A DNA stretch of 64,000 nt from an uncultured Gammaproteobacteria bacterium (GTDB lineage: Bacteria; Patescibacteriota; Microgenomatia; PFEM01; DATLAM01). Below, piece after piece: positions 1 to 64,000 of this stretch. The position numbers and the translations under genes were made by a program. How positions within the stretch are numbered: the stretch's first letter is position 1; every line of letters begins with the position of its first letter. The notes under the pieces are model-generated. The model had not been told where the DNA came from and ran no database searches. It saw nothing but the letters and a program-made list of their open reading frames with translations. The stretch covers positions 72,647 through 136,646 of the forward strand of contig CAZMIZ010000002.1 of NCBI GenBank assembly GCA_964566925.1, read 5' to 3'.

Positions 1-328
1 CTAATTCGCGCTTATCCAAGGAGGCAATCGCCTGCCATTTTTGAACTCGATCTCCTTCTTTGACCCCCACCCAGGCCAACTGACCGGAGGTTTGAAACTT
101 AAGATCAACCTGGTTTTCCGAAACGACCTCTCCAGAAGCGGAAATCGATTGAATTAGGCCTTCTTTTTTTACTTTGGCGGTTTCAAACTTAGCCTCAGGC
201 CCTTGAAGAGCAGAGGTTACCCTTGATGGAAGAGTGATGAGGGCCCCGCCCAAGACGACCCCCGCAAGCACCACTTTGATTTTATTGGCTTTGAGAAAAG
301 TGATGATTTGATTGACTCTTTTTTTCAT
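1..328 (-). CDS. HlyD/membrane-fusion (periplasmic adaptor) family protein, N-terminal part only; gene continues left of the window
   Basis: Reverse-complement translation from the ATG at 326-328 gives MKKRVNQIITFLKANKIKVVLAGVVLGGALITLPSRVTSALQGPEAKFETAKVKKEGLIQSISASGEVVSENQVDLKFQTSGQLAWVGVKEGDRVQKWQAIASLDKREL. That is an N-terminal TM anchor followed by a biotin-lipoyl-like beta segment typical of membrane fusion proteins. It is absent from the ORF track because the window edge truncates it. Confidence 0.5.
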   Translation of the reverse strand, partial: MKKRVNQIITFLKANKIKVVLAGVVLGGALITLPSRVTSALQGPEAKFETAKVKKEGLIQSISASGEVVSENQVDLKFQTSGQLAWVGVKEGDRVQKWQAIASLDKREL

Positions 329-585
329 TTTGTGAATGTTTATGTAAAAATTCGAAACTTTTCCAAGACAAATTAATTAGCTCGCCTCGTTACGCGGAGG
401 CCGCTTTGCTTCGGTCCAGCTACACCACACCCCCACTTATATTTTTTGCTCGCGTAAAGACAAGAAATTTGTCCTTGCCCACCCGCCCAGGCGCGGACAA
501 ATATATTTTAACACTAATTTCCTTCTGTTTACCACTCACCCCGAAACGGGAGGTAGTGGCAACCCCGCCAAAGAATCCACACATC

Positions 586-873
586 TTAAATTATTACTTG
601 TTTGATTCCGCCTTGATTCAACTTTACCGCTGGCCTGCCTCGAATATTAGCCACCCTACCTATCCTCAATTGACAATCTGGCTCTGGACAATAAACGTCG
701 GTGCCTACTTCTAGTTCTTGGCTACTCGTATTATCTCTATTCATCTTATCAAAGTAGCATTGCCACAATCTGCCTCGACCCACCTTTTCATAACCCTCAA
801 AAAGCAAATGGCCGTTCTTGCACTGCACATCTATAGTAGTAAGCCTGCCTTCGTTTTCCTTGGATTTGGACAT
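586..873 (-). CDS. Small hypothetical Cys-rich (zinc-ribbon-like) protein; start chosen at the internal Met (MSKSKENEGRL...)
   Basis: ORF 586..906 (minus). There are two Cys pairs (CKNGH...LWQC and CPEPDC). A GGAAAGGA-like RBS lies upstream of the ATG at 871-873 (minus). The ORF is divergent from the ribA-like gene, and the surrounding intergenic region is 575 nt long. Support is weak. Confidence 0.25.
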   Translation of the reverse strand: MSKSKENEGRLTTIDVQCKNGHLLFEGYEKVGRGRLWQCYFDKMNRDNTSSQELEVGTDVYCPEPDCQLRIGRVANIRGRPAVKLNQGGIKQVII

Positions 874-904
874 AAAATTTGTCCTTTCCGTGTATAATAA
901 CACC

Positions 905-1588
905 ATGAGTAAAGAAAATGCGAATATAGCCTTAGGCGAATATGTAGATCTCTTGAAGGCAAAATTAGAGAATCCTGAACATAAAAATATTATCCTCCCA
1001 GGTGACCCAGAAAGAAAAGTCTACTCTGTAAATTTATTGGGAAGTGGTCCGATCATTGCTGACCTTGGAGAATTCAGACTATATGCTTTTCGAGTCAATG
1101 ACCAGTGGAATGACTATCAAATACTAACTTATGGAGGGAACCCGGAGGTTTTGGCGGAAACACCCTCGCTTTTTGTTAGGATTGATTCTGGTTGTGAAAG
1201 CGGTCAGACATTTCACGACCGAACCTGTGATTGTCAAGAGCAACTATATTTGGCAATGGCTCGATGTGTTGTGGAAGGCGCTGGAGCTATTGTTCATATT
1301 CCTAGTCAAGATGGTAGAGGTCAGGGATTAGCCTTTAAAATGGCTACACTGGATTTACAAGCAACTTTTGGGCTCGATACTTTAACCGCGTTCAAACTTT
1401 TAGATAAGGAAATAGATATCAGAACTTATGAAGGTGCGGTAGCCACGATGCTATTTTTGGGAATTGGTTCTAAGCATCCAATTACCCTAGGAACTAATAG
1501 TCCTCAAAAAGTGGAGGCAATTACTAAAAGTGGAATCGTTATAAATAGAGTTGTTCCCATTAAAATTCCCCCCCACAGAATTAACTAA
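905..1588 (+). CDS. ribA: GTP cyclohydrolase II family protein (RibA-like)
   Basis: The motif RIDSGCESGQTFHDRTCDCQEQL matches the Zn-binding C-x2-G-x-x-F-x-x-x-x-CDC-x-x-QL signature of GTP cyclohydrolase II. Start trimmed to the ATG at 905 (MSKENANIALGEY...); the track ORF begins upstream at 818. Confidence 0.6.
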   Translation: MSKENANIALGEYVDLLKAKLENPEHKNIILPGDPERKVYSVNLLGSGPIIADLGEFRLYAFRVNDQWNDYQILTYGGNPEVLAETPSLFVRIDSGCESGQTFHDRTCDCQEQLYLAMARCVVEGAGAIVHIPSQDGRGQGLAFKMATLDLQATFGLDTLTAFKLLDKEIDIRTYEGAVATMLFLGIGSKHPITLGTNSPQKVEAITKSGIVINRVVPIKIPPHRIN

Positions 1589-1629
1589 AAGACATTTTCA
1601 GGCCAAAAGGAGTCTAGGACATAACCTTG

Positions 1630-2520
1630 ATGTTTAATCCAAAAGAAACAGAAATTTCTCCCAAAACTCCATTTATCGAAAGGCTCAAGCATCGCTGGTA
1701 CACCACAGATAGTATGGCAGGGGTAGGACTGGATCCAGATTTAGATAAAATACCTGAATTTATCTGGAAGGAAGTTGGCGGAAGAGAAAATATCTCGGAG
1801 GGAATTATTGCCTTCAACCGCTTAGTAATCGAAGCTACACACCCGTTTGTATGTGCTTACAAACTGCAGAAAGGTTTCTACCAGGGACAAGAAGGTGAAA
1901 AGGCTCTTCAGACTACTGTTGAATTAATCAAAGATACAGACCCAAGCATTTTGATCGTCTACGATGGTAAGATAGGCGACATAGAAAATACTATGCTTCA
2001 ATATAGAAGATATTTATTTGACCAACTTGGAGTAGATGCTCTTCTGGTTAATCCTTATATGGGATCATCCGCCGTATTACCTGTTGCGGATAGGCCAGAG
2101 AAAGGAGTTATTGTGTTATGCAGAACCTCTAATCCAGAAGCAGAACAAATTCAGGGGCTTAGGCTAGACAATGGCAAGCAAGTTTGGCAAGTAGTCTTAG
2201 ATAGATGCCTTAACGAATGGAATGTCCATCAAAATATAATTGCTTGCTTGAGTGCTACCTTTCCTCAAGACTTAGTAGATATTAGACAAACAATTGGAGA
2301 CATGCCTGTCCTTTTAGCTGGAATAGGAGCGCAGGGTGGTAATTTAGAGGCTGCCATACCCCACGTCATAGATACACATGGATACGGCATTATAGTTTTT
2401 TCATCTAGATCCATTATTTTCTCCCACTCTCTACCAGACGAAACTCATGCTCAAACTATGGCCAGAGCAGCAGCAAACTTAAGAGATAGTTTAAGGCAGA
2501 CTAAAGATGCCTCTCAATAA
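1630..2520 (+). CDS. Orotidine-5'-phosphate decarboxylase type 2 family protein (paralog A)
   Basis: Carries the type-2 OMP decarboxylase motifs: VGLDPDLD near the N-terminus, KIGDIENT (K-x-GDI), DALLVNPYMG, IVLCRTSNPEA and LLAGIGAQGG. Length is 296 aa. Start taken at the ATG at 1630 (the track uses the TTG at 1627). Confidence 0.55.
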   Translation: MFNPKETEISPKTPFIERLKHRWYTTDSMAGVGLDPDLDKIPEFIWKEVGGRENISEGIIAFNRLVIEATHPFVCAYKLQKGFYQGQEGEKALQTTVELIKDTDPSILIVYDGKIGDIENTMLQYRRYLFDQLGVDALLVNPYMGSSAVLPVADRPEKGVIVLCRTSNPEAEQIQGLRLDNGKQVWQVVLDRCLNEWNVHQNIIACLSATFPQDLVDIRQTIGDMPVLLAGIGAQGGNLEAAIPHVIDTHGYGIIVFSSRSIIFSHSLPDETHAQTMARAAANLRDSLRQTKDASQ

Positions 2521-3094
2521 GAAAGAAACAGAGCCAAACCAGGGCTTATTCGTCCTCCTTCTAGGTCCATCTGGAGTAGGGAAATCCACCGTTATTAGAG
2601 AACTAGCCCAACAGCTAGATGTCACTTATATTACTCCAGTAATGGATAGGCCACTTCGCCCAGGAGAAACCGGAAAAATATCCGTATCTCCAGAAGAATT
2701 TACCCAAAGAGAGCAATTAGGAGAATTTATCGTCATTAATCACTTGTATGGGTTCCGTTATGGCACTCCTAAGGCCCTCATGGAACAAACACTTACTAAT
2801 TGTAGAATAGCTGTTTTGGATTTCCCTCTTGCTAGGTTAAATCTACTCTCAGATTATCGGCAAAGAGGTGTCCTACTTACTTTTTATCTACTTCCTCCAT
2901 CTAATGAGGAATTAGCTAGAAGATTGGGTAAAGATGACCGTGACCCAAATGGTGTGAGACTAGCTGAAGGGATTCAGGAAATTAAACAGTTACAAGATGA
3001 TGGTTTAACTCATCCTGATATTGACTTCTTTATAACTAACTACGATACTCAAACCACGGCCTGGCAAATTAAGCAGCTAATTTTATCCGATTAA
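2507..3094 (+). CDS. gmk: Guanylate kinase
   Basis: P-loop LLGPSGVGKST. Guanylate-kinase-like segment TPVMDRPLRPGETGKISVSPEEF followed by HLYGFRYGT. Length about 195 aa. Confidence 0.65.
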   Translation: MPLNKKETEPNQGLFVLLLGPSGVGKSTVIRELAQQLDVTYITPVMDRPLRPGETGKISVSPEEFTQREQLGEFIVINHLYGFRYGTPKALMEQTLTNCRIAVLDFPLARLNLLSDYRQRGVLLTFYLLPPSNEELARRLGKDDRDPNGVRLAEGIQEIKQLQDDGLTHPDIDFFITNYDTQTTAWQIKQLILSD

Positions 3095-3962
3095 TTTCGT
3101 CTCGATAATATCTAGCTTTCTTTCCAGCAGCTTGGGCAAAATCTTTTCCATCTGAAGCAAAAATAATCTTTTTAGCCGCTAATACTAGCAAGTTAGTTTT
3201 TTGATTATTAAGGCCCAACACTAAATCTTCCAATTTTCCTCCCTGACTACCAAATCCCAAAGTCAAAATTAATATGTCACCGCCTACGGCTAGTCTTATT
3301 TGCCTTAGAGTCTTTGGGAAATTCAACGGCGCCTCGACGAACACATTACCGTTCTTATTCCATTTATTGACTGCATATTCGGCGGCAAGTTGATAAAGTG
3401 GTTTTTCCTTAATCTCTAGATCCTGAATTTCTATCGATGACGGATTGCTATCTTTACACAACACAAGCACGCCTTTTTCTGGATCTTTGGCAAAACCTAG
3501 AACTGTATCCGAACCCATCCACGGAGTTACGGTAATCGCATCTGCCTCTAACCAATCAAATAATTCCTGTTTGGCTTTATTTATCCCCGTAGGGATATTC
3601 TCATCTTTCTTGCAATCCACAATATGCATTAATCCAGGATAATGTTGGTGCAAATAGCGACTAGTTTTCCGTAGCGCTTTCAACCCCGCATTCTTTTCAG
3701 ATGAGTAGAATACATAGTTAGATTTATAAGCAGCCGCGTATTCTTGAGTCGCATCAATAATGTGCTTGTTATACTCAAAAATTGCTTCACCTGAGGTTTT
3801 TTTATCTTTAAACCAGTCTGGTATTTGCTCCCAATCAGTATCCAGCCCCACTACTAACAGGGAATTAATTTGGACAATTCTATTTTTAATTTTATCTACG
3901 AAGTTCATATTTAATCCGGCAGCTTTCTTGTCTGTATAAAAAGGGCTTTGTGATGCTCGCAT
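3069..3962 (-). CDS. Orotidine-5'-phosphate decarboxylase type 2 family protein (paralog B)
   Basis: Motifs VVGLDTDWEQIP, VDCKKDENIPTG, DAITVTPWMG, LVLCKDSNPSS and LTLGFGSQGG parallel paralog A and type-2 OMP decarboxylase. The gene is convergent with gmk and overlaps it by 26 nt. Confidence 0.5.
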   Translation of the reverse strand: MRASQSPFYTDKKAAGLNMNFVDKIKNRIVQINSLLVVGLDTDWEQIPDWFKDKKTSGEAIFEYNKHIIDATQEYAAAYKSNYVFYSSEKNAGLKALRKTSRYLHQHYPGLMHIVDCKKDENIPTGINKAKQELFDWLEADAITVTPWMGSDTVLGFAKDPEKGVLVLCKDSNPSSIEIQDLEIKEKPLYQLAAEYAVNKWNKNGNVFVEAPLNFPKTLRQIRLAVGGDILILTLGFGSQGGKLEDLVLGLNNQKTNLLVLAAKKIIFASDGKDFAQAAGKKARYYRDEINRIKLAA

Positions 3963-3991
3963 CGCACCCCAACGATTTCGCCATTTCCAAA

Positions 3992-4081
<90 letters not shown>

Positions 4082-4136
4082 CGACTATGATCTTACATTA
4101 TACCAAAACTAATCTTGATCGTTAAATTCTGAAGTT

Positions 4137-5831
4137 TTATTGCATTGGGACTTCAATGACCTCTTCCCTTCTCTCCCTCAAGAAACTAGTCCATTCTTCA
4201 ACGATAGCAATGATGGTCTTAAGGGGAGCCTCAATTAAGAAGTCCATCAGGATCATTAGGAAGTTTAACTGAGCCAGGCCTTGGGAAAGCCAAACACCTA
4301 AATTTAAAAAGGGTAAGGTAAGATTATTGAAGAGATGGGCGATGAAACCTTCTCTTTCACCAGTGACGAGCAATTCGGAAGCAGTAAAACGGACCCGAAG
4401 GCCAAAGAGAAGGACCAGAGATAAGAAAATAAAGAAAATTAGACCGCTTACCGGGTTGAAATGAAGTTTCATTAAGATTAAGGAAATACCCCCAAAAGTT
4501 AAGAGGAAAAGGAGGAGATAAATTACAGAAAAAACGGTGGTTAGTAATTGGCTCCTTTTAATCGGGGCTAAGCTGAAACTAGTTTTTGCCTCAGTTTGAG
4601 GATAAACAAAGCTTTTGATTCTCTCAATTAATCTTTCAGTGTTGGCCTCATCTGGGGTTCTAATCGTCAAGCCAATTAGAAACATTAACGCAGGAGGGAC
4701 AATACCATTGATGATAATCGCCAGGGGCGACATTTTTTTCAAAATATAGATCTCATACGGGATTTCGATAATGAAAGCAAAAAGAACTTTGGTCACAAAG
4801 ATATAAACGATGCTGTGAATAATCCCTTGGTTGACCTTTTGCCTGATTTGGGCGTAGCGTTGACGGCAAACCTCTCGAATTTTCCGCTCTAACTTTTCAG
4901 GGTTGGCCAAAAGCTGCTCTGCCTTTTTATAATCTTCGTCGATAATATCTCTTAAAATTTGGAAAGGAGCGGTGTGTTTTTGGATATAGCGAAAGAGATT
5001 GAATCTGATCGGGTGATCGAGTTGCTTTTCAATTTCTTCATGGATTTTAGGAAGATTTTCAGCGATTTCGTCAAGGAGCTGATTATCAGCCTTTTTCCAG
5101 CCGGGGAAGGAAGGAGCTAAGAGATGATAGCGAATCATCGCCTTATCGGACTTTGGCAGGCTTCGATGGATAGCAATAAAAATCTGAATGTCGCGTTCTT
5201 TTAGGGAAAGATTACTTTTTCCCCACTGAAAGTTGTTTTTAAACCAACGGAACATTGCCCGAACGTACGCGTCAATATAAAATAAGGATGGAGCAAGAGC
5301 CTCTTCGATCTCACAAGAGGCGACGCCGAGAAGCCATTCCCTCCATTCGTTGGCATATTTTGAGCCATTACCTTTACCCACTACCCTATTAAGGAGATAA
5401 GAATATTTGGACAGGATTTTGCCGACCTCGATCGCCTTACTTTTAGGAATGGTGTCATTTTTCAAATAGCGGGCCCAAATTAGTTCTCTGATCAGAGAAA
5501 GGGCTAGTTTCTGGGGTTCAGCTGAGGGCCTTTCTCGGAGATGTCTTTTGATGATTCTTTCAATAGCATTTCGCCGCAAAAGATGTTCACCTTTATAATC
5601 GATAACATTTCTGATCCGTTCGTAAATAAAGGCAATTGAGCCTAAAACTTCACTAACACGAATGGTGGGTTCGGGCGCCCTAGCGGCTTCTTTAGCTGCC
5701 TGTTCTTTATAGGCGGTGAATAATTCTTCCACGGCCGAGAGACCACCTTTTTGGGGTTCCGACGTTGGCGGTTTAGAGAAAGCCGCCTCTTTTTTCCTTT
5801 GAGAAGAAAAAATAGTAATCCCGTCTTCCAT
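4137..5831 (-). CDS. Hypothetical membrane protein (564 aa; soluble N-terminal half, multi-TM C-terminal half)
   Basis: Long ORF with a hydrophobic C-terminal third (IVYIFVTKVLFAFIIEIPYEIYI..., LLLFLLTFGGISLILMKL...). No catalytic motif recognised. Confidence 0.45.
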   Translation of the reverse strand: MEDGITIFSSQRKKEAAFSKPPTSEPQKGGLSAVEELFTAYKEQAAKEAARAPEPTIRVSEVLGSIAFIYERIRNVIDYKGEHLLRRNAIERIIKRHLRERPSAEPQKLALSLIRELIWARYLKNDTIPKSKAIEVGKILSKYSYLLNRVVGKGNGSKYANEWREWLLGVASCEIEEALAPSLFYIDAYVRAMFRWFKNNFQWGKSNLSLKERDIQIFIAIHRSLPKSDKAMIRYHLLAPSFPGWKKADNQLLDEIAENLPKIHEEIEKQLDHPIRFNLFRYIQKHTAPFQILRDIIDEDYKKAEQLLANPEKLERKIREVCRQRYAQIRQKVNQGIIHSIVYIFVTKVLFAFIIEIPYEIYILKKMSPLAIIINGIVPPALMFLIGLTIRTPDEANTERLIERIKSFVYPQTEAKTSFSLAPIKRSQLLTTVFSVIYLLLFLLTFGGISLILMKLHFNPVSGLIFFIFLSLVLLFGLRVRFTASELLVTGEREGFIAHLFNNLTLPFLNLGVWLSQGLAQLNFLMILMDFLIEAPLKTIIAIVEEWTSFLRERREEVIEVPMQ

Positions 5832-5859
5832 GTCGATTAAGAATTATAAAGTAGCCAAC

Positions 5860-6405
5860 TTAAAGGGTCAAGGAAAGAGAATCAGATTGAGAGTTTAAAC
5901 TGCAGGCGTCAATTTTTTCCATAATAGAGATAACCTTGCCTGCCCAGGTTTTAGAAGGAGGAGCATAAACAGGCGCGATTTTAACCACGGTGTTAAGGCC
6001 GCGATCGTAATATTTTCCCTTAAGGGCTTGGGCAACATAGTTGATTGATTCAGGCCAGCTGGTGAATTGCCAGGCACCATTATTCCAGCCATAGGCGTTG
6101 TAGGAATTGGCCGGGATTTGCCTTCCATAAGTTGACTCCACTCCAGTAATTGCTGGTAGCAAGCGCCAGTCAAGACCATAGCGATCGGCGGCGACCACAA
6201 AATCTCGAGAAAACTCAGCCAGAGGAGAATTTTGGTAGGTAAGAAAGGATTCCAATTTTTCAGTTTGGATTTCAATTTTTTGGTTCTCTTCAATCTCTTT
6301 TTTAAGCACAGCGGAGCTAGCCGCTGTCTCGTTAGCTAAAGCGGGTTTAACTAGGGTGAGAATACTAATAAGGCTCGCCAAAGCGAGCGCCAATAGTTTC
6401 TTCAT
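5860..6405 (-). CDS. Secreted peptidoglycan hydrolase-like protein (glucosaminidase/GH73-like C-terminal domain), paralog of 7297..8007
   Basis: Signal peptide MKKLLALALASLISILTLVKPALA. C-terminal segment YGLDWRLLPAITGVESTYGRQ..NSYNAYGWNNG...YAPPS resembles the E-S-x-Y-G / N-x-x-G-(I/W) core of mannosyl-glycoprotein endo-beta-N-acetylglucosaminidase domains. Confidence 0.4.
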   Translation of the reverse strand: MKKLLALALASLISILTLVKPALANETAASSAVLKKEIEENQKIEIQTEKLESFLTYQNSPLAEFSRDFVVAADRYGLDWRLLPAITGVESTYGRQIPANSYNAYGWNNGAWQFTSWPESINYVAQALKGKYYDRGLNTVVKIAPVYAPPSKTWAGKVISIMEKIDACSLNSQSDSLSLTL

Positions 6406-6518
6406 ATATCTTATGGGACTTTTTGTCCCATAAAAAAATCCTAAAGTAAACCGGGTGGGCTTACCTCAGGATCTAGAGAGAGTATAGCATAAAACCCATA
6501 ATATGTCAAGTTTCTGAC

Positions 6519-7259
6519 TTATAGGTTTTTCTTCTGAGCAAGAATGAAAATTGAGGGTCCAAAATTAAAGAAAGAAAGGACTGGCTGGCAAATTGACTCT
6601 AAAAAAAGTAAAAAATTGAGAGGGAGAAATTTTTTAAACATCGGGTTGCGAAGGTTTGAAACAGATAGCGTTTCAATTTCCTCGAAACCATTAGCTAAAA
6701 GCAGGCTTTTAATGTGGGTGGGATGATAATTAAAAAAAGATACTCTCTGGCTACGGGAGATATTTTCTGGAAGATGGGATAAAAGATAATTAGCTTTTCG
6801 ACTAAAAAGAGCACGAACCACAGATTTGCCATGAACCTTATTGGCAAATTCGAGAATAAGATGGCCGCCAGGTTTAAGAACGCGCTGAATTTCGACAATA
6901 GCTTTTCCCAATTGAGGGAGATGATGAGCCACCCTGACGATCAGGACACAGTCAATTTGGCTGTCGGCCACCGGCAATTTTGGAAGTCCTCCCTTTTCGA
7001 CTTTGATATTTTTATATTTTTTGAGTCTTTTTTTAGCAATTTTTAAAAGCTTTTCTGAAGGATCGATCAGGAGGCAATGGTTAAAAAGGGGGGCGTAAAT
7101 TTTCGCTAAACGGCCAAAGCCTCCCCCGACATCTAATAAACGATCTTTATGGGAGACTTCAGCCAAAAGCCTTTTCAAGGCGATTGTTTCTGCCAGATGC
7201 TCATACTTCCTCTTTTGCCAATAATGAGGATAGTTATATGAATTGTATTGAGTCCGCAT
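6519..7259 (-). CDS. Class I SAM-dependent methyltransferase
   Basis: Motif I LDVGGGFGRLA, followed by a post-I acidic residue (LIDPSE) and LKPGGHLIL, typical of the Methyltransf_11/25 fold. Confidence 0.7.
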   Translation of the reverse strand: MRTQYNSYNYPHYWQKRKYEHLAETIALKRLLAEVSHKDRLLDVGGGFGRLAKIYAPLFNHCLLIDPSEKLLKIAKKRLKKYKNIKVEKGGLPKLPVADSQIDCVLIVRVAHHLPQLGKAIVEIQRVLKPGGHLILEFANKVHGKSVVRALFSRKANYLLSHLPENISRSQRVSFFNYHPTHIKSLLLANGFEEIETLSVSNLRNPMFKKFLPLNFLLFLESICQPVLSFFNFGPSIFILAQKKNL

Positions 7260-7296
7260 AGAGAGGATTATACGCTTAGTAATGGTTCAGGTAAAC

Positions 7297-8007
7297 CTAT
7301 TTGAGCTCTTCGAGGAACTGGTTAACGCATCTTGCCCAAGGCCCACCCTTTTCAACAGAGGGAGGAGCATATTTAGCCATGATTTCCTCTGGAGTAGAAA
7401 GGCCCTTATCGAGATATTCCTCTTTTAAGGTTTTGGCTACTTGCTCAATCGCTTGTTCCCAGGAAAGAAACTTCGTTTCTCCGTTTTCAAAACCCCAACA
7501 ATTGTAAGATTCGGGGGGTGCTTTTTTACAGAGATTTGATTCACATTGAGCAATGGCAATCATTAGACGATAATCAAGACCATATTTTTCGGCCATTTCA
7601 AAGAGAAATTCAGCGTGAGGTGCCATTGGTGAGTTATGGGCTTTTAAATATTGGTCAATAATTACCGGTCGGGCGTCTCCAGTGACAATGGCGGTGGAAA
7701 TGCCGCCGACAGCTTCCGGTAGGGCGGCAAAAAGTTGAGATGGAGTTTGAGCCGTAGAAACACCCTTGACAGTGTTGTAAGCCAGAACATCAAACTCTCT
7801 AACCCGGCTGACCTGATTTAAAGCAAAAAAACTTACCCCCAGGGTAACTGGTGTGATTAGGAAAAAAATGATAGGAAGAAAAATTTTCCTCATAAGGACA
7901 GGCTGATTTTCATGGTGACATATTTTGATACCCTTTGTCAAGAGGAGGGATCTATTGAAACAAAATACATCAAAAGGTATCAGGGGCGTTTTGACTAAAA
8001 GTGACAT
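7297..8007 (-). CDS. Peptidoglycan hydrolase-like protein (GH73-like C-terminal domain), paralog of 5860..6405
   Basis: C-terminal segment YGLDYRLMIAIAQCESNLCKK..ESYNCWGFENG...YAPPS aligns residue-for-residue with the 5860..6405 protein. The N-terminus has a TM/signal region (IFLPIIFFLITPVTLGVSFFAL). Confidence 0.4.
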   Translation of the reverse strand: MSLLVKTPLIPFDVFCFNRSLLLTKGIKICHHENQPVLMRKIFLPIIFFLITPVTLGVSFFALNQVSRVREFDVLAYNTVKGVSTAQTPSQLFAALPEAVGGISTAIVTGDARPVIIDQYLKAHNSPMAPHAEFLFEMAEKYGLDYRLMIAIAQCESNLCKKAPPESYNCWGFENGETKFLSWEQAIEQVAKTLKEEYLDKGLSTPEEIMAKYAPPSVEKGGPWARCVNQFLEELK

Positions 8008-8266
8008 CAGCCTATTTATTTGCTATAGTGAAGAGGAAGATGATCAAGATTCTTTTAGGAGATTTTGTTTATTTTTTCAAGCTGTTCTTCCTGGTTTTAG
8101 TTTTAGCCAAGATATTTTTGACCATTTATCGGATTGCCACCAAGCAGTGGCTTCCTTCGGTTCACTATCTTTGGCATTTGATTGATTGGCAAGTGGAAGC
8201 AAAAAAGATTCTCATTTTAGCCTTATTCGCCTTTTGCCTCTCCTTAATAAAATTTCTAATTCAATC

Positions 8267-9337
8267 ATGACTTCCCTTGAAGAAAAGATTAAAGCGATTG
8301 AGGAAGAAATCAGAAAAACTCCTTATCATAAGGCAACCGAACATCATATTGGCCGACTGCGGGCTAAATTGGCAAGATTTAAAGACCAACTGGAAATGCC
8401 ACCAAAAGGGAAAGGGAAAAAAGATGGTTTTGCTGTTAAAAAAAGCGGGGATGCTACCGTCGTTTTGGTTGGTCCCCCATCGGTGGGAAAATCGACTTTA
8501 CTTAATAAATTGACTCGAGCTTCTTCAAAAGTAGGCGAATATGATTTTACCACCCTTGAAGTAGTCCCAGGTATTTTGGAGTACCAAGGAGCCAAAATCC
8601 AAATTTTAGATATCCCTGGCTTGGTGGGCGGCGCGGCTAAAGGCCGGGGGCGCGGCCGAGAGATTATTTCCGTTACTCGGATAGCCGACCTGTTGATTTT
8701 GATGATTGACGTTAATTCGGTTGATAAAATTGATCAGATTAAAAATGAACTCTATGAAGCGGGAGTTCGCCTGAACCAGCCGCCGCCCCAAGTCAAAATC
8801 AAGAAGCTTCTTAAAGGTGGCCTTCGAATTATCTCGGAAACAAAAATTGCTCCTAAGACGATTGAGCAGATAGCCCGCGAATTTGGTTTAATCAATGCCG
8901 AAATTATGGTTAAAAAAGCAGCCACCGTTGACGAATTAATTGACGCTTTTACCGCTAACCGAGTTTATCTTCCCTGTTTAGTTTTGGTTAATAAAATTGA
9001 CACCTTGAGCAACAAGCAATTAAGTGAATTAAGGCAAAAAGCTGAAGTTTTAATTAGTGCTGAAAAGGGAATCGGGGTAGAAAAATTAAAAGAGGCCATC
9101 TTTGAAAGGCTTGCTCTGATCAGAGTTTATCTTAAGCCAAAGGCAGGAGAGCCTGACCTTGAAGACCCGTTGATCTTGAAAAAGGGGGCGACCATTATTG
9201 ATGCGGTTCGGAAAGTTTCTGAAGAATTATTGGAGGAGTTAAAACAGGCTCGGGTTTGGGGACCTTCAGCTAAATACCCTGGTCAGCAGGTTGGCCTTTC
9301 CCATCAACTGAGTGACAACGACATCCTTTCTTTTTGA
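8267..9337 (+). CDS. Obg-family GTPase of the DRG/Rbg type with C-terminal TGS domain
   Basis: N-terminus MTSLEEKIKAIEEEIRKTPYHKATEHHIGRLRAKLARFKDQL matches the DRG N-terminal helix. G1 is GPPSVGKST, G3 is DIPGL, G4 is LVNKID. A C-terminal TGS-like segment follows (IRVYLKPKAGEPDLEDPLILKKGATIIDAV). Start trimmed from 8186 to the ATG at 8267. Confidence 0.7.
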   Translation: MTSLEEKIKAIEEEIRKTPYHKATEHHIGRLRAKLARFKDQLEMPPKGKGKKDGFAVKKSGDATVVLVGPPSVGKSTLLNKLTRASSKVGEYDFTTLEVVPGILEYQGAKIQILDIPGLVGGAAKGRGRGREIISVTRIADLLILMIDVNSVDKIDQIKNELYEAGVRLNQPPPQVKIKKLLKGGLRIISETKIAPKTIEQIAREFGLINAEIMVKKAATVDELIDAFTANRVYLPCLVLVNKIDTLSNKQLSELRQKAEVLISAEKGIGVEKLKEAIFERLALIRVYLKPKAGEPDLEDPLILKKGATIIDAVRKVSEELLEELKQARVWGPSAKYPGQQVGLSHQLSDNDILSF

Positions 9338-9425
9338 ATATTTTAAAAAATCTGGGGTCGGCTATGGAACGATGTTTGAACCTATTATAGCACAATAAAA
9401 TCACTAGAAGACGAACAGGTCTACC

Positions 9426-10112
9426 TTATTCTTGCATTTGAGAAAGAATACTTTGAAGGGATTCAACAGGGTCTGGAGCTTTATAAATCGGACTTCCGCA
9501 AACTAAAATATCAGCCCCATTTACTATTGCTTCATGGGGAGTGACAACTTGTTTTTGGGCATCAGGTCCTCTTTGATGTTCTCTAGGGCGTATGCCAGAG
9601 ACTAATTTGTTTGTAAGAATATCTTTAACCTCGCCAAGGCAATTTCCCGGAAGAATAATTCCGTCACAGCCAGCTTCAACAGCTACTTGAGCAAAATGAC
9701 GAACTGATTTTCCCATTGATCGGCCAAAATGTCTCTGGCAGTACTCATCGTCAAATCGGGTTGTAATAGTTACGCCTAAAACTTTTGTTTTACTCCCCTC
9801 TACTGCTTCAACAGCCGGTTTAATTAAACCGTCGGCGAAGGCCCAAACATTAGTATGATTAACGCCCATTTCGGCAAGAGTAGCAAAAATATGAGACATT
9901 GTCCTTGGACCATTGTTTACTTTCAGGTCAACGAAAACCGGTTTTTCTTGACTTTGAATATCCCTGATATAATCCAAGCCCCAAAGAATAACGTGGTCAA
10001 GATTTACCTTAAAACCAAAATTGCCTGCTACTTCGGAAAGTTGATCTGCCAGGGTAAGGTTTTGTTTTCGTTCATTATGGTCAAGAGCGACATAAAGAAG
10101 TCTTTCGTTCAT
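9426..10112 (-). CDS. pyrF: Orotidine-5'-phosphate decarboxylase, type 1 (canonical PyrF)
   Basis: Motifs LYVALDHN, FVDLKVNNGPRTM (the type-1 D-L-K-x-x-D-I-P-x-T equivalent) and C-terminal GADILVCGSPI. It lies immediately downstream of an OPRT-like gene in the same orientation, forming a pyrE-pyrF pair. Confidence 0.6.
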   Translation of the reverse strand: MNERLLYVALDHNERKQNLTLADQLSEVAGNFGFKVNLDHVILWGLDYIRDIQSQEKPVFVDLKVNNGPRTMSHIFATLAEMGVNHTNVWAFADGLIKPAVEAVEGSKTKVLGVTITTRFDDEYCQRHFGRSMGKSVRHFAQVAVEAGCDGIILPGNCLGEVKDILTNKLVSGIRPREHQRGPDAQKQVVTPHEAIVNGADILVCGSPIYKAPDPVESLQSILSQMQE

Positions 10113-10125
10113 ATCAAACCTTCTA

Positions 10126-10893
10126 TCAAATTTTTTTCGGTTTCAGTCCTCTCTCAGCTTGCCAATGAAGTGGGTTTTGTAAGAAGTCTCGATAGCTCTC
10201 TATTGCTCTGGAGCTGGAGTAACCATACTCCTCAGCCACATCGATTAGCTTTGGAAGGCTGGTAAGCTCAACAACCGTAATCCCCGTTTCTCTTAAACGC
10301 TCCAAAGCTTTGGGATTGTGGTAGTGAAGAACGGTAGCCGCATTTTCCGCTGGAAATCCAAGCTCTCTTAATCCTATGGCCGAGTTGGAAGTAGATTGAG
10401 CAAAATTTATCAGCTCTTCTATTATGAGAGGTTTTTGACCTATTTGGATGGAAGGGTTTCCGTCGATGCCAGTTACTAACTCCTTATGACCTCCCAGCTT
10501 TCTTGTTCCTCTAGTGTAGACATAAGGAATGCTACGGCCAGTCATCCTTTGCAAATCTTCTCTTAGTTGATAGCCTGGTATCATCCCTCCTGTGGCATTG
10601 GCAGCAATAAAGTCAAATTCTGTTTGTAAATCTAATAACCGAAGAGCTAACTGTTCTGTAAGAGTTTTAAATACTCTTTCTTGTCCAACCAATCCCTTGA
10701 TTGAAACATAACCGGGGCCCCAATTGCCTGAGCTATAAAGAAAAGGCTCTTCGCCAGCATCGACATCTCTTATTTCAACAGCCCCTGCATTAAGGATGGC
10801 TCTACAAACTTCTTCCTCAGTTAGTTTCTCTGGGAGTTCAGTTAAGTTTTCAGCAGGTTTTGGGGTTGGGGTTCCTCTCCAAGCTTCTCTCAT
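10126..10893 (-). CDS. pyrE: Orotate phosphoribosyltransferase-like type I PRTase
   Basis: Motifs FLYSSGNWGPGYVSIK (OPRT-like F-x-x-S-S-G-x-x-S-P-x-Y) and IAANATGGMIPG. The PRPP loop is partly degenerate (PLIIEELINFAQST). Position upstream of pyrF supports the call. Confidence 0.5.
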   Translation of the reverse strand: MREAWRGTPTPKPAENLTELPEKLTEEEVCRAILNAGAVEIRDVDAGEEPFLYSSGNWGPGYVSIKGLVGQERVFKTLTEQLALRLLDLQTEFDFIAANATGGMIPGYQLREDLQRMTGRSIPYVYTRGTRKLGGHKELVTGIDGNPSIQIGQKPLIIEELINFAQSTSNSAIGLRELGFPAENAATVLHYHNPKALERLRETGITVVELTSLPKLIDVAEEYGYSSSRAIESYRDFLQNPLHWQAERGLKPKKI

Positions 10894-10960
10894 TTTTAAC
10901 TTCTGATGGAGAATACCATAAACGCTAAAATTTTACAAGAGGTTTCTGTCTTTAATATTA

Positions 10961-11035
10961 TGGGTGAGTGAGGGGACTCGAACCCCCGACATCCTGCTCC
11001 ACAGGCAGGCGCTCTACCGCTGAGCTACACTCACC
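10961..11035 (-). tRNA. tRNA-His (anticodon GTG) with 5' G-1
   Basis: Reverse complement reads GGTGAGTGTAGCTCAGCGGTAGAGCGCCTGCCTGTGGAGCAGGATGTCGGGGGTTCGAGTCCCCTCACTCACCCA. The extra 5' G pairs with C73. Anticodon stem CCTGC/GCAGG encloses loop CTGTGGA. Confidence 0.75.
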
Positions 11036-11071
11036 AGGGCGACCCGTTAGACGGGTCAGCCGCGTTCGACG

Positions 11072-11147
11072 TGGCGCCCCTGGAGGGATTCGAACCCCCA
11101 ACCTTGAGTTTAGAACACTCCTGCTCTATCCGTTGAGCTACAGGGGC
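11072..11147 (-). tRNA. tRNA-Arg (anticodon TCT), CCA encoded
   Basis: Reverse complement reads GCCCCTGTAGCTCAACGGATAGAGCAGGAGTGTTCTAAACTCAAGGTTGGGGGTTCGAATCCCTCCAGGGGCGCCA. Acceptor GCCCCTG pairs with CAGGGGC. Anticodon loop is GTTCTAA. Positions 27-43 form a G-A mismatch. Confidence 0.7.
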
Positions 11148-11152
11148 TAGTG

Positions 11153-11225
11153 AGCGGGAGACGGGATTCGAACCCGTGATCTTCTCCTTGGAAGGGAGAC
11201 GCTCTACCAGCTAAGCTACTCCCGC
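11153..11225 (-). tRNA. tRNA-Gly (anticodon TCC), no encoded CCA
   Basis: Reverse complement reads GCGGGAGTAGCTTAGCTGGTAGAGCGTCTCCCTTCCAAGGAGAAGATCACGGGTTCGAATCCCGTCTCCCGCT. The cloverleaf is canonical, with discriminator U. Confidence 0.8.
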
Positions 11226-11226
11226 T

Positions 11227-11303
11227 TGGTCGGGGATGGCGGACTCGAACCGCCGACCTCGCGCTCCCAAAGCGCGCGCGCTAGCCAACTGCGCCAATCC
11301 CCG
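11227..11303 (-). tRNA. tRNA-Pro (anticodon TGG), CCA encoded
   Basis: Reverse complement reads CGGGGATTGGCGCAGTTGGCTAGCGCGCGCGCTTTGGGAGCGCGAGGTCGGCGGTTCGAGTCCGCCATCCCCGACCA. Anticodon stem CGCGC/GCGCG encloses loop TTTGGGA. Confidence 0.8.
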
Positions 11304-11306
11304 TTG

Positions 11307-11344
11307 GTGACGCGTTGAACGCGCCTACCACGTTTGACGTGGTG
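11307..11344 (-). repeat. tRNA 3'-trailer repeat copy 1: double hairpin immediately downstream of tRNA-Leu(TAA)
   Basis: The 38-nt sequence gtgRcgcgttgaacgcgcctaccacgtttgacgtggtg recurs with a single mismatch at 11594..11631. On the transcribed (minus) strand it forms two hairpins, CCACGT-CAAA-ACGTGG and CGCGTT-CAA-CGCG, directly after the tRNA ACCA end. Confidence 0.6.
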
Positions 11345-11429
11345 GGCGAGGTGGGAGTCGAACCCACACGGTGGGGTAACCACCACGAGATTTTAAGTCT
11401 CGCGCGTCTGCCAGTTCCGCCACCCGCCC
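11340..11429 (-). tRNA. tRNA-Leu (anticodon TAA), class II, CCA encoded
   Basis: Reverse complement reads GGGCGGGTGGCGGAACTGGCAGACGCGCGAGACTTAAAATCTCGTGGTGGTTACCCCACCGTGTGGGTTCGACTCCCACCTCGCCCACCA. Anticodon stem CGAGA/TCTCG encloses loop CTTAAAA. The variable arm is long. Confidence 0.8.
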
Positions 11430-11432
11430 TAA

Positions 11433-11506
11433 TGGCTGCGAGGGATGGATTCGAACCATCATTGACGACTTCAAAGGCCGCTGTCCTACCCTTAGACGAC
11501 CTCGCA
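11433..11506 (-). tRNA. tRNA-Gln (anticodon TTG), CCA encoded
   Basis: Reverse complement reads TGCGAGGTCGTCTAAGGGTAGGACAGCGGCCTTTGAAGTCGTCAATGATGGTTCGAATCCATCCCTCGCAGCCA. Anticodon stem GCGGC/GTCGT has two G-U pairs and encloses loop CTTTGAA. The overall pattern parallels E. coli tRNA-Gln. Confidence 0.75.
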
Positions 11507-11513
11507 TTAAAGT

Positions 11514-11588
11514 TGGAGCGGGTGATGGGATTCGAACCCACGACCTTCTCGTTGGCAACGAGACGTTCTACTGCTGAACTACACCCGC
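11514..11588 (-). tRNA. tRNA-Gly (anticodon GCC), CCA encoded
   Basis: Reverse complement reads GCGGGTGTAGTTCAGCAGTAGAACGTCTCGTTGCCAACGAGAAGGTCGTGGGTTCGAATCCCATCACCCGCTCCA. Anticodon stem TCTCG/CGAGA encloses loop TTGCCAA. Confidence 0.8.
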
Positions 11589-11593
11589 GCTTA

Positions 11594-11631
11594 GTGGCGC
11601 GTTGAACGCGCCTACCACGTTTGACGTGGTG
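11594..11631 (-). repeat. tRNA 3'-trailer repeat copy 2: the same double hairpin downstream of tRNA-Phe
   Basis: Near-identical to 11307..11344. It sits between tRNA-Phe (3' end at 11627) and tRNA-Gly(GCC) (5' end at 11588). Confidence 0.6.
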
Positions 11632-11702
11632 CCAGGGCCCGGAGTTGCACCGGGATCTCATGTTTTTCAGACACGCGCCGTGACTACCTTGGCTACCCTG
11701 GC
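11627..11702 (-). tRNA. tRNA-Phe (anticodon GAA), CCA encoded; non-canonical T-loop
   Basis: Reverse complement reads GCCAGGGTAGCCAAGGTAGTCACGGCGCGTGTCTGAAAAACATGAGATCCCGGTGCAACTCCGGGCCCTGGCACCA. Anticodon stem CGTGT/ACATG encloses loop CTGAAAA. The T-loop TGCAACT has G where the conserved U55 is expected. The D-stem has one mismatch. Confidence 0.6.
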
Positions 11703-11708
11703 TGGTTG

Positions 11709-11782
11709 TGGGCTCGGCAGGAATTGAACCTGCAACCTTTTGGATGTAAACCAAACGCTCTAGCCAATTGAGCTACGAGCCC
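11709..11782 (-). tRNA. tRNA-Val (anticodon TAC), no encoded CCA
   Basis: Reverse complement reads GGGCTCGTAGCTCAATTGGCTAGAGCGTTTGGTTTACATCCAAAAGGTTGCAGGTTCAATTCCTGCCGAGCCCA. Anticodon stem TTTGG/CCAAA encloses loop TTTACAT. Confidence 0.8.
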
Positions 11783-11800
11783 ATTTTAGCAAAAATTAGG

Positions 11801-11888
11801 TGCCGAGGACAGGACTTGAACCTGCACGGGCTTTTAAAGGCCCACAGCCGCCTCAGGACTGCGTGTCTGCCATTTCCACCACCTCGGC
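11801..11888 (-). tRNA. tRNA-Leu (anticodon GAG), class II, no encoded CCA
   Basis: Reverse complement reads GCCGAGGTGGTGGAAATGGCAGACACGCAGTCCTGAGGCGGCTGTGGGCCTTTAAAAGCCCGTGCAGGTTCAAGTCCTGTCCTCGGCA. Anticodon stem CAGTC/GGCTG encloses loop CTGAGGC with G37. Variable-arm stem is GGGC/GCCC. Confidence 0.75.
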
Positions 11889-11894
11889 TCGAAG

Positions 11895-11978
11895 TGCCAG
11901 AGGTGGGACTCGAACCCACACGGTTATGAAACCACATAGTTCTGAACCATGCGCGTCTGCCAATTCCGCCACTCTGGC
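11895..11978 (-). tRNA. tRNA-Leu (anticodon CAG), class II, no encoded CCA
   Basis: Reverse complement reads GCCAGAGTGGCGGAATTGGCAGACGCGCATGGTTCAGAACTATGTGGTTTCATAACCGTGTGGGTTCGAGTCCCACCTCTGGCA. Anticodon stem CATGG/CTATG encloses loop TTCAGAA. Variable-arm stem is GGTT/AACC. Confidence 0.75.
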
Positions 11979-12121
11979 ATTTTGTACTTAAATTATACCA
12001 AAGAAAAAGACGGAGTTCAAAGAATTTTAAGTGAGGTTATCGAAGGTTAGATCCATTCCTTATCCGGCTCCAAAGGCGAGCAAAGAAAGTTCTCTAGGGG
12101 TATTTTGGTATAATATATAAA

Positions 12122-12523
12122 ATGGGCAGGGAAGAAAGAGAACCACAGTTAACCGGGGCACAATTGAGAGCTCTTAAAGGCCTTGCAGGTCCTCCTCCAT
12201 TAGAAGACGGTCAGTTAATTCGAGACGATCCACTAGAAGTGGTCAGTTACACCCGCCATGCGGAAATTCCAGCCACCTCTGTAATCCCAACATTCCCACC
12301 TACCGAAGAAGAATTTCAAAATGTCGTCGATACCCTCCGGTGGCTTGATGTCCCTGAGGGAGAAGCTTCTTTCAATCCTGTCCGGGAATATCAGGCCTAT
12401 GTCGAACTAGTAGGACTAGGTTTAGTCGAAATGACTCCTCTTCAGGGAACCAACAGAATTGTAGTTGATTTAACTCCGGCTGGAGCTGAATTCCTCGGAA
12501 GGAAATTGGTGAAAAGGGAATAA
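12122..12523 (+). CDS. Hypothetical protein (133 aa), ORFan in the GC-rich islet
   Basis: Clean ORF with about 48% GC against about 35-40% for the flanks. No recognisable motif. Confidence 0.4.
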   Translation: MGREEREPQLTGAQLRALKGLAGPPPLEDGQLIRDDPLEVVSYTRHAEIPATSVIPTFPPTEEEFQNVVDTLRWLDVPEGEASFNPVREYQAYVELVGLGLVEMTPLQGTNRIVVDLTPAGAEFLGRKLVKRE

Positions 12524-12606
12524 AGCGCAGAGGCTCAAAACACAACCTTAAAAAGCGTAAGCTTTTCTGTAGCGCTAATACTGCGCAAGACTAATTTATA
12601 ACCAGA

Positions 12607-13146
12607 TTAACTTTCTTTTGGTTCTTGATTGTCTTGATTGAGGGAATTTAAAATCTCAATCCCGAGTTGCATTATTGCGCCCGATTCTGGGTTATACTCC
12701 TCTACTCTCAATAAATGAATTCCATCCTGATGTGTCAGAAAATGTATTTCTTGTCTGAGCCGGCCATCTTTCATGGAGCATTCCGTTTGCATCCCCGCGC
12801 CTTTAAGAACCTCAAAATACTTGCAACCCAATTGACTAACTAAAAAAACTCTCATCGCCTCTGTCCAGCCATTATTATTTACCGCCCTCCAACCATCAGG
12901 AGTTTCTAGGGCATTAACCCTTCGGCCTTCCCGAACGGGTCCTCTTTCTCCTCTTTCTCTTCCTTTTATTAGATTCCCCATTAAAACCTGTCTTTCCTTT
13001 TGGCCATCCATTACTGGCTGGATTAATTCCCCCAAAAAACTAACCACCTGCTCTGTGGACGCTGTTTCTAATTTCCTATCTTCAAGCTGGCCCTCATATT
13101 CTTCAAGCTGGCCCTCATTATGAAGCTCGCTTTCTACGTCTGTCAT
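12607..13146 (-). CDS. Hypothetical acidic protein (179 aa) with in-frame 21-nt tandem duplication
   Basis: ORF in the GC-rich islet. Nucleotides 13081-13120 contain ttcaagctggccctcat twice (period 21 nt), encoding EGQLEEY/EGQLEDR. Confidence 0.4.
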   Translation of the reverse strand: MTDVESELHNEGQLEEYEGQLEDRKLETASTEQVVSFLGELIQPVMDGQKERQVLMGNLIKGRERGERGPVREGRRVNALETPDGWRAVNNNGWTEAMRVFLVSQLGCKYFEVLKGAGMQTECSMKDGRLRQEIHFLTHQDGIHLLRVEEYNPESGAIMQLGIEILNSLNQDNQEPKES

Positions 13147-13240
13147 ACTTCCTCACCTCCTCTCTTTAAAAAACAAAAACTACCCTTTCGGGCAGCGAGG
13201 ACATTATAACTTTAAAAATCAAGCATTTCAAGAATTCTCC

Positions 13241-13624
13241 TTAAAAAGCTATCTTTTTTCGTTTATGGAGACAGACTTTTCCTCCAATCGGAAGCTCGGT
13301 ACAGGCGCGAGGGCGGATTGGTGTATCCCAAACTCCACACTCCTGATCCTTTAATTCTGGACAAGGACCAGGAATAAAAACTACTACCCTTGCCTCGCCT
13401 AGGCTAAAGCGGCGATAATAAGTTGTATAATAAATTCCTTCTTCAAGCGTATCATCGCCTCTGATAAGACTAAATTCTTCTCGGGGCACCTGGTGGATTT
13501 CAACAGCATCGCCCAGATTCCCTGTGAACCTCTCAAACTTGCTCCATCTCATACAAATGGTTGGATTATGGCAACAAGCAGCAGGGCAGTCAAGCGATAA
13601 ACATTTATTCTCAACCCCCATCAC
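13241..13624 (-). CDS. Cysteine-cluster protein (YkgJ/CxxCxxCC-like putative Zn/Fe-binding)
   Basis: N-terminal CLSLDCPAACCH (C-x4-C-x3-CC) plus later Cys residues (CPELKDQEC, C, C), 127 aa. Family assignment is tentative. Confidence 0.35.
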   Translation of the reverse strand: MMGVENKCLSLDCPAACCHNPTICMRWSKFERFTGNLGDAVEIHQVPREEFSLIRGDDTLEEGIYYTTYYRRFSLGEARVVVFIPGPCPELKDQECGVWDTPIRPRACTELPIGGKVCLHKRKKIAF

Positions 13625-13715
13625 CAGCCAATTTTACCATACTAGTAGTAATAATTGATCATCGCTGAATAGACAAAGTGAGAATAAATTTTAGGGTGCT
13701 ATAATAATAGGCCAA

Positions 13716-14384
13716 ATGCCAGCACTAATTATCGGATTGGCTTTGTTGATCATCGGATTACTGGCGAACGCCGTCTTACCCGGCAGAATCAATTTCCCTC
13801 AACCTGAGATTAAGTCTGGGTTTGACGAGATCAAATCTGACTTTGAAGAATCTTGGGTGTCCCCCACCCCCACACCTTTACCTACTCCTGTCCCCAAATT
13901 GACTTTAGTTCCAATCCCTAATGAGCAAACAGAAAACGGAACTGATTCCGAATGGAGTTTGGAAAAGGTTGATGAAGGTCTTACTCTTGCTGAAATCCCC
14001 ACTGACCCTAGAATGTCTACTCCAGACGAGTTATTTGAAGCCATGAATAGCTATCGTTCGGCTCATGGCTTGTCAACATTAACAAAGGATGACACCCTCT
14101 GTTTTATTGCTCAAAGTCGGGCGGAAGAACTCCATCAACTGGGAAAACTTGATAATCATGAAGGTTTAAGTAAATATCTAGATTATTTTATTCAAGCAGG
14201 TTTCACCAACCAAGCAGGAGAGGTCTTATTTTATGGAGGTCCACTTTACGGAGTTCACATCATAGAGTATGGTTGGGATCGTTCTTTAACAGGTCATCGT
14301 GAAGTTATCCAGGATCCTAATTACAATCACGGTTGCGGTGGAATTAGTGGCGAAGCAGTGGTTTTTATTTTTGGCCAGAGGTGA
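13716..14384 (+). CDS. Secreted CAP/SCP (PR-1-like, YkwD-type) domain protein with N-terminal TM anchor and Pro/Thr-rich linker
   Basis: TM segment ALIIGLALLIIGLLANAV, then linker PTPTPLPTPVP, then a CAP domain: NSYRSAHGLSTL, HEG and TGHREVIQDPNYNHGCG, resembling the CAP GH(Y/F)TQVVW core. Confidence 0.55.
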   Translation: MPALIIGLALLIIGLLANAVLPGRINFPQPEIKSGFDEIKSDFEESWVSPTPTPLPTPVPKLTLVPIPNEQTENGTDSEWSLEKVDEGLTLAEIPTDPRMSTPDELFEAMNSYRSAHGLSTLTKDDTLCFIAQSRAEELHQLGKLDNHEGLSKYLDYFIQAGFTNQAGEVLFYGGPLYGVHIIEYGWDRSLTGHREVIQDPNYNHGCGGISGEAVVFIFGQR

Positions 14385-14397
14385 AAAAGTTTTGATT

Positions 14398-15000
14398 TTA
14401 AAGAAGGCCTGCTTTTTTCAATTTGTTTTTGAAATCTCTTATCCCTTGATAAACAGTTGCCTTGAAGCCGATCTTTTTTAAGGCTTTTATTCGCTCTTTT
14501 TTATCGTCAAAGCAAAGAGCTTCCTCTGGCTTCAGTTTATATTTTTCTTTAAGTACTTGAGAGAATTTTGGGTTGGGCTTGAGAGCACCCACGTCATAGC
14601 TGCCAATGATTTCGAAGATTTTGGAAAGCTGGTGTTTTTTATCTAAGTATTTAACTCTGGCTCTGGTATTGTTGGTCAGAATTAAATTGATAATCCCCTT
14701 TTTCTTTAGTTTTTTCGCCACTTCAACAACTTCCTTATTGATCTGGGCAAACTCAAACCAATCTTTTATCGCTTTTTTATAAGAAAATTGGTACTTTGGA
14801 TATTGCCGCCACTTTTGGTAGTAGGGTCTGAAGAATTCATCAAAGGTAATTTCCCCTTTTCTGCAATCAAGGTAGCTTTTATCTCTGGCAAAAACAGTGA
14901 CTTTGAGAGGTAACCCGAATCTGAGTTTTAAACTTTCGGTATAAAAGCGTGGCTCCGTAAAAACCATGCCGTCAAGATCATAAACAACTGCTTTAATCAT
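14398..15000 (-). CDS. HAD-superfamily hydrolase (subfamily IA-like)
   Basis: Motif I VVYDLDGMV (DxDG), motif II LILTNN, motif III K in GALKPNP, motif IV CFDDK. Confidence 0.7.
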   Translation of the reverse strand: MIKAVVYDLDGMVFTEPRFYTESLKLRFGLPLKVTVFARDKSYLDCRKGEITFDEFFRPYYQKWRQYPKYQFSYKKAIKDWFEFAQINKEVVEVAKKLKKKGIINLILTNNTRARVKYLDKKHQLSKIFEIIGSYDVGALKPNPKFSQVLKEKYKLKPEEALCFDDKKERIKALKKIGFKATVYQGIRDFKNKLKKAGLL

Positions 15001-15076
15001 CTTTTTAAGGATATCATTTACTCAGGGTTTCTTCAATTTTGTCTTAGGTTTGTTTGATGGTATAATCCTATAAGAT

Positions 15077-16018
15077 ATGAAAGAGTCGTTTCCAAGCGCT
15101 CTCTCTAGGCGTGACTTTCTAACCGTTGGATGGTCAAGAAGACAGACTAGCGCGTCTGAGCAGGAGAAAAATAGTGGTTTTAGAGTGGTTGTCTCTCAAC
15201 CGGATCAACTTCCAGAAGATTTACCAGGGATTATTTTCTCAAATTGGATTGATTTTCCCTCTCCTCCTAAACCAAGACCAGCTAATGTCATGACAGTTAG
15301 CCACGAAAAGGGAAGAAAAAATTTCTCCCAAGAGGCATTAAGAGAAGATTGCTTTCTTTCGCCAATTTTAGTTGAGCCAATTAGTCCTATCCAAACAACT
15401 CAAGAAGAAAAGGTGCTTGAATTAGTTGCCCTTGCTGGAGAATGGTGGCTTCCTTTGATTCCTGTTGTCCAGGGGTCTTGGGCGCTATTCAAGGCAGGAG
15501 ATGTTCCCGAAATGCCCCGGCGGCGCTTTTTGTATTTCCTTGGAGGTCTTTTGGCCGGCTTTGGGGTTTCAAAGCTGGGTTTAACTCGACTTGCCGCTCG
15601 CCAAGAAAACTCCTCTGATGTTCTTGCTTCGGAATTTTCCATGAAGGCTAAGGTTTCGTCAATGCGGGCAATGATTATCATGGAAGACGCTTGGAAACTT
15701 CATAGAGAGCAAGTTTGCCAGGAGCCAGTGCTGGCAATTTCTGAAAGCAAGGCGGACGCCCTGGAACTATTTGCTGATCAAGATCCCGAAAGGTTAAAAA
15801 CCCAATTGTTGTCTTTGCCTGAATATCATGGGACTTTAGTCGAGTCAACTCGTGAAGCAGGTTCGGTTGAACAGCTTTTTACTTATAATATTACCGATCT
15901 TTACTATGGTGTTACTAATTCGATAACCCTTCGCGATGGAGTTTTTTTACAAAATCTTAAAAGAGTGGTTAGTCTATATCTTCCAGAACCTCTTCGTGAA
16001 GGCGAATGGTGTGCCTAA
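15077..16018 (+). CDS. Hypothetical protein with twin-arginine-like N-terminus
   Basis: N-terminus MKESFPSALSRRDFLTVGWS resembles the S-R-R-x-F-L-x Tat motif but no clear h-region/AxA site follows. Otherwise no motif. Confidence 0.4.
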   Translation: MKESFPSALSRRDFLTVGWSRRQTSASEQEKNSGFRVVVSQPDQLPEDLPGIIFSNWIDFPSPPKPRPANVMTVSHEKGRKNFSQEALREDCFLSPILVEPISPIQTTQEEKVLELVALAGEWWLPLIPVVQGSWALFKAGDVPEMPRRRFLYFLGGLLAGFGVSKLGLTRLAARQENSSDVLASEFSMKAKVSSMRAMIIMEDAWKLHREQVCQEPVLAISESKADALELFADQDPERLKTQLLSLPEYHGTLVESTREAGSVEQLFTYNITDLYYGVTNSITLRDGVFLQNLKRVVSLYLPEPLREGEWCA

Positions 16019-16089
16019 TCCACTTAATTGATTTGGACAAAAATAATTTTGCCGAAGAATAGTTTCAGTGATATAATTAGAGATGTTCA

Positions 16090-16137
16090 GCGCCAGTAGT
16101 TCAGCGGATTAGAGCATCTGCCTCTCGTCTTTGCGGA
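16090..16137 (+). pseudogene. tRNA 5'-half fragment (acceptor 5' strand, D-arm, start of anticodon stem) without a matching 3' half
   Basis: GCGCCAGTAGTTCAGCGGATTAGAGCATCTGCCTC... parallels the 5' half of the downstream tRNA-Lys(CTT) (GGGTCCATAGCTCAGCGGTAGAGCACCTGCCTC). No complementary CTGGCGC acceptor strand or T-arm follows. It abuts the 5' end of tRNA-Arg(TCG). Confidence 0.3.
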
Positions 16138-16209
16138 GCCTCTGTAGCTTAATGGACAAAGCGGCGGTCTTCGGAACCGTTGATGGGGGTTCGATTCCCT
16201 CCAGAGGCG
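16138..16209 (+). tRNA. tRNA-Arg (anticodon TCG)
   Basis: GCCTCTGTAGCTTAATGGACAAAGCGGCGGTCTTCGGAACCGTTGATGGGGGTTCGATTCCCTCCAGAGGCG. Acceptor GCCTCTG pairs with CAGAGGC. D-stem is GCTT/AAGC. Anticodon stem GCGGT/ACCGT encloses loop CTTCGGA. T-loop is TTCGATT. Confidence 0.75.
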
Positions 16210-16232
16210 CATTTGTCTAAGACGCAATTTAA

Positions 16233-16304
16233 GGGTCCATAGCTCAGCGGTAGAGCACCTGCCTCTTAAGCAGGGTGTCGGAGGTTCGAATCCTCCTGGA
16301 CCCA
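16233..16304 (+). tRNA. tRNA-Lys (anticodon CTT)
   Basis: GGGTCCATAGCTCAGCGGTAGAGCACCTGCCTCTTAAGCAGGGTGTCGGAGGTTCGAATCCTCCTGGACCCA. The cloverleaf is canonical, with anticodon loop CTCTTAA. Confidence 0.8.
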
Positions 16305-16420
16305 CTAAGAAAATTGCTTGGATTGCCTTTGGCAAAAAAGCAGTTAGTTGAAGGCTTCCGCCTCGGCGGACCCGCCGAAGACATGGCGAGTCTTTCCGGG
16401 GTCACTTACTTGGATCCAAA

Positions 16421-17311
16421 TTATATTCGCCAGCACCTTTGTTTTTCAAAATTTTTATGAGGCTTAAAGGGGCTAACGAGTTTTTTGGGATCCTCTCCCA
16501 GAATTTCAATTTTGTCTTTGGGGTATAAAAATCCATATTTTTCTTCCCATAATAGATTTAAATAGCCAACATCATCAGTATTAAAGCCCATTAAAGAGGT
16601 TGCTAGTGAGTCTGCTGCCAGAGCATCGAAGGATGAAAGAACCCATCCAGCCATTTTTTTAGTCCCCTTCCCCACCGGACCATCTCCTTCCATGCCGATA
16701 GTTCCGTCAATGATCACAAAATCTGGGTAGGCGTATTGAGCAATCGAACCCATAACATGATGAATAAATTTACCTTTGTGGATTTTTAGTCTCGTAGTAT
16801 AGCCGGGGACGACACCGACGAGAACGTTTTTTATTGAGGCGGTTATCACCACACGGTTATGCGTTTTAGGCCGAACGATGGAAACTAGAAAGGGGGCCTC
16901 AACAATTGTTTTGCTCATTGGGAGAGAAAATTCACCTTCCGGATATTTTAGTTTTTTGCTTACCACTTCGTCGTCGTTTAAGTCTAAAAGTTTGATTTGG
17001 GGATTTTTTTTGGCTAATTCTGTAAAACCATACTTTTCAAAAGCGTTAATTTTTACCCCCCAAGTTGCCCCCTCAGCAATAATGACTTCCTTTTTGTAAA
17101 ACGGCTGGACAAAGTTAATAAAGCTTTCAACTGCCTTAAATGGAGTGGTTGATAATTCTACCCTGGTGTCAACGAAATTAACTTTTATAACTAACGAAGA
17201 TATTTTTGTCAAAGCCTTTTTAAGCTCTCCCTCTAAAAGACCCAGGGAATCCTGAACACCCTTGAAGTGTTCACTGCTTTTAACCAGAGACACTTTTGCT
17301 TTATTTTTCAT
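16421..17311 (-). CDS. DUF362 domain protein
   Basis: Segments LVIKVNFVD, KTHNRVVITASIKN and IIDGTIGMEGDGPVGKG match the layout of DUF362-family proteins. The function is unknown. Confidence 0.45.
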   Translation of the reverse strand: MKNKAKVSLVKSSEHFKGVQDSLGLLEGELKKALTKISSLVIKVNFVDTRVELSTTPFKAVESFINFVQPFYKKEVIIAEGATWGVKINAFEKYGFTELAKKNPQIKLLDLNDDEVVSKKLKYPEGEFSLPMSKTIVEAPFLVSIVRPKTHNRVVITASIKNVLVGVVPGYTTRLKIHKGKFIHHVMGSIAQYAYPDFVIIDGTIGMEGDGPVGKGTKKMAGWVLSSFDALAADSLATSLMGFNTDDVGYLNLLWEEKYGFLYPKDKIEILGEDPKKLVSPFKPHKNFEKQRCWRI

Positions 17312-17447
17312 TTATTAAATCTCTTATACAATAATAAAAATTTTAGTGCAAGAGAGGGTATTGTTGTTTCCGCATCGGAAGTTTTGTATAATCAAGGCCC
17401 TGCTCCTAAAATGGTTTGAGCTTTCTTACAGATACCCACTAAATAAA

Positions 17448-18029
17448 ATGAAAGAAATTTTAAAAGGCGGAGATTTGATTGCCCACCAAAGAAGGCTTTT
17501 AGAACAGTTTCTTGTAGACTGCCGGTCTGGAATTTTACCCTTAAGATCATACAGACAAATTCGAGAGAGCGGAAGTCTCGTCTTTGAAGAAGGCCAGGAA
17601 GAGTCATTAAAGAGACAAATTATTGAAAAATCGGAGGGGAAATTAAAGCCCGAAAGTGGAAAATTATGCGAAATCGAAGATTACGGTATACCCCAGTTTC
17701 GCCATCATGGGAAAACGTTTGACACTGGCCTAGAAGAAGGGGCTCGGGTAGTTCGAGGGTTCTTTTTTTTAATCATCCTTGATGATTCTTGCCCATACCC
17801 TTGCGAATGTATGGTTCTTGACAATGGAATCTCTCGCGAATTTTATGACAAGATGACGCCAATCGAAAGGAAATCTTTTGTCAAGCGGGTAGCTCGCAGA
17901 TACAGAGGATTTATTTGTCTTTACCCTTCAGATATTTGTGGTTTTACCGCGTTTATTAATGACACTCCAGACGGTTTTACTGTTGACGGGCTTTACCCCG
18001 CCTACTCTCTTTATGATTATAAACGGTAA
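17448..18029 (+). CDS. Hypothetical protein (194 aa from the internal ATG; the track ORF starts at a GTG at 17346)
   Basis: A TATAAT box at 17387-17392 precedes the ATG at 17448 (MKEILKGGD...). Several Cys residues are present (CPYPCEC, C, C). No family recognised. Confidence 0.35.
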   Translation: MKEILKGGDLIAHQRRLLEQFLVDCRSGILPLRSYRQIRESGSLVFEEGQEESLKRQIIEKSEGKLKPESGKLCEIEDYGIPQFRHHGKTFDTGLEEGARVVRGFFFLIILDDSCPYPCECMVLDNGISREFYDKMTPIERKSFVKRVARRYRGFICLYPSDICGFTAFINDTPDGFTVDGLYPAYSLYDYKR

Positions 18030-18037
18030 AGAGGTTT

Positions 18038-19387
18038 TTATTTTCTGGAAACAGTGTAAAGAGTCGGGTGAAAAAGAAAGATAGCCGGTGTGTCTTCAAC
18101 TAAAAAGCGCTGAAAATCTTGGTAAATTTCCTTCCGCTCCTCCTGGTTCATCGTTTTTCTGCCATCCTCAAGTAGTTTGTCGATCTTCGGACTTTGATAA
18201 CGGCTAATATTGGTCCCCGCCTGAGTAGAATGCCAGAGTGAATATTGATCTGGATCAGACGACACTTCTTGGGCTACCAGGAGCGCTTCGTAATCCTCGG
18301 GGATGGTATTAACTACCTTAATGTGGGTTTTAACCGGAATTTTTTCCCAGTCAGCTTTAATTTCTTCCGCAACCGATAAAAGGGAGGGAACGGTTGCCAA
18401 TTCGATTTCGATCGACTCCGGAACCTCCCCACCCTCAAACGCCTTCTCCATTAAATTTTTGGCGTTCTCTAGGTCTAGATCATAAGGTTTAACGCTGGGA
18501 TTGTAAGCCCACGATTGAGGGTCAATTGGGCTTAGAGCCCGAGGTGTCCATTTTTTTTCTAAAGCATAGGCTAAGGCTTGGCGGAACGACTTATCAGAAA
18601 GCTTATCAGATTGAGTGTTAAGAAAAATAGCCACATAGCGATTATATTTGACTTCACGGACGATCTGAAGATTTTCCCATTCTTCTAACTCCCCTAAAGC
18701 TGAAAGATTTTTAATCGTGTCAATTTCACCCAACTTAAAGGCCGTCCTCGCTGTCTCTTCGGTGGGATAAAAACGTAAAACAAGATTCTCTTTTTGAGAA
18801 CCTTTTTCGGCTACTTTTAAGACAATTTGTTCAACGATTTGGCCGTTCCGTTCCAGCGAGACCACTTGGTATTCACCCGTCCCAATCAACCCTTTCTTAA
18901 AAACAGGTTTAGAAACAGTTATGGGGAAAGGCGAAAACGGCTCTTTCAGTTGAAATTTAATTGTTTTCTCATCCAAGAATGAAGTGGCCACGTCAGAAAA
19001 ATTATAATTAATATCGCGGGCGGTTACCCTACTGCCGTCATGCCAGAAAAGATTTTCCTTAAGGACGAAAGTATAAGTCTCGCCATCCTCATCGACTTGC
19101 CAAGAAGTAGCCATCGAGGGGACAACACTTTTATCGTTTTGAATGGAGGTTAATCCAGAACTGATTAAATTTTGAACCTCAAGAGGAAGCTGGGAAGTTG
19201 AAAATTTACCTACCAGGCCGATTCTTTGAGTCCCCTTTTTGAAGGGCATCGTCTTAAGAATTCTTGGTAAAACGATGAAACTGACGATTCCAATCAAAAA
19301 ACTTAAAACGAGAAGCCTCGAGTGTTTTTCGAGAAAAGCGGTGCCTAAACGAAGATAGAAACGAATCTTTTTAAAAATTGACGGCAT
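18038..19387 (-). CDS. Membrane-anchored solute-binding protein, family 5 (oligopeptide/nickel SBP-like)
   Basis: N-terminal TM LLVLSFLIGIVSFIVL, then SMATSWQVDEDGETYTFVLKENLFWHDGSRVTARD, typical of the SBP_bac_5 N-lobe. Confidence 0.5.
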   Translation of the reverse strand: MPSIFKKIRFYLRLGTAFLEKHSRLLVLSFLIGIVSFIVLPRILKTMPFKKGTQRIGLVGKFSTSQLPLEVQNLISSGLTSIQNDKSVVPSMATSWQVDEDGETYTFVLKENLFWHDGSRVTARDINYNFSDVATSFLDEKTIKFQLKEPFSPFPITVSKPVFKKGLIGTGEYQVVSLERNGQIVEQIVLKVAEKGSQKENLVLRFYPTEETARTAFKLGEIDTIKNLSALGELEEWENLQIVREVKYNRYVAIFLNTQSDKLSDKSFRQALAYALEKKWTPRALSPIDPQSWAYNPSVKPYDLDLENAKNLMEKAFEGGEVPESIEIELATVPSLLSVAEEIKADWEKIPVKTHIKVVNTIPEDYEALLVAQEVSSDPDQYSLWHSTQAGTNISRYQSPKIDKLLEDGRKTMNQEERKEIYQDFQRFLVEDTPAIFLFHPTLYTVSRK

Positions 19388-19395
19388 TTTAATTT

Positions 19396-19614
19396 TTAGC
19401 TCAGGATTGGGCTGATGATTGAAATGAGAAGGAAGGCGGCAGCGAGAACAATCGTGGCGATGAAAATAATCCGCTCCATTCCCCTTTTAGATCGGTAAAA
19501 CTCTCCGCCTCCTCCCCAGGTACTGCCTAAACCAGTTCCTCGAGCCTGGACGAGAATAGCTGCCATTAAGGAGAGGGCGATAATGATTTGGATAACCGTG
19601 ATCACTTCTTTCAT
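19396..19614 (-). CDS. secG: Preprotein translocase subunit SecG
   Basis: 72 aa with two TM helices flanking the Gly-rich loop ILVQARGTGLGSTWGGGGEFYRSKRG. Confidence 0.6.
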   Translation of the reverse strand: MKEVITVIQIIIALSLMAAILVQARGTGLGSTWGGGGEFYRSKRGMERIIFIATIVLAAAFLLISIISPILS

Positions 19615-19622
19615 TTTTCTTA

Positions 19623-20027
19623 TTACTTTTTAACCAGCCAAAAAAGGAAACTACTGGTCAAGCTAATGAGAAAAGAGGCCAAAATGAAAACCAAAATAAC
19701 GCTCAACTCTAAAGGAGGAATAACAAAACCTTGGTAAACAAATCCCAAAAAGTGAAAACTGACGATTTGGAATTGGGGAACCAGGATGGTAACCAGGTAA
19801 AGAGAAGCAACATTGACTAGCCAACGAAAGGCGCCCAGAGTTAAGAGATTGATTGGGAGTAAAAGAAGGTTGACTAAAGGTTTGACTACCAGGTTAACGA
19901 CAGTGAGGACGAAGGCAGCAATCAAGAGAGTCTGATAATTGGCACCATAACTCATACCTGGCAAAACTTGGCTCACTAACCAGAGAGAGACAAGATTGAT
20001 TGCGAAGGAGCGAAGATGCCTTTTCAT
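19623..20027 (-). CDS. Four-TM membrane protein of the phage-holin-4 (PF04020-like) family
   Basis: MKRHLRSFAINLVSLWLVSQVLPGM...VVKPLVNLLLLPINLLTLGAFRWLVNVASLYLVTILVPQFQIVSF parallels holin family 4 proteins (W..V..LAL.L...LLPG...VRPLL..LTLPL.ILTLGLF). Confidence 0.45.
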   Translation of the reverse strand: MKRHLRSFAINLVSLWLVSQVLPGMSYGANYQTLLIAAFVLTVVNLVVKPLVNLLLLPINLLTLGAFRWLVNVASLYLVTILVPQFQIVSFHFLGFVYQGFVIPPLELSVILVFILASFLISLTSSFLFWLVKK

Positions 20028-20071
20028 TACCTAATTTTTACCATGAATTAAGCGAAATGTCAAAGAAATTT

Positions 20072-21928
20072 TTAAGCTGAAGGCCGGCGAATTTTTCGGA
20101 TCAATAAAGGGGCAGCTTTATAAATTGTCAGGAAAAGGAAAACACCCATTAGACTGCCAATAACGGCAGGAATAATTTGGTGCCAGATTAGCGATTTAAT
20201 CTCTAGGTGATAATCAAATTTTTCGTTATTGATTAAAATGGAGATCGTTCCTTGACCCGATTTAAGCCAAGTTTGATTTTTAAGCCTAACTGCTAGGACC
20301 TGGCTGGCAAAGGGCGGTAAAATGGTAATTTCTTCTGGGTGATAATCAACATTAAGGAAAGCGCTATTGATCTCAATAGGCAAATTGTAAAGAGCGCTTG
20401 AACCGCTGTTTTTAACAATGACCTCGCCGGCTGATTCAAAGCCTGCGAAAACACTTTTAGGCAAGTCAAAACTCACCTCAAGATTAACTGGTGTCTCTAC
20501 TGCATATGTCCCAAAAGCCACCTGAATATCTTTTTGGATGGACTCTTCTAGTTTATAGGCGCCGGCAGGATAGGGAGTCTCACTGTCTGCGCCGTGAGTA
20601 ACAAAGGCAAAGTGGCTAAGGTCAAGTTTAGAAAAATAATCTATCCCGCCGGTCGTCTTACCCCAGGTGGGATCGACCGGAACCCAAATTTGTTTTTCCT
20701 CGTCCCAGTACTCAGGCCAAGCATGGAGAACATCGGCCATTAAACTCAGCGGGCGGAGTTTTTCGTTGGTTGCGTAAGCAAACCCGTTGATCTCCCTAGC
20801 TGGATAGCCAGCCGCCCGAGAAAGAGCGACGAAGAGGTCAGTAAATTCTGTGCAGATAGCTTTGTCCGGATTTTTTAAAGATTCAAGAGCTCCTAGCCGC
20901 TCCGCCCCCCTTTTTACTCGAGAATAATCGTAATCTAAATTTTCAATCACAAAATTATAAATATCTTGAGGGGTGGCCAAATTTTCCGCTTGAGATTTAA
21001 TTATTTCCTCCTCTGTTTCCCAAAAAACATCCGGTTTAAGATTAGACTCTAAAGCGCTTTGAGTAGGTATTGGGAAATGTTCTTGGGGGTGGGTGTAGAT
21101 TTTAACCTGGCCTGAAGCTTTAATGGTTAGCTTTTCTTTGGCTGCTAATCGATACGAGGCAAGCCAATTTCCATCAACATCTATTTTGACATTCAAAGGA
21201 GGCGGATCGATAGTTTTATAGATAACCTTTTGATAAGCAGTGTCAGGGGGTAAGGCAATGCTCGTTTCACCAGTGACCATCTCTGGATTTTTCAAATGAT
21301 AAAAAAGAGTAAAATCAAAAACTTGAAAATCGCCGAAAACCGCAACGCCGCCCGAATCTCCCAGTTGGCCTTTATTGAAAAAATAGATGTTTGATTCAGA
21401 ATCGCTTCTTTTGGATGCAGGTTGAGGCGTAATATAAGCCAACTCCCCAAAGCTTTTAGGTACAGTGAGGGAAAGAGAATAGGAATTAATTTCTTCTGGG
21501 TGGGAAAGCTTGGGAAGGGTAATTTCCCAAACCTGGCCATTTTTACTGGCGACTCCTAGTGTCTCGTATTTTAGACTAAATTTGAGACTCTTGCCACTCC
21601 CAACCACTTGTTCATTAAAAGTTAGGTCGATAATCGTTGTCTTGCCTTCTTCTTTAACTTCAGTCGCCAGTGGACCCAAAGAATCTTCGGCGACTACGTT
21701 TTGGATATGGCCGATTTCGGTGGTCAGTGAATAGCGAGTAGCGTAAACTTGAGAAAGCTTATTGGTCAAAGAGATTTCCTGAGTAACCTGGGTCACCCCT
21801 CTCGGATTAACCGCGTAACGGACCTGATAGTCAGTTTCGAATTCTTCGGAAGAATATCCTTTTGGAGCGGTTATTAAACCGATACTGCTAAAAAGAATTA
21901 GAAAAAAGACGAGGGGAAAACGCCTCAT
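20072..21928 (-). CDS. Transglutaminase-like domain protein, secreted and C-terminally membrane-anchored
   Basis: Signal peptide present. Catalytic-core-like segment CTEFTDLFVALSRAAGYPAREINGFAY matches C-x-x-F-A-x-x-F-x-x-L-x-R-x-x-G-I-P-A-R. C-terminal TM is IIPAVIGSLMGVFLFLTIY. Confidence 0.6.
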   Translation of the reverse strand: MRRFPLVFFLILFSSIGLITAPKGYSSEEFETDYQVRYAVNPRGVTQVTQEISLTNKLSQVYATRYSLTTEIGHIQNVVAEDSLGPLATEVKEEGKTTIIDLTFNEQVVGSGKSLKFSLKYETLGVASKNGQVWEITLPKLSHPEEINSYSLSLTVPKSFGELAYITPQPASKRSDSESNIYFFNKGQLGDSGGVAVFGDFQVFDFTLFYHLKNPEMVTGETSIALPPDTAYQKVIYKTIDPPPLNVKIDVDGNWLASYRLAAKEKLTIKASGQVKIYTHPQEHFPIPTQSALESNLKPDVFWETEEEIIKSQAENLATPQDIYNFVIENLDYDYSRVKRGAERLGALESLKNPDKAICTEFTDLFVALSRAAGYPAREINGFAYATNEKLRPLSLMADVLHAWPEYWDEEKQIWVPVDPTWGKTTGGIDYFSKLDLSHFAFVTHGADSETPYPAGAYKLEESIQKDIQVAFGTYAVETPVNLEVSFDLPKSVFAGFESAGEVIVKNSGSSALYNLPIEINSAFLNVDYHPEEITILPPFASQVLAVRLKNQTWLKSGQGTISILINNEKFDYHLEIKSLIWHQIIPAVIGSLMGVFLFLTIYKAAPLLIRKIRRPSA

Positions 21929-21972
21929 AAGATCATTTTAAAATCTGTCTTGAAATTTGTCTAGGGCGAGAC

Positions 21973-22001
21973 TTGACAAAGAATTCTTTTTCGGGTATTC
22001 T
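21973..22001 (+). promoter_or_regulatory. Sigma-70-like promoter of lexA (TTGACA-17-TATTCT) overlapped by inverted repeat AGAATTC...GGTATTCT
   Basis: TTGACA at 21973-21978, 17-nt spacer, TATTCT at 21996-22001, then the ATG at 22009 with no room for a Shine-Dalgarno. The inverted repeat AGAAT-N12-ATTCT (21980-22001) spans the -10 and is a candidate operator. Confidence 0.4.
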
Positions 22002-22008
22002 TGGGGTG

Positions 22009-22623
22009 ATGCCCGTTACTCTTTATAAGCGCCAAAAACAAATTCTTGATTTTATTTCTCAATATATCCAAAAAAACGGATTCTCACCCACCCTTCAAGA
22101 TATTGCCGACGCTCTTGGCGTTTCCTCGTTAGCTACCGTTCATGAACACTTAACGGCGATGACCAAAAAGGGCGTCATTAAACGCTACGAGGGAGCTGTT
22201 CGAGGAATTGAGTTGGCGGATAAGAAATTAGGCAAACTGACTCAAGGGGTAGAATTGCCTATTTTGGGCTTCATTGCCGCAGGCAAACCAATTGAAGCTC
22301 ATACTGACCCCAATGCTTCGACTAAGATTTCACCCAGCATGCTCTCTGGTAAGAAGCGCGCTTTCGTCCTCCAAGTTAAAGGAGAAAGTATGATTGAAGA
22401 CGGAATTCTGGATGGCGATTATGTAGTCGTCGAACAACAGGAATTAGCCAATAATGGCGACTTAGTCGTGGCTATTCTGGAAAATGGAATGGCTACCTTA
22501 AAACGATTCTTTAAAGAAGCAACGCGGGTTAGACTAGAGCCAGCCAACGCCGAGATGAGTCCTATTTTTGCTAAAAAGGTAAGGATTCAGGGAAAAGTCG
22601 TCGGCGTGGTTCGTAGATATTAA
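22009..22623 (+). CDS. lexA: LexA repressor (S24 peptidase)
   Basis: N-terminal wHTH LTKRQKQILDFISQYIQKNGFSPTLQDIADALGVSS. Cleavage-site region GFIAAGKPIEA. Ser in VKGESM and Lys in TLKRF. Confidence 0.75.
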   Translation: MPVTLYKRQKQILDFISQYIQKNGFSPTLQDIADALGVSSLATVHEHLTAMTKKGVIKRYEGAVRGIELADKKLGKLTQGVELPILGFIAAGKPIEAHTDPNASTKISPSMLSGKKRAFVLQVKGESMIEDGILDGDYVVVEQQELANNGDLVVAILENGMATLKRFFKEATRVRLEPANAEMSPIFAKKVRIQGKVVGVVRRY

Positions 22624-22682
22624 TTTTCTTCTAACTAACTTCTTCTTGAAATTCCTTCTCTTTGGGTATTTAATAAGGATTA

Positions 22683-23252
22683 TTGAAGAATTCAGTTAGT
22701 CCCTACCAGCCTCATCAGTATATAAAAGATATTTTGGGAGGCCAGTTTATTTCTGTTCTTGGCGGTCTTTTGGCCGGACTCCTTCTCGCTTCCCGGATTG
22801 ATCATCTTGAACTTTTTCCCGGTTTCTTCATCCTTTTTCCTGGCTTCTTAGAACTTCAGGGAGGTCTTAACGGGAGCTTGGCAGCAAGAATTGGGTCTCT
22901 AATTCATGTCGACGGGGTTGAAAGCGTCGATGGTTTAACTGATCTGCGAGTTAAAGAGAATTTGGCGGTTAGTTTTAGTCTTTGTCTAGTTGCCAGTTTG
23001 ATTTTAGGTATTTTTGCCTTTTTCTTAGCCTATTTAGTACTTGACAAAATGATTTTTTCTCTTATTTTTGTTTCCTCTTTGGCTGGCCTCCTCGCCAGTC
23101 TTTTCCTAATCCCACTAACCTTCTTTATCGCGATTTGGCTGTATAAAAAGGGGCATGATCCCGATAATGTTATGGGACCATTTATTACCTCTCTAGGAGA
23201 TATTATTAGCGTTATCTCTTTGATTACGATTATCAGTTTAATCGTCAAATGA
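22683..23252 (+). CDS. MgtE-family divalent-cation transporter TM-domain protein (half 1)
   Basis: Five predicted TMs with FPGFFILFPGFLELQGGLNGSLAARIGSLIH, matching the P-x-L-x-x-x-x-G-x-x-G-x-x-x-x-S-R MgtE membrane-domain signature. Confidence 0.45.
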   Translation: MKNSVSPYQPHQYIKDILGGQFISVLGGLLAGLLLASRIDHLELFPGFFILFPGFLELQGGLNGSLAARIGSLIHVDGVESVDGLTDLRVKENLAVSFSLCLVASLILGIFAFFLAYLVLDKMIFSLIFVSSLAGLLASLFLIPLTFFIAIWLYKKGHDPDNVMGPFITSLGDIISVISLITIISLIVK

Positions 23253-23809
23253 CTAAAGGAATAAGAGAAAATTTTTCTCAAAACCTACCCTCTCTTATTT
23301 TTGCTTCGTGCCTAAGTTCAATTGGCGGCATTAGTCTTAGTTTTACCAGGGAGAAGATTCTCCTTATTTTGCCGCTTCTTATTCTTCTGCCTGCCTTAAA
23401 TAATATGGTTGGAGGCTATGGAACCATTATTGCCTCCAAATTTACCACCTGGCTTTATCGAGGGACGATTCCTCCTCATTGGTGGAAGTCAAAAAGATTG
23501 AGAAGTCTTTTTAAAAATATTTTTCTAATTGCCTGTCTTTATTCATTCCTGAATGCAGGCTTAGCCAGTGCCCTTTCTTTTTATCAAGATTTTCCCTTAA
23601 CCTTATCTGTTTTTTTAAGAGTTCTTTTAATTGGCGTGGTTACCACGACGGCGATAGTTTTCTTTCTATCTTTCCTGGTTATCTTAATTGGAATTTATCT
23701 TAATCGAAGAAGGCTTGATCCTGACAATTATCTTATTCCCTTTGCCACCGCCCTGGCCGATCTCGGAGCTCTAATGGTTTTTGGTGGTTTAGTTTCTCTT
23801 TTGTTCTGA
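23249..23809 (+). CDS. MgtE-family divalent-cation transporter TM-domain protein (half 2)
   Basis: Five predicted TMs with LILPLLILLPALNNMVGGYGTIIASKFTT. Starts 4 nt inside the stop of half 1 (ATGA coupling). Together the two halves resemble an SLC41-like tandem. Confidence 0.45.
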   Translation: MTKGIRENFSQNLPSLIFASCLSSIGGISLSFTREKILLILPLLILLPALNNMVGGYGTIIASKFTTWLYRGTIPPHWWKSKRLRSLFKNIFLIACLYSFLNAGLASALSFYQDFPLTLSVFLRVLLIGVVTTTAIVFFLSFLVILIGIYLNRRRLDPDNYLIPFATALADLGALMVFGGLVSLLF

Positions 23810-24475
23810 GTTACTTTTTTTGATTTTCTTGAGCTTATACCAAACATAAAAAATGACTGCGCCTACTCCGACAGCAACGATTAAAAGATCGAATTTTCTA
23901 AAATAAACCTCTAAGATGTTCCAATTTTCACCGAGAAGGACGCCAAAATAAGCCAAGATAGCTGACCAAATTAGTGCCCCAGCCAAACTAAAAACAGAAA
24001 ATTTAAAAATGTTCATTTGGGAAAAGCCAGCCGGCAGGGAAATAAAGGTTCTAATTACCGGTAATAATCTCGAGGCAAAGGCAATCAATTCTCCCTTTTC
24101 TCTGAACCATTTTTCCGCTGTCTCCACTTCCTCATAGGTAATCAAAAGAAACTTCCCGTATTTTTTAACCAATCGCCGGACAAATCTTTCTTGACCCCAA
24201 TAACCCAAACCGTAAGCCATTAATGAACCGACCAAGTTCCCAATTCCGCCTGCCAAAACAACCAGCCAAAAATTTAGCTTACCTAAGCCAACCATGAAAC
24301 CGGCAAAAGGCATGGTTACTTCAGAAGGAATGGGGATTAAAGCAGATTCAACCAGCATTAAAAGAAAGACGGCTGGATATCCCAGGGTTGAGATAGAATT
24401 TGTGATCCAGTGGCCAATGGGTTCAAGTAAGGCTTCAATCATCGTTGTGATATACTCTCCATTGTATGGGGACAT
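23789..24475 (-). CDS. DedA/VTT-domain family membrane protein
   Basis: GYPAVFLLMLVESALIPIPSEVTMPFAGFMVG...LLPVIRTFISLPAG matches the DedA core (E-x-x-x-P-x-P-S-E and R-x-x-P-x-x-R). Confidence 0.65.
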   Translation of the reverse strand: MSPYNGEYITTMIEALLEPIGHWITNSISTLGYPAVFLLMLVESALIPIPSEVTMPFAGFMVGLGKLNFWLVVLAGGIGNLVGSLMAYGLGYWGQERFVRRLVKKYGKFLLITYEEVETAEKWFREKGELIAFASRLLPVIRTFISLPAGFSQMNIFKFSVFSLAGALIWSAILAYFGVLLGENWNILEVYFRKFDLLIVAVGVGAVIFYVWYKLKKIKKSNSEQKRN

Positions 24476-25149
24476 TGTTTATTGTGTCAACCCCGATTGG
24501 CAATTTAAAAGACATTACCTTAAGGGCTTTGGAGATTTTAGCCAAAGTTGACCTGATTGCCTGCGAAGACACTCGAAAAGCAGGCTTGCTCTTAAAACGT
24601 CATCAAATAAAAAAGCCTTCACTCCTTTCGTATTATGAAGAAAATGAAACCCAGCGAATTCCCCAGATGATAAGGCTTTTAAAAGAGGGAAAGGCAGTTG
24701 CTTTGGTGTCCAATGCTGGCACGCCGGCGATTTCGGATCCCGGCTTTAAACTCATTAGAAAATGCGTTGAGGAGAATATCAAAATTGAAATTATTCCAGG
24801 CGCTTCAGCCATTCTGGCTGCTCTAATTTCTTCTGGATTACCCACTGATAAATTCCTTTTTTTAGGTTATTTGCCGAAAAAGCAAGGAAAGCGCTTAAAG
24901 CTTCTTAAAAACTGGACTTTAAGTTTGGTTGCCTCTACGCTGATTATTTTTGAATCCCCGCATCGGTTGGTTAAAACATTGGTTGACATTAAAAACGTTT
25001 TTGGCGATATAGAGATTGTCATTTGTCGGGAGATGACCAAGATTCATGAGGAAATTAGACGAGAAAGAATCAGTCAATCAATTAAACATTTTGAGAAAAC
25101 GAAACCAAGAGGAGAATTAACACTAGTCTTCAGAATTCTTCCAAAGTAG
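24466..25149 (+). CDS. rsmI: 16S rRNA (cytidine1402-2'-O)-methyltransferase RsmI
   Basis: MGTLFIVSTPIGNLKDITLRALEILAKVDLIACEDTRKAG is a tetrapyrrole-methylase-fold N-terminus identical in pattern to RsmI. Also SNAGTPAISDPG. Confidence 0.75.
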   Translation: MGTLFIVSTPIGNLKDITLRALEILAKVDLIACEDTRKAGLLLKRHQIKKPSLLSYYEENETQRIPQMIRLLKEGKAVALVSNAGTPAISDPGFKLIRKCVEENIKIEIIPGASAILAALISSGLPTDKFLFLGYLPKKQGKRLKLLKNWTLSLVASTLIIFESPHRLVKTLVDIKNVFGDIEIVICREMTKIHEEIRRERISQSIKHFEKTKPRGELTLVFRILPK

Positions 25150-26836
25150 AAACGTCGCCGGTGGGGAGGCCGAGTTCTTTTGCTTTTAGGTATCTTCTCA
25201 TAATTTTGCCTGAGCGAGTTTTAGGCAATCGGTCAACAAACTCAATTTCTCTGGGGTAGGCATGACCGGCAAGCTCGCGTTTAACATAGGCCTGGATATC
25301 CTTTTTAAGCCTCTCAGACCCCTTCTGGCCTGGTTTTAGAGCCATAAAGGCTTTGATGATCTCTCCCCTCATCGGATCAGGTTTGCCAATTACCCCGGCC
25401 TCAATAATGGCTGGGTGAGAAACTAAGGCTGATTCGACTTCAAAAGGGCCAACTCTCTCACCAGCCGTTTTAATGACATCGTCAGCTCGACCAACAAACC
25501 AAAAATAGCCATCTTTATCTTGATAAGCTAAGTCGCCGGAAATATACCAATCATTAGTGAAATAACTTTTATATTTTTTTGGCCGTCGCCAAATTTTCTT
25601 CATCATTGATGGCCAACCTGGCTTAATGGCTAAATTGCCAATTTTCCCGGTCGAAAGTTTTTTACCCTGATCACTAACGATGGCCGCTTCCACGCCAGGA
25701 ATGGGCTTACCCATTGAACCAGGTTTGATGTCCATTGAAGGATAATTGGCAATTAAAATCCCGCCTGTTTCTGTTTGCCACCAATTGTCGTGGAACGGAA
25801 GGCCGAAAGCCTTCATCCCCCAAAAGACTGCCTCCGGATTTAGCGGCTCACCTACACTAGCCAGATGACGAAGACTTGACAAATCATGTTTTTTAACGAG
25901 TTTCAATCCTGCTGCCGCTAGCATCCGGATGGCTGTCGGAGCGGTATACCAGACATTCACTTTATAATCTTGAATAAGTTGATACCAAGTTTCTGGTGAA
26001 AAACGACCTTCATAGACAAGAGAAGAGGCGCCATTGCTCCATGAGCCTAAAATTTCGTAAGCAATGCCTGTCACCCAGCCTGGATCAGCCGTGCACCAAT
26101 AAACGTCTTCTTCGCGAAGGTCCAAAACCCATTTGGCGGTCATGTGCTCCAATAAAATGGCTCGATGAGAATGGATGACTCCCTTAGGCTTCCCCGTAGT
26201 GCCCGAGGTATAAAGCATAAAAGCAGGGTCAGTAGGCTTCATTTGAGCGCATTTAAACTTGTCCGAAGCCTTAGCGATTAAATCAGGCAGTTCTTTGTCA
26301 ACTAAAATTATTTTCTTAAGGGCCGGTAAATCTTTTTTGATTTTTGCGACTCGACGATATAAATCTTTGTTCGTCACCAAAACTTTGGCGTCCGAGTTGC
26401 TAAGGCGATCATAAAGAGCTTGATGACCAAAAGCGGCAAATAAAGTTCCGGCAATAGCTCCCACCTTTAGAGTTCCCAAAAAACCGTAGTAGAGTTCGGG
26501 GACGCGAGGGAGAAAGAAGAAGACCCGATCTCCTTTTTCTACCCCCAATTTCTTGAGACCATTGGCAAATTGATTAGAGAGAAGAGAGATTTCCGCAAAA
26601 GTAAATTTCTTTTTTTGATGGTCTGCTCCATGCCAATAAAGGGCAACCTTATTTTTTCGTGGACCGATGGCGTTACGGTCAATGGCATTGTAAGCAGCAT
26701 TAATTCTTTTTCCTTTAAACCAAAACAGTTCATTTTCAGCCTCTTTCCAGGAAAATTTTTTGGATAAGTGGTCGTAATCAGCCAAATTTGGCTTAACTTT
26801 AATGATTTTTTTTGTTTTCTTAATAATTTTTCTCAT
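25130..26836 (-). CDS. acs: Acetyl-CoA synthetase family AMP-forming ligase
   Basis: AMP-binding motif YTSGTTGKPKGV. WYISGDLAYQDKDGYFWFVGRADDVIKTAGERVGPFEVESAL and C-terminal PKTRSGKIMRR. Confidence 0.7.
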   Translation of the reverse strand: MRKIIKKTKKIIKVKPNLADYDHLSKKFSWKEAENELFWFKGKRINAAYNAIDRNAIGPRKNKVALYWHGADHQKKKFTFAEISLLSNQFANGLKKLGVEKGDRVFFFLPRVPELYYGFLGTLKVGAIAGTLFAAFGHQALYDRLSNSDAKVLVTNKDLYRRVAKIKKDLPALKKIILVDKELPDLIAKASDKFKCAQMKPTDPAFMLYTSGTTGKPKGVIHSHRAILLEHMTAKWVLDLREEDVYWCTADPGWVTGIAYEILGSWSNGASSLVYEGRFSPETWYQLIQDYKVNVWYTAPTAIRMLAAAGLKLVKKHDLSSLRHLASVGEPLNPEAVFWGMKAFGLPFHDNWWQTETGGILIANYPSMDIKPGSMGKPIPGVEAAIVSDQGKKLSTGKIGNLAIKPGWPSMMKKIWRRPKKYKSYFTNDWYISGDLAYQDKDGYFWFVGRADDVIKTAGERVGPFEVESALVSHPAIIEAGVIGKPDPMRGEIIKAFMALKPGQKGSERLKKDIQAYVKRELAGHAYPREIEFVDRLPKTRSGKIMRRYLKAKELGLPTGDVSTLEEF

Positions 26837-28472
26837 TGCCAGTGATTTTTTCTAACAAGTTTTTTCCGGACATCAATTCGGGTTTTCGAATTCCCATTAA
26901 AGCCAAGACTGTTGGCGCGACGTCAGCCAAGATACCCTTAGGTAAAACTTGACCCCTACTGCTAAACTTTCGATTAACTACAATGAAAGGAACCGGATTA
27001 GTGGAATGTTCGGTATCCACCTCACCGGTAGCCAGATTGATCATTTCTTCCACGTTACCATGGTCAGCGGTGATTATGGCAGCACCCCCAAGGTTAATCG
27101 TTGTCTCCACTACTTTTTTGAGACATTTATCCACCACCTCACAAGCTTTAACGCCCGCTTCAAGAATACCGGTGTGGCCAACCATATCGGGATTAGCGTA
27201 ATTGATGATGATAAAGTCATACATCCTTGTTTTTATTCTCTTAAGAACCTCCTCGGTTACTCCAAGGGCAGACATTTCTGGTTTTTGATCGTAAGTAGGA
27301 ACATCTGGGGAAGGAATTTCGGTTCTATCTTCGCCAGGAAAAGGCTCTTCTCTCTGACCATTAAAATAATAGGTAACAAATCTTTCTTTCTCTGTTTCGC
27401 TGAGATGGAATTGACGAAGACTTTTCTCGGCCAGAATTCTTCCTAAAGGCATTTTCACCGTTTCTGGGGGAAAGGCAGTTTGGACCGGAAGACCTTTTTC
27501 ATACTCGGTCATGGTAACAAAGTACAAACCGGAAAGAATAACCTCTCTTTTAAAAGTGGTTGTCTCTTTGGGGACTTCATAGAGATGGAGGCCATAACGC
27601 TCGGCATAAGGATCAAAAGCAGCTTTCTTGATTACCAACGTTTCAAAGTTGGGCAAAATAAACGCTTTGGTTAACTGTCTTGGTCGATCAATCCGGAAAT
27701 TGAAAAAAATTACGGCATCATTATCTTGAACGGTCCCGACTGGATTCCCTTGGTCATCAACGAGAATAATCGGCTCTAAAAATTCATCAGTAACCTCTTT
27801 TTGATAAGAGGCTTCTATTGCTTCTAAAGCCGATTTACTTTGGTGCCCCACACCCTGGACGATGGCTTTATAAGCTTTTTCTGTCCTTTCCCAGCGGTGG
27901 TCTCGATCCATGGCAAAATAACGACCGGACAGGCTGGCAATCTGACCAACGCCTACTTTTCGAATTTCTTCTTCAGTTTGGGAAACATAGGTTCGAGCAG
28001 ATCTGGGAGGAGAGTCCCTGCCATCAGTAAAAAGGTGTAAAAAGACTCTTTGGATACCTTCATTTTTGGCAAAAAGAAGTAAGGCAAAAAGATGGTTCAT
28101 ACTAGAATGAACGCCGCCGGCCCCGATTAGTCCTAATAAATGAAGGTTGGAGTTATTTTTTCTAACATGTTCAGCGGCGGTTTTAAAAGCAGGAATTCCA
28201 TAAAAACTGCCGTCGGCGACGGACATATTGATTCGCGGCAGATCTTGATAGACAATTTGCCCAGCGCCTAAATTAAGGTGGCCTGTTTCTGAGTTGCCAT
28301 CTTCTCCTTTCGGGAGTCCGACAGCTTCACCAGAAGCCACCAGCTGGGTATGAGGATAGACTTTCCAGTAGCGATCGATATTGGGTGTTTTCGCCAGGGC
28401 AACTGCATTCCCTGGACCCTCTGGCGCTAAACCCCATCCGTCGAGAATAATAAGAACCACCGGTCGAGACAT
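26820..28472 (-). CDS. gpmI: 2,3-bisphosphoglycerate-independent phosphoglycerate mutase
   Basis: MSRPVVLIILDGWGLAPEGPGNA is the hallmark iPGM N-terminus. Metal-binding DHGN region is ITADHGNVE. Length 550 aa. Confidence 0.8.
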   Translation of the reverse strand: MSRPVVLIILDGWGLAPEGPGNAVALAKTPNIDRYWKVYPHTQLVASGEAVGLPKGEDGNSETGHLNLGAGQIVYQDLPRINMSVADGSFYGIPAFKTAAEHVRKNNSNLHLLGLIGAGGVHSSMNHLFALLLFAKNEGIQRVFLHLFTDGRDSPPRSARTYVSQTEEEIRKVGVGQIASLSGRYFAMDRDHRWERTEKAYKAIVQGVGHQSKSALEAIEASYQKEVTDEFLEPIILVDDQGNPVGTVQDNDAVIFFNFRIDRPRQLTKAFILPNFETLVIKKAAFDPYAERYGLHLYEVPKETTTFKREVILSGLYFVTMTEYEKGLPVQTAFPPETVKMPLGRILAEKSLRQFHLSETEKERFVTYYFNGQREEPFPGEDRTEIPSPDVPTYDQKPEMSALGVTEEVLKRIKTRMYDFIIINYANPDMVGHTGILEAGVKACEVVDKCLKKVVETTINLGGAAIITADHGNVEEMINLATGEVDTEHSTNPVPFIVVNRKFSSRGQVLPKGILADVAPTVLALMGIRKPELMSGKNLLEKITGNEKNY

Positions 28473-28478
28473 AGACGA

Positions 28479-29744
28479 TTAACTTGTTTTAGTTTTTAAT
28501 TCTTCTTCTATTGCCAATAAACGATTATACTTGACCACTCTTTCACCTCGGGCAGGCGCTCCGAATTTAGTAAAATCGGCCCTAACTCCAACCGCAAAAT
28601 CGGCAATAAAATCGTCATTGGTTTCCCCACTCCGATGAGAAACAATTATCTTCCAGCCTGCATTTCGAGCAGCCTTGATGACCTCCAGTGTTTCTGAGAT
28701 AGTTCCAATTTGATTAGGCTTAGCCAGTAAAGCGCTACAGGCTTTATCCTTAACTGCTCGTTCAACCCGTTCCTTATTGGTAACTAAGAGATCGTCGCCC
28801 ACCACCGTGATTTTGGGTAACATGGTGACTAATCTACTCCACCCTCCCCAGTCGTCTTCGAAGAGAGGATCTTCCAGGATTCTGAGCGGATATTGATTAG
28901 CTAAATCACGATAATATTCAATCATTTCGCCAGGCTCTAGCGGTAAAGTTTTATCTCTAATTTTATATTTACCTTCTTTGTAAAAATGGGAGGCAGCTAC
29001 GTCTAGGCCAAGAACAACATCTTTTTCAATCAGATGGCCAGATTCTTTGATGGCCTCAATGATAACCTCCAAAGCGTCGATGTTAGTAAAAAGATTAGGA
29101 GCAAAACCGCCCTCGTCGCCAACTGAATGAATAGCCCCATGACGAATCAAGACTTTTTCTGTTGCCTGATAAATTTCTTCAGCCATTTCGAGAATTTGTT
29201 GGTAAGGTATCTCAGAGGTAGGAATGATGTGAAATTCTTGAAATTCTAAATTGCCAGCACCGTGTTTGCCACCATTGATGAGATTAAAAGTGGGGGTGGG
29301 GATGACCAAGCTTTGGCCTTTTTTCCCAGAATAAAGTTCCTCAACATGGCGGTAGATAGGTAGACCCTTAATTAAGGCTCCGGCTTCACAAATTCCCTGG
29401 GAGACCGACAAAATGGCATTTGCCCCAAGCTTTGATTTATTTTTGGTGCCATCAAGTCCAATAATTAAATCATCAATCTCTTTTTGTTTCGTGGGGTCTT
29501 TGCCCATCAGTTTGGGGGCGATTATTCGGTTAACATTCTCAACTGCCTTAAGAACGCCCATGCCGTTATAGCGATCTTGATCTCCGTCTCTTAATTCAAC
29601 TGCCTCATATTTACCCAAAGATTCTCCGGCCGGAACCGAAGCAATTACTTGGTGGCGAGTTTCCAAAGTGACTTTTGCCTCGACCGTAGGATTACCCCGT
29701 GAATCTAAAATTTCCCTTGCCTTAATTTCTTTTATTTTGGCCAT
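28479..29744 (-). CDS. eno: Enolase
   Basis: IKEIKAREILDSRGNPTVEAKV, SHRSGETNDDFIADFAVG and LLAKPNQIGT are invariant enolase signatures. Confidence 0.9.
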   Translation of the reverse strand: MAKIKEIKAREILDSRGNPTVEAKVTLETRHQVIASVPAGESLGKYEAVELRDGDQDRYNGMGVLKAVENVNRIIAPKLMGKDPTKQKEIDDLIIGLDGTKNKSKLGANAILSVSQGICEAGALIKGLPIYRHVEELYSGKKGQSLVIPTPTFNLINGGKHGAGNLEFQEFHIIPTSEIPYQQILEMAEEIYQATEKVLIRHGAIHSVGDEGGFAPNLFTNIDALEVIIEAIKESGHLIEKDVVLGLDVAASHFYKEGKYKIRDKTLPLEPGEMIEYYRDLANQYPLRILEDPLFEDDWGGWSRLVTMLPKITVVGDDLLVTNKERVERAVKDKACSALLAKPNQIGTISETLEVIKAARNAGWKIIVSHRSGETNDDFIADFAVGVRADFTKFGAPARGERVVKYNRLLAIEEELKTKTS

Positions 29745-29749
29745 GATTC

Positions 29750-32053
29750 CTACTTTCTTTTTTCTGCGATCCGTTTTTCGACTTGAGCCACCAGCTCTCG
29801 GGTAGACTCAATTGCGTCAGGATTGACGGAAATACTGGTAATTCCCCATTCTACCAGTTTTTGAGTTAATTCGGGATAAACTGAAGGAGCTTGGCCGCAG
29901 ATGGAGCTGGTGATTTTTGCCTTTTGACAAGTCTTGATCACCCTTTCTAGAGCCCAGAGAACGGCTGGATGTCGTTCGTCAAAAACATTGGCTAGTTCGG
30001 CATTATCCCGATCAACGCCCAGAACGAGCATTGTTAGATCATTTGAGCCAATTGAAACACCATCGATGCCTACTTTAATAAATTCGGGCAGAAGAAAAAC
30101 ATTAGAAGGAATTTCTACCATTAACCAGAGCTTGAAAGAGGGGCTTCGGATTAACCCCGCTGCGCCGATTAGTCTTTTTACTTTCATTAATTCTTCAGGT
30201 GTTCGCACAAAGGGCAACATCATCCAAAGATTTTTAAAACCTAGTTGATTGCGAACTTTTTTAACTGCTTCTAATTCCATTTCAAAGACTTTGGGATCAG
30301 CCAGATAGCGGAAGGCGCCGCGATAGCCGAGCATGGGATTCTCTTCCTCTGGTTCATAGCTTTTGCCGCCAGTTAGATTTCGATATTCGTTGGTTTTGAA
30401 ATCAGTCGTTCGGTAAACAACTGGTCGGGGGCTGAAATTTTCGCAAAAATTAGCCAAATTTGAAGATAATTTGTCGACGAACATTTTTTGTTTTTTGTCT
30501 TTGATTACTTTCTTGGGATGAATGCCTATATCAGCGATCATAAATTCCGCTCTCAATAGACCCACTCCATCAACTGGTCTTTTGGCGGTTTCTTTGGCTA
30601 AATCAGGTGCGGCCAGATTAACATAAATCTTAGTAGCTGTTTTAATCGTTTTCAGAGCAGTGGTCTTAAGTTTTTTTTGGCTTTCCCCAGAGATTGGGAA
30701 TCTCAAACTAGAAGCTTCCTCCATTCCCCCTTTATAAACTTCTCCTTTAGAGCCATTAACAGTAACCATCGAGCCCTTTTTTAGATCCCGGGTAGCTTTA
30801 CCGGTGCCAACAATACAAGGAATTCCCAGCTCACGACTGACAATGGCGGCATGAGACGTTTGTCCCCCTTTATCAGTGATAATGGCCACTACTTTTTTCA
30901 TTGCCGGGACGAAATCAGGAGTGGTCATTGAAGTCACCAAAACATCACCCTTGTTCACCTTGCCGATTTGCTTAGAAGAAAGGATGATTTTTACTGGCCC
31001 GGCCGCAATGCCCGGACTAGCCGCCTGTCCCTTCAGAATCGGCTCTCTTTTAACCTTCTCAATTCCTTTCTTTTTTTTACCTTTAACTTCTTTGATGGTA
31101 GTCACCGGTCTAGTTTGAAGAATATAGATTTTTTTCTTTTCAATCGCCCATTCAATATCTTGGGGAAAATAATAATGGTGGTGAATTTTCTTGCCTAATT
31201 TGGCCAACTTGCGAATTTCTTTATCTGAGATTTTCTGGAGATCCTGTTTTTTCATCGGCACCGATCGATTCTTGGTAATCTTTCCCACTTTAATTAATTG
31301 AACTTCTTGTTGACCGATTGCCTTTTTAATAATCTTTAAAGAAGATTTGTTTAGAAGGTAGTGGTCTGGAGAGACGGCTCCTTGGACGATTAGTTCACCA
31401 AGACCATAAATGGCCTCAATAACAATCCTGTTCTTTTGATTAGAAAGAGGATCGAGAGTAAACATCACTCCTGAGGTTTCTGATTGAACCATCTTTTGGA
31501 CAATAACGGCAATGCCCACTTTCAAATGGTCAAAACCCTGTTCTTCTCGGTAGAAAATGGCTCTTGGTTCAAAAAGAGAGGCCCAGCATTGCCTGACTGA
31601 ATCAACCACGCTAGCTTCGCCCTGGACATTTAAGAAAGTGGCCTGTTGACCAGCAAATGAAGCGGTCGGCAAGTCTTCGGCGGTGGCTGATGAACGAACC
31701 GAAACTAACGACTGTTTAAAAAGACTCCCCAACTTTAAATAATCCTTAACCACCTCATCGGCAATCTCTTTGGGAATTTTGCCGTTAAGAATGAGTTTTT
31801 TAATTTTTTCCGAGACTTCCTGAAAAGATTGAGGATCAGAAGCATCAACCTGTTTTAAAATTTCACCAATCTTAGGCTTAAGTTTGTTTTCGTCGAGAAA
31901 TTGATAATAGGCTTCAGCGGTGACAATAAAGCCAGGCGGGACAGGAATATCGAAGCTGACCATTTCGCCTAGGTTGGCTCCTTTTCCGCCAACTAAACTA
32001 ATGTCGTCTTTATCAACTTCATCAAACCAAACGATACGGGCAGGCTTTTTCAT
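29750..32053 (-). CDS. ppsA: Phosphoenolpyruvate synthase (PEP-utilising enzyme family, about 767 aa)
   Basis: N-terminal ATP-grasp SLVGGKGANLGEM. Phospho-His domain GGQTSHAAIVSRELGIPCIVG. C-terminal PEP/pyruvate domain GIDGVSIGSNDLTM. The length fits PpsA rather than PPDK. Confidence 0.8.
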   Translation of the reverse strand: MKKPARIVWFDEVDKDDISLVGGKGANLGEMVSFDIPVPPGFIVTAEAYYQFLDENKLKPKIGEILKQVDASDPQSFQEVSEKIKKLILNGKIPKEIADEVVKDYLKLGSLFKQSLVSVRSSATAEDLPTASFAGQQATFLNVQGEASVVDSVRQCWASLFEPRAIFYREEQGFDHLKVGIAVIVQKMVQSETSGVMFTLDPLSNQKNRIVIEAIYGLGELIVQGAVSPDHYLLNKSSLKIIKKAIGQQEVQLIKVGKITKNRSVPMKKQDLQKISDKEIRKLAKLGKKIHHHYYFPQDIEWAIEKKKIYILQTRPVTTIKEVKGKKKKGIEKVKREPILKGQAASPGIAAGPVKIILSSKQIGKVNKGDVLVTSMTTPDFVPAMKKVVAIITDKGGQTSHAAIVSRELGIPCIVGTGKATRDLKKGSMVTVNGSKGEVYKGGMEEASSLRFPISGESQKKLKTTALKTIKTATKIYVNLAAPDLAKETAKRPVDGVGLLRAEFMIADIGIHPKKVIKDKKQKMFVDKLSSNLANFCENFSPRPVVYRTTDFKTNEYRNLTGGKSYEPEEENPMLGYRGAFRYLADPKVFEMELEAVKKVRNQLGFKNLWMMLPFVRTPEELMKVKRLIGAAGLIRSPSFKLWLMVEIPSNVFLLPEFIKVGIDGVSIGSNDLTMLVLGVDRDNAELANVFDERHPAVLWALERVIKTCQKAKITSSICGQAPSVYPELTQKLVEWGITSISVNPDAIESTRELVAQVEKRIAEKRK

Positions 32054-33114
32054 TCAGCTAATTTTTTCTTAAAGTAATCAACCCAAGGCAAGGTAGCCGG
32101 ATTGACCTTATTGAGAATTGCCAAATAATAGCTAAGATAGCCGCCAAGATGAATCAGCTCTAATGCTTGAGAAAGCTTATCTTCTCCCAAAAGGTTATAT
32201 TTATAAACCTTAATGCCGTTTTTCAAGATTACCTCTTCAGTCAACCTAACTCTTTTTTCAATTTTAGGAGAATAAAAATTGGAAATAAGAATCAAAAAGA
32301 CCAGATTTTCTTTGGCAAACCGAAGCCCTTCCATTAAATGGTGATTTAGCTCAGGGATGACAAAGTAGTCAGCAAAATTTTTGGCGCTCTCATGAAGTGA
32401 ATTTCTCATCGCGTGAATGCTTCCCTGTAAAAATCCTCCCGAAACAAAAATTGGAATTTTGCCCTTAAACTCCTTAGCAATCCTTTTAGCCTGGTTGTCG
32501 GTGGTGGGTTTTTTGATCCCCAAAATTTGATTATTTTTTCTCAAAATGGTTAAGAGGCTGTTTAAAGAAACTTTGGTTTTGGCGATCATCCCACAGTTTG
32601 ATAAAAGGCCGATCTCGCCAAGAATCATATAGCCTTGACCCAGGCGAGGTTGCTGGCTAGGATTGTTTTTGGGAAGAAAAAAATAACCAGGATATTGGTT
32701 GTCTTGAAGAAATTTCTTTAACTTGCCTCCAGAAGTTATTCCCAAAACCTTTGCCTTTTTCCTTTTAGCTTTTTGGGCACAACTTAAAACTTCCTCCGTT
32801 CCTCCTGAGTAGCTTGCCAAAAGAACCAAGCTCCTTTCATTAATGTAGCCAGGGAGCCGATAATTACTGGTAATATCTAGAGGAATCTTAAGGTTCTCAG
32901 CGAAAACACTTTTGATGACTCTGGCTCCAAAAGCTGATCCACCCATGCCAACAATCACCATATTTTGACAATTTTTATAATCAGTAGGGATCTTAATTTT
33001 GGTTGATTCATCCCAGGCTTGTTGAGCTTGCCCAGAAAGGGCCTCAATAGAAGTTAGAACATTAGCTTTATCAAGTCTCCTGATCGCTATCTGATCGTCA
33101 AGGATATTCATCAC
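32050..33114 (-). CDS. Bifunctional phosphoglucose/phosphomannose isomerase (archaeal-type SIS-domain PGI/PMI)
   Basis: SIS motif VGMGGSAFGARV. Second SIS region ILLASYSGGTEE. The 354-aa length and pattern match PGI/PMI-family enzymes. Confidence 0.6.
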   Translation of the reverse strand: MMNILDDQIAIRRLDKANVLTSIEALSGQAQQAWDESTKIKIPTDYKNCQNMVIVGMGGSAFGARVIKSVFAENLKIPLDITSNYRLPGYINERSLVLLASYSGGTEEVLSCAQKAKRKKAKVLGITSGGKLKKFLQDNQYPGYFFLPKNNPSQQPRLGQGYMILGEIGLLSNCGMIAKTKVSLNSLLTILRKNNQILGIKKPTTDNQAKRIAKEFKGKIPIFVSGGFLQGSIHAMRNSLHESAKNFADYFVIPELNHHLMEGLRFAKENLVFLILISNFYSPKIEKRVRLTEEVILKNGIKVYKYNLLGEDKLSQALELIHLGGYLSYYLAILNKVNPATLPWVDYFKKKLAE

Positions 33115-33168
33115 ACCTCATTGTACGCAAGACAAAGAAAATTGGCAAGAGCGGAAAGAAATTAGAAG

Positions 33169-34542
33169 CTATTCGCTGGATTTTTTCGCGCCTGAAGAAA
33201 TTAAAAAGTCTACCAAATCCTTTTTTCTTTCAGCTAAGATTTTTTGATTATCAGCCTCGATGTTTAGCCTTAAGAGAGGTTGGGTATTAGAAGGCCTAAC
33301 ATTTATCCAACTGTCCTTAAACCAAACACTAATCCCGTCAAGCCAGTCAATTTTGGTTGCCTTCTTCTTATATGCACTTTCGATTTTTTCCATCATGGCC
33401 GTTTTGTCTTCCACCTCAAAATTTGTTTCTGGAATAATTGGATATTTGTCAAACTCGGAGGCAATTAAAGATAAGGGTTTGTTTTTTTCTGAAAATAACT
33501 CAAGGCATGAAAGCATGGCAATAAAAGCAGAATCGGCATAATAGTTCTCCCGGAAATAGTAGTGGCCTGAATGCTCGCCAGCAAAAAGAGCATTATGTTT
33601 TCTCATCGCCTCTTTAATCAGGGTATGACCCACCCTGACCCTGATTCCCTTACCCCCAAATTTTTTTATCGTTTCTGGGGCAATCCGGCCAACAACCGCA
33701 TTGTAAAGAATAGTCTCCCCGGGATGTTTTTTAAGTAAGGCCTCAGCAATAATAGCGGTGATGATCGTTCCGTTAATAAATTTAGCCTTTTCATCAATAA
33801 AATAGATCCGATCCGCATCACCATCAAAGGCCATTCCCAAATCTGCTTTTTCTGTTAAAACTTTTTTTTCCAAATCAGCCACATTTTCAGGCTTTAAAGG
33901 GTTAGGGATATGATTAGGGAAAGTGCCGTCAAGCTCGAAGTAGAGGGGGATGATTTTTAAAGGTAGAAAAGGGGCAAATTTAGGGATTAGATAACCAGCC
34001 ATAGCATTACCAGCGTCAATAACCACCTTAAACGGCTTGACTTTCTTAACGTTGATGAAGTTGAGGCAATGTTTTACATAATCATCAACAATATTTTTCT
34101 TAACCCTTTTTCCTTTTTTCAAAGAGGTCTTAATTTTTCTATTAGAAGTTGCCAGGTCTCTAATTTTGTAGATCCCACTATCACCGGAAACAGCAATGGC
34201 GTTCTTTTTAACCAATTTGAATCCATTATATTCCGGTGGGTTATGAGAGGCGGAAATCGAGAGAGCAAGATCAAATCCATATTTGCCGGCCGCGAAATAG
34301 GCCATATCGGTGCTAATCAAGCCCAGGTCAACCACATCCGCTCCTTGTTTCATCACTCCCTCTGCAATTCCACCAGCAATATCATCAGCCGAAACTCTCA
34401 TATCGTGTCCAAGAGCAACCGTTTCTGGCTTAAAAAGTTCCACCAGGACCTGACCAATTCTTTCTGCCCCTTCTTTGTCTAATTCATCGGGGACGATGGC
34501 CCTAACGTCGTAGTCTCTGAAGATGTTTGGGGTAATTTTCAT
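33169..34542 (-). CDS. Phosphoglucomutase/phosphomannomutase (alpha-D-phosphohexomutase)
   Basis: Phosphoserine loop ISASHNPPEYNGFK. Metal loop FDGDADR. Sugar-binding GEHSGH. Confidence 0.8.
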   Translation of the reverse strand: MKITPNIFRDYDVRAIVPDELDKEGAERIGQVLVELFKPETVALGHDMRVSADDIAGGIAEGVMKQGADVVDLGLISTDMAYFAAGKYGFDLALSISASHNPPEYNGFKLVKKNAIAVSGDSGIYKIRDLATSNRKIKTSLKKGKRVKKNIVDDYVKHCLNFINVKKVKPFKVVIDAGNAMAGYLIPKFAPFLPLKIIPLYFELDGTFPNHIPNPLKPENVADLEKKVLTEKADLGMAFDGDADRIYFIDEKAKFINGTIITAIIAEALLKKHPGETILYNAVVGRIAPETIKKFGGKGIRVRVGHTLIKEAMRKHNALFAGEHSGHYYFRENYYADSAFIAMLSCLELFSEKNKPLSLIASEFDKYPIIPETNFEVEDKTAMMEKIESAYKKKATKIDWLDGISVWFKDSWINVRPSNTQPLLRLNIEADNQKILAERKKDLVDFLISSGAKKSSE

Positions 34543-34552
34543 AAATTGAATT

Positions 34553-35245
34553 CTAAAGATCAGTAATTAAAAGGTCAAGCTGGGAGGCTAGCGGCATGGG
34601 GGCTTTGCCAGTCTTCTGCTCATAATCGATCCTTAAAAGCCGTTGGTGGATTTTCAGAAGCTGATCTAAGCTGAATTTCTGAGCTTGATTGAGGAACTTG
34701 GCTTGTTGCCAGGGGGCCAGCGGTAAACCCTTCTCGCCTAAATCTCGGGCGATAATTAACAGCCTCATCTGTCTGCAAATCATATAAAAAACTATTTCCG
34801 GCGAGTCGGTCCGGAGACATTGGTGGAGCAACTTAAGCGTCTCTTTTTTGTTTTGAGAGGAAAGTGAATCGAGGAATTTAAAAATTAATGGTGGGATTTT
34901 AAAGAGATTGATCTTTGCTTTTGAAGTCAGTTTTTTTAGACCTAATTTACCAATTTCTTTTGATTCCCAAAGGATAAGGGGTTTGTCCCTGTTTTCCTGT
35001 TTGAGATAATCAAGCATCTCCTCTTTTCTTTTCCCTTTGGTTGAAGATAAAAGGTTTTCAATAATCACTAGACGATTTTTTCCTAAAAGAGAGGTTGATT
35101 CCAGGGCTTGTTTAAGCTCGGTTAACTCTAATTTCCCGCCGTCAAGGGCAATAATTTCATCCGCCCCTTTTTTCTTGAAAGTGGCCACTTCTTGCTCCAG
35201 CGCCTTACGGCTGGCAACGATATTCTCTCCGTGTAAAATAACCAT
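34553..35245 (-). CDS. DNA polymerase III delta subunit-like protein (short, 230 aa)
   Basis: N-terminal VILHGENIVASRKALEQEV resembles the HolA LYGEE start. Predicted helical. Assignment is tentative. Confidence 0.4.
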   Translation of the reverse strand: MVILHGENIVASRKALEQEVATFKKKGADEIIALDGGKLELTELKQALESTSLLGKNRLVIIENLLSSTKGKRKEEMLDYLKQENRDKPLILWESKEIGKLGLKKLTSKAKINLFKIPPLIFKFLDSLSSQNKKETLKLLHQCLRTDSPEIVFYMICRQMRLLIIARDLGEKGLPLAPWQQAKFLNQAQKFSLDQLLKIHQRLLRIDYEQKTGKAPMPLASQLDLLITDL

Positions 35246-35256
35246 AACCTTTTGGA

Positions 35257-35631
35257 TTATTTTTTTAATTGTTTAAAAAGTTTTTCTACTGATCTCTGAT
35301 CAATTCTAATTCTCCCTCTTCCCCGGTGAGGCAGAAGAGCGCCAGAAAAGGTCTTGGGAATATGGAGGAGTTCGTGGATTAAGATTCGGCGTTGATCATC
35401 CATGTTGAGGTGGTCAAACCGCTCTGAAAGGACCTCAAGGCAGTAATGAGGCTTAATTTGAAGAGCCTTTTGCCAAATTTTAGGAAAACCCCAGATTCTT
35501 GCCCGAGCTCGAGATTTCGAACCAAAACTGCGAAAAACAATCACTCGCTTAGGATCAATATGAGGGAGGTTCAAAGAGGCAACAATTTTGGCTACCTCTT
35601 TTTGGAGATGAGGATCGCGTCGCCAGTCCAT
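35257..35631 (-). CDS. HExxH-motif putative zinc metallopeptidase (SprT/DUF45-like)
   Basis: ILIHELLHIPKTFSGALLPH contains HExxH plus a downstream His. 124 aa. Confidence 0.35.
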   Translation of the reverse strand: MDWRRDPHLQKEVAKIVASLNLPHIDPKRVIVFRSFGSKSRARARIWGFPKIWQKALQIKPHYCLEVLSERFDHLNMDDQRRILIHELLHIPKTFSGALLPHRGRGRIRIDQRSVEKLFKQLKK

Positions 35632-35637
35632 TGTCTC

Positions 35638-35895
35638 TTAAGAAATTTTAAAAATTTCGTCGCCCTTTTTTACCGGTTGATCCACTTTTAAGCCAACCGT
35701 CTCACCCTTCTTCGTTGTTTCAACGTTTTCGTGCTCAACCTGCATTGAGCCAATCGTCTGCTCAAACTCATTATCGTGGCCTGAAATTTTTACTTTGTCG
35801 CCGACGGCCAAGGTTCCTAAAATGTCAACGACGGCCACGCTGATCTTGTCGTAATAATGGGTGACTCTGCCAACCTTAAAATTTGCCACCAACAC
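35638..35895 (-). CDS. Small beta-barrel protein resembling EF-Tu domain 2
   Basis: 85 aa. VGRVTHYYDKISVAVVDILGTLAVGDKV...GETVGLKV resembles translation-factor domain II-like OB barrels. Low certainty. Confidence 0.3.
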   Translation of the reverse strand: MLVANFKVGRVTHYYDKISVAVVDILGTLAVGDKVKISGHDNEFEQTIGSMQVEHENVETTKKGETVGLKVDQPVKKGDEIFKIS

Positions 35896-35932
35896 CTCAC
35901 CCCCTTTCTATTTTAGAGTTTACCATATTAAG

Positions 35933-36415
35933 TTAAGTTTTTCCCTTCTTGCTAGATTGACAATGACAGATAGCCACCGCTAAAGCATCAGCAGTATGGG
36001 TTGGCCGAGGCAAAGAGCGCAATTTTAACGTCTTCCTGACGGTGGATTGAATCTGTCTTTTTTTGGCCCGGCCTTGTCCAGTTAAAACCATTTTAATTCT
36101 TAAAGGTGGATATTCAAAAACCTTAACTTTTCTTCTGGCAGCGGCTAGTTTAATGACGCCAATAGCTTGGCCTACGGCTGAAGCCGATTTGGCGTTGAGA
36201 TTAAAAAATAAACTTTCTATCGCTAGGACTTGAGGCTGATGTTTACGGAGAATTTTTAGAGTTTGTTGATAGATTGAATTAAGCCTTCTGGGGGCTTCGT
36301 GATCTACTGAGGTTTTGATAAGACCCTTATCGATAAGAGTAATTTCCCCTCGCCAGTAACGAACAATACCAAAGCCAGTCTCGGCCGTGCCTGGATCAAT
36401 TCCCAAAATAAGCAT
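35933..36415 (-). CDS. ruvC: Holliday junction resolvase RuvC
   Basis: MLILGIDPGTAETGFGIV (catalytic Asp), ALAIESLFF (Glu) and the C-terminal THTADALAVAICH match RuvC. Confidence 0.8.
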   Translation of the reverse strand: MLILGIDPGTAETGFGIVRYWRGEITLIDKGLIKTSVDHEAPRRLNSIYQQTLKILRKHQPQVLAIESLFFNLNAKSASAVGQAIGVIKLAAARRKVKVFEYPPLRIKMVLTGQGRAKKRQIQSTVRKTLKLRSLPRPTHTADALAVAICHCQSSKKGKT

Positions 36416-36535
36416 AGATTTAGTAAACTGCGCCTTTCGGCTTGTATAATTTTCTCTTGAGTTAAAATTATAGCATTCTTGTTAAAAAGCCTCAAATTGT
36501 GGTAAAATTAAGGAGATTTATAGAAGATCTGGACA

Positions 36536-36826
36536 GTGTATTATACTTATGTTCTAAGGAGCTTAAAAGACGGTAAACTATATATCGGCTGGGCAGGAGA
36601 TCTCAAGAAAAGACTAAAAAAGCACAACTCAGGACTGGTTTTAGCTACTAAATCTAGGTTGCCCTTAAAATTAATCTTCTATGAAGCTTTATTAAATAAA
36701 AAAGATGCGATTAATAGAGAAAAATTTTTCAAAACAGGCTGGGGTAGGAGACATTTGAAAAAGGCTTTAAAATACTCTTTAGGCAAAAAGGTGGGTTCGA
36801 TTCTTAAGTCGGGCCCGCCCGCCTAA
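36536..36826 (+). CDS. GIY-YIG nuclease-domain protein (96 aa)
   Basis: MYYTYVLRSLKDGKLYIGWAGDLKKRLKKHNSG contains G-I-Y(YVL)...Y-I-G and the conserved R and N/H. Confidence 0.65.
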   Translation: MYYTYVLRSLKDGKLYIGWAGDLKKRLKKHNSGLVLATKSRLPLKLIFYEALLNKKDAINREKFFKTGWGRRHLKKALKYSLGKKVGSILKSGPPA

Positions 36827-36850
36827 ATATTTGCAAAACAAATTTTTGGC

Positions 36851-36925
36851 GGGCCCGTAGCTCAGTGGTAGAGCACCTGCCTTTTAAGCAGGGTGTCGAA
36901 GGTTCGATCCCTTCCGGGCTCACCA
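36851..36925 (+). tRNA. tRNA-Lys (anticodon TTT), CCA encoded
   Basis: GGGCCCGTAGCTCAGTGGTAGAGCACCTGCCTTTTAAGCAGGGTGTCGAAGGTTCGATCCCTTCCGGGCTCACCA. Anticodon loop is CTTTTAA. The upstream cgggcccgcc at 36813-36822 is the inverted complement of the acceptor 5' strand. Confidence 0.8.
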
Positions 36926-36991
36926 CGTATAGCGCCAAATAAATTTGGCACATGTGGTAAACCACATAAAATTATTGTGCGTAGTAAACGG

Positions 36992-37252
36992 ATGTACTAC
37001 GTTTATTTGCTTGAGAGCATTAAGGATAAATCCTGGTATCTTGGATTTACGCCAGAAAGTCCTTTTAAAAGATTAGAGAAACATAATTCGGGTAGCGAGT
37101 ATTACACAAAACGCAAGCTACCATGGAGGCTGATATATTTCGAAGCGTACCTTAACAGGAGCGATGCTACCAGCAGAGAGAAATTCTTAAAAAGCGGTGC
37201 AGGCAGGACTTTTCTAAAAAAGCAAATTAAAAATTATTTAATTAACAGATAA
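36992..37252 (+). CDS. GIY-YIG nuclease-domain protein (86 aa from the internal ATG)
   Basis: MYYVYLLESIKDKSWYLGFTPESPFKRLEKHNSG. The track ORF (36893) would run through tRNA-Lys, so the start was moved to the ATG at 36992. Confidence 0.6.
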   Translation: MYYVYLLESIKDKSWYLGFTPESPFKRLEKHNSGSEYYTKRKLPWRLIYFEAYLNRSDATSREKFLKSGAGRTFLKKQIKNYLINR

Positions 37253-37354
37253 TATTAATTCGCCGCGCGCAGGCAGTCGTATTTTGTAGCTTTCGCATGA
37301 TGGATGAAGTGAATTTTGCGGCTTGCCGCGTGGCGAGCAAAGCGAGCTTTACGC

Positions 37355-37427
37355 GGCCCCGTCGTCTAGTGGCCTAGGACATCAGGTTTTCATCCTGAAA
37401 ACAGGGGTTCGATTCCCCTCGGGGTCA
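37355..37427 (+). tRNA. tRNA-Glu (anticodon TTC)
   Basis: GGCCCCGTCGTCTAGTGGCCTAGGACATCAGGTTTTCATCCTGAAAACAGGGGTTCGATTCCCCTCGGGGTCA. Anticodon stem TCAGG/CCTGA encloses loop TTTTCAT. The 3' 46 nt are overlapped on the opposite strand by the end of the recombinase ORF. Confidence 0.8.
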
Positions 37428-39091
37428 CACATTGGGACTAAAGAGGAGCCAGAATCGTCTTTTAGTCCGATAAATGGAGCCAATTTTGGTGTTCCAGAAA
37501 CCAATTCTTCGTAGGTAGGCGGTTTTTCAAAGATAAGTCCGAAGTAATCAGCCCTTTTTAAAGGATTTGAGCCTCCCAGGATCAGTTCCTCCAGGTGTTC
37601 CAGAAAGTAGCCGACAAACTCCATCACTCGCTCCATATTGACGTCTTTTTCTTTATTTTCTACTTTGCTGGCTTGCAGATTTCTAATTTCTTTTTCAGTT
37701 TTGACCAGCTCTTCTTCCATGTATTTAATGGCCGTTGCAGACTCAAGGTATTTAATCTTGTCAACGGTTATCTTGGCTAACGATTTAAGCTCTTCAATCT
37801 TCCGGTCTATCTGTTTATTGTCCTTTTGGCTGCTTTCTATTTTATCCTGCCATAAATCAATTACACACTTTTTCAAGTCCTTGACGTATTTTGGTTTGAT
37901 GCCTAAATTGCTGACAAAACCGGCAATGGTGTCTTCAAATTCCTGCTTAGGCACCCGGAAATAATGGCCCCGCTTATTACAGTGATAGGCAGGATAATAT
38001 TTGCCAAGCCTTCCCCGGGAAGCGCTGCCATATAGAGCTTTCCCGCAAATCGGGCACATAACGTATCTTTTGTAGGGAAATTTGGGATTCCTAACCGATT
38101 TATAAAGCAAATGATCGGGCGGCTTTTTCTTCCAGAATTTTATCTGGCCGTTTTCTTCGGAAATGATAATTTTTCCCTTATTAGCTTTATTAAAAGTCTC
38201 AACCGACACCAAGCCCTTAAACTTGCATTTTATCGGCTTGTCTTTAGTCCAGCTTTCAATATTGATGCCGGCATAAATCGGATTTTGAATATATTTCCAG
38301 AGGGCTTTTAAAGACAACGGGCATTCTCCCGCCTGGCCGATTATTTTTGTCCTGTCTTTAGGGTCGCGACGGTAACGCTTTCTGGTTTTAAAACCCAACT
38401 TGTTTAACTTATCAACGATTTCCTGGTCATTTAAGTTACTGCTTGCCCGAAGCTCAAACATCCTAATAATCCATTTTGATTCCTTCGGGTGGGGTTTTAG
38501 GATGACTCTTTTACCATGGGCGGTTTCCACTTTTTCGTTGACATAGCCAAAAGGAGCTTGTCTGACCCTGTAACCCATTCTAACGTATCTAATTTCGGCA
38601 CCAATCATCCTGGTCATGATATCTCTCATCTCGTCTTTGGCCCGCTCTGCTTCCAAAATTTCCGTTTTTTTAGTAGGGTTGTAAACACTCCAGTCGTATT
38701 TGATGTTTAAATGCTCTAAGGTGTTTATTTCCTGACTACTGATGACCCCATAAATATCAACCAGTTTGACATCATACTTGGTCAGTTGCATTTTAAGATG
38801 GTCATAAAGATAAGAACCGCCTCTGGTAAAGCGGTCAATCGATTTGACAATAAATAGCTGGATGTCGTTTTTTGGCTTTTTGCAGTAATCAATCGCTTCT
38901 TGGACCGGCTGCTCTTCTCTGGAAGCGCTCTCCATGAAGATAAAAAACTTTTTAATCTTGATGTTGTGGTTTTCCGCAAACCTTTCGATTTGCTCTTTCT
39001 GGTCTTCCGGTGAATCGCCTTGAAGCCCTTGTTTTAAGGAAGAAATTCTGATGGCGGCAACGGCATTTTCAGGTTTTGGCAGGTTATTCAT
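37382..39091 (-). CDS. Large serine recombinase (resolvase/invertase N-domain + recombinase domain + zinc ribbon + coiled coil)
   Basis: Catalytic Ser context AAIRISSLKQG. Resolvase core includes SIDRFTRG. Recombinase-domain Zn ribbon is CPICGKALYGSASRGRLGKYYPAYHC. A C-terminal coiled coil is present. The ORF 3' end reads through the antisense of tRNA-Glu. Confidence 0.8.
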   Translation of the reverse strand: MNNLPKPENAVAAIRISSLKQGLQGDSPEDQKEQIERFAENHNIKIKKFFIFMESASREEQPVQEAIDYCKKPKNDIQLFIVKSIDRFTRGGSYLYDHLKMQLTKYDVKLVDIYGVISSQEINTLEHLNIKYDWSVYNPTKKTEILEAERAKDEMRDIMTRMIGAEIRYVRMGYRVRQAPFGYVNEKVETAHGKRVILKPHPKESKWIIRMFELRASSNLNDQEIVDKLNKLGFKTRKRYRRDPKDRTKIIGQAGECPLSLKALWKYIQNPIYAGINIESWTKDKPIKCKFKGLVSVETFNKANKGKIIISEENGQIKFWKKKPPDHLLYKSVRNPKFPYKRYVMCPICGKALYGSASRGRLGKYYPAYHCNKRGHYFRVPKQEFEDTIAGFVSNLGIKPKYVKDLKKCVIDLWQDKIESSQKDNKQIDRKIEELKSLAKITVDKIKYLESATAIKYMEEELVKTEKEIRNLQASKVENKEKDVNMERVMEFVGYFLEHLEELILGGSNPLKRADYFGLIFEKPPTYEELVSGTPKLAPFIGLKDDSGSSLVPMCDPEGNRTPVFRMKT

Positions 39092-39277
39092 TTGACTACT
39101 TCCTCAGTTAATTCCTTATTTTGCTCTTCGACAATTCTGTCGACAAGGAAGTTGGCAAATATCTTCATTCGGTCTTCTTTCTTATCCTTTCTCGTCTTAT
39201 TATGCTTTGAAACCCGCTCCTTATTCATTGATTTTACTCTTAACCTAGCCACAAAACTTGTATCCTTAGTTTATTAA

Positions 39278-39295
39278 CTATCCATATATGGATAG
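39278..39295. promoter_or_regulatory. Perfect 18-bp palindrome CTATCCATATATGGATAG between the divergent recombinase and T4CP genes
   Basis: Exact self-complementarity can be read from the sequence. A further TATCC half-site lies upstream (39262-39266) and a TAGTATACTA palindrome at 39363-39372. Candidate operator or recombinase site. Confidence 0.45.
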
Positions 39296-39412
39296 TATAA
39301 CAAGGGTAAAACAGCTTGTCAAGTAGTAAAGATAAAAAGGTTTCGATTTCTTGTTTTATGTAGTATACTATAGCCAACCTGCCTCATAATCATCCTGCCT
39401 GAAGGGTAAATT

Positions 39413-42073
39413 ATGAGGATTTTTGGTGAATTAGCAAACTTTTTTAGAGACAGCTTTGTTTTTACTTCTTCTTTTCAGACTCTACAAAGCAATCTTTCCC
39501 TTAATAAAACCCTGAAGCTGCTACCTATTTCTTTCTTAGGAGACTTGCTTACTATCCTAGCCTTAGCTTTTACCGCCTTTCTGACTCTCTATGCCTTATT
39601 AAAATTATTGCTGGTAAGAAAAGAGCTAAAGCAGAAGTATGTTTTGTTTGAAATCAGGCCATTGACCGAAACCCTGCAAAGCCCGCTTTCCACTCAGCAA
39701 CTTTTTAATCTTATTCATGGTCTAGCCAGACAGCGATCTCTATTTTATAAACTAATGGATGCCTACAAAAGCTATTCTTTTGAAATTGTTTCCACCAAAA
39801 AAGAGGGTATCAGGTATTTGCTGAGAATCAACTGCGAAGACGCAGAATTGGTTAAAAAGAGTCTCCTTTCCTACCTTCCGGGAATTAGTATCAATCGGGT
39901 CAGCGATTATCTGCCAAAAAAACTTAAAAATGACCGATTTAAAATCGCCGACTTTAAGCAATCAAATCAATTTGCTTATCCTCTGAAAAAACAAAAACTG
40001 CTTAAAGAACACGACCCCATTGCTTATATCACCGGCAGTATGACCAAACTGGACAAAGATGAACTGGTTTCTTTCCAAATCGTTGCTTCTCCGGCTAACA
40101 GGCGCTACTTAAAACAGGCAAGGACAATTACCAATTTGATTGCCGCTAAAAGTGACTTGGTAACCGGCTTAAAAACCTTGAAATTAAATCAGCAATTATT
40201 CAGCTCACTTAAATTATCGCTAAGATTTGTTCTCTATTTATTTCTTATTCCCTTTGGGTTTTTGATATTTTTAATCACCGGAGGCAAAGAAGGTCCTCTC
40301 TTACATCTTGGGATTTTGAATCAGAACAGCAGGAAGAGCGATATTTACCAAAAAGAACTTGAAGAAGTAATAAAAGACAAATTAGATCAACCACTTTTCA
40401 AAACTTCTTTGCGCTTGCTAGTCGTCAGTAAAATCCCGAGAAAACAAAGCGAGCAGATTAAAGGTTTTACCTCCGCCCTTTCCTCGTTTAATAATTCCAA
40501 TTACCAGTCGTTAGTTCCTTTTTTTAAGTTTAAACACGGTTTAATTAAACAAATTAAAGCCTATTTATTTAGAAATAGACTGCTTGGTTTATGGGGAAAG
40601 TCGGTTCTATCGGCCTCAGAGGTGGCCGATATTTATCACCTGCCTTTCACCATCAAAACTAAAACAGAAGATTTAGTCAAACAGCACAGCAAGCAACTAC
40701 CGGCGCCGCTCTCTTTAAAAAGGGCCGATAATTTTGATGTCGTCTTTGCCGAAAACTCCTATGGCGGAACGGTCACTAAAATCGGTTTAACCGAAGACGA
40801 AAGAAGAAGGCATATCTATATCCTCGGGGCCACTGGCACCGGCAAGTCAACTTTGCTTTTGTCAATGATTTTACAGGATATTGAAAACAAAAAAGGGCTA
40901 TGTGTCATTGACCCTCACGGAGATTTAATTGAACAAATTCTGCCCGCTATTCCCCAAGAAAGGGTCAATGATGTCATCTATTTTAATCCGGATGATGTTA
41001 GCCATCCAATTGGTCTTAACCTTTTAGAACTGACACCCGGCTTGAATGAAGATGATGCCCTTCGGGAAAAAGAATTTTTGACGGAAAGTATTATTTCCCT
41101 GTTTCACAAAATCTATTCGGAAAAATATTCCGGGCCGAGGATGGAATATATTTTAAGAAACACCATCCATACTGCTTTTACCACTGAAAACTCGACTTTG
41201 TTTACAGTTTATAAACTGTTGATTAATACTCCTTACCGCAAAAGGGTTGTCAGAGGCTTGGATGATGAAGACTTGAGGGATTTTTGGCGCTATGAATTTG
41301 CCAAAGCCGGCGATTACCAGAAGGTTAAAATGATTTCACCGATTACTAATAAAATCGGCCGCTTCCTTTTTTCGCCAACCGCCAAAAGAATTTTGGAACA
41401 AGAGAAATCCAGCATCAACTTTGATGAGATTTTATCTTCGGGAAAAATCCTGCTCTGCAATGTTTCCAAAGGCAGGATCGGTGAAGACTCTTCCGAAGTC
41501 TTCGGGATCCTAATCATGACCAAAATCCAGCTGGCGGCTTTAAAAAGAGCCAGAACAGCCGATAAAGAGAGGAGAGACTTTTATCTCTACGTTGACGAAT
41601 TTCAGAATTTTGCCACCCCCGCTTTCGCGGAAATCCTGTCGGAAGCCAGAAAATATCGACTGAATGCCATTATGGCTCACCAAACCACTTCCCAGCTTGA
41701 AGATAAATCTTTGGTTAATGTTACTTTGGCTAATACGGGAACGGTAATTTGTTTTCGAACCGCCAACCCAGAAGATGAAAAATTGATTTTACCCCAATTC
41801 TCGCCATACGTCGAAAAAGGCGAAATTGCCAGTCTGCCATCGTTTAATTTTTACATCAAAATCAGCGCCCTTAACCCGGAAGAGCCCTTTTCGGGGATAA
41901 CCACGCCCGTCTTTACCAATTTGGATAATCAAAGAACCAATCAAATCATCGAGCGGTCAAGAAAACTCTACACCTTGCCCTATAAAAAACAAGTGAAGAA
42001 AGATAAAAAAATGAACAAAGAGTTGCAGCCTAAGCTAATTACCAAGACTCAAACTGGAAGCCTCCTGCCCTAA
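39413..42073 (+). CDS. Type IV secretion coupling protein (VirD4/TraG/TraD-like ATPase) with N-terminal TM segment
   Basis: N-terminal hydrophobic LLTILALAFTAFLTLYALLKLLLV. Walker A HIYILGATGTGKSTLL. Walker B-like LYVDEFQNF. The 886-aa length is typical of T4CPs. Confidence 0.55.
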   Translation: MRIFGELANFFRDSFVFTSSFQTLQSNLSLNKTLKLLPISFLGDLLTILALAFTAFLTLYALLKLLLVRKELKQKYVLFEIRPLTETLQSPLSTQQLFNLIHGLARQRSLFYKLMDAYKSYSFEIVSTKKEGIRYLLRINCEDAELVKKSLLSYLPGISINRVSDYLPKKLKNDRFKIADFKQSNQFAYPLKKQKLLKEHDPIAYITGSMTKLDKDELVSFQIVASPANRRYLKQARTITNLIAAKSDLVTGLKTLKLNQQLFSSLKLSLRFVLYLFLIPFGFLIFLITGGKEGPLLHLGILNQNSRKSDIYQKELEEVIKDKLDQPLFKTSLRLLVVSKIPRKQSEQIKGFTSALSSFNNSNYQSLVPFFKFKHGLIKQIKAYLFRNRLLGLWGKSVLSASEVADIYHLPFTIKTKTEDLVKQHSKQLPAPLSLKRADNFDVVFAENSYGGTVTKIGLTEDERRRHIYILGATGTGKSTLLLSMILQDIENKKGLCVIDPHGDLIEQILPAIPQERVNDVIYFNPDDVSHPIGLNLLELTPGLNEDDALREKEFLTESIISLFHKIYSEKYSGPRMEYILRNTIHTAFTTENSTLFTVYKLLINTPYRKRVVRGLDDEDLRDFWRYEFAKAGDYQKVKMISPITNKIGRFLFSPTAKRILEQEKSSINFDEILSSGKILLCNVSKGRIGEDSSEVFGILIMTKIQLAALKRARTADKERRDFYLYVDEFQNFATPAFAEILSEARKYRLNAIMAHQTTSQLEDKSLVNVTLANTGTVICFRTANPEDEKLILPQFSPYVEKGEIASLPSFNFYIKISALNPEEPFSGITTPVFTNLDNQRTNQIIERSRKLYTLPYKKQVKKDKKMNKELQPKLITKTQTGSLLP

Positions 42074-42218
42074 AAATTGTCCTCGCGCTTTGGGACAAAA
42101 AATTGCTGAATTTAGCCTTAAAAATGACGATAATCTCTACCCCTTATCCCTTATAAATAAGGAGGAGAAACGTAAACCAGTCAAGAGTTTGGGAAAATAA
42201 ACCAACACAAACGACCTT

Positions 42219-42998
42219 ATGAATCAAACAAAAAAGCCAACCTCAAAGCAAATTGAAATCCTTATTCTTTTATATCGCTTCCGCTTTCTCAATCGCCGCC
42301 ATCTCCAAAAATTTCTCAACCACCAAGACCATCGACGAATCAACGCCTGGCTGAAAGATCTCACCGAAAAAAAATATCTTGGTCGAATCTACTCCCGAAA
42401 ATTTGGAGAAAACACCCAGCCAGCCATTTACTTCCTGAAATCAAAAGCGGCTGGTGTTTTGAGAAAAAAACCAGAGATTAACCAATCCCTGCTTAACCGA
42501 ATCTATCGGGAAAATCTACGCTCAAGAAAATTCATTAACCACTGCCTTTTCTTGGCTGATATCTATTTTCATCTGAACCAGCTTTGTTCAGAAGACAAAG
42601 CCAAGCTTCAGTTTTTCCATCGGACCGATTTAAGCAGCCATGATTATCTACCCGAACCCCTGCCTGATTTGTATTTTGTCATCCAGGAACCGAGGGGGGA
42701 AGCCAAAAGGTATTTCTTGGAAATGTTCGTCAGGAAGACTCCCCGTTATGCCTTGCGGCATCGTCTTTTTAGATTTTTTAATTATTATCAATCCAATCTC
42801 TGGGAAAAAACCACCCGCCATCCCTTCCCGACCATTCTTTTGGTCTGTTCCGACAGGTACATGCAGGCCTATTTGAATAAATTCATCAAAGAAACCCAGG
42901 AAGACGAAGAAAATTACGAAATTCAATTCTTTTTAACCACCATAGGAAAAATAAGGAAAGAGGGAGTAGGCAAGAAGGTCTGGAAAGCAATCGTTTAA
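42219..42998 (+). CDS. Replication-relaxation (Replic_Relax, PF13814-like) family protein
   Basis: N-terminus TSKQIEILILLYRFRFLNRRHLQKFL matches the Replic_Relax wHTH signature (L-T-x-x-x-x-x-I-L-x-x-L-x-x-x-R-x-L-x-x-x-x-L-x-x-L). Confidence 0.5.
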   Translation: MNQTKKPTSKQIEILILLYRFRFLNRRHLQKFLNHQDHRRINAWLKDLTEKKYLGRIYSRKFGENTQPAIYFLKSKAAGVLRKKPEINQSLLNRIYRENLRSRKFINHCLFLADIYFHLNQLCSEDKAKLQFFHRTDLSSHDYLPEPLPDLYFVIQEPRGEAKRYFLEMFVRKTPRYALRHRLFRFFNYYQSNLWEKTTRHPFPTILLVCSDRYMQAYLNKFIKETQEDEENYEIQFFLTTIGKIRKEGVGKKVWKAIV

Positions 42999-43025
42999 CC
43001 ATCAGGCAAAAAGATAGAAAGCGCC

Positions 43026-44060
43026 TTATTTTTCTTTTAACTGGTAGTAACTGGCTTTCCCTTTTCCCTTTCTTTCGATCAACCCCAAGTCAATCAGTTT
43101 TTTGAAATCCAGGTTTCTGGTCGCCCTGGCCCGGTCAGTCAGTCCGGCATAATCGCGATCGGAGATATAACCCTTTTGGCTGATGAATTCTAAAATCCGT
43201 TGATGGTAAGGCTTCAGTTCTGTTTTGGGGCTGACCGAAGTTTCGGGCAGGATTTTTTTCACCCGCAAGAGTTCGTCGATGATCCCGTCCGTAAAGTATT
43301 CCAGCCAGTCGGTAAAATCAATGGCCTTAACCAGGTCATAATAATTGCCCAGCACCCCAATCTTCTTAAAGTAGTTGGTTACGTTTCGGTTATAGTAATT
43401 CTCGAAACTGAAAAGGTTAAAAGTATCAAGGCCCATGTCTGCTAAAAGAACTTTGGTGGCCAACCTGGCCGTCCGGCCGTTGCCGTCCATAAAGGGATGA
43501 ATAATCACCAACTGCTTATGAAAGATACCGGCGATGATCAGGGGGTCAACCAAACCTTTATTTTTGACCACAAATTTAATCAGTCCGTCCAGCAATTGGT
43601 CAAGGTCCTGGTGATCGGGTGGCCAATAGACGGTTTTACCGGTCCGGGGATCATTGACAAAAACAGGTTCCCGTCTTAATTTTCCCAGTTGATCGCGGGG
43701 AGCTAACTGATTAAGGATTTGCCGGTGAACAGACAAAATCAGCTGAAGATCAAAGGCAATCCGGCCGCTTTTCAGTTTTTTATTTAATTCCTTCAGAGCT
43801 TGATTGTAATTAATGATCTCCTGCTCGCTCCTTCTTAAATTTTTAGGCTGGGTTTTAAGAATCTGCTTGACGTCGGTCAGCGGCAAGGGGTTGCCTTCAA
43901 TGCTGGTTGAAGCAAAGGCAGAAGTTTCCCGAGCCTTTCTTTCCAGCTCATAAAGAACCACCTTCGGAAATCTTCTATTATTCAGGTCCAAAACAATCGA
44001 ATTTATCTGTTTGATCTTGGCCAGAAGCCTGTCGGTAATGGTATATTGAGGCTCAAACAT
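43026..44060 (-). CDS. Fic/Doc family protein (AMPylator-type)
   Basis: Canonical Fic motif HPFMDGNGRTARL (HPFx[D/E]GNGR) at about residue 190. Confidence 0.8.
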   Translation of the reverse strand: MFEPQYTITDRLLAKIKQINSIVLDLNNRRFPKVVLYELERKARETSAFASTSIEGNPLPLTDVKQILKTQPKNLRRSEQEIINYNQALKELNKKLKSGRIAFDLQLILSVHRQILNQLAPRDQLGKLRREPVFVNDPRTGKTVYWPPDHQDLDQLLDGLIKFVVKNKGLVDPLIIAGIFHKQLVIIHPFMDGNGRTARLATKVLLADMGLDTFNLFSFENYYNRNVTNYFKKIGVLGNYYDLVKAIDFTDWLEYFTDGIIDELLRVKKILPETSVSPKTELKPYHQRILEFISQKGYISDRDYAGLTDRARATRNLDFKKLIDLGLIERKGKGKASYYQLKEK

Positions 44061-44078
44061 GAGACATATTATAGACGA

Positions 44079-44417
44079 TTATTGGACGATTTGCAACCCC
44101 TCACTCTCCGGCCGATTCCTGGTAACGATTTTGCTTGAAAGACATTCTTCAAACTCATAATCTCTTTCAATACCGGTTCCAGATGGGCTCTCAAAGTCTT
44201 CCAGTTCTTTTAGGGAAAAGAAACCCCACTCATTCCAGTCGCCATAAATTGACACATAGCCAAAAAACATTCTGCTTTTCGAATCGTATTCCGTGGCGTA
44301 CCAGTTGCCGGATCCTGCCGGATTAAAAAACTTGCCAATCACCACTGGGTCTTTTTCGTTTCTCTGACGGCCAACCTTGGCAAATCTTCTTCCCAGCCCT
44401 CTGGTCATCAGATTCAT
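44079..44417 (-). CDS. DUF2958 family protein (plasmid/ICE-associated)
   Basis: KFFNPAGSGNWYATEYDSKSRMFFGYVSIYGDWNEWGFFSLKELEDFESPSGTGIERDYEF matches the DUF2958 pattern (FF-x-P-x-x-x-W-Y-A-T-E-Y-D...FFG-x-V...G-x-F-S-L-x-E-L...IERD). Confidence 0.55.
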   Translation of the reverse strand: MNLMTRGLGRRFAKVGRQRNEKDPVVIGKFFNPAGSGNWYATEYDSKSRMFFGYVSIYGDWNEWGFFSLKELEDFESPSGTGIERDYEFEECLSSKIVTRNRPESEGLQIVQ

Positions 44418-44635
44418 TTAATCTCACCTCCTTTCTTTATCTGCCAGTCAACTGTTTTTAGATAAAGGTCAATCGCTTCGGCCACCAGCTTGGTAATCGG
44501 CCTGCCGGTCTTTCTTTTCAGAAGCCAAAGCAGGCAAAGATGCTCGGCGGAAACCCTGGGCTTGTAATTCGCCTCTGGTTTTATTTCAAACTCCGGTGAG
44601 CCTAAAATAGCGGTTTGGATTTGAGTGATTGTCAT
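44414..44635 (-). CDS. Small hypothetical protein (73 aa), possibly DNA-binding
   Basis: Overlaps the DUF2958 gene start by 4 nt (operonic). No motif assigned. Confidence 0.3.
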   Translation of the reverse strand: MTITQIQTAILGSPEFEIKPEANYKPRVSAEHLCLLWLLKRKTGRPITKLVAEAIDLYLKTVDWQIKKGGEIK

Positions 44636-44786
44636 TTTTAAAATTTTTTTGGTGGAGGCCTTGCCTCCGATAGCTGATCAACCGCACAGCTGGCGAAGTG
44701 AAGTCAAGGGCAAGCGAAGCGCCGTTCATTGAAAACCCTTGACGAGCGAAGACAGATGTGCCAAGAAAATGAAAAAATATAACAGA

Positions 44787-44809
44787 AGCCCTATTTATTG
44801 GGCTTTTTT
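44787..44809 (+). terminator. Rho-independent terminator-like hairpin (AGCCC-tatttatt-GGGCT + TTTTT)
   Basis: 5-bp GC-rich stem, 8-nt loop and T5 tract on the plus strand, directly upstream of the TATAAT at 44822-44827. Confidence 0.35.
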
Positions 44810-44833
44810 GATTCTTCCTGCTATAATCCGCAC

Positions 44834-45667
44834 ATGCGTGGTTTTTTAAAGTCAATTTTGCATTCAGGCCCCACCAAAGAACATGGACAGAGATTGGCTG
44901 TTACTCAACCTTTTGATGTCGAAGTCGAGAGATTAGGTTATGAGGAGACACTCCTTCTTGCAAGACACCTGATGACTTTAGCCCGCCGACGCCGTTGCGC
45001 CACCAACCATTTAGGCGAATACGCAACAAGAGAAAGAGGCTTAAACTGGCAATTAGAAGGCTGGTATTACATAAACGGATTCACTGATGCCGATGATGCC
45101 CATAGCAAGATGCTAGATGATCTAGAAGCAATCGCTCAAGACCCAGATCAAACAAGCAGAACTATTAAAGAAAGAGTCATTTTAACTAATTATTTTTCAG
45201 AGAGAGGCGAATTGGAGGACTGTTATTCTTATGGAGAAATCAATCCATTTATTTTTGAAACCGAAGGCAGGATTGTTGGTTTACGGGATACGCTATTCGA
45301 CCAAATGGATTTTCCTTCGAGGGTCTCTACAATAGTTTCATTTGATCCAGAAATTAGAGGCCACAAACATCAAATCCGATATTTCCGTTCATTACTTGTA
45401 GCTTATTCTCTAGCTCATATTTTGAACGATAGAGGAATTGAAAGCGATCCAATAACAATTTTTCTTCAGGATGAGCGTGCTTTAGCAAATGGATGGCTAG
45501 CTGTTGCCCAACGGATGAAAAGTTTTTCCATTACACCAGATGGATTACCTCCTGATGAGAACTTTCTTTACGACCATGGCAAGGTTTCTGAGTCCGCAAT
45601 GCTTTTTAATGGTTATTGTCATTTATCTGAAGCAGTTCTTGGATTAAGAAGTTGGAGTGATTTCTGA
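44834..45667 (+). CDS. Hypothetical protein (277 aa from the ATG at 44834); apparently leaderless
   Basis: A TATAAT box at 44822-44827 lies 6 nt before the ATG with no SD. The track ORF starts at an upstream TTG (44798). No family recognised. Confidence 0.4.
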   Translation: MRGFLKSILHSGPTKEHGQRLAVTQPFDVEVERLGYEETLLLARHLMTLARRRRCATNHLGEYATRERGLNWQLEGWYYINGFTDADDAHSKMLDDLEAIAQDPDQTSRTIKERVILTNYFSERGELEDCYSYGEINPFIFETEGRIVGLRDTLFDQMDFPSRVSTIVSFDPEIRGHKHQIRYFRSLLVAYSLAHILNDRGIESDPITIFLQDERALANGWLAVAQRMKSFSITPDGLPPDENFLYDHGKVSESAMLFNGYCHLSEAVLGLRSWSDF

Positions 45668-45803
45668 TAAACTATTCTTGGAGAGTAGTTTTTTTAACCG
45701 AACCCTCTATATCTACAGCTCAACACTCAAAGTGTATCAGCTAAAAGCTCAATAAAGCAAATGAAACAGCATAAAAAAGGAAATGTGAAATAGCTTGATA
45801 TAT

Positions 45804-46340
45804 TTAAAATCCGAATCCTAAAGTTATACTGCCTCCAGCTTTAGTACCTCTGAAATCAATATTCGCCATGATTCCTTCCCGCTTCATGTCTATATATCGA
45901 AATTCAGCAATATTGGGCGTTGGGTTAACGATTGGTTGATCTGCTAAAATTTGCGTTAAAGCAATCATAAAATCCATCCATTCACTGTCACTTTTACAAA
46001 ACTTACTGGGCAAATCGTACTTTTCTAAAAGTTTTATTAGTTCTTCTCTGAATTCGGGCAACAGAAGAAAATCAATATTTCCACCTTTGGGGTATATATC
46101 TATTGATTTTTCAATCTTGGTCATAATTGTTTTCATTGCAGGAGTAATATGGTCTTTTCTAGTATGAACGGCCCAATCAGCGTGGAAGCGAACTAAAAAA
46201 TAAGTAACTGACTTGTTTTGCTCTTTTTCTCTATCGAGAAGTTTTCTTAACTCAACTAACAAATAGACCACCTCGCATTCTTCTTTCATTGGATGTTCGG
46301 TAAGAAATTTTTTTAACTTTTCAATTATTTGTACTTTCAT
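45804..46340 (-). CDS. Hypothetical protein (178 aa), last gene of the Shedu-like operon
   Basis: Clean ORF, AT-rich, no motif. Confidence 0.4.
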   Translation of the reverse strand: MKVQIIEKLKKFLTEHPMKEECEVVYLLVELRKLLDREKEQNKSVTYFLVRFHADWAVHTRKDHITPAMKTIMTKIEKSIDIYPKGGNIDFLLLPEFREELIKLLEKYDLPSKFCKSDSEWMDFMIALTQILADQPIVNPTPNIAEFRYIDMKREGIMANIDFRGTKAGGSITLGFGF

Positions 46341-46352
46341 GATTAAGACTTT

Positions 46353-47162
46353 TTATCGCTTCAGATATCTATTAAACCAATTCTCGATTAGAAGATAAAC
46401 GCCTCGTCTTTTAGGTTTGAGATCATGCCCAGCTCCTTTTTCAATATCTGTTTCTTTACCTCCTTTTTTGGCATAGTAAAAGGACCACATTTCTGATATA
46501 GGAACCTTATCGTCTTTCTCGCCGTGAATAAACAATATTGGGCAAGAGATTTTCTTCATAGATGCCAATAAATCATATTGCTCTAAATCTTGCCAGAAAA
46601 TTGGCTTTACTCTGGTAATATTTCCACCTGATCGTTTTCGTGACGATATACCATTGGGGTTGAAATCCTCCTTAAATAGTTCTTTCATCAGTTCATGGGG
46701 ATGTGCGATTGAACCCATTAAAATAATGGCGTTAACATTTGGTTCTAGAGCAACGGTGACAGAAGTTCCAAAAGATTGGGCCAGTATGCCTATTTTATTT
46801 TTGTCGACTTTAGGATGCTTTCTAACAAAATCTAACATGATTCCGAGGTCTGACACGAGCTTTGATAATGAAGTTTCGCTGTAATCACCTTCACTATCTC
46901 CACATCCAGAAAAGTCAAATTTGAATACAAGAAACCCGGCAGATGATAGTTTGAGGGCAATATCAGTAAACATCCCCCCTTCGGTTCTCTCAACGCCAAA
47001 ACCGTGCACCAAAAGAACAGCTGGGTTTTTTTCTTGAGATCTCTCAGGAAAAGTTATATCACCATGTAAATATTCTCCTTTTTTGTTGTTTAATCCTACC
47101 AATTCTTCTTTTATTTCCAGTCTTTGATTATTCATATTTATTTTCGAAATTGGCTCGGCCAC
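46353..47162 (-). CDS. Alpha/beta-hydrolase fold protein
   Basis: HGFG oxyanion region LLVHGFGVERTEG. Nucleophile elbow GILAQSFGTSV (G-x-S-x-G). C-terminal His in KGAGHDL. Confidence 0.6.
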   Translation of the reverse strand: MAEPISKINMNNQRLEIKEELVGLNNKKGEYLHGDITFPERSQEKNPAVLLVHGFGVERTEGGMFTDIALKLSSAGFLVFKFDFSGCGDSEGDYSETSLSKLVSDLGIMLDFVRKHPKVDKNKIGILAQSFGTSVTVALEPNVNAIILMGSIAHPHELMKELFKEDFNPNGISSRKRSGGNITRVKPIFWQDLEQYDLLASMKKISCPILFIHGEKDDKVPISEMWSFYYAKKGGKETDIEKGAGHDLKPKRRGVYLLIENWFNRYLKR

Positions 47163-47494
47163 TGCCGATTCTGAAAAGCCCGGATGCGGTGTGTTAATCT
47201 CTCTCTTTCCTTTTTGAGATATTCAACTTGATTAGAAGTAAAACGTCCTGGGAATTTTTCACTATACGCAAGTTCCAGGTCTATTAAAATTCTACTCTCT
47301 CTATCAAAAGCCAAAGCCATCTTAAAAATGTCTGTTGGTTTAATTGGCTCTCCCGGGATCAACTCCTTGGCGTTAAACTTTTCTGACCGCTGATGAGCAA
47401 CCCGGAAATCTTTTAATATATTTTTGATTTTCTGATCAATTTTGTCGTTCACTTTCTGGTTTAGGAATGATGTTTTTAATATATTCATCGGCAA
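47138..47494 (-). CDS. Hypothetical protein (118 aa)
   Basis: Overlaps the upstream gene by 59 nt and the downstream gene by 25 nt, so it is likely co-transcribed. No motif. Confidence 0.35.
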   Translation of the reverse strand: MPMNILKTSFLNQKVNDKIDQKIKNILKDFRVAHQRSEKFNAKELIPGEPIKPTDIFKMALAFDRESRILIDLELAYSEKFPGRFTSNQVEYLKKERERLTHRIRAFQNRQWPSQFRK

Positions 47495-48830
47495 TATTAA
47501 TTATCTCGTCAAATGTCAAAATCTCAATGCTGTGTAAACTGTTTCTTAGCTTAGTAAAGTCTCTTTTAAGTTTTTCATTTTCTCCTATATGTGTTGTAAG
47601 CCTTCTTTCGGACGAAATTACAATAATTCCCCTTGGGTGATAGAGATTTTCTTCGTCTACGAAATTCGTGATTTTTTGCTGATCTTCTGGATTTTTAAAG
47701 CGTTCTTGTACAATTGCATCCATGTAATTTGTTGTCTGAACGATTGCCTTGCTCATCTCTGGCGAAAAATAGAAGTTCTGATGGCTGTTATCCCACATTA
47801 ACGCATTTTTAAGGTGTGTTTTAATTTCAATAACATCTAGGCCATTATAATGATTTATACCAATAAAGTCTGGATATTTCTTATCGCCTACCACGTCTTT
47901 TAATTCAACTTTGGGGAAGATTTTTTTATAAGTAAATATTAAATAAAGAAGATACTTTTCAAAATATTTTTGCCATACACTTTCTAATTGCCCGGCAGAT
48001 TCTATTTCCAAAGCCTGCGTTACTTGACGCCCAGATTTTGTTGATAAATTTGTGCTACCCAAAGACAATATTTTTCGCCCCAACGCGATAATATCTCGCA
48101 GCCTTTCTTTTATAAAATAATCATTGAGCACCTGTAAAAAACTATCTGATAAAACTTCATTTTTTAGAAGCAAGCGTAATAGATCTTCTACAGATGTCAG
48201 ATCGTCCCGATCAAGATATTTGGTAAAATCGCTCTTTGCTTTTTTTGTTTTAAGATAAAGACGGTCTACTAGGAATTTAAACTCGCCGGCCTCAATGTAT
48301 GTTGTTCTTCTTCTGACGTTTTTGTTATATTTACGAGATTTAATATTTGAAAGATAATTCTCTGTAGAGTTTCTATAAGATAATCCTTTTTCAAAAACGT
48401 TTTTAGCATCAGTCATGATGTCTGAAAATAAATTTAAGGGAATTATCAAGGTATCTTTATAAAATCTCATTGCTTTTGAGTTTTTGCTCAGTTTGGTTCT
48501 CTTAACACCTTTGTTTAACGGATTGACTATTTTTTTAAACTGCCTTTCATTTACCAACTTATAACTTCCTGTACGTCGGAACTGTAGAAATTTTCTAATA
48601 TCAAAGTCTTTTGGAAAAACTATCTCGGAAAATCTTTCTCTCTGGCCATATTCTCTTTTCTCAGGATTGTAATACCAAAAACTAAGGTGGAATTCGCCGC
48701 GCTTGATGCTTAGGATTTCTCCCTTAGGGCACTTAAGTTGTTGTCTCCCTTCATTTAAAACTAAATCTGGCCAGCGTGCACCAATTAAAGTATCTGAAAT
48801 ATATTTTGCTAATGTTTTCCTTCTTGGCAT
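47436..48830 (-). CDS. Putative PD-(D/E)xK nuclease, Shedu (DUF4263)-like C-terminal domain
   Basis: C-terminal KYPDFIGINHYNGLDVIEIKTHLK gives D...(D)-x-I-E-I-K, i.e. a PD-(D/E)xK core. It is followed by RGIIVISSERR. The N-terminal 250 aa are basic with no motif. The family call rests on motif memory only. Confidence 0.35.
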   Translation of the reverse strand: MPRRKTLAKYISDTLIGARWPDLVLNEGRQQLKCPKGEILSIKRGEFHLSFWYYNPEKREYGQRERFSEIVFPKDFDIRKFLQFRRTGSYKLVNERQFKKIVNPLNKGVKRTKLSKNSKAMRFYKDTLIIPLNLFSDIMTDAKNVFEKGLSYRNSTENYLSNIKSRKYNKNVRRRTTYIEAGEFKFLVDRLYLKTKKAKSDFTKYLDRDDLTSVEDLLRLLLKNEVLSDSFLQVLNDYFIKERLRDIIALGRKILSLGSTNLSTKSGRQVTQALEIESAGQLESVWQKYFEKYLLYLIFTYKKIFPKVELKDVVGDKKYPDFIGINHYNGLDVIEIKTHLKNALMWDNSHQNFYFSPEMSKAIVQTTNYMDAIVQERFKNPEDQQKITNFVDEENLYHPRGIIVISSERRLTTHIGENEKLKRDFTKLRNSLHSIEILTFDEIINIADEYIKNIIPKPESERQN

Positions 48831-48976
48831 ATTTTTAATAAGACCACGGGTTGTAAATTGGCTCTAATTGTATTATATCTGTCTTGTGGTTACTTATCAT
48901 TTTATTATCTTCATTAAGTCTTTAAATTCTTGAGTAGCTTTATCGGACAAGGTCATGTTTGTTTTTCTTCTTGCAA

Positions 48977-49909
48977 TCAAATATTCTTTGGATAACTTTG
49001 GGAGAATTTGGATAAAAGTCTGCTGATTAAGTCATTCTTCAAATCATTTTCTCGATAGTATTTATCCGCCTCGACCATTTGTTCATAAGCTGAATCCTTG
49101 TATTCCAGCATTTCATTCTCCGGATCATCAAGAATGTTTTTGTGCCAGTTGGTAACCACCTCATTAAAATCAATCTCCGAGCCTCTCTCGCCAATAGCGT
49201 CAAGTTGCTGGCCAACAGCTTCGTCGTAAGCTCCGGAGGCATAGTTCTCCGGATCGGTGATAATCTCGTAGAAGTCGATTATATTATTAGAGTAGAGGAT
49301 AACATAATCTCTTAATCCTTCATCTATTATCTTGTCTTGATAGAGACCCTCTGCCTGGGCGATGATGCTTGGGGCAACGTCATAAGCGTCGGTCATGTCT
49401 TGGAAGCGCTCCTCATCGCTTTTCTCCTCGCCCAAGCCGGCAAACTTGGCATTGGCGGTATCAAGCTGCTGGACCAAGCGAAAACCCTGATGCTCCTTTT
49501 TCTTTAATTCAATGAAAACTGCCAGCGATTTTTGATAGTTCTCAAAAGCAGGTTTTTTCAATTCCTGATATTTTTTGTATCTGGCCGGCAAAAAGGGGAT
49601 CTTATCCTGCCGGTTAACGAAAACCTGATAAGAATCAACTAATTTTTGGGCAAACTTCAAACCTTCCTCAATATCTTCCGGGATTTTATTCATCTTCTCC
49701 TGGTCAGAGATGAAAGCGCTTTCCTCTCCGGTCCTGATGGCAATCAAGTAGTCAATTTGATCCCGGACTTCTTCGGTGAGCAGATAGTGGGCCCTTGCCC
49801 GCCACTCAAACTCGTTGTAAACAAAAGCAGGGATGTTTTGATTGAAGATAACTACTAAAGCAACGACTAAAACCGCCAGACCCAGAAGAATCTTCTTTAG
49901 AATTTTCAC
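48977..49909 (-). CDS. N-terminally membrane-anchored hypothetical protein (310 aa), last gene of the Type IIG-led operon
   Basis: TM LLGLAVLVVALVVIF. Acidic C-terminal region. Start overlaps the stop of the Cas4-like gene by 4 nt. Confidence 0.4.
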   Translation of the reverse strand: MKILKKILLGLAVLVVALVVIFNQNIPAFVYNEFEWRARAHYLLTEEVRDQIDYLIAIRTGEESAFISDQEKMNKIPEDIEEGLKFAQKLVDSYQVFVNRQDKIPFLPARYKKYQELKKPAFENYQKSLAVFIELKKKEHQGFRLVQQLDTANAKFAGLGEEKSDEERFQDMTDAYDVAPSIIAQAEGLYQDKIIDEGLRDYVILYSNNIIDFYEIITDPENYASGAYDEAVGQQLDAIGERGSEIDFNEVVTNWHKNILDDPENEMLEYKDSAYEQMVEADKYYRENDLKNDLISRLLSKFSQSYPKNI

Positions 49910-50664
49910 CTTTCTTCTTTGCTAATCAATCTTCTATAAGCACAATATTCACAGTTCTCACTGGCAGAGGGGATTTTGTCGGAATCCAGACATTTCTTCA
50001 TGGCAAAAATAGCTGGCTCTACCCAGGAATCATCACCATTGTGAGCAATAATTTGCAACTCAAACTCTAACCGGGCGTCAAACTTGGGTCTATTTTTACC
50101 GGCATTGGCAAAAATAAAATAGCCGGTGTTGGAGACTTTAAAACCGCTCTGCTTGAAAATCCATTGATAAACCTCCATCTGTTTTTTATAGTTTTGTTTG
50201 TATTCATCCTCAAGCGAAATCTCCTGGGAAGTGCTAGTGGCTTTGTAGTCAACAATCAACAACTCTTCTTTTTTGTTTATCCAGAGATCATCCACGGCTC
50301 CAAAGACTAAAAAATTAGTCCCTTCATGAAGATACTGCTTGCCAACAAAATTATTCCGCCACTCCTCAATATCCGGATGAGAAAAGGGCACGGCGTCAAT
50401 CTGGTACTGCTTCATTAATTGATGCTGTTCACCATTTTTACGAAGAAGATCAAACTCGTTTTTCAAAAGCTGGTCCACGGCTGAGTTTAAAGCCCATCCT
50501 GGCATGCTGGGACGGCCCAAGCCTAAACGGCGGTCAAGATAAAAACAACGCGGACATTCCAAGAATAAATCAATCTTGCTCCGACTGATTTTAAAAGGCA
50601 CCTTCTGTCCAGGTTGATAAAGACCTCTCTGGCGTTTTTGGTATTTGTTCATATTAAGATACAA
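49906..50664 (-). CDS. Cas4/RecB-like PD-(D/E)xK nuclease with Fe-S cysteine cluster (PDDEXK_1-like)
   Basis: N-terminal CPRCFY. Motif II GAVDDLW. Motif III LIVDYKAT (D-x-K). QxxxY appears in KQMEVYQ. C-terminal C-x12-C-x2-C (CLDSDKIPSASENCEYC). Confidence 0.55.
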   Translation of the reverse strand: MYLNMNKYQKRQRGLYQPGQKVPFKISRSKIDLFLECPRCFYLDRRLGLGRPSMPGWALNSAVDQLLKNEFDLLRKNGEQHQLMKQYQIDAVPFSHPDIEEWRNNFVGKQYLHEGTNFLVFGAVDDLWINKKEELLIVDYKATSTSQEISLEDEYKQNYKKQMEVYQWIFKQSGFKVSNTGYFIFANAGKNRPKFDARLEFELQIIAHNGDDSWVEPAIFAMKKCLDSDKIPSASENCEYCAYRRLISKEER

Positions 50665-50673
50665 AGTTTACTT

Positions 50674-53600
50674 TTACTGTCTCAACCATTCTTGTTTATC
50701 GTCTAAGAAATTAGGATTACGTTCAATAAGTTTATTAAAAATTCTTGCCACTTGTTTGTTGCTCTTAGGTAGCTTTTTGAGGGGACCTATCGCGTCTGCG
50801 AGATCATTTGCTATTAAAACTTCTATTGGATAATCAGCTAAAAACTCAAACCATTTTAAATATTCCGTGGTTCCTTTGTGCTTAGCAACCGCAAGTAAAA
50901 TCTTTCCGTTATAGAAAAACGGCCACCAGTAAACGTTGGGAACATTTTCTTTGTCTTTTGCCGCTTCAATTAAAAACGGCTTTTCAACTTCAAGGCATTT
51001 CGTCCAAAGTTTAAAACAATCTTCAAAATAAGAATCGATGTAATCTTCAATAAATCTGTAAATATTCTCAAAAACCCGGTGCTCGTATTTATTTATTAAA
51101 ATTTTAAAGTAAGAAACCGCTAAGGCAACCGCTTCATCAACTGTCATCTGACTTTTTTCTTTAGGAGTCTTGCTTATTTCGTCCGTTAACCTATTGAATT
51201 GCCAAGACAAATCTGACTTGACTTCAGACGAACCATTTTTCAGCAAATCCACCAAGAGGGCTTTGAATGGTTTACTATCAAACTTTGTGATATCACCCCA
51301 AGGCCAGTTTTTAAAAGACTTACTCCTAAATTCGGCAAAAAATATGTATAAAGGCGATGCTTCCTGCATCACTTCATCAAAGCCAGTGTTTTTGAAAGTT
51401 TTAAGGACAAGCATTGCCCGTTTTTCATCCAGATTTCTCATGTATGTAAAAACCGTCGCCAAGTGCTTCATTACTACCTTAAGTTTGTGATTTTCTTTAT
51501 CCTTAAGCATAGCAAAAGCGATGCCTTCAATTTGTTCAGCTACTCTCATTGGCAAAAACCTTTCCTTGCTGTCTTCTGATAAAAACGTATGTCTATTTTT
51601 TACGAGTTCTATAAGAGGAATGCATGCCTGCACGCGTACATAGTAATTTGGGTCTTTTGATAGCTGTTTAACTAGAGGTAGTATTTCGGCAATATAATCT
51701 CGGCCATAGCGGATACAGAATTTTTGTAAAACCCAGGCGCAATAACCACGAACCGTGTTAAGTGTCGGATTATCATCACCCTCTATGACTTTTTGATGAA
51801 AATTAAAATCACCTTTTGGATCATCTGGATAGTTTTTTAATATCGGGTCACTGTCGTTGATAAATATCTTGACTAGCCAAAGTGCTTCATCAAAGTAGCG
51901 GAGTTTGGCCAATTTTTCGGCAAATTGTACAAGAGACTCACGAGAGTATCTGTGGCTGAAACGCCGCTCTATCCTTTTGATATCACCTAATCCTTCTAGT
52001 GTTGGTTTCAAGAACTCCTTATATACCTTAAGTAGAATATCCTTTTTCTCATCAGGGATGTTATAAAGCCCGCCACTAATTATTATTTGTTGATTGACAG
52101 TAAGTGTTTTCGCTTTATCTATCACTTTTAGTAATCCAATACCGACCGCAGGCTTTTTTTCAATAACCCTGGCAACTGCCTTGGCCACATCATAAGCGTC
52201 AAAGGAGACCAATTTGTTTTTAAAATAATCTGTTGACAGATAAGACTCCAACAGCCCAACAGCCTTATCAAAATTATTTTCTAAAAGCAGTAAAATCCCA
52301 TCTGTTGGGCCATAAGAACCAATTACATGACGGGTATTATATTTTGGGTTTTGAATCCAACTCATGATTACATCTCCTGCTTTTTTGGCAAGTTTAGACG
52401 AAGGTTTTGAAGCAATATTAAAAACTATTTGTTCTACAAATACATTTGTTGGCAGATTATCGAATTCCTTAAGACTTGCATCCACTAATTTCCATTTCTG
52501 TTCATCTGTAAATTCATCGTTGTTTATTCCTTGGAAAATTAAATCATTTTTCCAGGGGATACCTTTACGCATCTTCACAAAAGTCTTCAAAATTTCGAAA
52601 ATTTCTTCACTGAACTCACCGCCTTTATATTCCTCGAGGAGAATAGGTAGTGTGGCGCGGTTCAAGAAATCAGGGTTTTTTCTACTCACGTCTTTAAGAG
52701 AAAGGCATTTCTTTACAATAAAATCCAGCCCCTTCTCTTTATCTGCCTCGTATAGTTTTTTTAGCGATGGGGTTAATATCTGGGTTACGAAGTAGCGGTC
52801 AGTAATTGAGAATAAACTTCCTGATTGTGAAATTCCGCTACCCATATGCTCCCAACCTTCAAACTTAAGTTTTTTACCGAATTTTCTGTAGAATTTGTCA
52901 TATTGTTCAACGCACCTTTTAGTAAACCAGGGTATTCGTATTTCGGGATTACTTGAAACATACTTTCCTAAGATTTTAAATATGCTGGGTGGGGTGTAAT
53001 GCCAAAATCTACCGTCATCCGCAACCAAATTAAAATTGCTAACGATATAGTCGATAACATCATGTTTAAGTCTTTTATTTTTGCTTTTGTTGTAGAGTTC
53101 CTCCAGTAATTCGGCTGTCTTTTCCCTTTCCCATGTATCATCTCTTCTTCTTTTTACGTAAAGAAATTTGTCAATGGAATGTTTATAGACTTGCTTTATT
53201 ACCTGGAATACTTGCCCTTCGAGCGCCCTGTTTAATTCCAATATTTTCCCACTCAATTTCACTATGTCGTATTTAATAAACTCTTCCCTAAAATAGTTGG
53301 TTGCTTCGCCGATTATACTAAGAATAAAGTTAAGCGCGAATTCTTGATTTTCCTTATTATGGATATTATTTTCAAATATTTTAAAAAGCTCTATGGAGAA
53401 AGCACTTTGGTAGGTAGCCTTCCAAAGATTTAGCCAATCAGATAATTTTAAATTTTTTTCGCCTTCCAATTTTTGTAGAGCGAAGTGGTGAATTGAAGGA
53501 TTTGCATAAAGCTTAACCAGTTCGTTATTAATATTTAGCTTTTTACTCCTTGATTTTATCGATTTGATTATTTTTCTAACTTCTTTCTCTTCGATTTGCT

Positions 53601-54258
53601 TAACTTTCTCGTAGTCATAGCCATCATCTTCTAATATTTGGGCTTTTTTACTTTCAAGTAATTTCAAAAAGTCATCTCTATTGAGAGTTTCACCTTTTTG
53701 AGATCCCTGATAGACCCTGTCTTCGACCAGGCTTTTGGTAATTTCTTGTAACCGATGTTCAGGTACCCAGAAAGCCTCAGGATAACTCAAAACTTTCGCC
53801 ATGAGAATTTCAACCGCTTGGCGGTTTATATCCTGGCTTACTTCCCAAAATCTAAGTTGAGGTAGTAACTTTAGGTGTTTATCTTCAAATTTATGTTTTT
53901 TACTTTTAAGTTTCTTTTTAATATCTTTTTCAAAATATTTGAAATTTTCAATCAATCCTTTTGCCTCTTTGTTTACCTTTTTACAGACTATTAGAATTTC
54001 ATCTTGATCTGCCACTTGGGCGTGTTTAATCACTTTATCAAGAATCTTTCTTATATCTGCTAGGTTTATATTTCCCGCTTTTGACTCGCAGATTATTTTT
54101 CTTCCGTCTTCAAAAACAAGGTGAAAATCCTCAAGCTTTTTGCCCTCAAAACCTATATACCTGAAATCTTTACGAGTAACGTACTGTAGAAACAATGACA
54201 TAGCCGCCCAATTTTGAGCATTTATACCTTTTTGTAGCCGTTGTCCTTGAGTTGTCAT
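50674..54258 (-). CDS. Giant hypothetical protein (1194 aa) with N-terminal restriction-endonuclease-like motif and long helical-repeat body
   Basis: The N-terminal 70 aa contain LEDFHLVFEDGRKIICESKAG, fitting D-x13-E-x-K. No Walker A, HKD or phosphatase motif was found in the rest, which is mostly predicted alpha-repeat. Start overlaps the AlbA_2 gene stop by 4 nt. Confidence 0.45.
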   Translation of the reverse strand: MTTQGQRLQKGINAQNWAAMSLFLQYVTRKDFRYIGFEGKKLEDFHLVFEDGRKIICESKAGNINLADIRKILDKVIKHAQVADQDEILIVCKKVNKEAKGLIENFKYFEKDIKKKLKSKKHKFEDKHLKLLPQLRFWEVSQDINRQAVEILMAKVLSYPEAFWVPEHRLQEITKSLVEDRVYQGSQKGETLNRDDFLKLLESKKAQILEDDGYDYEKVKQIEEKEVRKIIKSIKSRSKKLNINNELVKLYANPSIHHFALQKLEGEKNLKLSDWLNLWKATYQSAFSIELFKIFENNIHNKENQEFALNFILSIIGEATNYFREEFIKYDIVKLSGKILELNRALEGQVFQVIKQVYKHSIDKFLYVKRRRDDTWEREKTAELLEELYNKSKNKRLKHDVIDYIVSNFNLVADDGRFWHYTPPSIFKILGKYVSSNPEIRIPWFTKRCVEQYDKFYRKFGKKLKFEGWEHMGSGISQSGSLFSITDRYFVTQILTPSLKKLYEADKEKGLDFIVKKCLSLKDVSRKNPDFLNRATLPILLEEYKGGEFSEEIFEILKTFVKMRKGIPWKNDLIFQGINNDEFTDEQKWKLVDASLKEFDNLPTNVFVEQIVFNIASKPSSKLAKKAGDVIMSWIQNPKYNTRHVIGSYGPTDGILLLLENNFDKAVGLLESYLSTDYFKNKLVSFDAYDVAKAVARVIEKKPAVGIGLLKVIDKAKTLTVNQQIIISGGLYNIPDEKKDILLKVYKEFLKPTLEGLGDIKRIERRFSHRYSRESLVQFAEKLAKLRYFDEALWLVKIFINDSDPILKNYPDDPKGDFNFHQKVIEGDDNPTLNTVRGYCAWVLQKFCIRYGRDYIAEILPLVKQLSKDPNYYVRVQACIPLIELVKNRHTFLSEDSKERFLPMRVAEQIEGIAFAMLKDKENHKLKVVMKHLATVFTYMRNLDEKRAMLVLKTFKNTGFDEVMQEASPLYIFFAEFRSKSFKNWPWGDITKFDSKPFKALLVDLLKNGSSEVKSDLSWQFNRLTDEISKTPKEKSQMTVDEAVALAVSYFKILINKYEHRVFENIYRFIEDYIDSYFEDCFKLWTKCLEVEKPFLIEAAKDKENVPNVYWWPFFYNGKILLAVAKHKGTTEYLKWFEFLADYPIEVLIANDLADAIGPLKKLPKSNKQVARIFNKLIERNPNFLDDKQEWLRQ

Positions 54259-55061
54259 AAGTTATGAATATCTTTAAAATTTTTAATAAAATCCTCGACT
54301 AGTGTTTCAAGATCATTGTGTAAACTATTTAGTCTTTCGTTATCGGTCGCACTAACAGATTCTCCGTAAGTCGCTCCTGCGCTAAAAATATTTCTAATAG
54401 CCTCATATAAACGGATAACTTTTCTCAATTTATCAAGTAGGTCGTTGAAGTCTTCACTATCCGCAAGTCTGTTTTCCAGATAACCCCTCAGCTGCAGAAA
54501 ATACATAAAATCGATGGCGTCTGGATTTAACTTGCATTGTTTTATCTTGTCTAACTCGTTCTCTAATTGATAGATGTGACTGGGGGAAAATTTATCTACT
54601 AAAAACAATTTTCTTAAAATGCTACCATCTTCTATTGGATCGCAAGTACCATTTCCTCTAACATAAACCTTCTTATCAGTTATATGCGGTCTATCAAAAT
54701 AAAGGGAAGGGTATATATACAAAAGATAAACATATTTGCTTTTTTGGGGCAACTTAATTTCATTTATATCCCAACTTTTGATAGGGATTGGGGGACCTAT
54801 ACCATTTTTAATTTTTCTGTTTACTTTTGTTTTCAGTTCTGTATCCCTATCTATACCTACTATTTTTATGTCATTATTTATTCCGTGCAAAATAAATCCA
54901 CCATTAGTGTTTGCAAAAGAACAAAATATCCTCCGTATTCTCTCCGTGTCTCCCAAAGAAATTCCTTTGAAGTCGTGATACCAGCCCTCCAAAACATTTG
55001 CACCATTTACAAATGATTTGATTTCACTAAACCCCCACGTTTTAACCTGGTCTATATTCAT
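54255..55061 (-). CDS. AlbA_2 (Schlafen-like, PF04326-type) domain protein
   Basis: RIRRIFCSFANTNGGFILHGINNDIKIVGI matches the AlbA_2 core a-f-A-N-t-x-G-G-x-l-x-x-G-V-x-D-x-x-x-i-v-G. 268 aa. Confidence 0.5.
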   Translation of the reverse strand: MNIDQVKTWGFSEIKSFVNGANVLEGWYHDFKGISLGDTERIRRIFCSFANTNGGFILHGINNDIKIVGIDRDTELKTKVNRKIKNGIGPPIPIKSWDINEIKLPQKSKYVYLLYIYPSLYFDRPHITDKKVYVRGNGTCDPIEDGSILRKLFLVDKFSPSHIYQLENELDKIKQCKLNPDAIDFMYFLQLRGYLENRLADSEDFNDLLDKLRKVIRLYEAIRNIFSAGATYGESVSATDNERLNSLHNDLETLVEDFIKNFKDIHNL

Positions 55062-57772
55062 TTTTTACTTTTTCCCTCAACTAGTTCTGTCTCCTCCGGC
55101 GTGAGGTTGTAGAGTTTGTAAATTAGTTGGTCGGTTTCATCCTGAAGTTTTGCAATTTCACTTCTCAATCTAGTCCATTTATCTGAATTTTGTGTGGTCT
55201 TTAATAATTCCTCATTAATTTTGATCATTCTATTCACAAGTTTAAAGAGACTTTTGTTTTTTGTATTGTATTTAGGAAGTGGTAAATTCCTTACATCGTT
55301 GACCAAAATTTTAGGGAATAACCCCTTTTTAGCTTTAGGAGATTTATTTAAATTATACCAACCCATTAGTGTAGAGTTCACAATACCCAGTAATACCTTC
55401 AGGGAATAATTGCTATTTTTCTTTTTTATAACATTAATAATAGAGGGTGTATTATAATACTCTTCTTTTGTCCAAGAACAAATTAGATTTACACCGGTAA
55501 TTTCTCGTACAAGAACCCTCTCCTCTCTAAAAAATTTTGGTTCTCTCGGTGCTGCAAGCCAATTTCCATAGCTTATCCATGACTTTCCATTCCACTTTAT
55601 AGAATAGCGCTTAACGTCACCACCCTTTAATTCCTTTTTGTAGGTAGCATCCTTTTTATGATCGGCATGCCAAATTCTATTTTTAATTGTATATTCATCA
55701 TGTCCTCGATATTTATCATAAGGAATTAAACCTTGAGAAACTTCAAAATAGTCGCTAACTCTAGCTCCTACTGATTCAATTTTCTTTAAAATGCGATCCT
55801 TTTCTGCAGAGTAATCAAATAGAGCTAGCCAATTATCTAACTCTTTCTCTAAAACCTCTTTTCCGAAGGCATTAAATAATTCAAACAATTGCTTAGTCCT
55901 GTCATACTTGAAGAAAGTGACATTCTTGCCGCTTTCGAACCTATCTTTTTTCGCTATTACAATACAGTTTCTAACAGAAGCGTCTTTGAAAGTCTGATCC
56001 TCTGTCAAATCTATAATTGAAATTATTTTGAAATTTTTAAGCAACTTCTCTCTGAAACCTTTTCCATAGAATGTCGATAAAAAGGTGTTGGGTATTATAT
56101 AAGATAAGCAACCTCCTTGCTTCAAAAGAGACAATCCCCTAGAAATGAAATAGATATAGCTTTCATAATCAGGAACCATAGGGTAGACATTACTTAAGTA
56201 TGACTTATCTTCTTGGGTAAAACTTGCCCCATAGGGAGGATTTCCTATGATTACGTCAAACCCTTCTTGTTTAAATACCTCTGGAAATTCTTCTTTCCAG
56301 TTGAAGGGTTTTTTCTCCTGCCAGTTTTTTCCAAAATACTTTTTGAGTTTCTTTTCGGTGCCAGAAATAAGCGAGTTGCCAACTTTAGTGTTGTCGGAAA
56401 GTAACGGTAGTTTATGGTTTGGTTCAAGCGCTTTTAGCAGAAGATTTAAGCGGGCGATTTCAATGGCTTGAGAATCAAGGTCAACACCATAAATATTATT
56501 CTTTAAGATATTGTATTTTCTGAAAGCTGCATGCGGTCCAGATTTCTCTTGAGCTTTTTCTTCGGCTAGTTTCTCATCCAGCAAAGCAAAGGCCTTAATA
56601 AGAAAGGAGCCGCTACCACAAGCAGGGTCCAGAATTTTGATATTCTCAATTTCTTTTAATGACTTTTCTTTTAAAGCAACACCAAGCGTATTTTGAACAA
56701 TATAATCAACGATATGAGCCGGTGTATAGTAAATTCCTTGTTTCTTCCTTTTAGCCCCATTCACTAATCCTTTTCCTTGAACAAAACCGAGATACTGTTC
56801 ATAAATGGAACCTAAAACATCAGCGTCGATGGCGGCAAAATTATATTTAACTCCTCTTTCTTTATCCGCATAAAGATCATTAATGATTTGCTCAAAAGGA
56901 GTCCCTTCGGTGTCGAGCTTCTCACAAAGATGCTCCAAAAACAGATTGCTATTATATTTTCTGTCAAAATCTTTAAAGATTGGCTTTAAAGCCTGCATGA
57001 AGTTATCGGGTTTTCGATTATGGGTAATCCACTTTCGAAGAGCAGGCCAAAGTATTTGGGGTTCAAGTTTACGATCTTCACAAGTCCGAATGAAGATAAA
57101 TCTATCCAAAACTCTTTGAACCGCTTCATCAACATCGGATTCATCAACTTCGGGATTATATCTCTTGAAGTATTTTCTTAAAAGCTCTCTCCATTCGAGG
57201 AGATCAGCCGCCAGTTTTTCACTAACTTTAAGCCTTTTAGCTTTGATGCCCCACTTCTCAGCTTGTTTATCAAGCTCACCTTTCTCAATGCTTTCCCTGG
57301 AGAGAAACCAAAGGTCATCCAGGCGAGTAAGGAATTTATCATAAGCAAATTCTAAATTTGGTTTTGGGGTGTCCACTAACCATTCTGAATTAAAAAGCTT
57401 TAAGCCTTTGAAATCGGTTAAAACTACCCAAGGAATACCTTTGTTCCAGCCATAGGTGACTGCCTGCTTTGCCCATTCAACTTTATCAAGGTCAACTTTT
57501 AGGGATTTTGCTTCAAGGAGAAATTGGGGAATGTTGTTAAGACGAAAAGAATAATCAACTTTTCCCTTAACAGCAACTTCTTCTTCAACTACCTCTCGGT
57601 CAGTAAATTCGTTGTAGACATCCCAACCTAAGGCTTGAAAGAATGGCTCAATGAAAACTCTTCGAGTATCTGCCTCATCATATCTTCTTAACTGTTTTGC
57701 CTTTTTTACTCTTTCATATTTTTCAATGAGCTTTTTGATTTCCTTTTTAGCCTGTTCTCTAGAAGTCGCCAT
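55058..57772 (-). CDS. Type IIG restriction-modification enzyme (fused PD-ExK endonuclease + gamma-class N6-adenine methyltransferase + target-recognition domain)
   Basis: N-terminal nuclease VDYSFRL...LLEAKSL (D...EAK). MTase motif I ILDPACGSGSFL. Motif IV IIGNPPYGASF. About 300 aa of C-terminal target-recognition domain. 904 aa total. Confidence 0.7.
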   Translation of the reverse strand: MATSREQAKKEIKKLIEKYERVKKAKQLRRYDEADTRRVFIEPFFQALGWDVYNEFTDREVVEEEVAVKGKVDYSFRLNNIPQFLLEAKSLKVDLDKVEWAKQAVTYGWNKGIPWVVLTDFKGLKLFNSEWLVDTPKPNLEFAYDKFLTRLDDLWFLSRESIEKGELDKQAEKWGIKAKRLKVSEKLAADLLEWRELLRKYFKRYNPEVDESDVDEAVQRVLDRFIFIRTCEDRKLEPQILWPALRKWITHNRKPDNFMQALKPIFKDFDRKYNSNLFLEHLCEKLDTEGTPFEQIINDLYADKERGVKYNFAAIDADVLGSIYEQYLGFVQGKGLVNGAKRKKQGIYYTPAHIVDYIVQNTLGVALKEKSLKEIENIKILDPACGSGSFLIKAFALLDEKLAEEKAQEKSGPHAAFRKYNILKNNIYGVDLDSQAIEIARLNLLLKALEPNHKLPLLSDNTKVGNSLISGTEKKLKKYFGKNWQEKKPFNWKEEFPEVFKQEGFDVIIGNPPYGASFTQEDKSYLSNVYPMVPDYESYIYFISRGLSLLKQGGCLSYIIPNTFLSTFYGKGFREKLLKNFKIISIIDLTEDQTFKDASVRNCIVIAKKDRFESGKNVTFFKYDRTKQLFELFNAFGKEVLEKELDNWLALFDYSAEKDRILKKIESVGARVSDYFEVSQGLIPYDKYRGHDEYTIKNRIWHADHKKDATYKKELKGGDVKRYSIKWNGKSWISYGNWLAAPREPKFFREERVLVREITGVNLICSWTKEEYYNTPSIINVIKKKNSNYSLKVLLGIVNSTLMGWYNLNKSPKAKKGLFPKILVNDVRNLPLPKYNTKNKSLFKLVNRMIKINEELLKTTQNSDKWTRLRSEIAKLQDETDQLIYKLYNLTPEETELVEGKSKK

Positions 57773-57871
57773 TTGGCTTTAATTTTACCACAATACCCCT
57801 CTCAACTAAATAGAATTTGACTTTTACTTTACAATTTGCTATAAGCTAGTTAGTTGAAAGTCAGCGTTTGG

Positions 57872-57894
57872 CTGCCCGAGAGGGCAGTTTTTTT
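57872..57894 (+). terminator. Terminator-like hairpin CTGCCC-GAGA-GGGCAG + T7 upstream of the pilin gene
   Basis: 6-bp GC-rich stem and T7 tract on the plus strand, 33 nt before the AAGGAGGTGAG SD of the pilin gene. No plus-strand gene lies upstream, so it may act as an insulator or attenuator. Confidence 0.35.
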
Positions 57895-57926
57895 ATTTAT
57901 CTCCTGCCGATTAGCAAAGGAGGTGA

Positions 57927-58256
57927 GTGATGAGAATCTTGCTGACGCTGCAATCTTTTGTCTTAACGGCTTTAATTTTTGCTGCCCAAGTTCAGGCCCA
58001 AGCTGACGACGTTTCCAAAGTCCAAAACTTCATGACCAACATTATTCAGATCATGGTCACTCTGGCCGGAGTTCTGGCCGCCCTTTTCTTTGTCTGGGGC
58101 GGGGTCGGCTATATTACCAGTACAGGCAACCCCGAGAATTTGGAAAAATCAAAAAAGACGATTTTTTACTCGGCTATCGGCTTGGCCGTTACCCTGGGAG
58201 CCTATGTCCTGGTCAATATTGTCACCCAGACGGCGCAGAGTGCTTTTGGCCAATAA
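57927..58256 (+). CDS. TrbC/VirB2-family pilin precursor
   Basis: Signal peptide plus two hydrophobic helices. IMVTLAGVLAALFFVWGGVGYITSTGNPENLEKSKKTI is the typical VirB2/TrbC layout. A strong SD (AAGGAGGTGAG) precedes it. Confidence 0.6.
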   Translation: MMRILLTLQSFVLTALIFAAQVQAQADDVSKVQNFMTNIIQIMVTLAGVLAALFFVWGGVGYITSTGNPENLEKSKKTIFYSAIGLAVTLGAYVLVNIVTQTAQSAFGQ

Positions 58257-58272
58257 TTAACGACAAAAAACA

Positions 58273-59559
58273 ATGGTTGTCCTAGCAGTTTTTTTAACTG
58301 CCTTAGTCTTCCTTCTCAATCCTCCTTTGGCCTTCGCCCTTGAACAATATCCCGAAATCCAATCTTTCACCGGCGACCTGATCGCCAACCTTTCCATTCT
58401 GGCTTCGGTTTTCGTCCTCTTCTTCCTCATCCGCGGCGGCTATTTGTATCTCACCTCCAGCGGCAATCCGGAGGCCCTGGAAGACGCCAAAATAACCATC
58501 AGGAATGCCCTCATCGGCTTGGTTTTAATTCTTTCGGCCAGTACTTTCTCTTCAATCCTAACGACTTCCTTCACCACCCCTTCGCCAGGCACCGAGACCA
58601 GCCAGATCGAACTGGCGCCATTGGAAACGGTCGAACCCGAAGACGGTCTCACCCAGGTCTTGACCGAAGCGATTGCCGGCTTTTTAAGGAACATCATCCA
58701 GAGCGCCACCAAGCCCTTGACCGACAGCGTCATTTCCTTTTTAACCACCACGCCTTTGGTGGCCACCAATCGGTCCATCTTCAATTTTTGGCTGATCATT
58801 CTGGGAATCACCGATTCGCTTTTTGTCTTGGTGATTATCCTCCTCGGCTTTCAAGTGATGAGCGCCACCACTTTCGGTTTCGAAGAGGTGAAGCTGAAAA
58901 AACTACTCCCTCGAATTGGCCTGGCTTTCCTTTTGGCCAACGTTTCCATTTTTATGGTCGACTGGGTGCTGCGGTGCAACAATGCCTTGGTTGCCGCCGT
59001 TCTCAATGCCACCGGCGGCTTGAACCAGGCCTGGATTGAGAACGCCTTTAACCCGCCGGTGATGACCATGGAGAGCGTCCTGGTGATTACCCTGATTTTT
59101 GGCGTCCTCTTTATTATCATCACCGTCGTCCTGCTCCTTTTTTATATCAGCCGTTTAATCATTATTGCCTTGGGGGCGGTCCTTTCGCCTTTAATCTTTA
59201 TGCTTTGGGCTATTCCCAGGCTGGCCGATTTTTCCGAAATTGCCATCAAAAGCTATCTGACGACGATTTTTTCCGTTTTTATCCATGTGGTGGTCATCCA
59301 GCTGGCGGCCTCATTCTTAACCCTGCCAGGCGAGTCGGGAGGCTCGGGCCTGATGGCCGTCCTCATCGGCATCGGCTTGATGTTTACCTTGATTAAAACC
59401 CAATCCGTCGTTTATCAATTGGTTTTTTACAACACCGGCCGGGCGGTCTTTAAAAAGGTGGGCGGCCAAATCGTCAACGTTCTTCAGGCCAAGCAGACCG
59501 AAGAAGCGGCTCTTGGCGAAGCCCAGGTTAAAACGCCGAGAAAGGTAGTCAACGCATGA
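58273..59559 (+). CDS. VirB6/TrbL-like polytopic membrane protein with N-terminal pilin-like domain
   Basis: N-terminal LASVFVLFFLIRGGYLYLTSSGNPEALEDAKITI is paralogous to the upstream pilin (GG-x-x-Y-x-T-S-x-G-N-P-E-x-L-E-x-x-K-x-T-I). At least six further TM helices follow, as in VirB6. Confidence 0.5.
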   Translation: MVVLAVFLTALVFLLNPPLAFALEQYPEIQSFTGDLIANLSILASVFVLFFLIRGGYLYLTSSGNPEALEDAKITIRNALIGLVLILSASTFSSILTTSFTTPSPGTETSQIELAPLETVEPEDGLTQVLTEAIAGFLRNIIQSATKPLTDSVISFLTTTPLVATNRSIFNFWLIILGITDSLFVLVIILLGFQVMSATTFGFEEVKLKKLLPRIGLAFLLANVSIFMVDWVLRCNNALVAAVLNATGGLNQAWIENAFNPPVMTMESVLVITLIFGVLFIIITVVLLLFYISRLIIIALGAVLSPLIFMLWAIPRLADFSEIAIKSYLTTIFSVFIHVVVIQLAASFLTLPGESGGSGLMAVLIGIGLMFTLIKTQSVVYQLVFYNTGRAVFKKVGGQIVNVLQAKQTEEAALGEAQVKTPRKVVNA

Positions 59560-60056
59560 AAACAAACCCCATTCCGGCTCAAGTAACCACGGTCGAGGAT
59601 AAAATCGCCGCCAATCTGAGCCTGACCCAGCTCATTCTCCTTTTGGCCCCGCTTTTTATCAGCGTCTTTGTTTTTGCCGTCCTGCCCGAGAGGATGTATT
59701 TTAGCCTTTATAAAATCATTCTTATAATTCTGTCTCTGATTATTTTCTTAACCCTGGCCATTAGGGTCAAGGAACGAATTGTTTTGACCTGGCTGATTCT
59801 GCTGGTCGCTTACTATTTAAGACCCCATCTTTTTCTCTTTGACAAAAATGATGATTACCTGCGAAAGGAAAAACACCCGCCGGACGACGAGATTGAAAAA
59901 ACCGCCAGTCGCCAACCAATTCCGGCCAAAAAAGAAAAAAAGAATCACTTATCAATTCTGAATCTGATTCAGCTGGAGAACCTGATGAACGCCAGAAATA
60001 CCAGAATGTCAATTAAATTCAGTCAAAAAAGGAGGCTCAGATTAAACCGCTTTTAA
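59556..60056 (+). CDS. Small two-TM membrane protein, VirB3/PrgI-like position
   Basis: Two TM helices (LILLLAPLFISVFVFAVL and IILIILSLIIFLTLAI). Start is coupled to the VirB6-like gene stop. The call rests on position and topology only. Confidence 0.3.
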   Translation: MKTNPIPAQVTTVEDKIAANLSLTQLILLLAPLFISVFVFAVLPERMYFSLYKIILIILSLIIFLTLAIRVKERIVLTWLILLVAYYLRPHLFLFDKNDDYLRKEKHPPDDEIEKTASRQPIPAKKEKKNHLSILNLIQLENLMNARNTRMSIKFSQKRRLRLNRF

Positions 60057-60112
60057 ATAATAAAGTCTCCTCCAGGAGACAAATTAAAATCAAGGAAGTC
60101 CGAGACGGGATT

Positions 60113-60667
60113 TTGGTTCTGCCGGAAAACAAATATCGGGTGGTGGTGGAAACCTCGGCGATTAACTTTGAACTTAAAAGTGAGGCCGAACAAGACGCTT
60201 TGATTGATAATTTCCAAAATTTCATCAATGCCCTGCCCTGCCCGATCCAGATTTTAATCCGGGTCCGCGAAGTGGAGATTGACCACTATCTCGAGGTTTT
60301 CAACAGCAGAAATAATCACGAAACCAGCAAGCTTTACCGCCAGCAAATCAAACACTACGGCCAGTTTGTCAAGAAATTGGTTAAGGGCAATAAAATCCTT
60401 TCCCGGCGCTTTTACCTGGTCATTCCCTACGAACCGGAGCCGGAAAAAAACGACTTTAATTTGATTAAGGAGCAAATCAATCTCAGCCTGGATATCATTG
60501 CCAAGGGCTTGGAGCGGCTGGGGATGAAAACCAGAAACCTCAACACCCTGGAAATTCTCGAACTTTTTTACAGTTTTTATAATCCCGGGGGCTCTAAAAC
60601 CCAGCCCATCAAGGAGAAAACTTATCAGCTTTTAGCAAAAAATAAAGATGTTATTCAAACTCCCTAA
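60113..60667 (+). CDS. virB4: VirB4/TraC-family ATPase, N-terminal domain (separate ORF, or 5' part of a frameshifted virB4)
   Basis: VVETSAINFELKSEAEQDALIDNFQNFINALPCPIQILIRV is the conserved VirB4 N-domain pattern. It ends at 60667, overlapping the next ORF by 20 nt in a different frame. Confidence 0.55.
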   Translation: MVLPENKYRVVVETSAINFELKSEAEQDALIDNFQNFINALPCPIQILIRVREVEIDHYLEVFNSRNNHETSKLYRQQIKHYGQFVKKLVKGNKILSRRFYLVIPYEPEPEKNDFNLIKEQINLSLDIIAKGLERLGMKTRNLNTLEILELFYSFYNPGGSKTQPIKEKTYQLLAKNKDVIQTP

Positions 60668-62408
60668 CTTTAAAAAAGGCAGAAAACGGGGTCAAAAAAC
60701 CATCGAGCTCTCGTTTGGCGAACAGGATCAGGTGGACTTAATCTCCTATGACGGCCTTGAGGAGTACCAAAACTACCTCAATCTGGGCGGCAGATATCTG
60801 CGGACGCTTTTCATTTCCGGCTACCCTTACGTGGCGACCACCGGCTGGCTGAACAACCTCGTTAATTTCAATCACGACATCGACATTGCCTATCACCTGG
60901 AGCAGATCGATTCCAAGATCTCCCTGCCCAAGCTTAATCGAAAAATTACCGAATTGGAATCAACCCGAAGAGTCCTCCAGCAGCAGGGAAAAATCATCGG
61001 CCCGGAAGTGCTTGACCCCTTGAAATCGGCCGTTGATTTGAAAAACAGAATCCTGCGGGGCCAGGAAAAGCTTTTCCAGGTCTCCATCTACATCCACTTG
61101 ACGGCCGACTCTCTGGTGGAATTGGAAAAACTGACCACCTTGGCGGAGACGGTGCTGGCGACGAGATTGTTCTACACGAAAACGGCGGTTTTCCAGCAGC
61201 TTGAGGGCCTCCAGTCCATCCTGCCTCGAGCGGAAAACCTGCTTGACCAAAAAAGAAATTTGGACAGTTCTTCGGCGGCCCTCACTTTTCCTTTTACTTC
61301 ATCCGAGCTGGTCCAGGAAACCGGTATTTTATACGGCGTCAATCTTTCCAACAATTCCTTGGTGATGATTGACCGCTTCAGTCTCAATAACGCCAACAGC
61401 ATCGTTTTTGCCCAATCCGGCTGCGGCAAGAGCTACGCGGCCAAGGTGGAAATCCTGCGCCAATTGATTCAAAAGACGAAAGTGATCGTCATCGACCCGG
61501 AGCGCGAATACCAGCAGCTTGCCCGCTCTTTAGACGGCACCTACATCAAACTCTCGGCCAAATCCAAGGAAAAGATCAATCCTTTTGATTTCTCGGTCAG
61601 CTCCTTTGGCCAGGGCAACAACCTGGTCGAGCATATCCAGGATTTGACGGAGATCGTTTCCTTAATGGTCGAAGGCCTGACTTCGGAAGAAAAAGCGATT
61701 GTTGATAAAGCGATTGTCAAAACTTACAAAAACCTTGGCTGGGCAATCCACGGCCGAAAAAAAGGCAAAAGATACCCGTTGATGAAGGATTTATACCAAA
61801 CCTTGAAAAAAGACCGGCAGAGAAAACTCTGCGTCCGCCTGGAAAAATACGTCAAAGGATCGCTGGCCAATGTCTTCAATCAGCAAACCAATATCAAGCT
61901 CGACAACCGCTTGATTATTTTTGACATTAAGGATCTGCCCGAATCTTTACGCCAAATCATGATTCTGATTATCTCCAATTATGTTTATAACCAGGTCAAA
62001 TCCGATCCCCAAAAACGATTGCTGGTGATTGACGAAGCCTGGATTCTTTTGGAGCATGAGGAAAGCGCCCGCTTTATTGCCGGCTTGACCAGAAGAGCGC
62101 GCAAATACTACCTGGGGGTGAACATCATCTCCCAGGCGGCCAACGACTTTCTGGGCAACGAATACGGCCAGGCGATTGCCTCCCAAGCTTCGCTGCGGAT
62201 TCTGATGCGCCAAGACACGACGACGATTAAAAAAGTGGTTGAGGAGTTCAAGCTCAGCGAATACGAGCAGAAATTCCTGCTGACTTGCGATAAAGGCGAG
62301 GCGATTGTCATTGCCGATCAAAACCATGTCGCCCTGAAAGTGGTCGCCTCGGAAAAAGAACACCCCCTGATCACCACTGACCCAGCCGAAAGATACTCCC
62401 TGCGATGA
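60648..62408 (+). CDS. virB4: VirB4/TraC-family ATPase, central and C-terminal ATPase domains
   Basis: Walker A AQSGCGKSYAAK. Walker B LLVIDEAWILLE. Also YLGVNIISQA and the middle-domain RYLRTLFISGYPYVATTGWL. Confidence 0.7.
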   Translation: MLFKLPNFKKGRKRGQKTIELSFGEQDQVDLISYDGLEEYQNYLNLGGRYLRTLFISGYPYVATTGWLNNLVNFNHDIDIAYHLEQIDSKISLPKLNRKITELESTRRVLQQQGKIIGPEVLDPLKSAVDLKNRILRGQEKLFQVSIYIHLTADSLVELEKLTTLAETVLATRLFYTKTAVFQQLEGLQSILPRAENLLDQKRNLDSSSAALTFPFTSSELVQETGILYGVNLSNNSLVMIDRFSLNNANSIVFAQSGCGKSYAAKVEILRQLIQKTKVIVIDPEREYQQLARSLDGTYIKLSAKSKEKINPFDFSVSSFGQGNNLVEHIQDLTEIVSLMVEGLTSEEKAIVDKAIVKTYKNLGWAIHGRKKGKRYPLMKDLYQTLKKDRQRKLCVRLEKYVKGSLANVFNQQTNIKLDNRLIIFDIKDLPESLRQIMILIISNYVYNQVKSDPQKRLLVIDEAWILLEHEESARFIAGLTRRARKYYLGVNIISQAANDFLGNEYGQAIASQASLRILMRQDTTTIKKVVEEFKLSEYEQKFLLTCDKGEAIVIADQNHVALKVVASEKEHPLITTDPAERYSLR

Positions 62409-63010
62409 ATCCCTTTTTAGTAACGACTCTTTTTTCTTTCAAGAAAGAGTTTTTTTATGTTCTCCTGGCTTTCCTTCTGGTCATTTCAATGCCCCTTGTC
62501 GGGGTGATTATTCTTACCCGAACCGGTTTGGATTTTGTTTCCGAACGATTGGTGGCGATTAATGAGGTCACCAACGAAGTTCAAATCCTAAATCCGCTAG
62601 ACGGCAGCGTCTACAAAACCATCAAGGGTCCCTTCGTCTGGCCGGTGACGGGAATCATTACCCTCGAGTTCGGCGAATCAAGCCGCTGGCAGCTCTTCCA
62701 TACCGGAATTGACATCGCCAATCCCGAAGGTAAAAATGGCGACCCGATCACCCCCTTTATGCCCGGGACGGTTGTTTATGCTGGTCAAATCTCCTGGGGG
62801 TTTGGCAAACACGTAATCATCGATCACGGCGATAATCTCGCTTCCATCTACGCCCATTTGGAGACCATCTGGGTGGAAGTAGGCCAGGCAGTCAAACCGG
62901 GCGAGATTATCGGCACCGAGGACAGCACCGGCTGGTCAACCGGACCGCATCTGCACTTTCAAATAAACGTCTTTGGCATCCCGGTTAATCCGAGGATATT
63001 TTTGAAGTAG
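62405..63010 (+). CDS. M23 family metallopeptidase (LytM-like) with N-terminal TM anchor
   Basis: HTGIDIA (HxxxD), YAHL and HLHFQI (HxH) are M23 zinc ligands. TM is VLLAFLLVISMPLVGVIIL. Start is coupled to the virB4 stop. Confidence 0.75.
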   Translation: MNPFLVTTLFSFKKEFFYVLLAFLLVISMPLVGVIILTRTGLDFVSERLVAINEVTNEVQILNPLDGSVYKTIKGPFVWPVTGIITLEFGESSRWQLFHTGIDIANPEGKNGDPITPFMPGTVVYAGQISWGFGKHVIIDHGDNLASIYAHLETIWVEVGQAVKPGEIIGTEDSTGWSTGPHLHFQINVFGIPVNPRIFLK

Positions 63011-63041
63011 AGCCATGCTGATAATTCTTATTATTGGAGCC

Positions 63042-63938
63042 TTAACTTTTCAACCAAAGCCAGATTTGATTTTTAAGTCTTTGGGTCAGCTCAAAGCTGT
63101 TTGCGTGCGAAAGGTAACCCAGATAAGATTGAAGGGATTGTTCGAAAGCAGGGGAACCAATCCTCTCTCTTAATTTTTCAAAGATTCTTCTCTTCGTTTT
63201 GGTTCTCGGCAGACGGTAATGCGGCAGAACAACATAGCCTAAAAATTCGATTCCCCAGTCAAGTTTTCGGAAAATAATTTTTTTGGAATGCATTTCAAGC
63301 TTCAACTCCTTTTCTAAAAACTCCTGCAAGGGTCCAATGTAGCTTTCCAGCTCTTTTTTGTTTTGGGAGAGAAAGACAAAATCATCCGCATAACGAAGAT
63401 AATATTTAACCTTCAGTTGATGCTTGACCAAATGGTCAAGCCTGTTCAGATAAATGTTGGCAAATATTTGACTGGTTAAATTGCCAAGAGGAATCCCTTG
63501 GCCGCGCCCCCTGTCTGAATTAAAACTATGTATAACCTGAGAAAGAAGCCGGAGAATATTCTTGTCTTTAATTCGCTCCCGAAGCAGGTTTTTAAGGATC
63601 TGGTGGTCAACACTGGCAAAGAATTTCTTGATATCACACTTTAGAGACCAACAATTTCTCGTATAATTTTGGGAAACAATTCTCGCAAACTTTTCAAGCC
63701 TGGCGACGGCCTTATGCGTCCCTTTGTCAAGACGGCAAGAATAAGAATCAAAAATAAAGGTATGGTCGGTGGCTTTATACAAGAAGGTGTAAAGCAAATG
63801 ATGCAAAATTCTGTCTTCTACGCCTGCCTTGTGGATGTGCCTCTTCTTGGGGTCGTGAACATAAAAGGATTGGTAGTCACCATGTTGATAAGTTTGGGAA
63901 ATAAGTTTTCGGCGAAGATTAAAGAGGTTATCCTCCAA
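63042..63938 (-). CDS. Reverse transcriptase of the diversity-generating retroelement (DGR) type
   Basis: RT motifs read FDSYSCRLDKGTHKA, GIPLGNLTSQIFANIYLN (DGR-typical I/LGxxxSQ in place of QGxxxSP) and YLRYADDFVFL (YxDD). 298 aa with no maturase or endonuclease domains. Confidence 0.55.
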   Translation of the reverse strand: MEDNLFNLRRKLISQTYQHGDYQSFYVHDPKKRHIHKAGVEDRILHHLLYTFLYKATDHTFIFDSYSCRLDKGTHKAVARLEKFARIVSQNYTRNCWSLKCDIKKFFASVDHQILKNLLRERIKDKNILRLLSQVIHSFNSDRGRGQGIPLGNLTSQIFANIYLNRLDHLVKHQLKVKYYLRYADDFVFLSQNKKELESYIGPLQEFLEKELKLEMHSKKIIFRKLDWGIEFLGYVVLPHYRLPRTKTKRRIFEKLRERIGSPAFEQSLQSYLGYLSHANSFELTQRLKNQIWLWLKS

Positions 63939-64000
63939 ATTTAGTTCAAACGCCTGAACGTCTCTCTTTCTCTTTTTGCCTTTCTTAAATCCGTCCCACG

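Follow-up and report, generated by a model that had tools for sequence, protein, structure and literature searches.

The window, by which we mean the whole 64-kb stretch of DNA that was analysed, contains a left flank of housekeeping genes (PGM, holA, RuvC and tRNAs), followed from tRNA-Glu(ttc) onwards by a large serine recombinase (LSR), genes of conjugation and defence, and a reverse transcriptase (RT) (Table 1). The earlier note had read this as a mobile element at tRNA-Glu with a serine recombinase, conjugation genes and defence cargo. Comparative data support and strengthen that reading. All the genes it named were found where it had placed them, and only the 'DGR' label of the RT is without support. 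The housekeeping nature of the left flank was also confirmed, as were the sharp switches in base composition between modules, GC content being ~33-37% for the defence cargo, 45-51% for the T4SS block and ~41% for the rest.

Table 1. Features of the locus, with positions in the window.
Feature	Position	Strand	Remarks
tRNA-Lys(ttt)	36851..36925	+	unoccupied, adjoining RuvC, outside element; empty-site comparator
tRNA-Glu(ttc)	37355..37428	+	integration target, B arm of attL; ARAGORN and Rfam
P' arm of attL (ACATTGGGACTAAAG...)	37429..37475	+	element sequence directly after tRNA end
LSR, 569 aa	37382..39091	-	integrase; Pfam Resolvase and Recombinase above curated cut-offs
Small ORF, 46 aa	39088..39228	-	overlaps recombinase start codon by 4 nt
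VirD4-type T4CP, 886 aa	39413..42073	+	divergent from recombinase
Replic_Relax protein, 259 aa	42219..42998	+	PF13814
Fic-domain protein (SoFic-like)	43026..44060	-	accessory; domain match
Backbone operon	44079..44635	-	two genes, 73-aa ORF and DUF2958
DUF2958 protein	44079..44417	-	domain match
73-aa ORF	44414..44635	-	translation
Conserved non-coding structured region	44647..44760	+	two hairpins; diverged counterpart of relatives' motif
Variable cargo	44798..57772	.	between backbone and T4SS block; differs or missing in relatives
Two uncharacterised ORFs	in 44798..57772		cargo
Alpha/beta hydrolase	46353..47162		cargo
Shedu SduA	47436..48830		cargo
310-aa uncharacterised ORF	between Shedu SduA and Cas4-like nuclease		cargo
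Cas4-like PD-(D/E)XK nuclease	49906..50664		cargo
1194-aa protein, no family match	50674..54258		cargo
Schlafen/AlbA_2 protein	54255..55061		cargo
Type IIG RM enzyme	55058..57772		cargo
T4SS (mating-pair formation) block	57805..63010	+	discrete conserved module
Pilin	57927..58256	+	T4SS block
Pilin-VirB6/TrbL-like	58273..59559	+	T4SS block
PrgI/VirB3-like	59556..60056	+	T4SS block
TrsD-like, N-terminal VirB4 piece	60113..60667	+	T4SS block
VirB4, CD1110 family	60648..62408	+	T4SS block
M23 peptidase	62405..63010	+	T4SS block
RT, 298 aa	63042..63938	-	generic HMM matches

Judged by its residues and its predicted structure, the LSR has an intact catalytic site and a complete serine-integrase fold. 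It retains the invariant residues R15, S17, D86, R87 and R90 and a CxxC..HC motif, and its AF2 model aligns over the full length to serine-integrase/att complexes and to Bxb1 (E 1e-15 to 1e-12); no solved structure was matched by sequence or profile. Its homologues form >1,700 clusters, mostly from Patescibacteria. The small ORF next to it may encode a directionality factor or regulator, and ORFs of 48-58 aa occupy the equivalent position in the related loci L039, L040 and L042.

The last 15 codons and the stop of the LSR gene fall within tRNA-Glu(ttc). That the gene ends inside the tRNA had been noted before, but the overlap is 47 nt, counting the stop codon, and not 46 nt. Of 80 related loci that could be evaluated, 74 have the 3' end of the LSR gene running into or up against that of a tRNA gene, for Glu, Lys, Arg, Gln, Asp, Ser or Ile and with 12 anticodons in all, and the register of the junction is constant (..CAC NNNN TGGGAC, 68 sequences). 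The overlap is a hallmark of the family. The junction had been called a classic tRNA-integrase junction, which is not so, as integration at tRNA 3' ends is typical of tyrosine integrases, the usual sites of serine recombinases being inside genes (review PMC5704250). LSRs are common as phage integrases and a gene with a 'phage metallopeptidase' domain lies in the chromosomal flank, as might be expected of a prophage or another non-conjugative island; equally, the ORF could run into the tRNA by a chance extension. We find both scarcely credible. Capsid, terminase and tail genes are all missing, and the LSR has no relatives in a collection of 2.9 million viral contigs. This null and the recurrence of the overlap in a fixed register effectively refute such readings.

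Directly beyond the tRNA, the P' arm contains an imperfect hairpin with a T-run after it, and on the opposite strand it falls within the recombinase gene's final codons. A strong hairpin is present in 16 of 31 elements; that of the window itself is weak (z = -0.66 for the segment tested). The same arm is identical in L048, where it adjoins tRNA-Lys(ttt), and near-identical in L046 at tRNA-Lys(ctt). From a comparison of attL, attR and attP of relatives, the crossover core is placed at TCAC (37425..37428), which would cover the discriminator and the first base of a would-be CCA.

In most loci the T4CP adjoins the LSR, and its homologs at the loci of three relatives have DUF8128 and T4CP domains. 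The Replic_Relax protein was modelled (AF2, pLDDT 91.7) as a winged helix and a PD-(D/E)XK-like domain, the N-terminal part being MarR-like and the C-terminal part resembling the XisH family (2okf/2inb). Conserved residues include D137, P149-D150, E/D168 and tyrosines. No canonical relaxase was found in the gene content of the element, and the model suggests Replic_Relax as a candidate DNA-processing (nicking/relaxase-like) enzyme. Homologs of DUF2958 occur on the element side in ~25 loci, and the region of its operon is 86% identical in nucleotides to L048. The relatives carry a non-coding motif, GGGGTGAGTTTTGCAAGGG...CCCTTGCAAAATGAGGGG, whose diverged counterpart in the window lies next to this operon; 44120..44763 is conserved with L048, and the non-coding region could be an oriT or a regulatory site. 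By its distribution the Fic protein is accessory and limited to some relatives, having homologs in L078 and L103 and being missing at the equivalent position in L048.

Comparison of relatives showed the same element end at different tRNAs, as in the window (Glu-ttc), L048 (Lys-ttt) and L046 (Lys-ctt), and in the further groups L074/L079/L081/L083, L089/L095 and L057/L050. Between the window and L048 the element core is 86.8% identical in nucleotides, and the RuvC-side chromosome 66-67%. L104 and L114 share 99.8% identity across 11.7 kb of element, with unrelated flanks and at different tRNA-Glu genes. At the level of sequence these three lines of evidence demonstrate mobility of the family. 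The tRNA-Lys(ttt) of the window is empty and its ortholog in L048 holds the closest sister element (LSR 93% identical), thus providing a natural empty-site comparator.

The right end of such elements is seen in relatives. An HTH–PLDc_2 module is followed by a terminal motif, GGTGTTCCACCCAnGGGACAnnGGGCTCAC, which mimics the tRNA 3' end and is no copy of the tRNA. Module and motif are present in L128, L129 and L049, at three different tRNAs, and the similarity among the three ends exactly at the motif. The repeat shared by attL and attR is just 6-7 bp with the core TCAC (TCACCAA in L053/L129, GCTCAC in L049), so the test proposed in the earlier note, a search for a repeat of 15-50 nt of the tRNA 3' end, is wrong for this LSR. 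Its observation that the window holds no direct repeat of the tRNA-Glu 3' end was borne out, even allowing up to 3 mismatches in 23 nt. The right-end motif, too, is absent from the 64-kb window. The element therefore runs past 64 kb, as had been suggested for its other att site, and the HTH, PLDc_2 and P arm lie beyond; the visible portion is the left 26.6 kb.

The distance between GTTC and ..TCAC is 22 nt in tRNAs, against 27 nt in P arms. In serine integrases the motif for the zinc-ribbon domain lies 5 bp nearer the centre in attB than in attP (PMC3783163), and the 5-bp offset of GTTC in the P arm matches, by analogy, this published geometry. Junctions of attP type were found in three short contigs. 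In L061, whose LSR carries an in-frame TAA, the P motif runs straight into the LSR end, and in L102 the LSR end is joined to a P-like arm with the PLDc_2 and HTH genes directly beyond. These could be tandem copies rather than circles. It should be noted that the P' arm is not evidently the P arm inverted, and that the window yielded no inverted repeat resembling attR. As the two arms are not evidently symmetric, the half-site model is incomplete.

We propose that the LSR would recombine attP of a circular element with attB, the very 3' end of a tRNA gene. Strand exchange would take place inside TCAC, at the discriminator/CCA position, and the tRNA would therefore stay intact, with only its 3' trailer swapped for element DNA. 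The attB arm read by the LSR would be the T-arm and the acceptor 3' strand, and the P arm of attP would be the mimic with GTTC 5 bp further from the core. Since T-arm and acceptor strand are common to many tRNAs, closely related elements could occur at Glu, Lys, Arg and other tRNAs. The LSR ORF crosses the crossover site, so its last residues differ between the integrated and attP forms. The excised element could be processed by Replic_Relax, perhaps at the conserved non-coding motif, and the VirD4-type coupling protein could then pass the DNA to the MPF-FATA-like T4SS that the element itself encodes.

The earlier note had offered a chromosomal T4SS, as is common in CPR bacteria, as an alternative. 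The mobile unit would then be only the ~7.4 kb backbone (37.4-44.8 kb: LSR, small ORF, T4CP, Replic_Relax, DUF2958 operon and non-coding motif), an integrative mobilisable element using a chromosomal T4SS in trans, with the defence genes and T4SS being ordinary chromosome, a defence island lying by chance beside a tRNA. Most loci indeed have no T4SS gene within 10 kb of the LSR, L070, L124 and L085 carry just LSR and Replic_Relax, and L042 and L119 have housekeeping-looking genes shortly past the backbone. Only 148 of 5,713 Patescibacteria T4CP genes are near virB4, which is often near dnaA (PMC12102498), and among the VirB4 matches listed (clusters at least 71% identical) none is on a contig as long as the 406-kb one of L048. 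However, in complete relatives attL and the tRNA-mimic attR enclose the T4SS, in ~20.1 kb (L053/L129) and ~41 kb (L039/L128), and three elements, each at a different tRNA, have the right-end module past M23. The T4SS block is 89% identical in nucleotides to L126 and 77% to L128 with differing flanks, and in L126, a close relative, it has another chromosomal context. Moreover, L102 fuses the right-end module straight to the LSR end, L049 keeps M23 beside a truncated LSR, and the right-end motif is absent near 44.8 kb in the window. A chromosomal T4SS is thus disfavoured and the backbone-only unit improbable; some family members may lack their own T4SS or have decayed. Our data indicate that 37.4-64 kb of the window is quite likely the left and central part of an integrative conjugative element (ICE) with a tRNA-anchored LSR, one of a large, widespread and, from the comparisons, evidently mobile family specific to Patescibacteria.

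A copy of such an ICE could also have become a fixed island, through loss of its right end or of excision, its T4SS and defence genes now serving the host, for example in an epibiotic lifestyle. Decay of this kind is seen in relatives: the LSR of L049 is N-terminally truncated and fused beside M23, the T4SS of L126 abuts pyrF without a right-end module, the terminal motif of L128 is degenerate (..CTCGT), and the LSR of L039 is parted from the real tRNA by tandem pseudo-sites. In addition, PMC12102498 cites evidence that one Saccharibacterium requires T4SS genes for its epibiotic growth and can do without the T4CP. For the window we nevertheless regard fixation as very improbable. Its LSR, T4CP, Replic_Relax and VirB4 are all full-length, the catalytic residues of the LSR are intact, copies at other tRNAs share 92-93% identity with this LSR, and the attL junction is perfect, in the register of recently moved relatives. 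The window's own copy is presumably intact.

No published account of such elements was found in the literature. The closest systems are the LSR ICEs and IMEs of Firmicutes (Tn5397/Tn4451-type TndX/TnpX; streptococcal serine-integrase ICEs; PMC5704250), which likewise integrate by a serine recombinase, carry a coupling protein of VirD4 type and a monoderm (MPF-FATA-like) T4SS whose VirB4 is of the CD1110 family, and have very short flanking repeats and a modular backbone with cargo hotspots. Those elements insert in protein-coding genes or with low specificity, whereas the present family, hosted by Patescibacteria, uses the final bases of tRNAs that remain intact, has a tRNA-3'-end mimic in attP, and has only Replic_Relax in place of a canonical MOB relaxase. 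Tyrosine-integrase tRNA islands and ICEs share the tRNA 3' target, the functional tRNA, the adjoining integrase gene and the defence-rich cargo, but differ in enzyme and chemistry; their 15-50 nt repeat is replaced here by 6-7 bp, and one lineage of the present elements uses several tRNA species. With phage large serine integrases (A118/LI, Bxb1, phiC31, SPbeta) the LSR shares fold, domain order, catalytic residues and the 5-bp offset of the outer motif between attB-type and attP-type arms, and the small upstream ORF could be the counterpart of their directionality factors; it differs in its very divergent sequence, its tRNA-end target, its not evidently symmetric P and P' arms and an ORF that spans the crossover site.

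The T4SS described for Patescibacteria (PMC12102498, Microb Genom 2025) has the same set of pilin, VirB6-like, PrgI/VirB3, TrsD-like plus VirB4 and M23, and both are of MPF-FATA ancestry. That study reported few relaxases and regarded the T4SS as a chromosomal system that had probably been co-opted for roles other than conjugation; it offered no explanation for the many T4CP genes far from virB4 and made no mention of integrases or tRNAs. In the present family, by contrast, the T4CP belongs to an LSR module whose mobility is demonstrated, and complete relatives hold the T4SS inside the same element. A mobile family, by its gene content conjugative, exists in a phylum whose T4SS genes were recently argued to be non-conjugative.

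The defence cargo would occupy two variable regions, one between backbone and T4SS and a second past M23, before the right end. The first is missing from L053/L129, where the T4SS directly follows the backbone, and its content is different in L126 and L128. The RT had been described as DGR-type, a label that is unsupported: its HMM matches are of a generic kind (group-II-like, UG/DRT-like) and none reaches the curated cut-offs, and no template/variable repeats of at least 50 nt were found in the window or beside the homologous RTs of four relatives. It is probably cargo of the second region, and at its position L129 carries a type I RM system.

The junction described in the earlier note between the tRNA-Glu(ttc) gene and the gene of the large serine recombinase (LSR) is real, and the 3' end of the LSR ORF lies 47 nt within the tRNA. 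The genes named downstream are all present. They code for the VirD4-type coupling protein (T4CP), Replic_Relax, a SoFic-like Fic protein, a DUF2958 protein, Shedu SduA, a Cas4-like nuclease, a Schlafen/AlbA_2 protein, a type IIG RM enzyme, the T4SS components (pilin, VirB6-like, PrgI, TrsD-like plus VirB4, M23 peptidase) and the RT. The left flank consists of housekeeping genes and the base composition switches between modules, both as had been noticed; the defence genes have 33-36% GC, the T4SS block has 45-51% and the rest about 41%. An integrase is found in the window beside a defined attL, the tRNA/LSR-side junction, at a chromosomal target. A search of the window for a repeat of the tRNA-Glu 3' end confirmed that there is none. 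The right-end motif known from relatives was also searched for in the 64 kb and was absent, so that the element probably continues past 64 kb, as had been supposed. No attR (the far junction) exists within the window; it is defined in three relatives, L129, L128 and L049. On exact-sequence look-up neither the window LSR nor the RT was on record. The first reading was essentially right in its finding and in its interpretation; the exception is the label of the RT, which is taken up with the cargo.

Coordinates of the features of the window and of related loci
Feature	Locus	Position	Strand	Remark
pyrF region	window	9425..10939		beside the tRNA array
Dense array of 12 tRNAs	window	10962..11978	-	local GC lifted to 58%
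Gene with 'putative phage metallopeptidase' domain	window	35257..35631	-	between holA and RuvC
Two small GIY-YIG ORFs	window	36536..37252		either side of tRNA-Lys(ttt)
tRNA-Lys(ttt)	window	36851..36925		unoccupied
tRNA-Glu(ttc)	window	37355..37428	+	ARAGORN and Rfam
LSR ORF, 569 aa	window	37382..39091	opposite to tRNA-Glu	Resolvase and Recombinase above Pfam cut-offs
LSR ORF across crossover site	window	37382..37428
	L061	2800..2850
	L053	11665..11728
Core compared with L048	window	37406..43002
attL core	window	37425..37428		layout read against relatives
Hairpin and T-run	window	37429..37475		P' side
46-aa ORF	window			overlaps LSR start codon
T4CP, Replic_Relax, inserted Fic gene	window			in this order after LSR
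73-aa ORF and DUF2958 operon	window			between Fic gene and non-coding motif
Conserved non-coding structured motif	window	about 44647..44760	+
	L042	3960..4080	-
	L053	6010..6190	-
	L087	1620..1800	-
	L103	3580..3760	-
	L119	4600..4780	-
First cargo region	window	44.8-57.8 kb		defence genes; missing from L053/L129, other content in L126 and L128
1194-aa protein	window	50674..54258	-
T4SS block	window	57.8-63.0 kb		57805..63003 in module comparison
Second cargo region	window			begins with RT, after T4SS block
Tandem sites	L039	11560..14000
Second, canonical LSR	L088	2543..4054	-
Sequence after M23 matching pyrF region	L126	12369..13995
M23 gene joined to LSR	L049	4434..4460
P arm	L102	about 1612..1645
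	L118	about 3103..3135
	L049	118..147
	L129	20621..20650

By its domains and its predicted structure the window protein is a divergent but complete large serine recombinase. Pfam Resolvase was matched with 38.3 bits (cut-off 23.3) and Pfam Recombinase with 28.9 bits (cut-off 21.1), and NCBIfam gave a weak XisF match and nothing else. Among 22 LSR homologs R15, S17, D86, R87 and R90 are invariant, which we take to be R8, S10, D67, R68 and R71 of gamma-delta resolvase. In the CxxC...HC motif C346, C349 and C371 never vary, H370 is conserved in at least 90%, and the AF2 model has long helices at 400-478. Foldseek searches with this model retrieved serine-integrase/att complexes and Bxb1 over the full length (about 560 columns, E 1e-15 to 1e-12). 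Sequence and profile searches of the PDB gave no match, and it is for this reason that the family is called divergent. The parts expected of a serine integrase, namely a catalytic domain with its serine and arginines, a recombinase domain, a zinc ribbon and a coiled-coil, were all found, and the predicted activity is that of an integrase acting on attP x attB.

The LSR belongs to a large family; over 1,700 clusters of homologs are 60-93% identical to it, and their names are mostly those of Patescibacteria. Three unrelated long contigs share a core in which a small ORF and the LSR are divergent from the T4CP (DUF8128) and Replic_Relax, a candidate relaxase-like protein; their chromosomal neighbourhoods differ, and a tRNA-Glu overlaps the LSR 3' end each time. 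A metagenome scan contributed 80 loci to a total of 87 related ones, and in 74 of the 80 that could be evaluated the 3' end of the LSR gene meets a tRNA gene of the other strand. The targets are tRNAs for Glu (ttc, ctc), Lys (ttt, ctt), Arg (tcg, tct), Gln, Asp, Ser and Ile, and the register in which the element starts is constant in the alignment of tRNA ends (...CAC, four bases, TGGGAC). Judged by these loci, the LSR-tRNA overlap can be taken as a hallmark of the family.

A hairpin followed by a T-run lies directly after the tRNA end, in the element sequence called the P' arm, where the opposite strand codes for the last residues of the LSR. It resembles a terminator given to the tRNA by the element. 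By per-sequence folding 16 of 31 elements have a strong hairpin and the window copy has a weak one, there is no common register, and RNAalifold found no consensus structure for it. A relative on a 74.5-kb contig (L039) has four tandem GGGGTCAC sites between the real tRNA-Glu and the LSR, and a 127-nt repeat (79% identical) flanks a 1.75-kb insert with ORFs of 376 and 81 aa; the arrangement suggests repeated insertion, or accretion, at the att site. Another locus, L088, was considered as an attP form and rejected, since its site is disrupted by a second element with a canonical LSR of 503 aa (Resolvase, Recombinase, Zn_ribbon_recom) inserted at the same tRNA, and the first element keeps only a 3' fragment of that tRNA. 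The ends of tRNA genes are hotspots for more than one LSR family.

Near-identical element ends occur on different tRNAs. The window element (Glu-ttc) and its relatives L048 (Lys-ttt) and L046 (Lys-ctt) have LSRs that are 92-95% identical, and four further groups show the same pattern of shared ends at different tRNAs. The neighbourhood of L048 is the RuvC/holA/PGM region of the window, where the chromosomal DNA is 66-67% identical and the element core 86.8% identical. The L048 element occupies the RuvC-adjacent tRNA-Lys(ttt); in the window the orthologous tRNA is empty and the element is in the next one. Two further loci, L104 and L114, share 11.7 kb of element DNA at 99.8% identity and beyond this diverge completely, at two different tRNA-Glu genes. 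Excision and movement are evident for the family, by the different tRNAs, the 99.8% pair and the attP-type junctions described below, and not for the window copy itself; on these comparisons the family is mobile. A scan of the genome collection with RuvC for relatives with an empty site had L001 and L002 as its nearest results, which stop at RuvC and hold no junction, and a scan of the viral collection with the LSR found no relatives.

The right end was reached through VirB4 homologs on contigs L126, L128 and L129. The VirB4 of L126 is 98% identical to that of the window; L128 is on the same contig as L039, whose LSR sits at the RuvC-tRNA-Glu locus of the window; and L129 is the remainder of the compact L053 contig. 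The T4SS block is a discrete module of which both flanks differ genome by genome. Beyond the M23 gene, genes for an XRE-type HTH protein and PLDc_2 are common to L128, L129 and L049 at three different tRNAs, and the similarity between the three ends at one point, just past the motif GGTGTTCCACCCAnGGGACAnnGGGCTCAC. This terminal motif resembles a tRNA 3' end, with GTTCCA for the T-loop GTTCGA and CGGGCTCACCA for the acceptor end, and the motif has 27 nt from GTTC to ...TCAC where the tRNAs have 22 nt. According to Rutherford et al. (PMC3783163), the motif bound by the zinc-ribbon domain is 5 bp nearer the centre in attB than in attP. It follows that the tRNA has the geometry of an attB and the terminal motif that of an attP (its P arm). 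A short core, the lack of long repeats and the 5-bp offset were found in the relatives, to which this comparison of att sites applies and not to the window.

The attL and attR overlap in TCACCAA only (L053/L129) or in GCTCAC only (L049), which places the crossover within TCAC. If the crossover were deeper inside the tRNA, the P arm would supply the acceptor strand; this was rejected because the tRNAs at attL keep their own acceptor and the attR of a Glu-inserted element is Lys-like. In locus L061 the terminal motif is fused as ...GGGCTCACCA|ACTGG... to the LSR 3' end, in the usual place of the tRNA; the LSR of L061 has an in-frame TAA and is most similar to the one in L053 (78% identical). L102 and L118 each have a tRNA-like fragment directly at the LSR end, again with 27 nt as spacing, and beyond the junction L102 has the PLDc_2 and HTH genes, that is, the right-end module. 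These three junctions are those expected of excised circles or tandem copies, and the attP of the window element would be its right end joined to ..ACATTGGGACTAAAG. The LSR ORF reads through the crossover site, and its last 10-20 residues are coded by the antisense strand of the tRNA when the element is integrated (..GDPxGNRTP..). In the attP form the P arm codes for them (..GEPAVPQVE..), so that integration changes the C-terminal tail of the enzyme. Of the complete elements, L053/L129 measures about 20.1 kb and L039/L128 about 41 kb, and the T4SS lies inside each of them. The P arm ends in a tRNA-Glu-like GGGGTCACCA in some lineages and in a tRNA-Lys-like CGGGCTCACCA in others; its type is independent of the tRNA occupied. 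In the window, L040 and L042 the element side has neither a repeat of the tRNA-Glu 3' end nor one of the GGGTCAC core; the P' arm in inverted form, sought as attR, scored no better than the control in the window and the complete relatives; and the P/P' symmetry expected of serine-integrase sites was not found. GGGGTGAGTTTTGCAAGGG, tried as the element end in L042 and L119, was rejected as it is internal in L053.

The element has a mating-pair-formation T4SS of its own together with a T4CP, comprising VirB4 (NF045971, 348.8 bits against a cut-off of 325), pilin, VirB6-like protein, PrgI and M23. No canonical MOB relaxase family was found in the window element. The Replic_Relax protein (PF13814; AF2 model with pLDDT 91.7) consists of a winged helix of MarR type and a C-terminal domain with an XisH/PD-(D/E)XK-like fold, the XisH family being its best match. 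Proteins of that family share a restriction-endonuclease-like fold. Conservation extends to D137, P149-D150, E/D168 and several tyrosines but not to the canonical lysine; PDB searches by sequence and by profile gave no match. From the model, the protein could plausibly act as a nicking or relaxase-like enzyme. Upstream of the small-ORF/DUF2958 operon lies a conserved motif, a short hairpin and after it GGGGTGAGTTTTGCAAGGG ... CCCTTGCAAAATGAGGGG..CCCC, of which the loop varies between elements. Rfam had no family matching the window copy, and the motif is a candidate oriT or small RNA.

In the cargo, SduA matched Pfam SduA_C with 70.4 bits (cut-off 27) and 13 PADLOC SduA models, and by its DUF4263 nuclease domain it can be assigned to Shedu. 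The type IIG RM is one polypeptide with an MmeI-like N-terminal nuclease, an Eco57I/N6 methyltransferase and a TaqI_C specificity domain; it matched PADLOC REase_MTase_IIG with E = 2.3e-118 and PglX and DrmMI far less well, and neither BREX nor DISARM partner genes could be identified. A 1194-aa protein without a Pfam, NCBIfam or PADLOC match is encoded in an operon between the Cas4-like PD-(D/E)XK nuclease and the Schlafen/AlbA_2 and type IIG RM genes, and may be an undescribed defence component. The RT had been called DGR-type. This label found no support, as direct repeats of at least 50 nt were absent from 60-64 kb of the window, which is the extent of the search since the DNA upstream of this RT lies beyond 64 kb, and from the surroundings of homologous RTs in L079, L083, L103 and L085.

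Not all members are complete. Most loci have no T4SS gene within 10 kb of the LSR, some members consist of LSR and Replic_Relax only, and L049, L039 and L128 are decayed copies; for these reasons the family probably includes mobilisable and degraded members. In L049 the M23 gene (79% identical to that of the window) abuts an LSR lacking its first 59 residues, and this copy is an internal deletion derivative from which T4CP through VirB4 were removed while both element ends were kept. In L126, which is without the right-end module, the T4SS block is directly followed by the pyrF region, 81% identical to that of the window, where it is 53 kb away; L126 is either a rearranged or decayed element or one with a different insertion history. 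Among the matches listed, no close VirB4 cluster is on a contig as long as that of L048. Taken together, it is very probable that the window from 37.4 to 64 kb is the left and central part of a member of a Patescibacteria ICE family, in a copy that may or may not be intact.

Serine integrases are classically gene-disrupting enzymes with unique sites. Tyrosine recombinases are described as using tRNA 3' ends and serine recombinases as inserting within genes (PMC5704250), and the main text of a systematic LSR survey (PMC10083194) does not mention tRNA. No description of such tRNA-end LSR elements was found in the literature searched, and the element is apparently an undescribed variant of ICE. 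An LSR family at the last bases of many tRNA genes, with a tRNA-mimic attP arm and the predicted 5-bp offset, extends the known scope of the class and offers a natural test of the model of attP/attB discrimination. A CPR-native tRNA-end integrase could also serve as an integration tool for genetically intractable organisms. A 2025 survey (PMC12102498) found the T4SS of Patescibacteria to be nearly ubiquitous, MPF-FATA-like, chromosomal and mostly without a relaxase; it counted 5,713 T4CP genes, only 148 of them near virB4, suggested co-option, and never mentions integrases or tRNAs. In the present family T4CPs and a candidate relaxase sit in recently moved elements and the T4SS lies inside complete copies, which makes the conjugation hypothesis testable. 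It could be, and we propose this tentatively, that the T4SS of Patescibacteria and the thousands of 'orphan' T4CP genes belong to a phylum-wide family of conjugative or mobilisable elements, with a serine integrase of a new kind that uses the universal T-arm/acceptor end of tRNAs as attB and a mimic of it as attP, and with Replic_Relax as a non-canonical relaxase of nuclease fold. In that case conjugation would rank among the main routes by which genes flow in CPR bacteria, against the proposed co-option of the T4SS, and the integrase would be a ready tool for inserting DNA at the tRNA genes of organisms that are hard to manipulate.

Some observations concern the chromosomal side of the locus. 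The second of the two small GIY-YIG ORFs, as listed from its GTG start, overlaps the 3' end of the unoccupied tRNA-Lys(ttt) by 33 nt, and GIY-YIG homologs adjoin the target tRNA in L104 and L078 too. None of the 12 tRNAs of the dense array is occupied by an LSR element, though relatives use His-adjacent Arg and Lys tRNAs (L046). The gene with the phage-metallopeptidase domain is kept in L048 (67% identical), and because of this conservation it probably belongs to the resident genes and was not left by a prophage.

Follow-up and report, generated by a model that had tools for sequence, protein, structure and literature searches.

A Shedu nuclease of a Patescibacteria-centred clade and its probably unrelated neighbours in a mosaic defence island

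Shedu is described as working from a single gene whose surroundings vary; its N-domains fall into 79 clusters, and its neighbourhoods, as surveyed, include 602 cases embedded in restriction-modification (RM) loci and 1,110 associated with transposable elements (Gu et al., bioRxiv 10.1101/2023.08.10.552793). The E. coli enzyme, SduA (EcSduA), comprises an N-domain, an alpha-helical linker (residues 146-194) and a C-terminal DUF4263 PD-(D/E)xK domain, and carries near its N-terminus a conserved residue, Trp25, associated with end-capping (Loeff et al., bioRxiv 10.1101/2023.08.10.552762). The mechanism of Shedu and its single-gene status are already published (Loeff 2023, 10.1101/2023.08.10.552762; Gu 2023, 10.1101/2023.08.10.552793). 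A two-component variant, KELShedu, consists of KELA and KELB; the 12.6-kDa KELA is encoded upstream of the DUF4263 nuclease and is needed for defence (bioRxiv 10.1101/2025.09.13.674623). Here we consider a DUF4263 gene of a Patescibacteria genome, which lies on a 64,000-nucleotide stretch of DNA (hereafter the window) at the head of four closely packed genes that an initial annotation had taken for a coupled operon encoding a new kind of defence system.

All four open reading frames of that annotation are present on the minus strand, at 47436-48830 (464 aa), 47138-47494 (118 aa), 46353-47162 (269 aa) and 45804-46340 (178 aa). The 464-aa product (47436..48830) is a genuine Shedu (SduA) nuclease, belonging to a clade centred on Patescibacteria. 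The motif YPDFIGINHYNGLDVIEIK...RGIIVISSERR, from which a Shedu-like nuclease core had been proposed, is indeed part of this protein, and the assignment of its C-terminal domain to DUF4263/Shedu is borne out by Pfam, where the SduA_C profile PF14082 reaches 70.4 bits, the gathering score being 27 (E 2.5e-19), by 13 matching PADLOC SduA models (best 1.8e-17), and by the E. coli and B. cereus Shedu structures that head the Foldseek results. The SduA_C envelope covers residues 283-443 (47502..47984, minus strand) and profile positions 4-158 of 159. Within it the protein reads P320-D321 ... E335-I-K337, and the catalytic residues D321 (codon 47868-47870), E335 (47826-47828) and K337 (47820-47822), which together span 47820..47870 on the minus strand, are invariant, as is Q365, in family alignments of 16 and of 69 sequences. 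Among 284 homologues found, more than 100 are full length, and in these the whole chain, N-terminal half included, is kept end to end at 45-68% identity.

The AlphaFold2 (AF2) model of SduA (pLDDT 82.9) comprises an N-domain, a helical linker and the nuclease domain, which fits the Type 1 architecture of Shedu. Residues 1-131 (48438..48830, minus strand) are predicted to form a mixed beta/alpha domain (pLDDT 95-97), a putative sensor or DNA-end clamp, in which W20 is nearly invariant across the clade (at least 90% of 69 sequences). Residues 132-297 (47940..48437, minus strand), a long helix followed by a helical middle part and modelled as helices 132-168, 183-191, 208-223, 229-257 and 282-297, would link sensor to nuclease. 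Among PDB structures, Foldseek ranks 1-8 are all Shedu chains (8ps5, 8ti8 and 8ti9; probability 1.00, E 4.4e-10 to 4e-4), and the top match is EcSduA (8ps5), aligned over the whole chain at E 4.4e-10. The two proteins thus appear, as modelled, to have a common N-domain/helical-linker/nuclease layout, and are alike single-gene systems residing in defence islands. Their identity is only 13%, however, and the helical middle region exceeds the EcSduA linker by approximately 100 residues, in a host which is a Patescibacteria genome, unlike that of EcSduA. At so low a TM-score (0.34-0.38, rmsd 15.5) the two N-domains are not shown to be equivalent, and their likeness, with a conserved Trp near either N-terminus (W20 here, Trp25 in EcSduA), is an inference. 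The Type 1A Shedu of B. cereus (8ti8/8ti9; Gu et al., bioRxiv 10.1101/2023.08.10.552793) likewise has its nuclease preceded by a regulatory N-terminal part, but its match is confined to the DUF4263 core (E 1.4e-5 to 4e-4, TMt 0.5-0.6), the nuclease domain of 8ti9 aligning best (E 1.4e-5, TMt 0.60), and an sPC4/Whirly N-domain such as it carries was not detected in the window protein. Neither single-sequence nor family-profile searches linked SduA to the solved Shedu chains at the sequence level. The initial annotation had also called the N-terminal half novel, which holds insofar as no Pfam, NCBIfam or PHROG model matches it, but not for a region common to more than 100 relatives, in a protein whose whole chain aligns with EcSduA.

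The packing of the four genes is somewhat different from that first described. Overlaps of 59 and 25 nt had been reported, and these are artefacts of choosing the longest open reading frames; starts placed by homologues (GTG 47452, ATG 47135) give instead a 17-nt overlap and a 2-nt spacer, so that true overlap is confined to a single junction. The small protein encoded behind SduA is accordingly 104 aa long (g104; 47138..47452, minus strand), since all 20 aligned relatives begin at the position of window V15, the GTG at 47452, and its gene overlaps the SduA stop by 17 nt. Its own TAA stop is separated by 2 nt from the start of a 260-aa alpha/beta serine hydrolase (46353..47135, minus strand), for which the equivalent ATG is the start both in the closest relative and according to the gene caller. 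The 12-nt gap that follows (46340/46353) had been correctly given, as had the 146-nt gap upstream of SduA (48830/48977). G+C content is low in the four genes (0.33-0.39, against 0.42 in the rest of the window), and a scan revealed no terminator-like site between them; tightly packed and co-directional as they are, they may well be co-transcribed in this organism. A promoter-like site, ATGATA-17-TATAAT, precedes SduA (48872..48900, minus strand) with 10 of 12 consensus matches, although Patescibacteria promoters may differ from that consensus and the scan returned as many promoter- and terminator-like sites as in shuffled sequence, so the site is weak evidence.

Gene order in relatives speaks plainly against a four-gene system. 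In a sample, not exhaustive, of 36 genomes with a relative of the window SduA, together with a few metagenome contigs, neither the hydrolase nor g178 (the 178-aa gene) occurs near SduA at any of 36 loci, 30 of which extend 4 kb or more downstream of SduA, and reverse checks from the hydrolase side and from the g178 side found no Shedu. The only recurrent same-operon neighbour over the 36 loci is g104, and this only in four to five of the seven closest relatives, the window included, such that synteny with SduA is partial for g104 and absent for the other two genes. More distant relatives adjoin Type I RM genes, sitting between hsdM and hsdS in three cases (L019, L033 and L034), and a large serine recombinase lies just downstream of SduA at seven loci. 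The neighbours of the clade are varied in the manner that Gu et al. describe, including RM systems, recombinases and prophage-like modules, and the settings of the window gene do not differ in essence from the RM and mobile-element settings of that survey, beyond being a Patescibacteria-specific mix beside the phylum's chromosomal T4SS cluster. The clade has also extended into Bacteroidota, Spirochaetota and Campylobacterota. An origin of SduA, g104 or g178 in phages or plasmids was considered and rejected, as IMG/VR yielded no relative for SduA, g104 or g178, PLSDB no match to SduA or g104, and INPHARED no match to g178.

The two genes without SduA synteny have their own affiliations. The hydrolase matches Hydrolase_4 (E 1.6e-14) in addition to Abhydrolase_1, DLH, Peptidase_S9 and other alpha/beta-hydrolase families, and its sequence holds a catalytic triad of Ser121 (in AQSFG), Asp208/209 and His237; its NCBIfam matches all fall far below the cut-offs, with no equivalog near. 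The closest relative (L055; 77% identity) adjoins def, a second hydrolase, xer and trpS, which is a housekeeping gene context. Likewise, g178 (45804..46340, minus strand) is not linked to Shedu. It belongs to a conserved Patescibacteria family of approximately 85 clusters, mostly 60-83% identical, and in all eight contexts sampled it occupies the 3' or near-3' position in a cluster whose upstream genes vary. At locus L058 a Type IIG enzyme, a Schlafen protein and a 1228-aa protein are followed, with a 4-nt overlap, by g178; elsewhere the gene follows SIR2-HerA (L062) or an AriA-like ATPase (L049) at a distance of 27 nt or less, occurs in a context with glycosyltransferases and a 216-nt gap (L063), or stands behind partners without recognised function (L046 and L052). 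The AF2 model of g178 is confident (pLDDT 88, pTM 0.83) and its fold has no match in PDB or BFVD. Neither g178 nor g104 had any match in searches of Pfam, PADLOC, PHROGs, NCBIfam and PDB profiles. That they are ORFans, as had been supposed, is untrue: the family of g104 has 22-45 clusters (45 representatives among 1.84 billion proteins), and that of g178 is larger still.

The L058 arrangement bears directly on the wider stretch. Upstream of SduA, the window holds, on the minus strand, a Type IIG RM enzyme (55058-57772; Eco57I E 1.4e-40, PADLOC REase_MTase_IIG E 2.3e-118), a Schlafen/AlbA_2 protein (54255-55061; SLFN_AlbA_2 E 1.3e-16) and a 1194-aa protein, g1194 (50674-54258), to which the 1228-aa protein of L058 is 44% identical over its full length. 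The two loci are collinear in this Type IIG-Schlafen-g1194 operon (50674..57772), and its L058 counterpart runs directly into g178. As g178 there directly follows the g1194 homologue, the SduA block of the window lies between genes that are adjacent elsewhere. The approximately 4.3-kb block comprises g252, g310, SduA, g104 and the hydrolase, of which g310 (membrane-anchored, of no family) and g252 (a Cas4-like PD-(D/E)xK protein; PDDEXK_1 E 8.6e-13) occupy 48977..50664 on the minus strand; a homologue of g252 is found directly upstream of SduA at L004. It is to g310, the last gene of the operon that the Type IIG enzyme starts, that the 146-nt gap leads, and the earlier description of a Type IIG neighbour upstream and of a defence-island-like stretch is sound. 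A description of 37-63 kb as an integrative conjugative element is weakened by the T4SS of Patescibacteria being usually a chromosomal, relaxase-less core system.

These observations allow the competing accounts of the four genes to be weighed. That they form a composite defence system of a new kind, the Shedu-like nuclease acting together with the serine hydrolase and both small proteins, was the initial view, and the shared strand, tight packing and low G+C of the genes, with no terminator-like site found between them, are in keeping with it; yet the arrangement is absent from relatives of SduA, of the hydrolase and of g178, each gene keeps its own, different set of neighbours elsewhere, and Shedu is documented to work as a single gene in variable surroundings. 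We reject this reading on synteny in both directions, and regard it as very improbable indeed. A narrower proposal, that SduA and g104 constitute a two-gene Shedu variant with g104 as a translationally coupled partner (a DNA-binding adaptor or brake), draws on the KELA precedent of a small protein paired with a DUF4263 nuclease. In both cases a protein of about 12 kDa or 104 aa adjoins the nuclease gene, with almost no intergenic space in KELShedu and with an overlap here; the overlap is conserved in at least four genomes, measuring 17 nt in L002 and L004 as it does in the window, and 8 nt in L003, and the pair stands, cassette-like, behind different upstream genes (in the window, in L004, and in L002/L003). 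Two further putative pairs (P0135/P0022 and P0136/P0016) are suggested by contigs of matching length, and an 80%-identical g104 follows a different, unrelated 323-aa SduA_C protein at L045. However, KELA lies upstream of its nuclease and is required, whereas g104 lies downstream and is likened to it by size and layout only. Next to SduA the gene is missing from L006, from L007 and from every relative of 50% identity or less, and in L005 it has decayed to a pseudogene while SduA is intact, so that, unlike KELA, it is dispensable for SduA retention (L005-L007). It also occurs without any nuclease, alone or in prophage-like modules that lack SduA_C (L038-L044), including one (L041) on the same LexA/Zn-ribbon backbone as L002 and L003 with no SduA between; and where it is fused to another domain in one protein (P0235), the partner is a Zn ribbon rather than a nuclease. 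The association of g104 with SduA does exceed what a random neighbour would show, and g104 may be a dedicated partner that docks onto different DUF4263 nucleases; but a KELShedu-like partner role is not borne out by its absence or decay beside intact SduA and its occurrence without it, and we judge the two-gene variant unlikely. To judge from its gene contexts, g104 resembles a backbone gene of mobile elements, found frequently though not invariably behind a Shedu gene.

A further possibility concerns g178, and is compatible with the preferred reading of SduA as a lone Shedu gene. The 178-aa protein might act as the final functional component, or as a shared accessory, both of the Type IIG-Schlafen-g1194 operon and of further defence operons, with the SduA block inserted later. 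The gene order at L058, the close placement of g178 behind SIR2-HerA and the AriA-like ATPase, its strong conservation despite unrelated neighbours, and a confidently predicted fold without known match all point this way. Against it, some contexts (L063, L046 and L052) hold no recognisable defence genes, SIR2-HerA is complete without a third gene, and the contexts number eight. Moreover, the homology that the loci share begins precisely at the ATG of g178, and around the block (46.35-50.66 kb) only short, chance-level repeats were found in place of insertion scars, so g178 could merely mark the edge of a recombination hotspot. We hold this accessory role to be a minority possibility, if a real one; the stronger suggestion, that g178 represents a Patescibacteria-wide family of unseen fold serving unrelated defence operons as their shared last component (a common regulator, chaperone or trigger relay), is more doubtful.

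What the evidence favours, with good though not complete confidence, is that SduA is a self-sufficient single-gene Shedu and that none of the three genes following it is part of the Shedu system; the locus is an ordinary single-gene Shedu inside a mosaic defence island. By analogy with the E. coli and B. cereus enzymes, SduA would assemble as a tetramer through its DUF4263 domains, with the N-terminal domain (1-131) restraining the D321/E335/K337 site; the restraint would lift once the domain meets some feature, probably a free double-stranded end, that marks invading DNA, and the released enzyme would nick or cut that DNA, thereby presumably conferring anti-phage activity. On the same reading, g104 would be the small gene of a LexA-controlled mobile-element operon, joined to SduA through the 17-nt overlap; the alpha/beta hydrolase would be an unrelated serine hydrolase; and g178 would be a gene that usually closes other defence operons and is here parted from g1194 by the mosaic block.

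More broadly, the locus is a reminder that tight gene packing in a defence island does not make genes one system. Shedu nucleases of E. coli-like layout form a sizeable and little-described clade in Patescibacteria, a phylum which is not among the groups listed in the main Shedu survey. The by-products of the analysis may outweigh the finding itself: one is the 178-aa family, conserved and confidently predicted to have a new fold, which stands at the end of several different defence operons, and the other a Type IIG-Schlafen-1194-aa operon that recurs. If the accessory reading of g178 is true, its placement behind the Shedu block would mean that cargo was inserted into a g178-ended operon, such operons so far being those of Type IIG-Schlafen-g1194, SIR2-HerA and a PARIS-like ATPase. 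The locus illustrates the shuffling of defence cargo beside the chromosomal T4SS cluster of this phylum.

The four-gene "operon" that the initial annotation proposed is a chance juxtaposition within a mosaic island, in which the small gene g104 is the only neighbour truly linked to the Shedu-like gene SduA. All four minus-strand ORFs are present at the positions claimed (SduA, 47436-48830; g104, listed as a 118-aa ORF at 47138-47494; an alpha/beta hydrolase gene, listed from 47162 to 46353; and g178, 45804-46340), the quoted motif RGIIVISSERR is found in the sequence, and the stated gaps of 12 nt ahead of g178 and 146 nt upstream of SduA were confirmed. The reported overlaps of 59 and 25 nt are inflated by the ORF list's use of the first possible start codon. 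As the initial Met in 20 of 20 aligned relatives falls at V15 of the listed ORF, which corresponds to GTG 47452, g104 encodes a 104-aa protein and shares 17 nt with the 3' end of SduA (stop codon TGA 47438-47436); the overlap is also 17 nt in loci L002 and L004, and 8 nt in L003. Similarly, the hydrolase starts at ATG 47135, the equivalent of the start in its closest relative and in the public gene call, and is thus a 260-aa protein encoded behind a 2-nt spacer after the g104 TAA. The G+C content of SduA, g104, the hydrolase gene and g178 is 0.33, 0.39, 0.37 and 0.34, respectively, against 0.42 in the first 36 kb of the window.

The 464-aa SduA protein is a Shedu nuclease, and a new member of a kind already known. 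Its residues 283-443 match Pfam SduA_C (PF14082) at 70.4 bits (E 2.5e-19), well beyond the cut-off of 27 bits, bearing out the DUF4263/Shedu C-terminal domain that had been suspected, and it matches 13 PADLOC SduA models. Of the 284 homologues that a search recovered, more than 100 are full length (approximately 460 aa) at 45-68% identity, and D321, E335, K337 and Q365 are invariant in both alignments (16 and 69 sequences). The AlphaFold2 model built on the 69-sequence alignment (mean pLDDT 82.9) begins with a mixed beta/alpha domain predicted at very high confidence (residues 1-131; pLDDT 95-97); behind it come a long helix (132-168), further helical structure up to approximately residue 297, and a nuclease domain (300-454). 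In Foldseek comparison with the PDB, the top match to this model was E. coli SduA (8ps5; E 4.4e-10), aligned over the whole chain, followed by B. cereus Shedu, aligned over the nuclease domain only. Because searches of PDB chains by sequence, family profiles included, gave no match, only the fold and the Pfam profile reveal kinship to the solved Shedu proteins. The N-terminal half, previously called novel, is indeed unnamed, but is not unique, since it is conserved throughout the clade. Named clade members are Patescibacteria (Levyibacteriota, Saccharibacteria, Colwellbacteria, Doudnabacteria and others), with outliers in Flavobacteriaceae, one spirochaete and one Campylobacterota MAG; a few MAGs are labelled 'Gammaproteobacteria'. 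Shedu is described as a single-gene system with approximately 79 kinds of N-terminal sensor domain (Gu et al., bioRxiv 10.1101/2023.08.10.552793). The E. coli protein is a tetramer, and its nuclease becomes toxic once the N-domain is removed (Loeff et al., bioRxiv 10.1101/2023.08.10.552762); B. cereus Shedu is described as staying inactive until a change in conformation makes its active site complete. By analogy with these two proteins, the window SduA probably works in a comparable manner.

Coupling of the four genes finds no support in the neighbourhoods of SduA relatives. Across 36 genome loci encoding such relatives (30 of them extending 4 kb or more downstream of SduA), searched with every neighbouring window protein, the hydrolase and g178 were found in none, and the reverse check from the hydrolase agrees. 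Its only close relative in a metagenome scan (L055; 77% identity) adjoins genes for a peptide deformylase, a second hydrolase, a Xer recombinase and trpS, and that locus holds no SduA, g104 or g178. At L055 (4-3453) the deformylase and second alpha/beta hydrolase genes directly precede the hydrolase relative, which lies 2 kb beyond the 3' end of a gene for a T4SS coupling protein 40% identical to that of the window. The window hydrolase retains an intact triad (Ser121/Asp208-209/His237), and its database matches are to generic alpha/beta-hydrolases only.

What does recur near the SduA clade is large serine recombinases (seven loci), ParB-methylase genes (six), LexA-like repressors (six) and Type I RM genes, neighbours like those described for Shedu by Gu et al. 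(bioRxiv 10.1101/2023.08.10.552793). The recombinase gene is convergent with and immediately downstream of SduA in six loci (L008, L009, L010, L013, L028 and L030), and upstream on the same strand in L033, pointing to carriage on integrative elements. An SduA relative is enclosed by hsdM and hsdS in L019, L033 and L034, and in L036 one directly follows hsdM, at the end of the sequence, matching the RM-embedded Shedu of the same report; the relative in L019 is of the full-length type (44% identity), whereas those of L033, L034 and L036 are distant (441-456 aa; 31-32% identity, in the nuclease domain only). Separately, 7 of the 36 loci (L002, at 12536-14206, L004, L012, L016, L017, L035 and L037) encode, no more than 3.5 kb from SduA, a member of a family of approximately 550-aa proteins (starting MRYLNNEQHYIDRYDLHTIEEC); the only match of this family is a weak IS1595-type Zn-ribbon, and the window encodes no member. 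The window (54255-55061 and 49906-50664) and L004 (7886-9998) share Schlafen/AlbA_2 and Cas4-like PD-(D/E)xK genes upstream of SduA; in L004, the PD-(D/E)xK gene directly abuts SduA.

The link between SduA and g104 could reflect a true partnership, on the model of KELA/KELB (bioRxiv 10.1101/2025.09.13.674623). A g104 homologue lies behind SduA, overlapping it, in L002, L003 and L004, two further pairs are suggested by contigs of matching length, and in L045 a g104 copy 80% identical to that of the window follows a different, 323-aa SduA_C protein. As a requirement, however, the partnership is contradicted by the absence of g104 beside SduA in L006, L007 and all relatives of 50% identity or less; by its decay in L005, where it has lost its start codon and gained a premature stop beside an intact SduA; and by its occurrence alone in L038-L040 and in prophage-like modules lacking any SduA_C in L041-L044. 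We consider a true partnership unlikely. Instead, g104 is probably a mobile-element backbone gene, upstream of which a Shedu gene would have inserted, the pair later moving jointly: L041 (4600-6321) carries, in order, a backbone LexA gene, a 93-aa gene, a 152-aa gene ending in a Zn ribbon, and g104, with no SduA, and on the same backbone in L002 (8639-11681) and L003 (8714-11690), SduA sits exactly between the Zn-ribbon gene and g104. One homologue, P0235, is a Zn-ribbon-g104 fusion. An exhaustive profile search placed 45 representatives in the g104 family, nearly all of approximately 100 aa, and the family is named in no library searched. The combination of LexA-like repressor, small genes, Zn-ribbon gene and g104 is a recurring mobile-element module. 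The shorter Shedu of L045 (5014-7435) has a coiled-coil-like N-terminus (SduA_C E 2.8e-8), and g104 is followed there by a gene for a 357-aa protein with a weak nucleoside 2-deoxyribosyltransferase-like match.

At the other end of the block, g178 belongs to a family of approximately 85 clusters, mostly 60-83% identical, whose named members are from Patescibacteria only. In each of eight distinct contexts it either closes a co-directional cluster or is second to last in one, and the gene ahead of it is never the same: the hydrolase in the window; an uncharacterised 472-aa protein (L046); an AriA/PtuA-like ABC ATPase, next to EcoRI methylase and GmrSD genes (L049); a 215-aa protein, itself after an FtsK-like gene (L052); an 84-aa protein, with a convergent Mrr-like gene (L053); a complete SIR2-HerA system downstream of hsdM-hsdS (L062); glycosyltransferases (L063); and a Type IIG enzyme, a Schlafen/AlbA_2 protein and a 1228-aa protein (L058). 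Homology among these loci begins exactly at the g178 start codon. The g178 AlphaFold2 model is confident (pLDDT 88, pTM 0.83) but has no significant match in PDB or BFVD. In L058, g178 overlaps the stop of the 1228-aa protein by 4 nt, and that protein is 44% identical over its full length to the window's 1194-aa g1194 (50674-54258). The window order is g904 (Type IIG; 55058-57772), g268 (Schlafen; 54255-55061), g1194, g252 (Cas4-like) and g310 (membrane-anchored; together 48977-50664), SduA, g104, hydrolase and g178; it is the L058 operon with a block of approximately 4.3 kb (g252 to hydrolase) in its middle, around which no insertion scars were found.

More broadly, the description of a defence-island-like stretch is upheld; the low-G+C defence genes occupy 45.8-57.8 kb. 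To one side, within 37355-44060, a tRNA-Glu gene abuts a large serine recombinase gene (37.4-39.1 kb), and genes for a T4SS coupling protein, a Rep-like protein and a Fic protein come next; to the other, a T4SS block (57927-63010) encodes two pilins and TrbL-like, PrgI-like, VirB4-like and M23 peptidase proteins, and is homologous to genes adjoining SduA in L003 (12.0-17.2 kb) and L007 (11.7-16.7 kb). The whole may be an integrative element, or a core Patescibacteria T4SS with a flanking hotspot. As T4SS clusters reportedly occur in nearly all Patescibacteria, on the chromosome and in most cases lacking a relaxase, we describe it as a variable defence island flanking a T4SS cluster, and not as a proven conjugative element. 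A 289-aa plus-strand ORF (44798-45667), convergent on g178, matched nothing in Pfam, PADLOC, PHROGs or NCBIfam, and L001, the window's own contig, was the only fetched locus to contain a relative. Elsewhere, a dense minus-strand array of 12 tRNA genes (10962-11978) coincides with a local G+C spike (0.58).

The Shedu finding is by itself of low interest; the parts deserving attention are the g178 family and the Type IIG-Schlafen-g1194 operon. The former may either serve defence operons as a common accessory or mark a recombination hotspot. The latter (50674-57772) is tightly coupled by 4-nt overlaps, is also conserved in L058 (1-5004), and includes a protein of approximately 1200 aa with no family match. 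It may constitute an undescribed multi-gene defence system.

Follow-up and report, generated by a model that had tools for sequence, protein, structure and literature searches.

An undescribed gene pair built around a nuclease-HEAT-repeat protein lies in an exchangeable restriction-modification cassette of a Patescibacteria genome

In the window analysed here (the whole stretch of 64,000 nucleotides), a block of five adjacent minus-strand genes is composed of two separate evolutionary units, a mobile cassette of three genes (g1-g3) and two resident genes (g4-g5). The conserved unit within the cassette is g3 together with the small variable gene in front of it, and this gene pair is undescribed. 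Overall, we lean towards the reading that, in this two-unit block, g2-g3 serve as a second-line abortive nuclease module on restriction-modification (R-M) operons. A preliminary description had regarded the five genes as a single undescribed composite defence system; its open reading frames, with their coordinates and lengths, are the same as those given below.

g1, 55058..57772, minus strand: 904 aa, complete Type IIG restriction-modification enzyme
g2, 54255..55061, minus strand: 268 aa, short prokaryotic Schlafen (AlbA_2) protein
g3, 50674..54258, minus strand: 1194 aa, nuclease-HEAT-repeat protein of an unnamed family
g4, 49906..50652 (open reading frame as listed to 50664), minus strand: 252 aa for the listed frame, solo-Cas4-like PDDEXK_1 nuclease
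g5, 48977..49909, minus strand: 310 aa, membrane-anchored protein without a family match
Swappable cassette of g1-g2-g3 with its own upstream region, 50599..57804, minus strand: delimited by comparison with the contig L051
Cassette-specific upstream region of g1, 57773..57804, minus strand: read from the sequence

The genes g1/g2 and g2/g3 are joined by ATGA overlaps as first described, while the g4/g5 overlap, also given as ATGA, is GTGA. The 9-nt gap reported between g3 and g4 holds for the TTG start at 50664, but the start of g4 is probably the ATG at 50652, which gives 21 nt, since the homologs are 247–253 aa long and the alignment begins from residue 5. The GC content of the block is 36.7% rather than the ~32% stated before, and it is heterogeneous, with 35.5% in g1-g3, 42.0% in g4-g5, and 41.3% in the window; this step agrees with the split into two units. 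The surroundings are a mosaic accessory region, as had been proposed: the block is placed in a conjugative-element-like region, with T4SS genes on one side and a Shedu gene on the other. Upstream of g1, an extended -10-like sequence, TGGTAAAAT, lies at 57790-57782, 9 nt ahead of the ATG, and judged from its letters it is a possible promoter for a leaderless or short-leader transcript. The consensus promoter scan passes over it because a -35 element is absent. The homology to L051 ends at 57805, that is, just outside this upstream region.

The replacement of the cassette is directly observed in this sister contig, which is 86–88% identical in nucleotides in both flanks and in g4-g5. L051 keeps g4-g5 and the T4SS flank, and in the place of g1-g3 it carries a different 6.8-kb gene set (C5 methylase, Vsr, LexA-like, DUF3644, and UvrD). 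Its blastn matches to the window cover 60292-57805 and 50598-48910 (88%), with none between, and no flanking repeats were found at the cassette. L052 also retains g4-g5 without g1-g3, and in both contigs a g5 homolog (91% identical) follows g4 with the identical overlap.

These observations bear on the composite five-gene system with the Type IIG enzyme at its head, in which g4 and g5 would be integral members. It is true that all the genes run in one direction, spaced by gaps or overlaps of at most 21 nt and with no terminator-like site found between them, that g4 stands directly behind g3 in the loci L004 and L035 too, and that solo-Cas4 genes, described in CPR and DPANN, have been noted beside R-M genes in DPANN genomes (PMC5704561). 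Nevertheless, besides the two contigs that carry g4-g5 alone and the differing GC contents, the closest relatives of g3 (65% and 62% identity) show neither g4 nor g5, although the contig of the 65% relative stops ~200 nt past g3. Among the ~32 g3 loci having downstream DNA, g4 follows g3 in 3 and g5 in none, and g5 is absent from all ~55 related loci. The g4 family is moreover ~40 times the size of the g3 family, and occurs in varied contexts, adjoining NUDIX, BipA, and ATPase genes. The composite system is thus largely refuted by synteny, and we consider it very improbable. Since the 3 loci with g4 exceed the single-gene chance, a loose functional tie of g4 to g3 is possible.

As proposed earlier, g4 is a Cas4/RecB-like PD-(D/E)xK protein, with a PDDEXK_1 match (8.6e-13) and five cysteines (residues 37, 40, 225, 238, and 241), while the Cas4 models stay under their cut-offs. 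It has at least 6,433 homologs, and the best 120 listed are 68–91% identical and 241–270 aa long. The hydrophobic N-terminal anchor of g5 agrees with its description as membrane-anchored; g5 has no family match in the profile searches, and its family is small (53 representatives).

The first gene of the cassette encodes a self-sufficient Type IIG enzyme, and Pfam, PADLOC, and the motifs agree on this point with the preliminary description. Its N-terminal PD-(D/E)xK nuclease (~57173-57772) has the motif D73-x13-E87-A-K89. The gamma-class N6-adenine methyltransferase (55823-56824) holds the motifs LDPACGSG and GNPPYG, with NPPY at residue 511, and a TaqI_C-type target-recognition domain is located at 55277-55636. 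The Pfam matches are Eco57I (1.4e-40), N6_Mtase (1.8e-29), and TaqI_C (6.7e-18), with weak ones to HSDR_N and MmeI_N, and PADLOC assigns residues 7-613 to REase_MTase_IIG (2.3e-118).

The protein g3 belongs to a family of ~1,200 aa, conserved over the full length in 173 proteins and in 40 species-level genomes, and its hosts are Patescibacteria, Deltaproteobacteria, Margulisiibacteriota, and archaea. Residues 1 to ~230 (53569-54258) constitute a Cap4/HamA/LmuA-type PD-(D/E)xK module. Its motif D44-x13-E58-x-K60, already noticed in the preliminary description, is invariant in 25 homologs, and so is E38. The remainder is a HEAT/ARM alpha-solenoid of ~1,000 aa (50677-53568), in which a beta-hairpin inserted at residues 466-485 is conserved. 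The best structural matches of the N-terminus are the nuclease folds of Cap4, HamA, LmuA, and Avs3, though at the sequence level the relation to Cap4 is weak (hhalign probability 56%) and Pfam gives no match for this part. Searches of g3 against Pfam, PADLOC, NCBIfam, PHROG, and PDB sequences returned nothing but a sub-threshold HEAT repeat, and no published description of the family turned up in a literature search. From its fold and invariant motif, g3 is predicted to be an active nuclease; an NTPase motif is lacking.

In most loci, g3 is preceded by a single small gene at a distance of -35 to +5 nt. These partners fall into at least six classes, with the following numbers of loci: AlbA_2 10, C2 6, C5 6, small Cap4-like 5, C9 4, and C14 2. 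That is, the AlbA_2 gene, once taken as a fixed member, is one of several interchangeable partners. Two of the classes look like effector nucleases already known from defence systems, namely those of the LmuA, HamA, and SAVED-PDDEXK types. The classes are scattered across the g3 tree, which indicates repeated partner swapping. As no docking domain common to them was found, a physical g2-g3 complex is only presumed.

In our window the partner is g2, whose AlbA_2/Schlafen-like nature was recognised correctly (SLFN_AlbA_2, 1.3e-16; 61.6 bits against a Pfam cut-off of 25.3). The domain covers residues 29-143 and is followed by a C-terminal helical tail of ~125 aa. The catalytic-type motif E25-x4-D30-x-K32 lies at 54966-54989; E25 and K32 are invariant in 10/10 g2 partner homologs, all of which have D or E at position 30. 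In the reverse test, g3 was present 0-6 nt downstream in all 11 informative metagenome loci with g2-like genes, so the linkage of g2 and g3 holds in both directions. Accordingly to sequence, g2 is predicted to be a Schlafen-type tRNase without a sensor, with RNase/nuclease activity.

In uncultured bacteria, pairs of the g2-g3 type repeatedly stand co-directional behind R-M genes (Type I, IIG, III, or PLD-SNF2+IIG), and the head of the operon is therefore not specifically Type IIG as had been supposed. In at least 16 loci the R-M gene comes immediately before, in the same orientation and with a gap of no more than 57 nt. R-M-like matches within 5 kb of g3 occur upstream in 15/33 loci and downstream in 1/32 (Fisher p = 8e-5), where the query panel had been assembled from the upstream side and favours such genes. 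In the unbiased Pfam scan, the upstream side yielded a further six N6_N4 methylases plus one C5 methylase, whereas the 25 downstream families listed (of 104) include no methylase. R-M genes were also found in 6/6 new g2-seeded loci whose upstream DNA extends for 4 kb or more. Of the four genes coupled to the R-M gene here, g2 and g3 are linked to R-M far above chance, and g4 and g5 are not conserved with it.

On the other hand, the pair may be autonomous, since no R-M or methylase gene was detected directly upstream in about half of the g3 loci and two loci (L005 and L033) have no partner gene. The module would then stand behind R-M genes only because defence genes cluster in islands and because it travels along on mobile R-M cassettes, and the R-M link may be no more than co-selection in such islands. 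As R-M enzymes of different types can fill the upstream position, g2-g3 are unlikely to interact specifically with the R-M protein, and PD-T7-5-like, RhuM, DUF3644, and Shedu genes neighbour g3 as well. However, the association is strictly directional and operonic, not just regional, and the module often overlaps the last R-M gene (by -4 to -20 nt), which leaves no space for a promoter of its own. We regard autonomy as a serious but clearly less probable reading, at perhaps one chance in a few. That g3 is a new kind of restriction endonuclease, either modification-dependent (Type IV-like) or reading the mark of the neighbouring methyltransferase to tell self from non-self, with the solenoid tracking or scanning DNA and the partner modulating specificity, seems unlikely to us. 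The commonest upstream neighbours are DNA methyltransferases, including stand-alone N6_N4 and ParB-fused ones without an obvious cognate nuclease, and Type IV enzymes classically lie beside Type I loci, as in the immigration control region of E. coli. The even conservation of the solenoid and the net charge of +29 fit a conserved ligand such as DNA, and there are weak structural matches to MspJI and a Type ISP enzyme. Yet structurally g3 comes closest to non-specific effector nucleases rather than to restriction enzymes that read a sequence or a modification, no modified-base-binding domain (SRA, YTH, PUA-like) is recognisable in g3, a conserved g3 could not fit the many specificities of the linked methylases, and Schlafen-type RNase partners are ill-suited to a role in DNA specificity.

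It is less credible still, and in our opinion hardly to be expected, that g2-g3 are an addiction or stabilisation module for mobile cargo, or a DNA-repair accessory, and not immunity genes. The cassette occupies a hotspot of a conjugative element, serine recombinases are frequent around g3 loci, and g2 and g3 are both predicted nucleases with potential toxicity. Against this, the g3 family is missing from 72,556 plasmids, 50,697 phages, and IMG/VR contigs, the pattern of an antitoxin-like small partner is absent, the neighbours are overwhelmingly defence genes, and Schlafen and Cap4-like effectors are established immune effectors.

Considering context and fold, we prefer a defence function for g2-g3 as a second line. 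Unit 1 (57804-50599) would be a defence cassette that is exchanged horizontally, located in a conjugative-element hotspot of this Patescibacteria (Microgenomates-group) genome, and g2-g3 a separate two-protein module translationally coupled to g1. The constant component would be g3, in which a Cap4/HamA/LmuA-type promiscuous dsDNA endonuclease domain is joined to a HEAT solenoid that may act as autoinhibitory scaffold and sensor; the exchangeable one would be a Schlafen-type tRNase here, and a Cap4-like DNase or several other proteins elsewhere. Expressed from the 3' end of R-M operons, the pair could respond to an invader that evades restriction: g3 would be activated, DNA degraded, and the partner effector released or activated, presumably with an abortive outcome. 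Unit 2 (g4 and g5) would be backbone beside the hotspot and outside the system, with co-transcription by read-through possible.

The locus is defence-related, and BREX, DISARM, and a CRISPR adaptation module are all ruled out, in agreement with the preliminary description: PADLOC gives no match at the locus to BrxC and PglZ, to Drm, or to Cas1/2, respectively, g3 itself included for BrxC, PglZ, and Drm, and a Walker A motif is absent from all five proteins. The evenly and fairly strongly conserved solenoid of g3 (majority-residue fraction 0.41-0.70 per 50 aa) is unlike Avs- and DSR2-type sensors, whose receptors evolve rapidly. The motif Ex4DxK of g2 matches the tRNase site Ex4(E/D)xK of pSlfn (10.1101/2025.07.24.666596). 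There is established precedent for back-up effectors inside operons of the R-M and BREX types (PMC3710099; PMC12839542), and for g2-g3 a functional tie to R-M is presumed.

Five minus-strand open reading frames had been proposed to form one translationally coupled operon. We have found all of them in the window at the positions below, and our searches of Pfam, PADLOC, NCBIfam and PHROGs agree with the domains assigned to each.

The five-gene block
55058–57772 (−), g1, Type IIG restriction-modification (R-M) enzyme, 904 aa
54255–55061 (−), g2, AlbA_2/Schlafen protein, 268 aa
50674–54258 (−), g3, nuclease-HEAT-solenoid protein, 1194 aa
49906–50664 (−), g4, Cas4-like PDDEXK_1 nuclease, 252 aa
48977–49909 (−), g5, membrane-anchored protein, 310 aa

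The ATGA overlaps are present at g1/g2 and g2/g3, while that at g4/g5 is GTGA instead. The 9-nt gap described between g3 and g4 depends on a TTG start at 50664. Since the g4 homologs are 247–253 aa long and the alignment begins at residue 5, g4 should probably start at the ATG at 50652 rather than at the listed TTG, which makes the gap 21 nt. The GC content, given as 32% for the block in the preliminary description, was measured as 36.7% and is not uniform: it is 35.5% in g1–g3 and 42.0% in g4–g5, with 41.3% for the window. Consensus scans for promoters and terminators gave background level only.

The idea that the five genes constitute one composite system did not survive comparison with a sister genome, whose Logan contig L051 carries a g5 homolog of 91% identity. 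When L051 was aligned with the window by blastn, an 88% identity was observed over the T4SS pilin, TrbL and PrgI genes. This homology ends at 57805, only 33 nt upstream of the g1 start, and g1-g2-g3 show no homology with L051 at all. It restarts, again at 88%, at 50598, which is 18 codons inside g4, and runs through g4 and g5 to 48910. L051 thus keeps g4–g5, and in the position of g1–g3 it has different genes: a 279-aa ORF, a C5 DNA methylase, Vsr, a LexA-like protein, DUF3644, a UvrD-like helicase and small ORFs. A second non-homologous stretch of L051 coincides with the place where the window carries a Shedu gene and four others, after which the homology returns over the relaxase, coupling-protein and serine-recombinase genes to 37406, beside the tRNA at 37355–37427.

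This gene replacement, with which the GC step agrees, indicates that g1–g3 and their upstream region (50599–57804) form a swappable cargo cassette of 7.2 kb at a hotspot of a putative integrative conjugative element, and that g4–g5 belong to the resident backbone. The cassette borders showed no direct or inverted repeats beyond chance AT-rich matches, which makes site-specific insertion a less likely route of exchange than homologous recombination within the conserved flanking DNA. A lesson for annotation is that co-directionality and translational coupling alone over-called a five-gene system, which a single sister contig was enough to split. Judged from its gene content, the whole region 37355–64000 looks like an integrative conjugative element with defence cassettes in two of its hotspots. 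The named best matches of the host's PEP synthase place it in the Patescibacteria/Microgenomates group.

Other features of the putative integrative conjugative element
37355–37427 (+), tRNA, overlapped by the 3′ end of the serine recombinase gene
37382–39091 (−), serine recombinase gene
39413–42073, TraD/VirD4-like coupling protein
42219–42998, relaxase-like gene
57927–62408, T4SS pilin, TrbL, PrgI and VirB4-like genes

Several neighbouring genes were also recorded. At 47436–48830 (−), 146 nt downstream of g5, lies a gene with its own promoter-like site (48900–48872), whose 464-aa product matches Shedu SduA_C (2.5e-19). It lies within the second variable segment (48909–44814), where L051 has instead DUF5677, a 2-hydroxyacid dehydrogenase and three unannotated ORFs. 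The Shedu gene is followed downstream by an alpha/beta hydrolase gene (46353–47162, −), a homolog of which occurs two genes after g3 in locus L011 (14052–14852), and similar hydrolases are found near g4 homologs in L049 and L050. A Fic/DOC-family gene (4.8e-17; 43026–44060, −) is missing from the otherwise syntenic L051 (gap at L051 15236/15287). Farther away, 13 tRNA genes are packed in ~1 kb (window 10963–11978, −), where the GC content of the window peaks at 50%.

According to its domains and motifs, g1 is predicted to be a complete Type IIG R-M enzyme, with nuclease, gamma-class N6-adenine methyltransferase and target-recognition domain in one polypeptide. It matches Eco57I (1.4e-40), N6_Mtase (1.8e-29) and TaqI_C (6.7e-18) in Pfam and REase_MTase_IIG in PADLOC (2.3e-118), and it has the motifs LDPACGSG (residue 381), GNPPYG (residue 511) and D73-x13-EAK89; the Pfam matches of its N-terminal nuclease (HSDR_N, MmeI_N) are under their cut-offs.

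The g4 protein matches PF12705 (PDDEXK_1) with 49.2 bits against a cut-off of 22 (E 8.6e-13), and carries the motif D125..D139-Y-K141 and cysteines at 37, 40, 225, 238 and 241. A role as the Cas4 of CRISPR adaptation was rejected, since the Cas4 models stay below their cut-offs (Cas_Cas4 20.9 vs 22.7 bits, TIGR00372 29.2 vs 65) and the flanks of the block contain no cas1 or cas2. Its family has at least 6,433 homologs in Patescibacteria and archaea, the best 120 listed being 68–91% identical, and many are called PD-(D/E)XK or Cas4 by their sources. Solo-Cas4/PDDEXK_1 proteins of CPR and DPANN, which are ~250 aa long with cysteines, lack cas1/cas2 and sometimes stand beside R-M genes, are abundant in small-genome lineages (Hudaiberdiev et al. 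2017, PMC5704561), and g4 is an ordinary member of this class, with no feature distinguishing it. The contexts of its homologs range from housekeeping (NUDIX, BipA, P-type ATPase) to defence (GmrSD, a DrmE_C-containing gene). It follows g3 in three loci only (the window, L004 and L035), which is above chance; a conserved g4 flanking a defence hotspot is the most economical account of this adjacency. As for g5, its N-terminus carries a membrane anchor, and its small family counts 53 representatives. It has no match in Pfam, PADLOC, NCBIfam or PHROGs and was missing at every g3 or g2 locus examined; a distant homolog, P0247, sits at a contig edge.

In two unrelated contigs, we have also observed a g4-like PDDEXK_1 gene followed by a Trypsin_2 protease gene (L048 6001–8030 and L069 5001–7019), one with GmrSD_N upstream and the other near a DrmE_C-containing gene. 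The protease may be one more recurrent partner of the solo-Cas4-like nuclease.

The g3 protein has 173 detectable homologs, nearly all of full length (1,170–1,260 aa) and none named. The family was found in 40 of the 185,579 species genomes scanned. The carriers are mostly Patescibacteria, with some Deltaproteobacteria, Margulisiibacteriota, Elusimicrobia and Woesearchaeota and one Heimdallarchaeaceae-labelled contig. No member was found in PLSDB plasmids, INPHARED phages or IMG/VR contigs, so g3 is not a typical phage- or plasmid-borne gene of cultured collections. An exact-match look-up of g3 (P0001) gave no record, and searches of Pfam, PADLOC, NCBIfam, PHROGs and, by full-length as well as N-terminal profiles, PDB sequences returned only a sub-threshold HEAT repeat or designed alpha-Rep proteins.

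We have obtained a confident AF2 model of g3 (pLDDT 86.2), in which residues 1 to ~160 form an alpha-beta-beta-beta-alpha-beta core and the remainder is an all-alpha solenoid. The N-terminus has a Cap4-like PD-(D/E)xK fold with a conserved D...ExK motif, and E38, D44, E58 and K60 are invariant among 25 diverse homologs. The Pfam model Cap4_nuclease (PF14130) did not match any of 16 family members even at E ≤ 10, and hhalign against the neighbouring Cap4_nuclease-positive partner family gave a weak link (56% probability, E 1e-4) with the motifs in register. No HEPN domain was found in g3, and no Walker A motif in it or in any of the five proteins. An 'AbiJ-NTD4 fused to HEAT repeats' is mentioned in the HEPN literature (PMC3710099); this lead could not be confirmed, as g3 has no match to Pfam AbiJ_NTD. 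Conservation is even along the solenoid (majority-residue fraction 0.41–0.70 per 50 aa), which has several near-invariant motifs, and the net charge of g3 is +29. At residues 466–485 (window 52804–52863), a strongly conserved non-helical insert, FEGWEHMGSGIS, together with a beta-hairpin breaks the HEAT solenoid, and this insert is a candidate ligand-binding or catalytic site.

The g2 protein matches SLFN_AlbA_2 with 61.6 bits against a cut-off of 25.3 (E 1.3e-16). Its motif E25-GWYH-D30-F-K32 (Ex4DxK) is kept in 10/10 partner homologs and corresponds to Ex4(E/D)xK, the catalytic motif of prokaryotic Schlafen (pSlfn) tRNases, which cleave tRNA and cause abortive infection when a phage protein is recognised by their fused sensor domain (10.1101/2025.07.24.666596). 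We have found no fused sensor domain in g2, only a helical tail of ~125 aa that matches no family.

In nearly every locus a small partner gene lies −35 to +5 nt upstream of g3, the exceptions without any being L005 and L033. Clustering and phmmer assign it to the g2-like AlbA_2/Schlafen class in 10 loci and to a small Cap4_nuclease-positive class in 5. A further class of ~300 aa, C2, with a weak LmuA match and related to the Cap4-like class, occurs in 6 loci, and three classes have no assigned family: C5 (~200 aa, 6 loci), C9 (~365 aa, 4 loci) and C14 (~380 aa, 2 loci). On a neighbour-joining tree of g3 these classes are interleaved, and sister g3 proteins can have unlike partners (AlbA_2 in L027 vs C9 in L030; C2 in L019 vs Cap4-like in L018). 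This indicates that the partner has been exchanged repeatedly. All-against-all hhalign and inspection of the tails revealed no docking domain or C-terminal motif shared across the six classes, and the only relation between classes that hhalign detected was the weak one of the small Cap4-like class with C2. From the side of g2, a metagenome scan gave 13 full-length relatives, and a g3 homolog starts 0–6 nt past the stop in 11/11 with downstream DNA. Neither the g3 family nor this pairing rule is present in PADLOC v2, Pfam, NCBIfam or PHROGs, and no description was found in a full-text search of the literature.

Downstream of g3, an unannotated family of ~365 aa, C6, occurs in six loci, with just a weak SseK/NleB-like match (9.5e-4). 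It lies immediately after g3 in four of them, one gene further in L030 and ~1.7 kb off in L019, and may belong to the module as an optional third part.

Positions of the C6 genes
L010, 3753–4841
L023, 2609–3709
L027, 13667–14773
L030, 14295–15374
L033, 13556–14674
L019, 15369–16463

The preliminary description had tied the extra genes to the R-M gene. For g2–g3 this holds, except that the tie is to R-M systems generally and is not specific to Type IIG. Upstream of pairs of this type, in the same orientation and mostly no more than 57 nt away, we have found R-M genes of differing types, with at least 16 loci showing a gap of ≤57 nt to Type I, IIG or III genes.

R-M genes upstream of g3-family loci
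Type IIG: window, L004, L011, L012, L018, L039
PLD-SNF2 helicase and Type IIG: L013, L045
Type I HsdM/S/R: L007, L019, L022, L027, L029, L044
Type III Mod and Res: L016, L025, L036

Among loci whose upstream DNA spans ≥3 kb, an R-M match within 5 kb upstream was observed in 15/33, all on the same strand, compared with 1/32 downstream (Fisher p = 8e-5), a count that is biased because the query panel was drawn from the upstream genes. Unbiased Pfam scans were added for this reason. The 87 upstream ORFs of panel-negative loci gave six N6_N4 methylases and one C5 methylase; the 126 downstream ORFs gave one Type ISP enzyme and no methylase among the 25 families listed of 104. In addition, the loci reached from g2 had R-M genes in 6/6 new cases (PLD-SNF2 with IIG, Type I three times, IIG-like, and Type III). 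Half of the g3 loci have no R-M genes upstream. Overall, the pair recurs in a co-directional operonic position behind R-M genes, which is the position of an R-M-embedded back-up effector.

Two of these loci have further features. In L001, a PD-T7-5-like protein (PADLOC 9e-22; 13662–14579) overlaps the g3 end, and its homolog in L027 (5137–6042) lies inside the Type I operon. The Heimdallarchaeaceae-labelled L004 (1–14953) carries an Eco57I-type methylase, a C5 partner, g3 and a g4 that is 80% identical to that of the window, a content which suggests mis-binning or recent inter-domain transfer. Directly after its g4 is a cluster of GTP cyclohydrolase I, QueD, QueE-like, QueC, carbamoyltransferase, GT2 and SHMT genes, possibly a 7-deazaguanine DNA-modification module.

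The Cap4-type nuclease of CBASS, Hachiman, Lamassu and Avs is a promiscuous DNase that stays silent until a sensor fires. Since this nuclease type is sensor-silenced elsewhere and helical repeats are the sensors in DSR2 and Avs, we propose that g3 could combine the effector with a sensor or scaffold in one protein. The small upstream gene would be a plug-in second effector, namely a Schlafen RNase here and a Cap4-like DNase in two other classes, and g2, having no sensor of its own, would presumably be supplied with one in trans by g3. Located at the 3′ end of R-M operons, g2–g3 may act as a back-up suicidal effector, following the theme known for R-M and BREX loci (PMC3710099; PMC12839542). 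A more specific version, which we consider rather unlikely, is that g2–g3 form a generic R-M guard, whose solenoid senses the failure of any R-M type and switches on the Cap4-type DNase of g3 and the plug-in effector. The signal might be DNA-mimic anti-restriction proteins, unprocessed unmethylated invading DNA, or stalled or cleaved R-M intermediates. If this guard model were true, the pair would represent a new NTPase-free two-effector abortive class, mechanistically coupled to Type I, IIG and III alike.

Overall, g2–g3, and not the five-gene composite first proposed, are a solid and testable candidate defence system, whose architecture is unusual and whose link to R-M is unusually clean. 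If it works as proposed, the module would combine an NTPase-free fusion of a Cap4/HamA-type nuclease with ~1,000 residues of HEAT solenoid and a plug-in second effector. Its link to three R-M types is among the cleanest operonic ones and makes the coupling of effectors to restriction, i.e., the PrrC paradigm, testable in a new family, and a sensor-less prokaryotic Schlafen gains a candidate trans-acting sensor. The module is largely limited to uncultured lineages (Patescibacteria/CPR, Deltaproteobacteria, Margulisiibacteriota, Elusimicrobia and some archaea), which are poorly covered by defence catalogues.

The defining components of BREX, DISARM and CRISPR adaptation were sought and not found, as the preliminary description had supposed. 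For BREX, g2–g5 gave no PglZ or BrxC match in PADLOC, Pfam or NCBIfam, no Walker A motif is present, and g1 scores 114 bits against the PglX cut-off of 500. For DISARM, DrmA, DrmB (DUF1998), DrmC (PLD) and DrmD were all undetected in the block by Pfam and PADLOC; a PLD-SNF2 protein lies upstream of the methylase at some related loci and not at the window locus. With regard to CBASS, Hachiman, Lamassu and Avs, neither g3 nor its neighbours contain SAVED with CD-NTase, HamB, the LmuB SMC protein or a STAND NTPase, and Walker A is again missing. The locus therefore falls outside all these systems.

On the other hand, the pair resembles several known systems in part. PrrC/RloC anticodon nucleases, which are embedded in Type I R-M operons, and more generally the Abi-like effectors of R-M loci are interpreted as second-line defences (Anantharaman et al. 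2013, PMC3710099). Like PrrC/RloC, g2–g3 add an extra nuclease gene, predicted to be co-transcribed, to R-M genes, with an R-M partner interchangeable across a wider class; PrrC/RloC are ABC-ATPase-HEPN RNases, whereas g3, which lacks both NTPase and HEPN, joins a predicted PD-(D/E)xK DNase domain to its giant HEAT solenoid. BREX and BREX-related loci also hold back-up effectors, including Schlafen, HEPN, PIN and REases (PMC12839542). Their Schlafens resemble g2 as Schlafen-family RNases beside a PglX/Type IIG-like methyltransferase with a presumed suicidal back-up role, but they have a histidine-kinase-like ATPase and a wHTH as fusion partners, while g2 is a stand-alone protein of 268 aa strictly paired with g3. 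The pSlfns (10.1101/2025.07.24.666596) share with g2 an AlbA_2 domain above the Pfam threshold and the Ex4(E/D)xK motif, and those described carry a fused sensor (Ig-like, Csx15 and others) where g2 has just the short helical tail. The CRISPR-associated Schlafen Cash is another prokaryotic Schlafen defence protein (PMC13462974).

As to g3, its nuclease is comparable with the effectors Cap4 (CBASS), HamA (Hachiman), LmuA (Lamassu) and the Avs3 N-terminal nuclease, except that it misses the Pfam Cap4_nuclease model, and their regulators (SAVED, HamB helicase, LmuB SMC, STAND ATPase) are replaced by the fused HEAT solenoid. DSR2 (SIR2 with a HEAT-like sensor; PMC11263360) and Avs (effector-STAND-TPR) have, like g3, an N-terminal effector and huge C-terminal helical repeats, which in both bind a phage protein. 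Unlike them, g3 has a nuclease rather than SIR2, no NTPase, a solenoid that is evenly conserved and not variable, and usually an operonic partner and an R-M neighbour. By analogy, we infer that the mode of action of g2–g3 may be similar to that of PrrC or the BREX-embedded back-up effectors on one side and that of nuclease-sensor fusions on the other.
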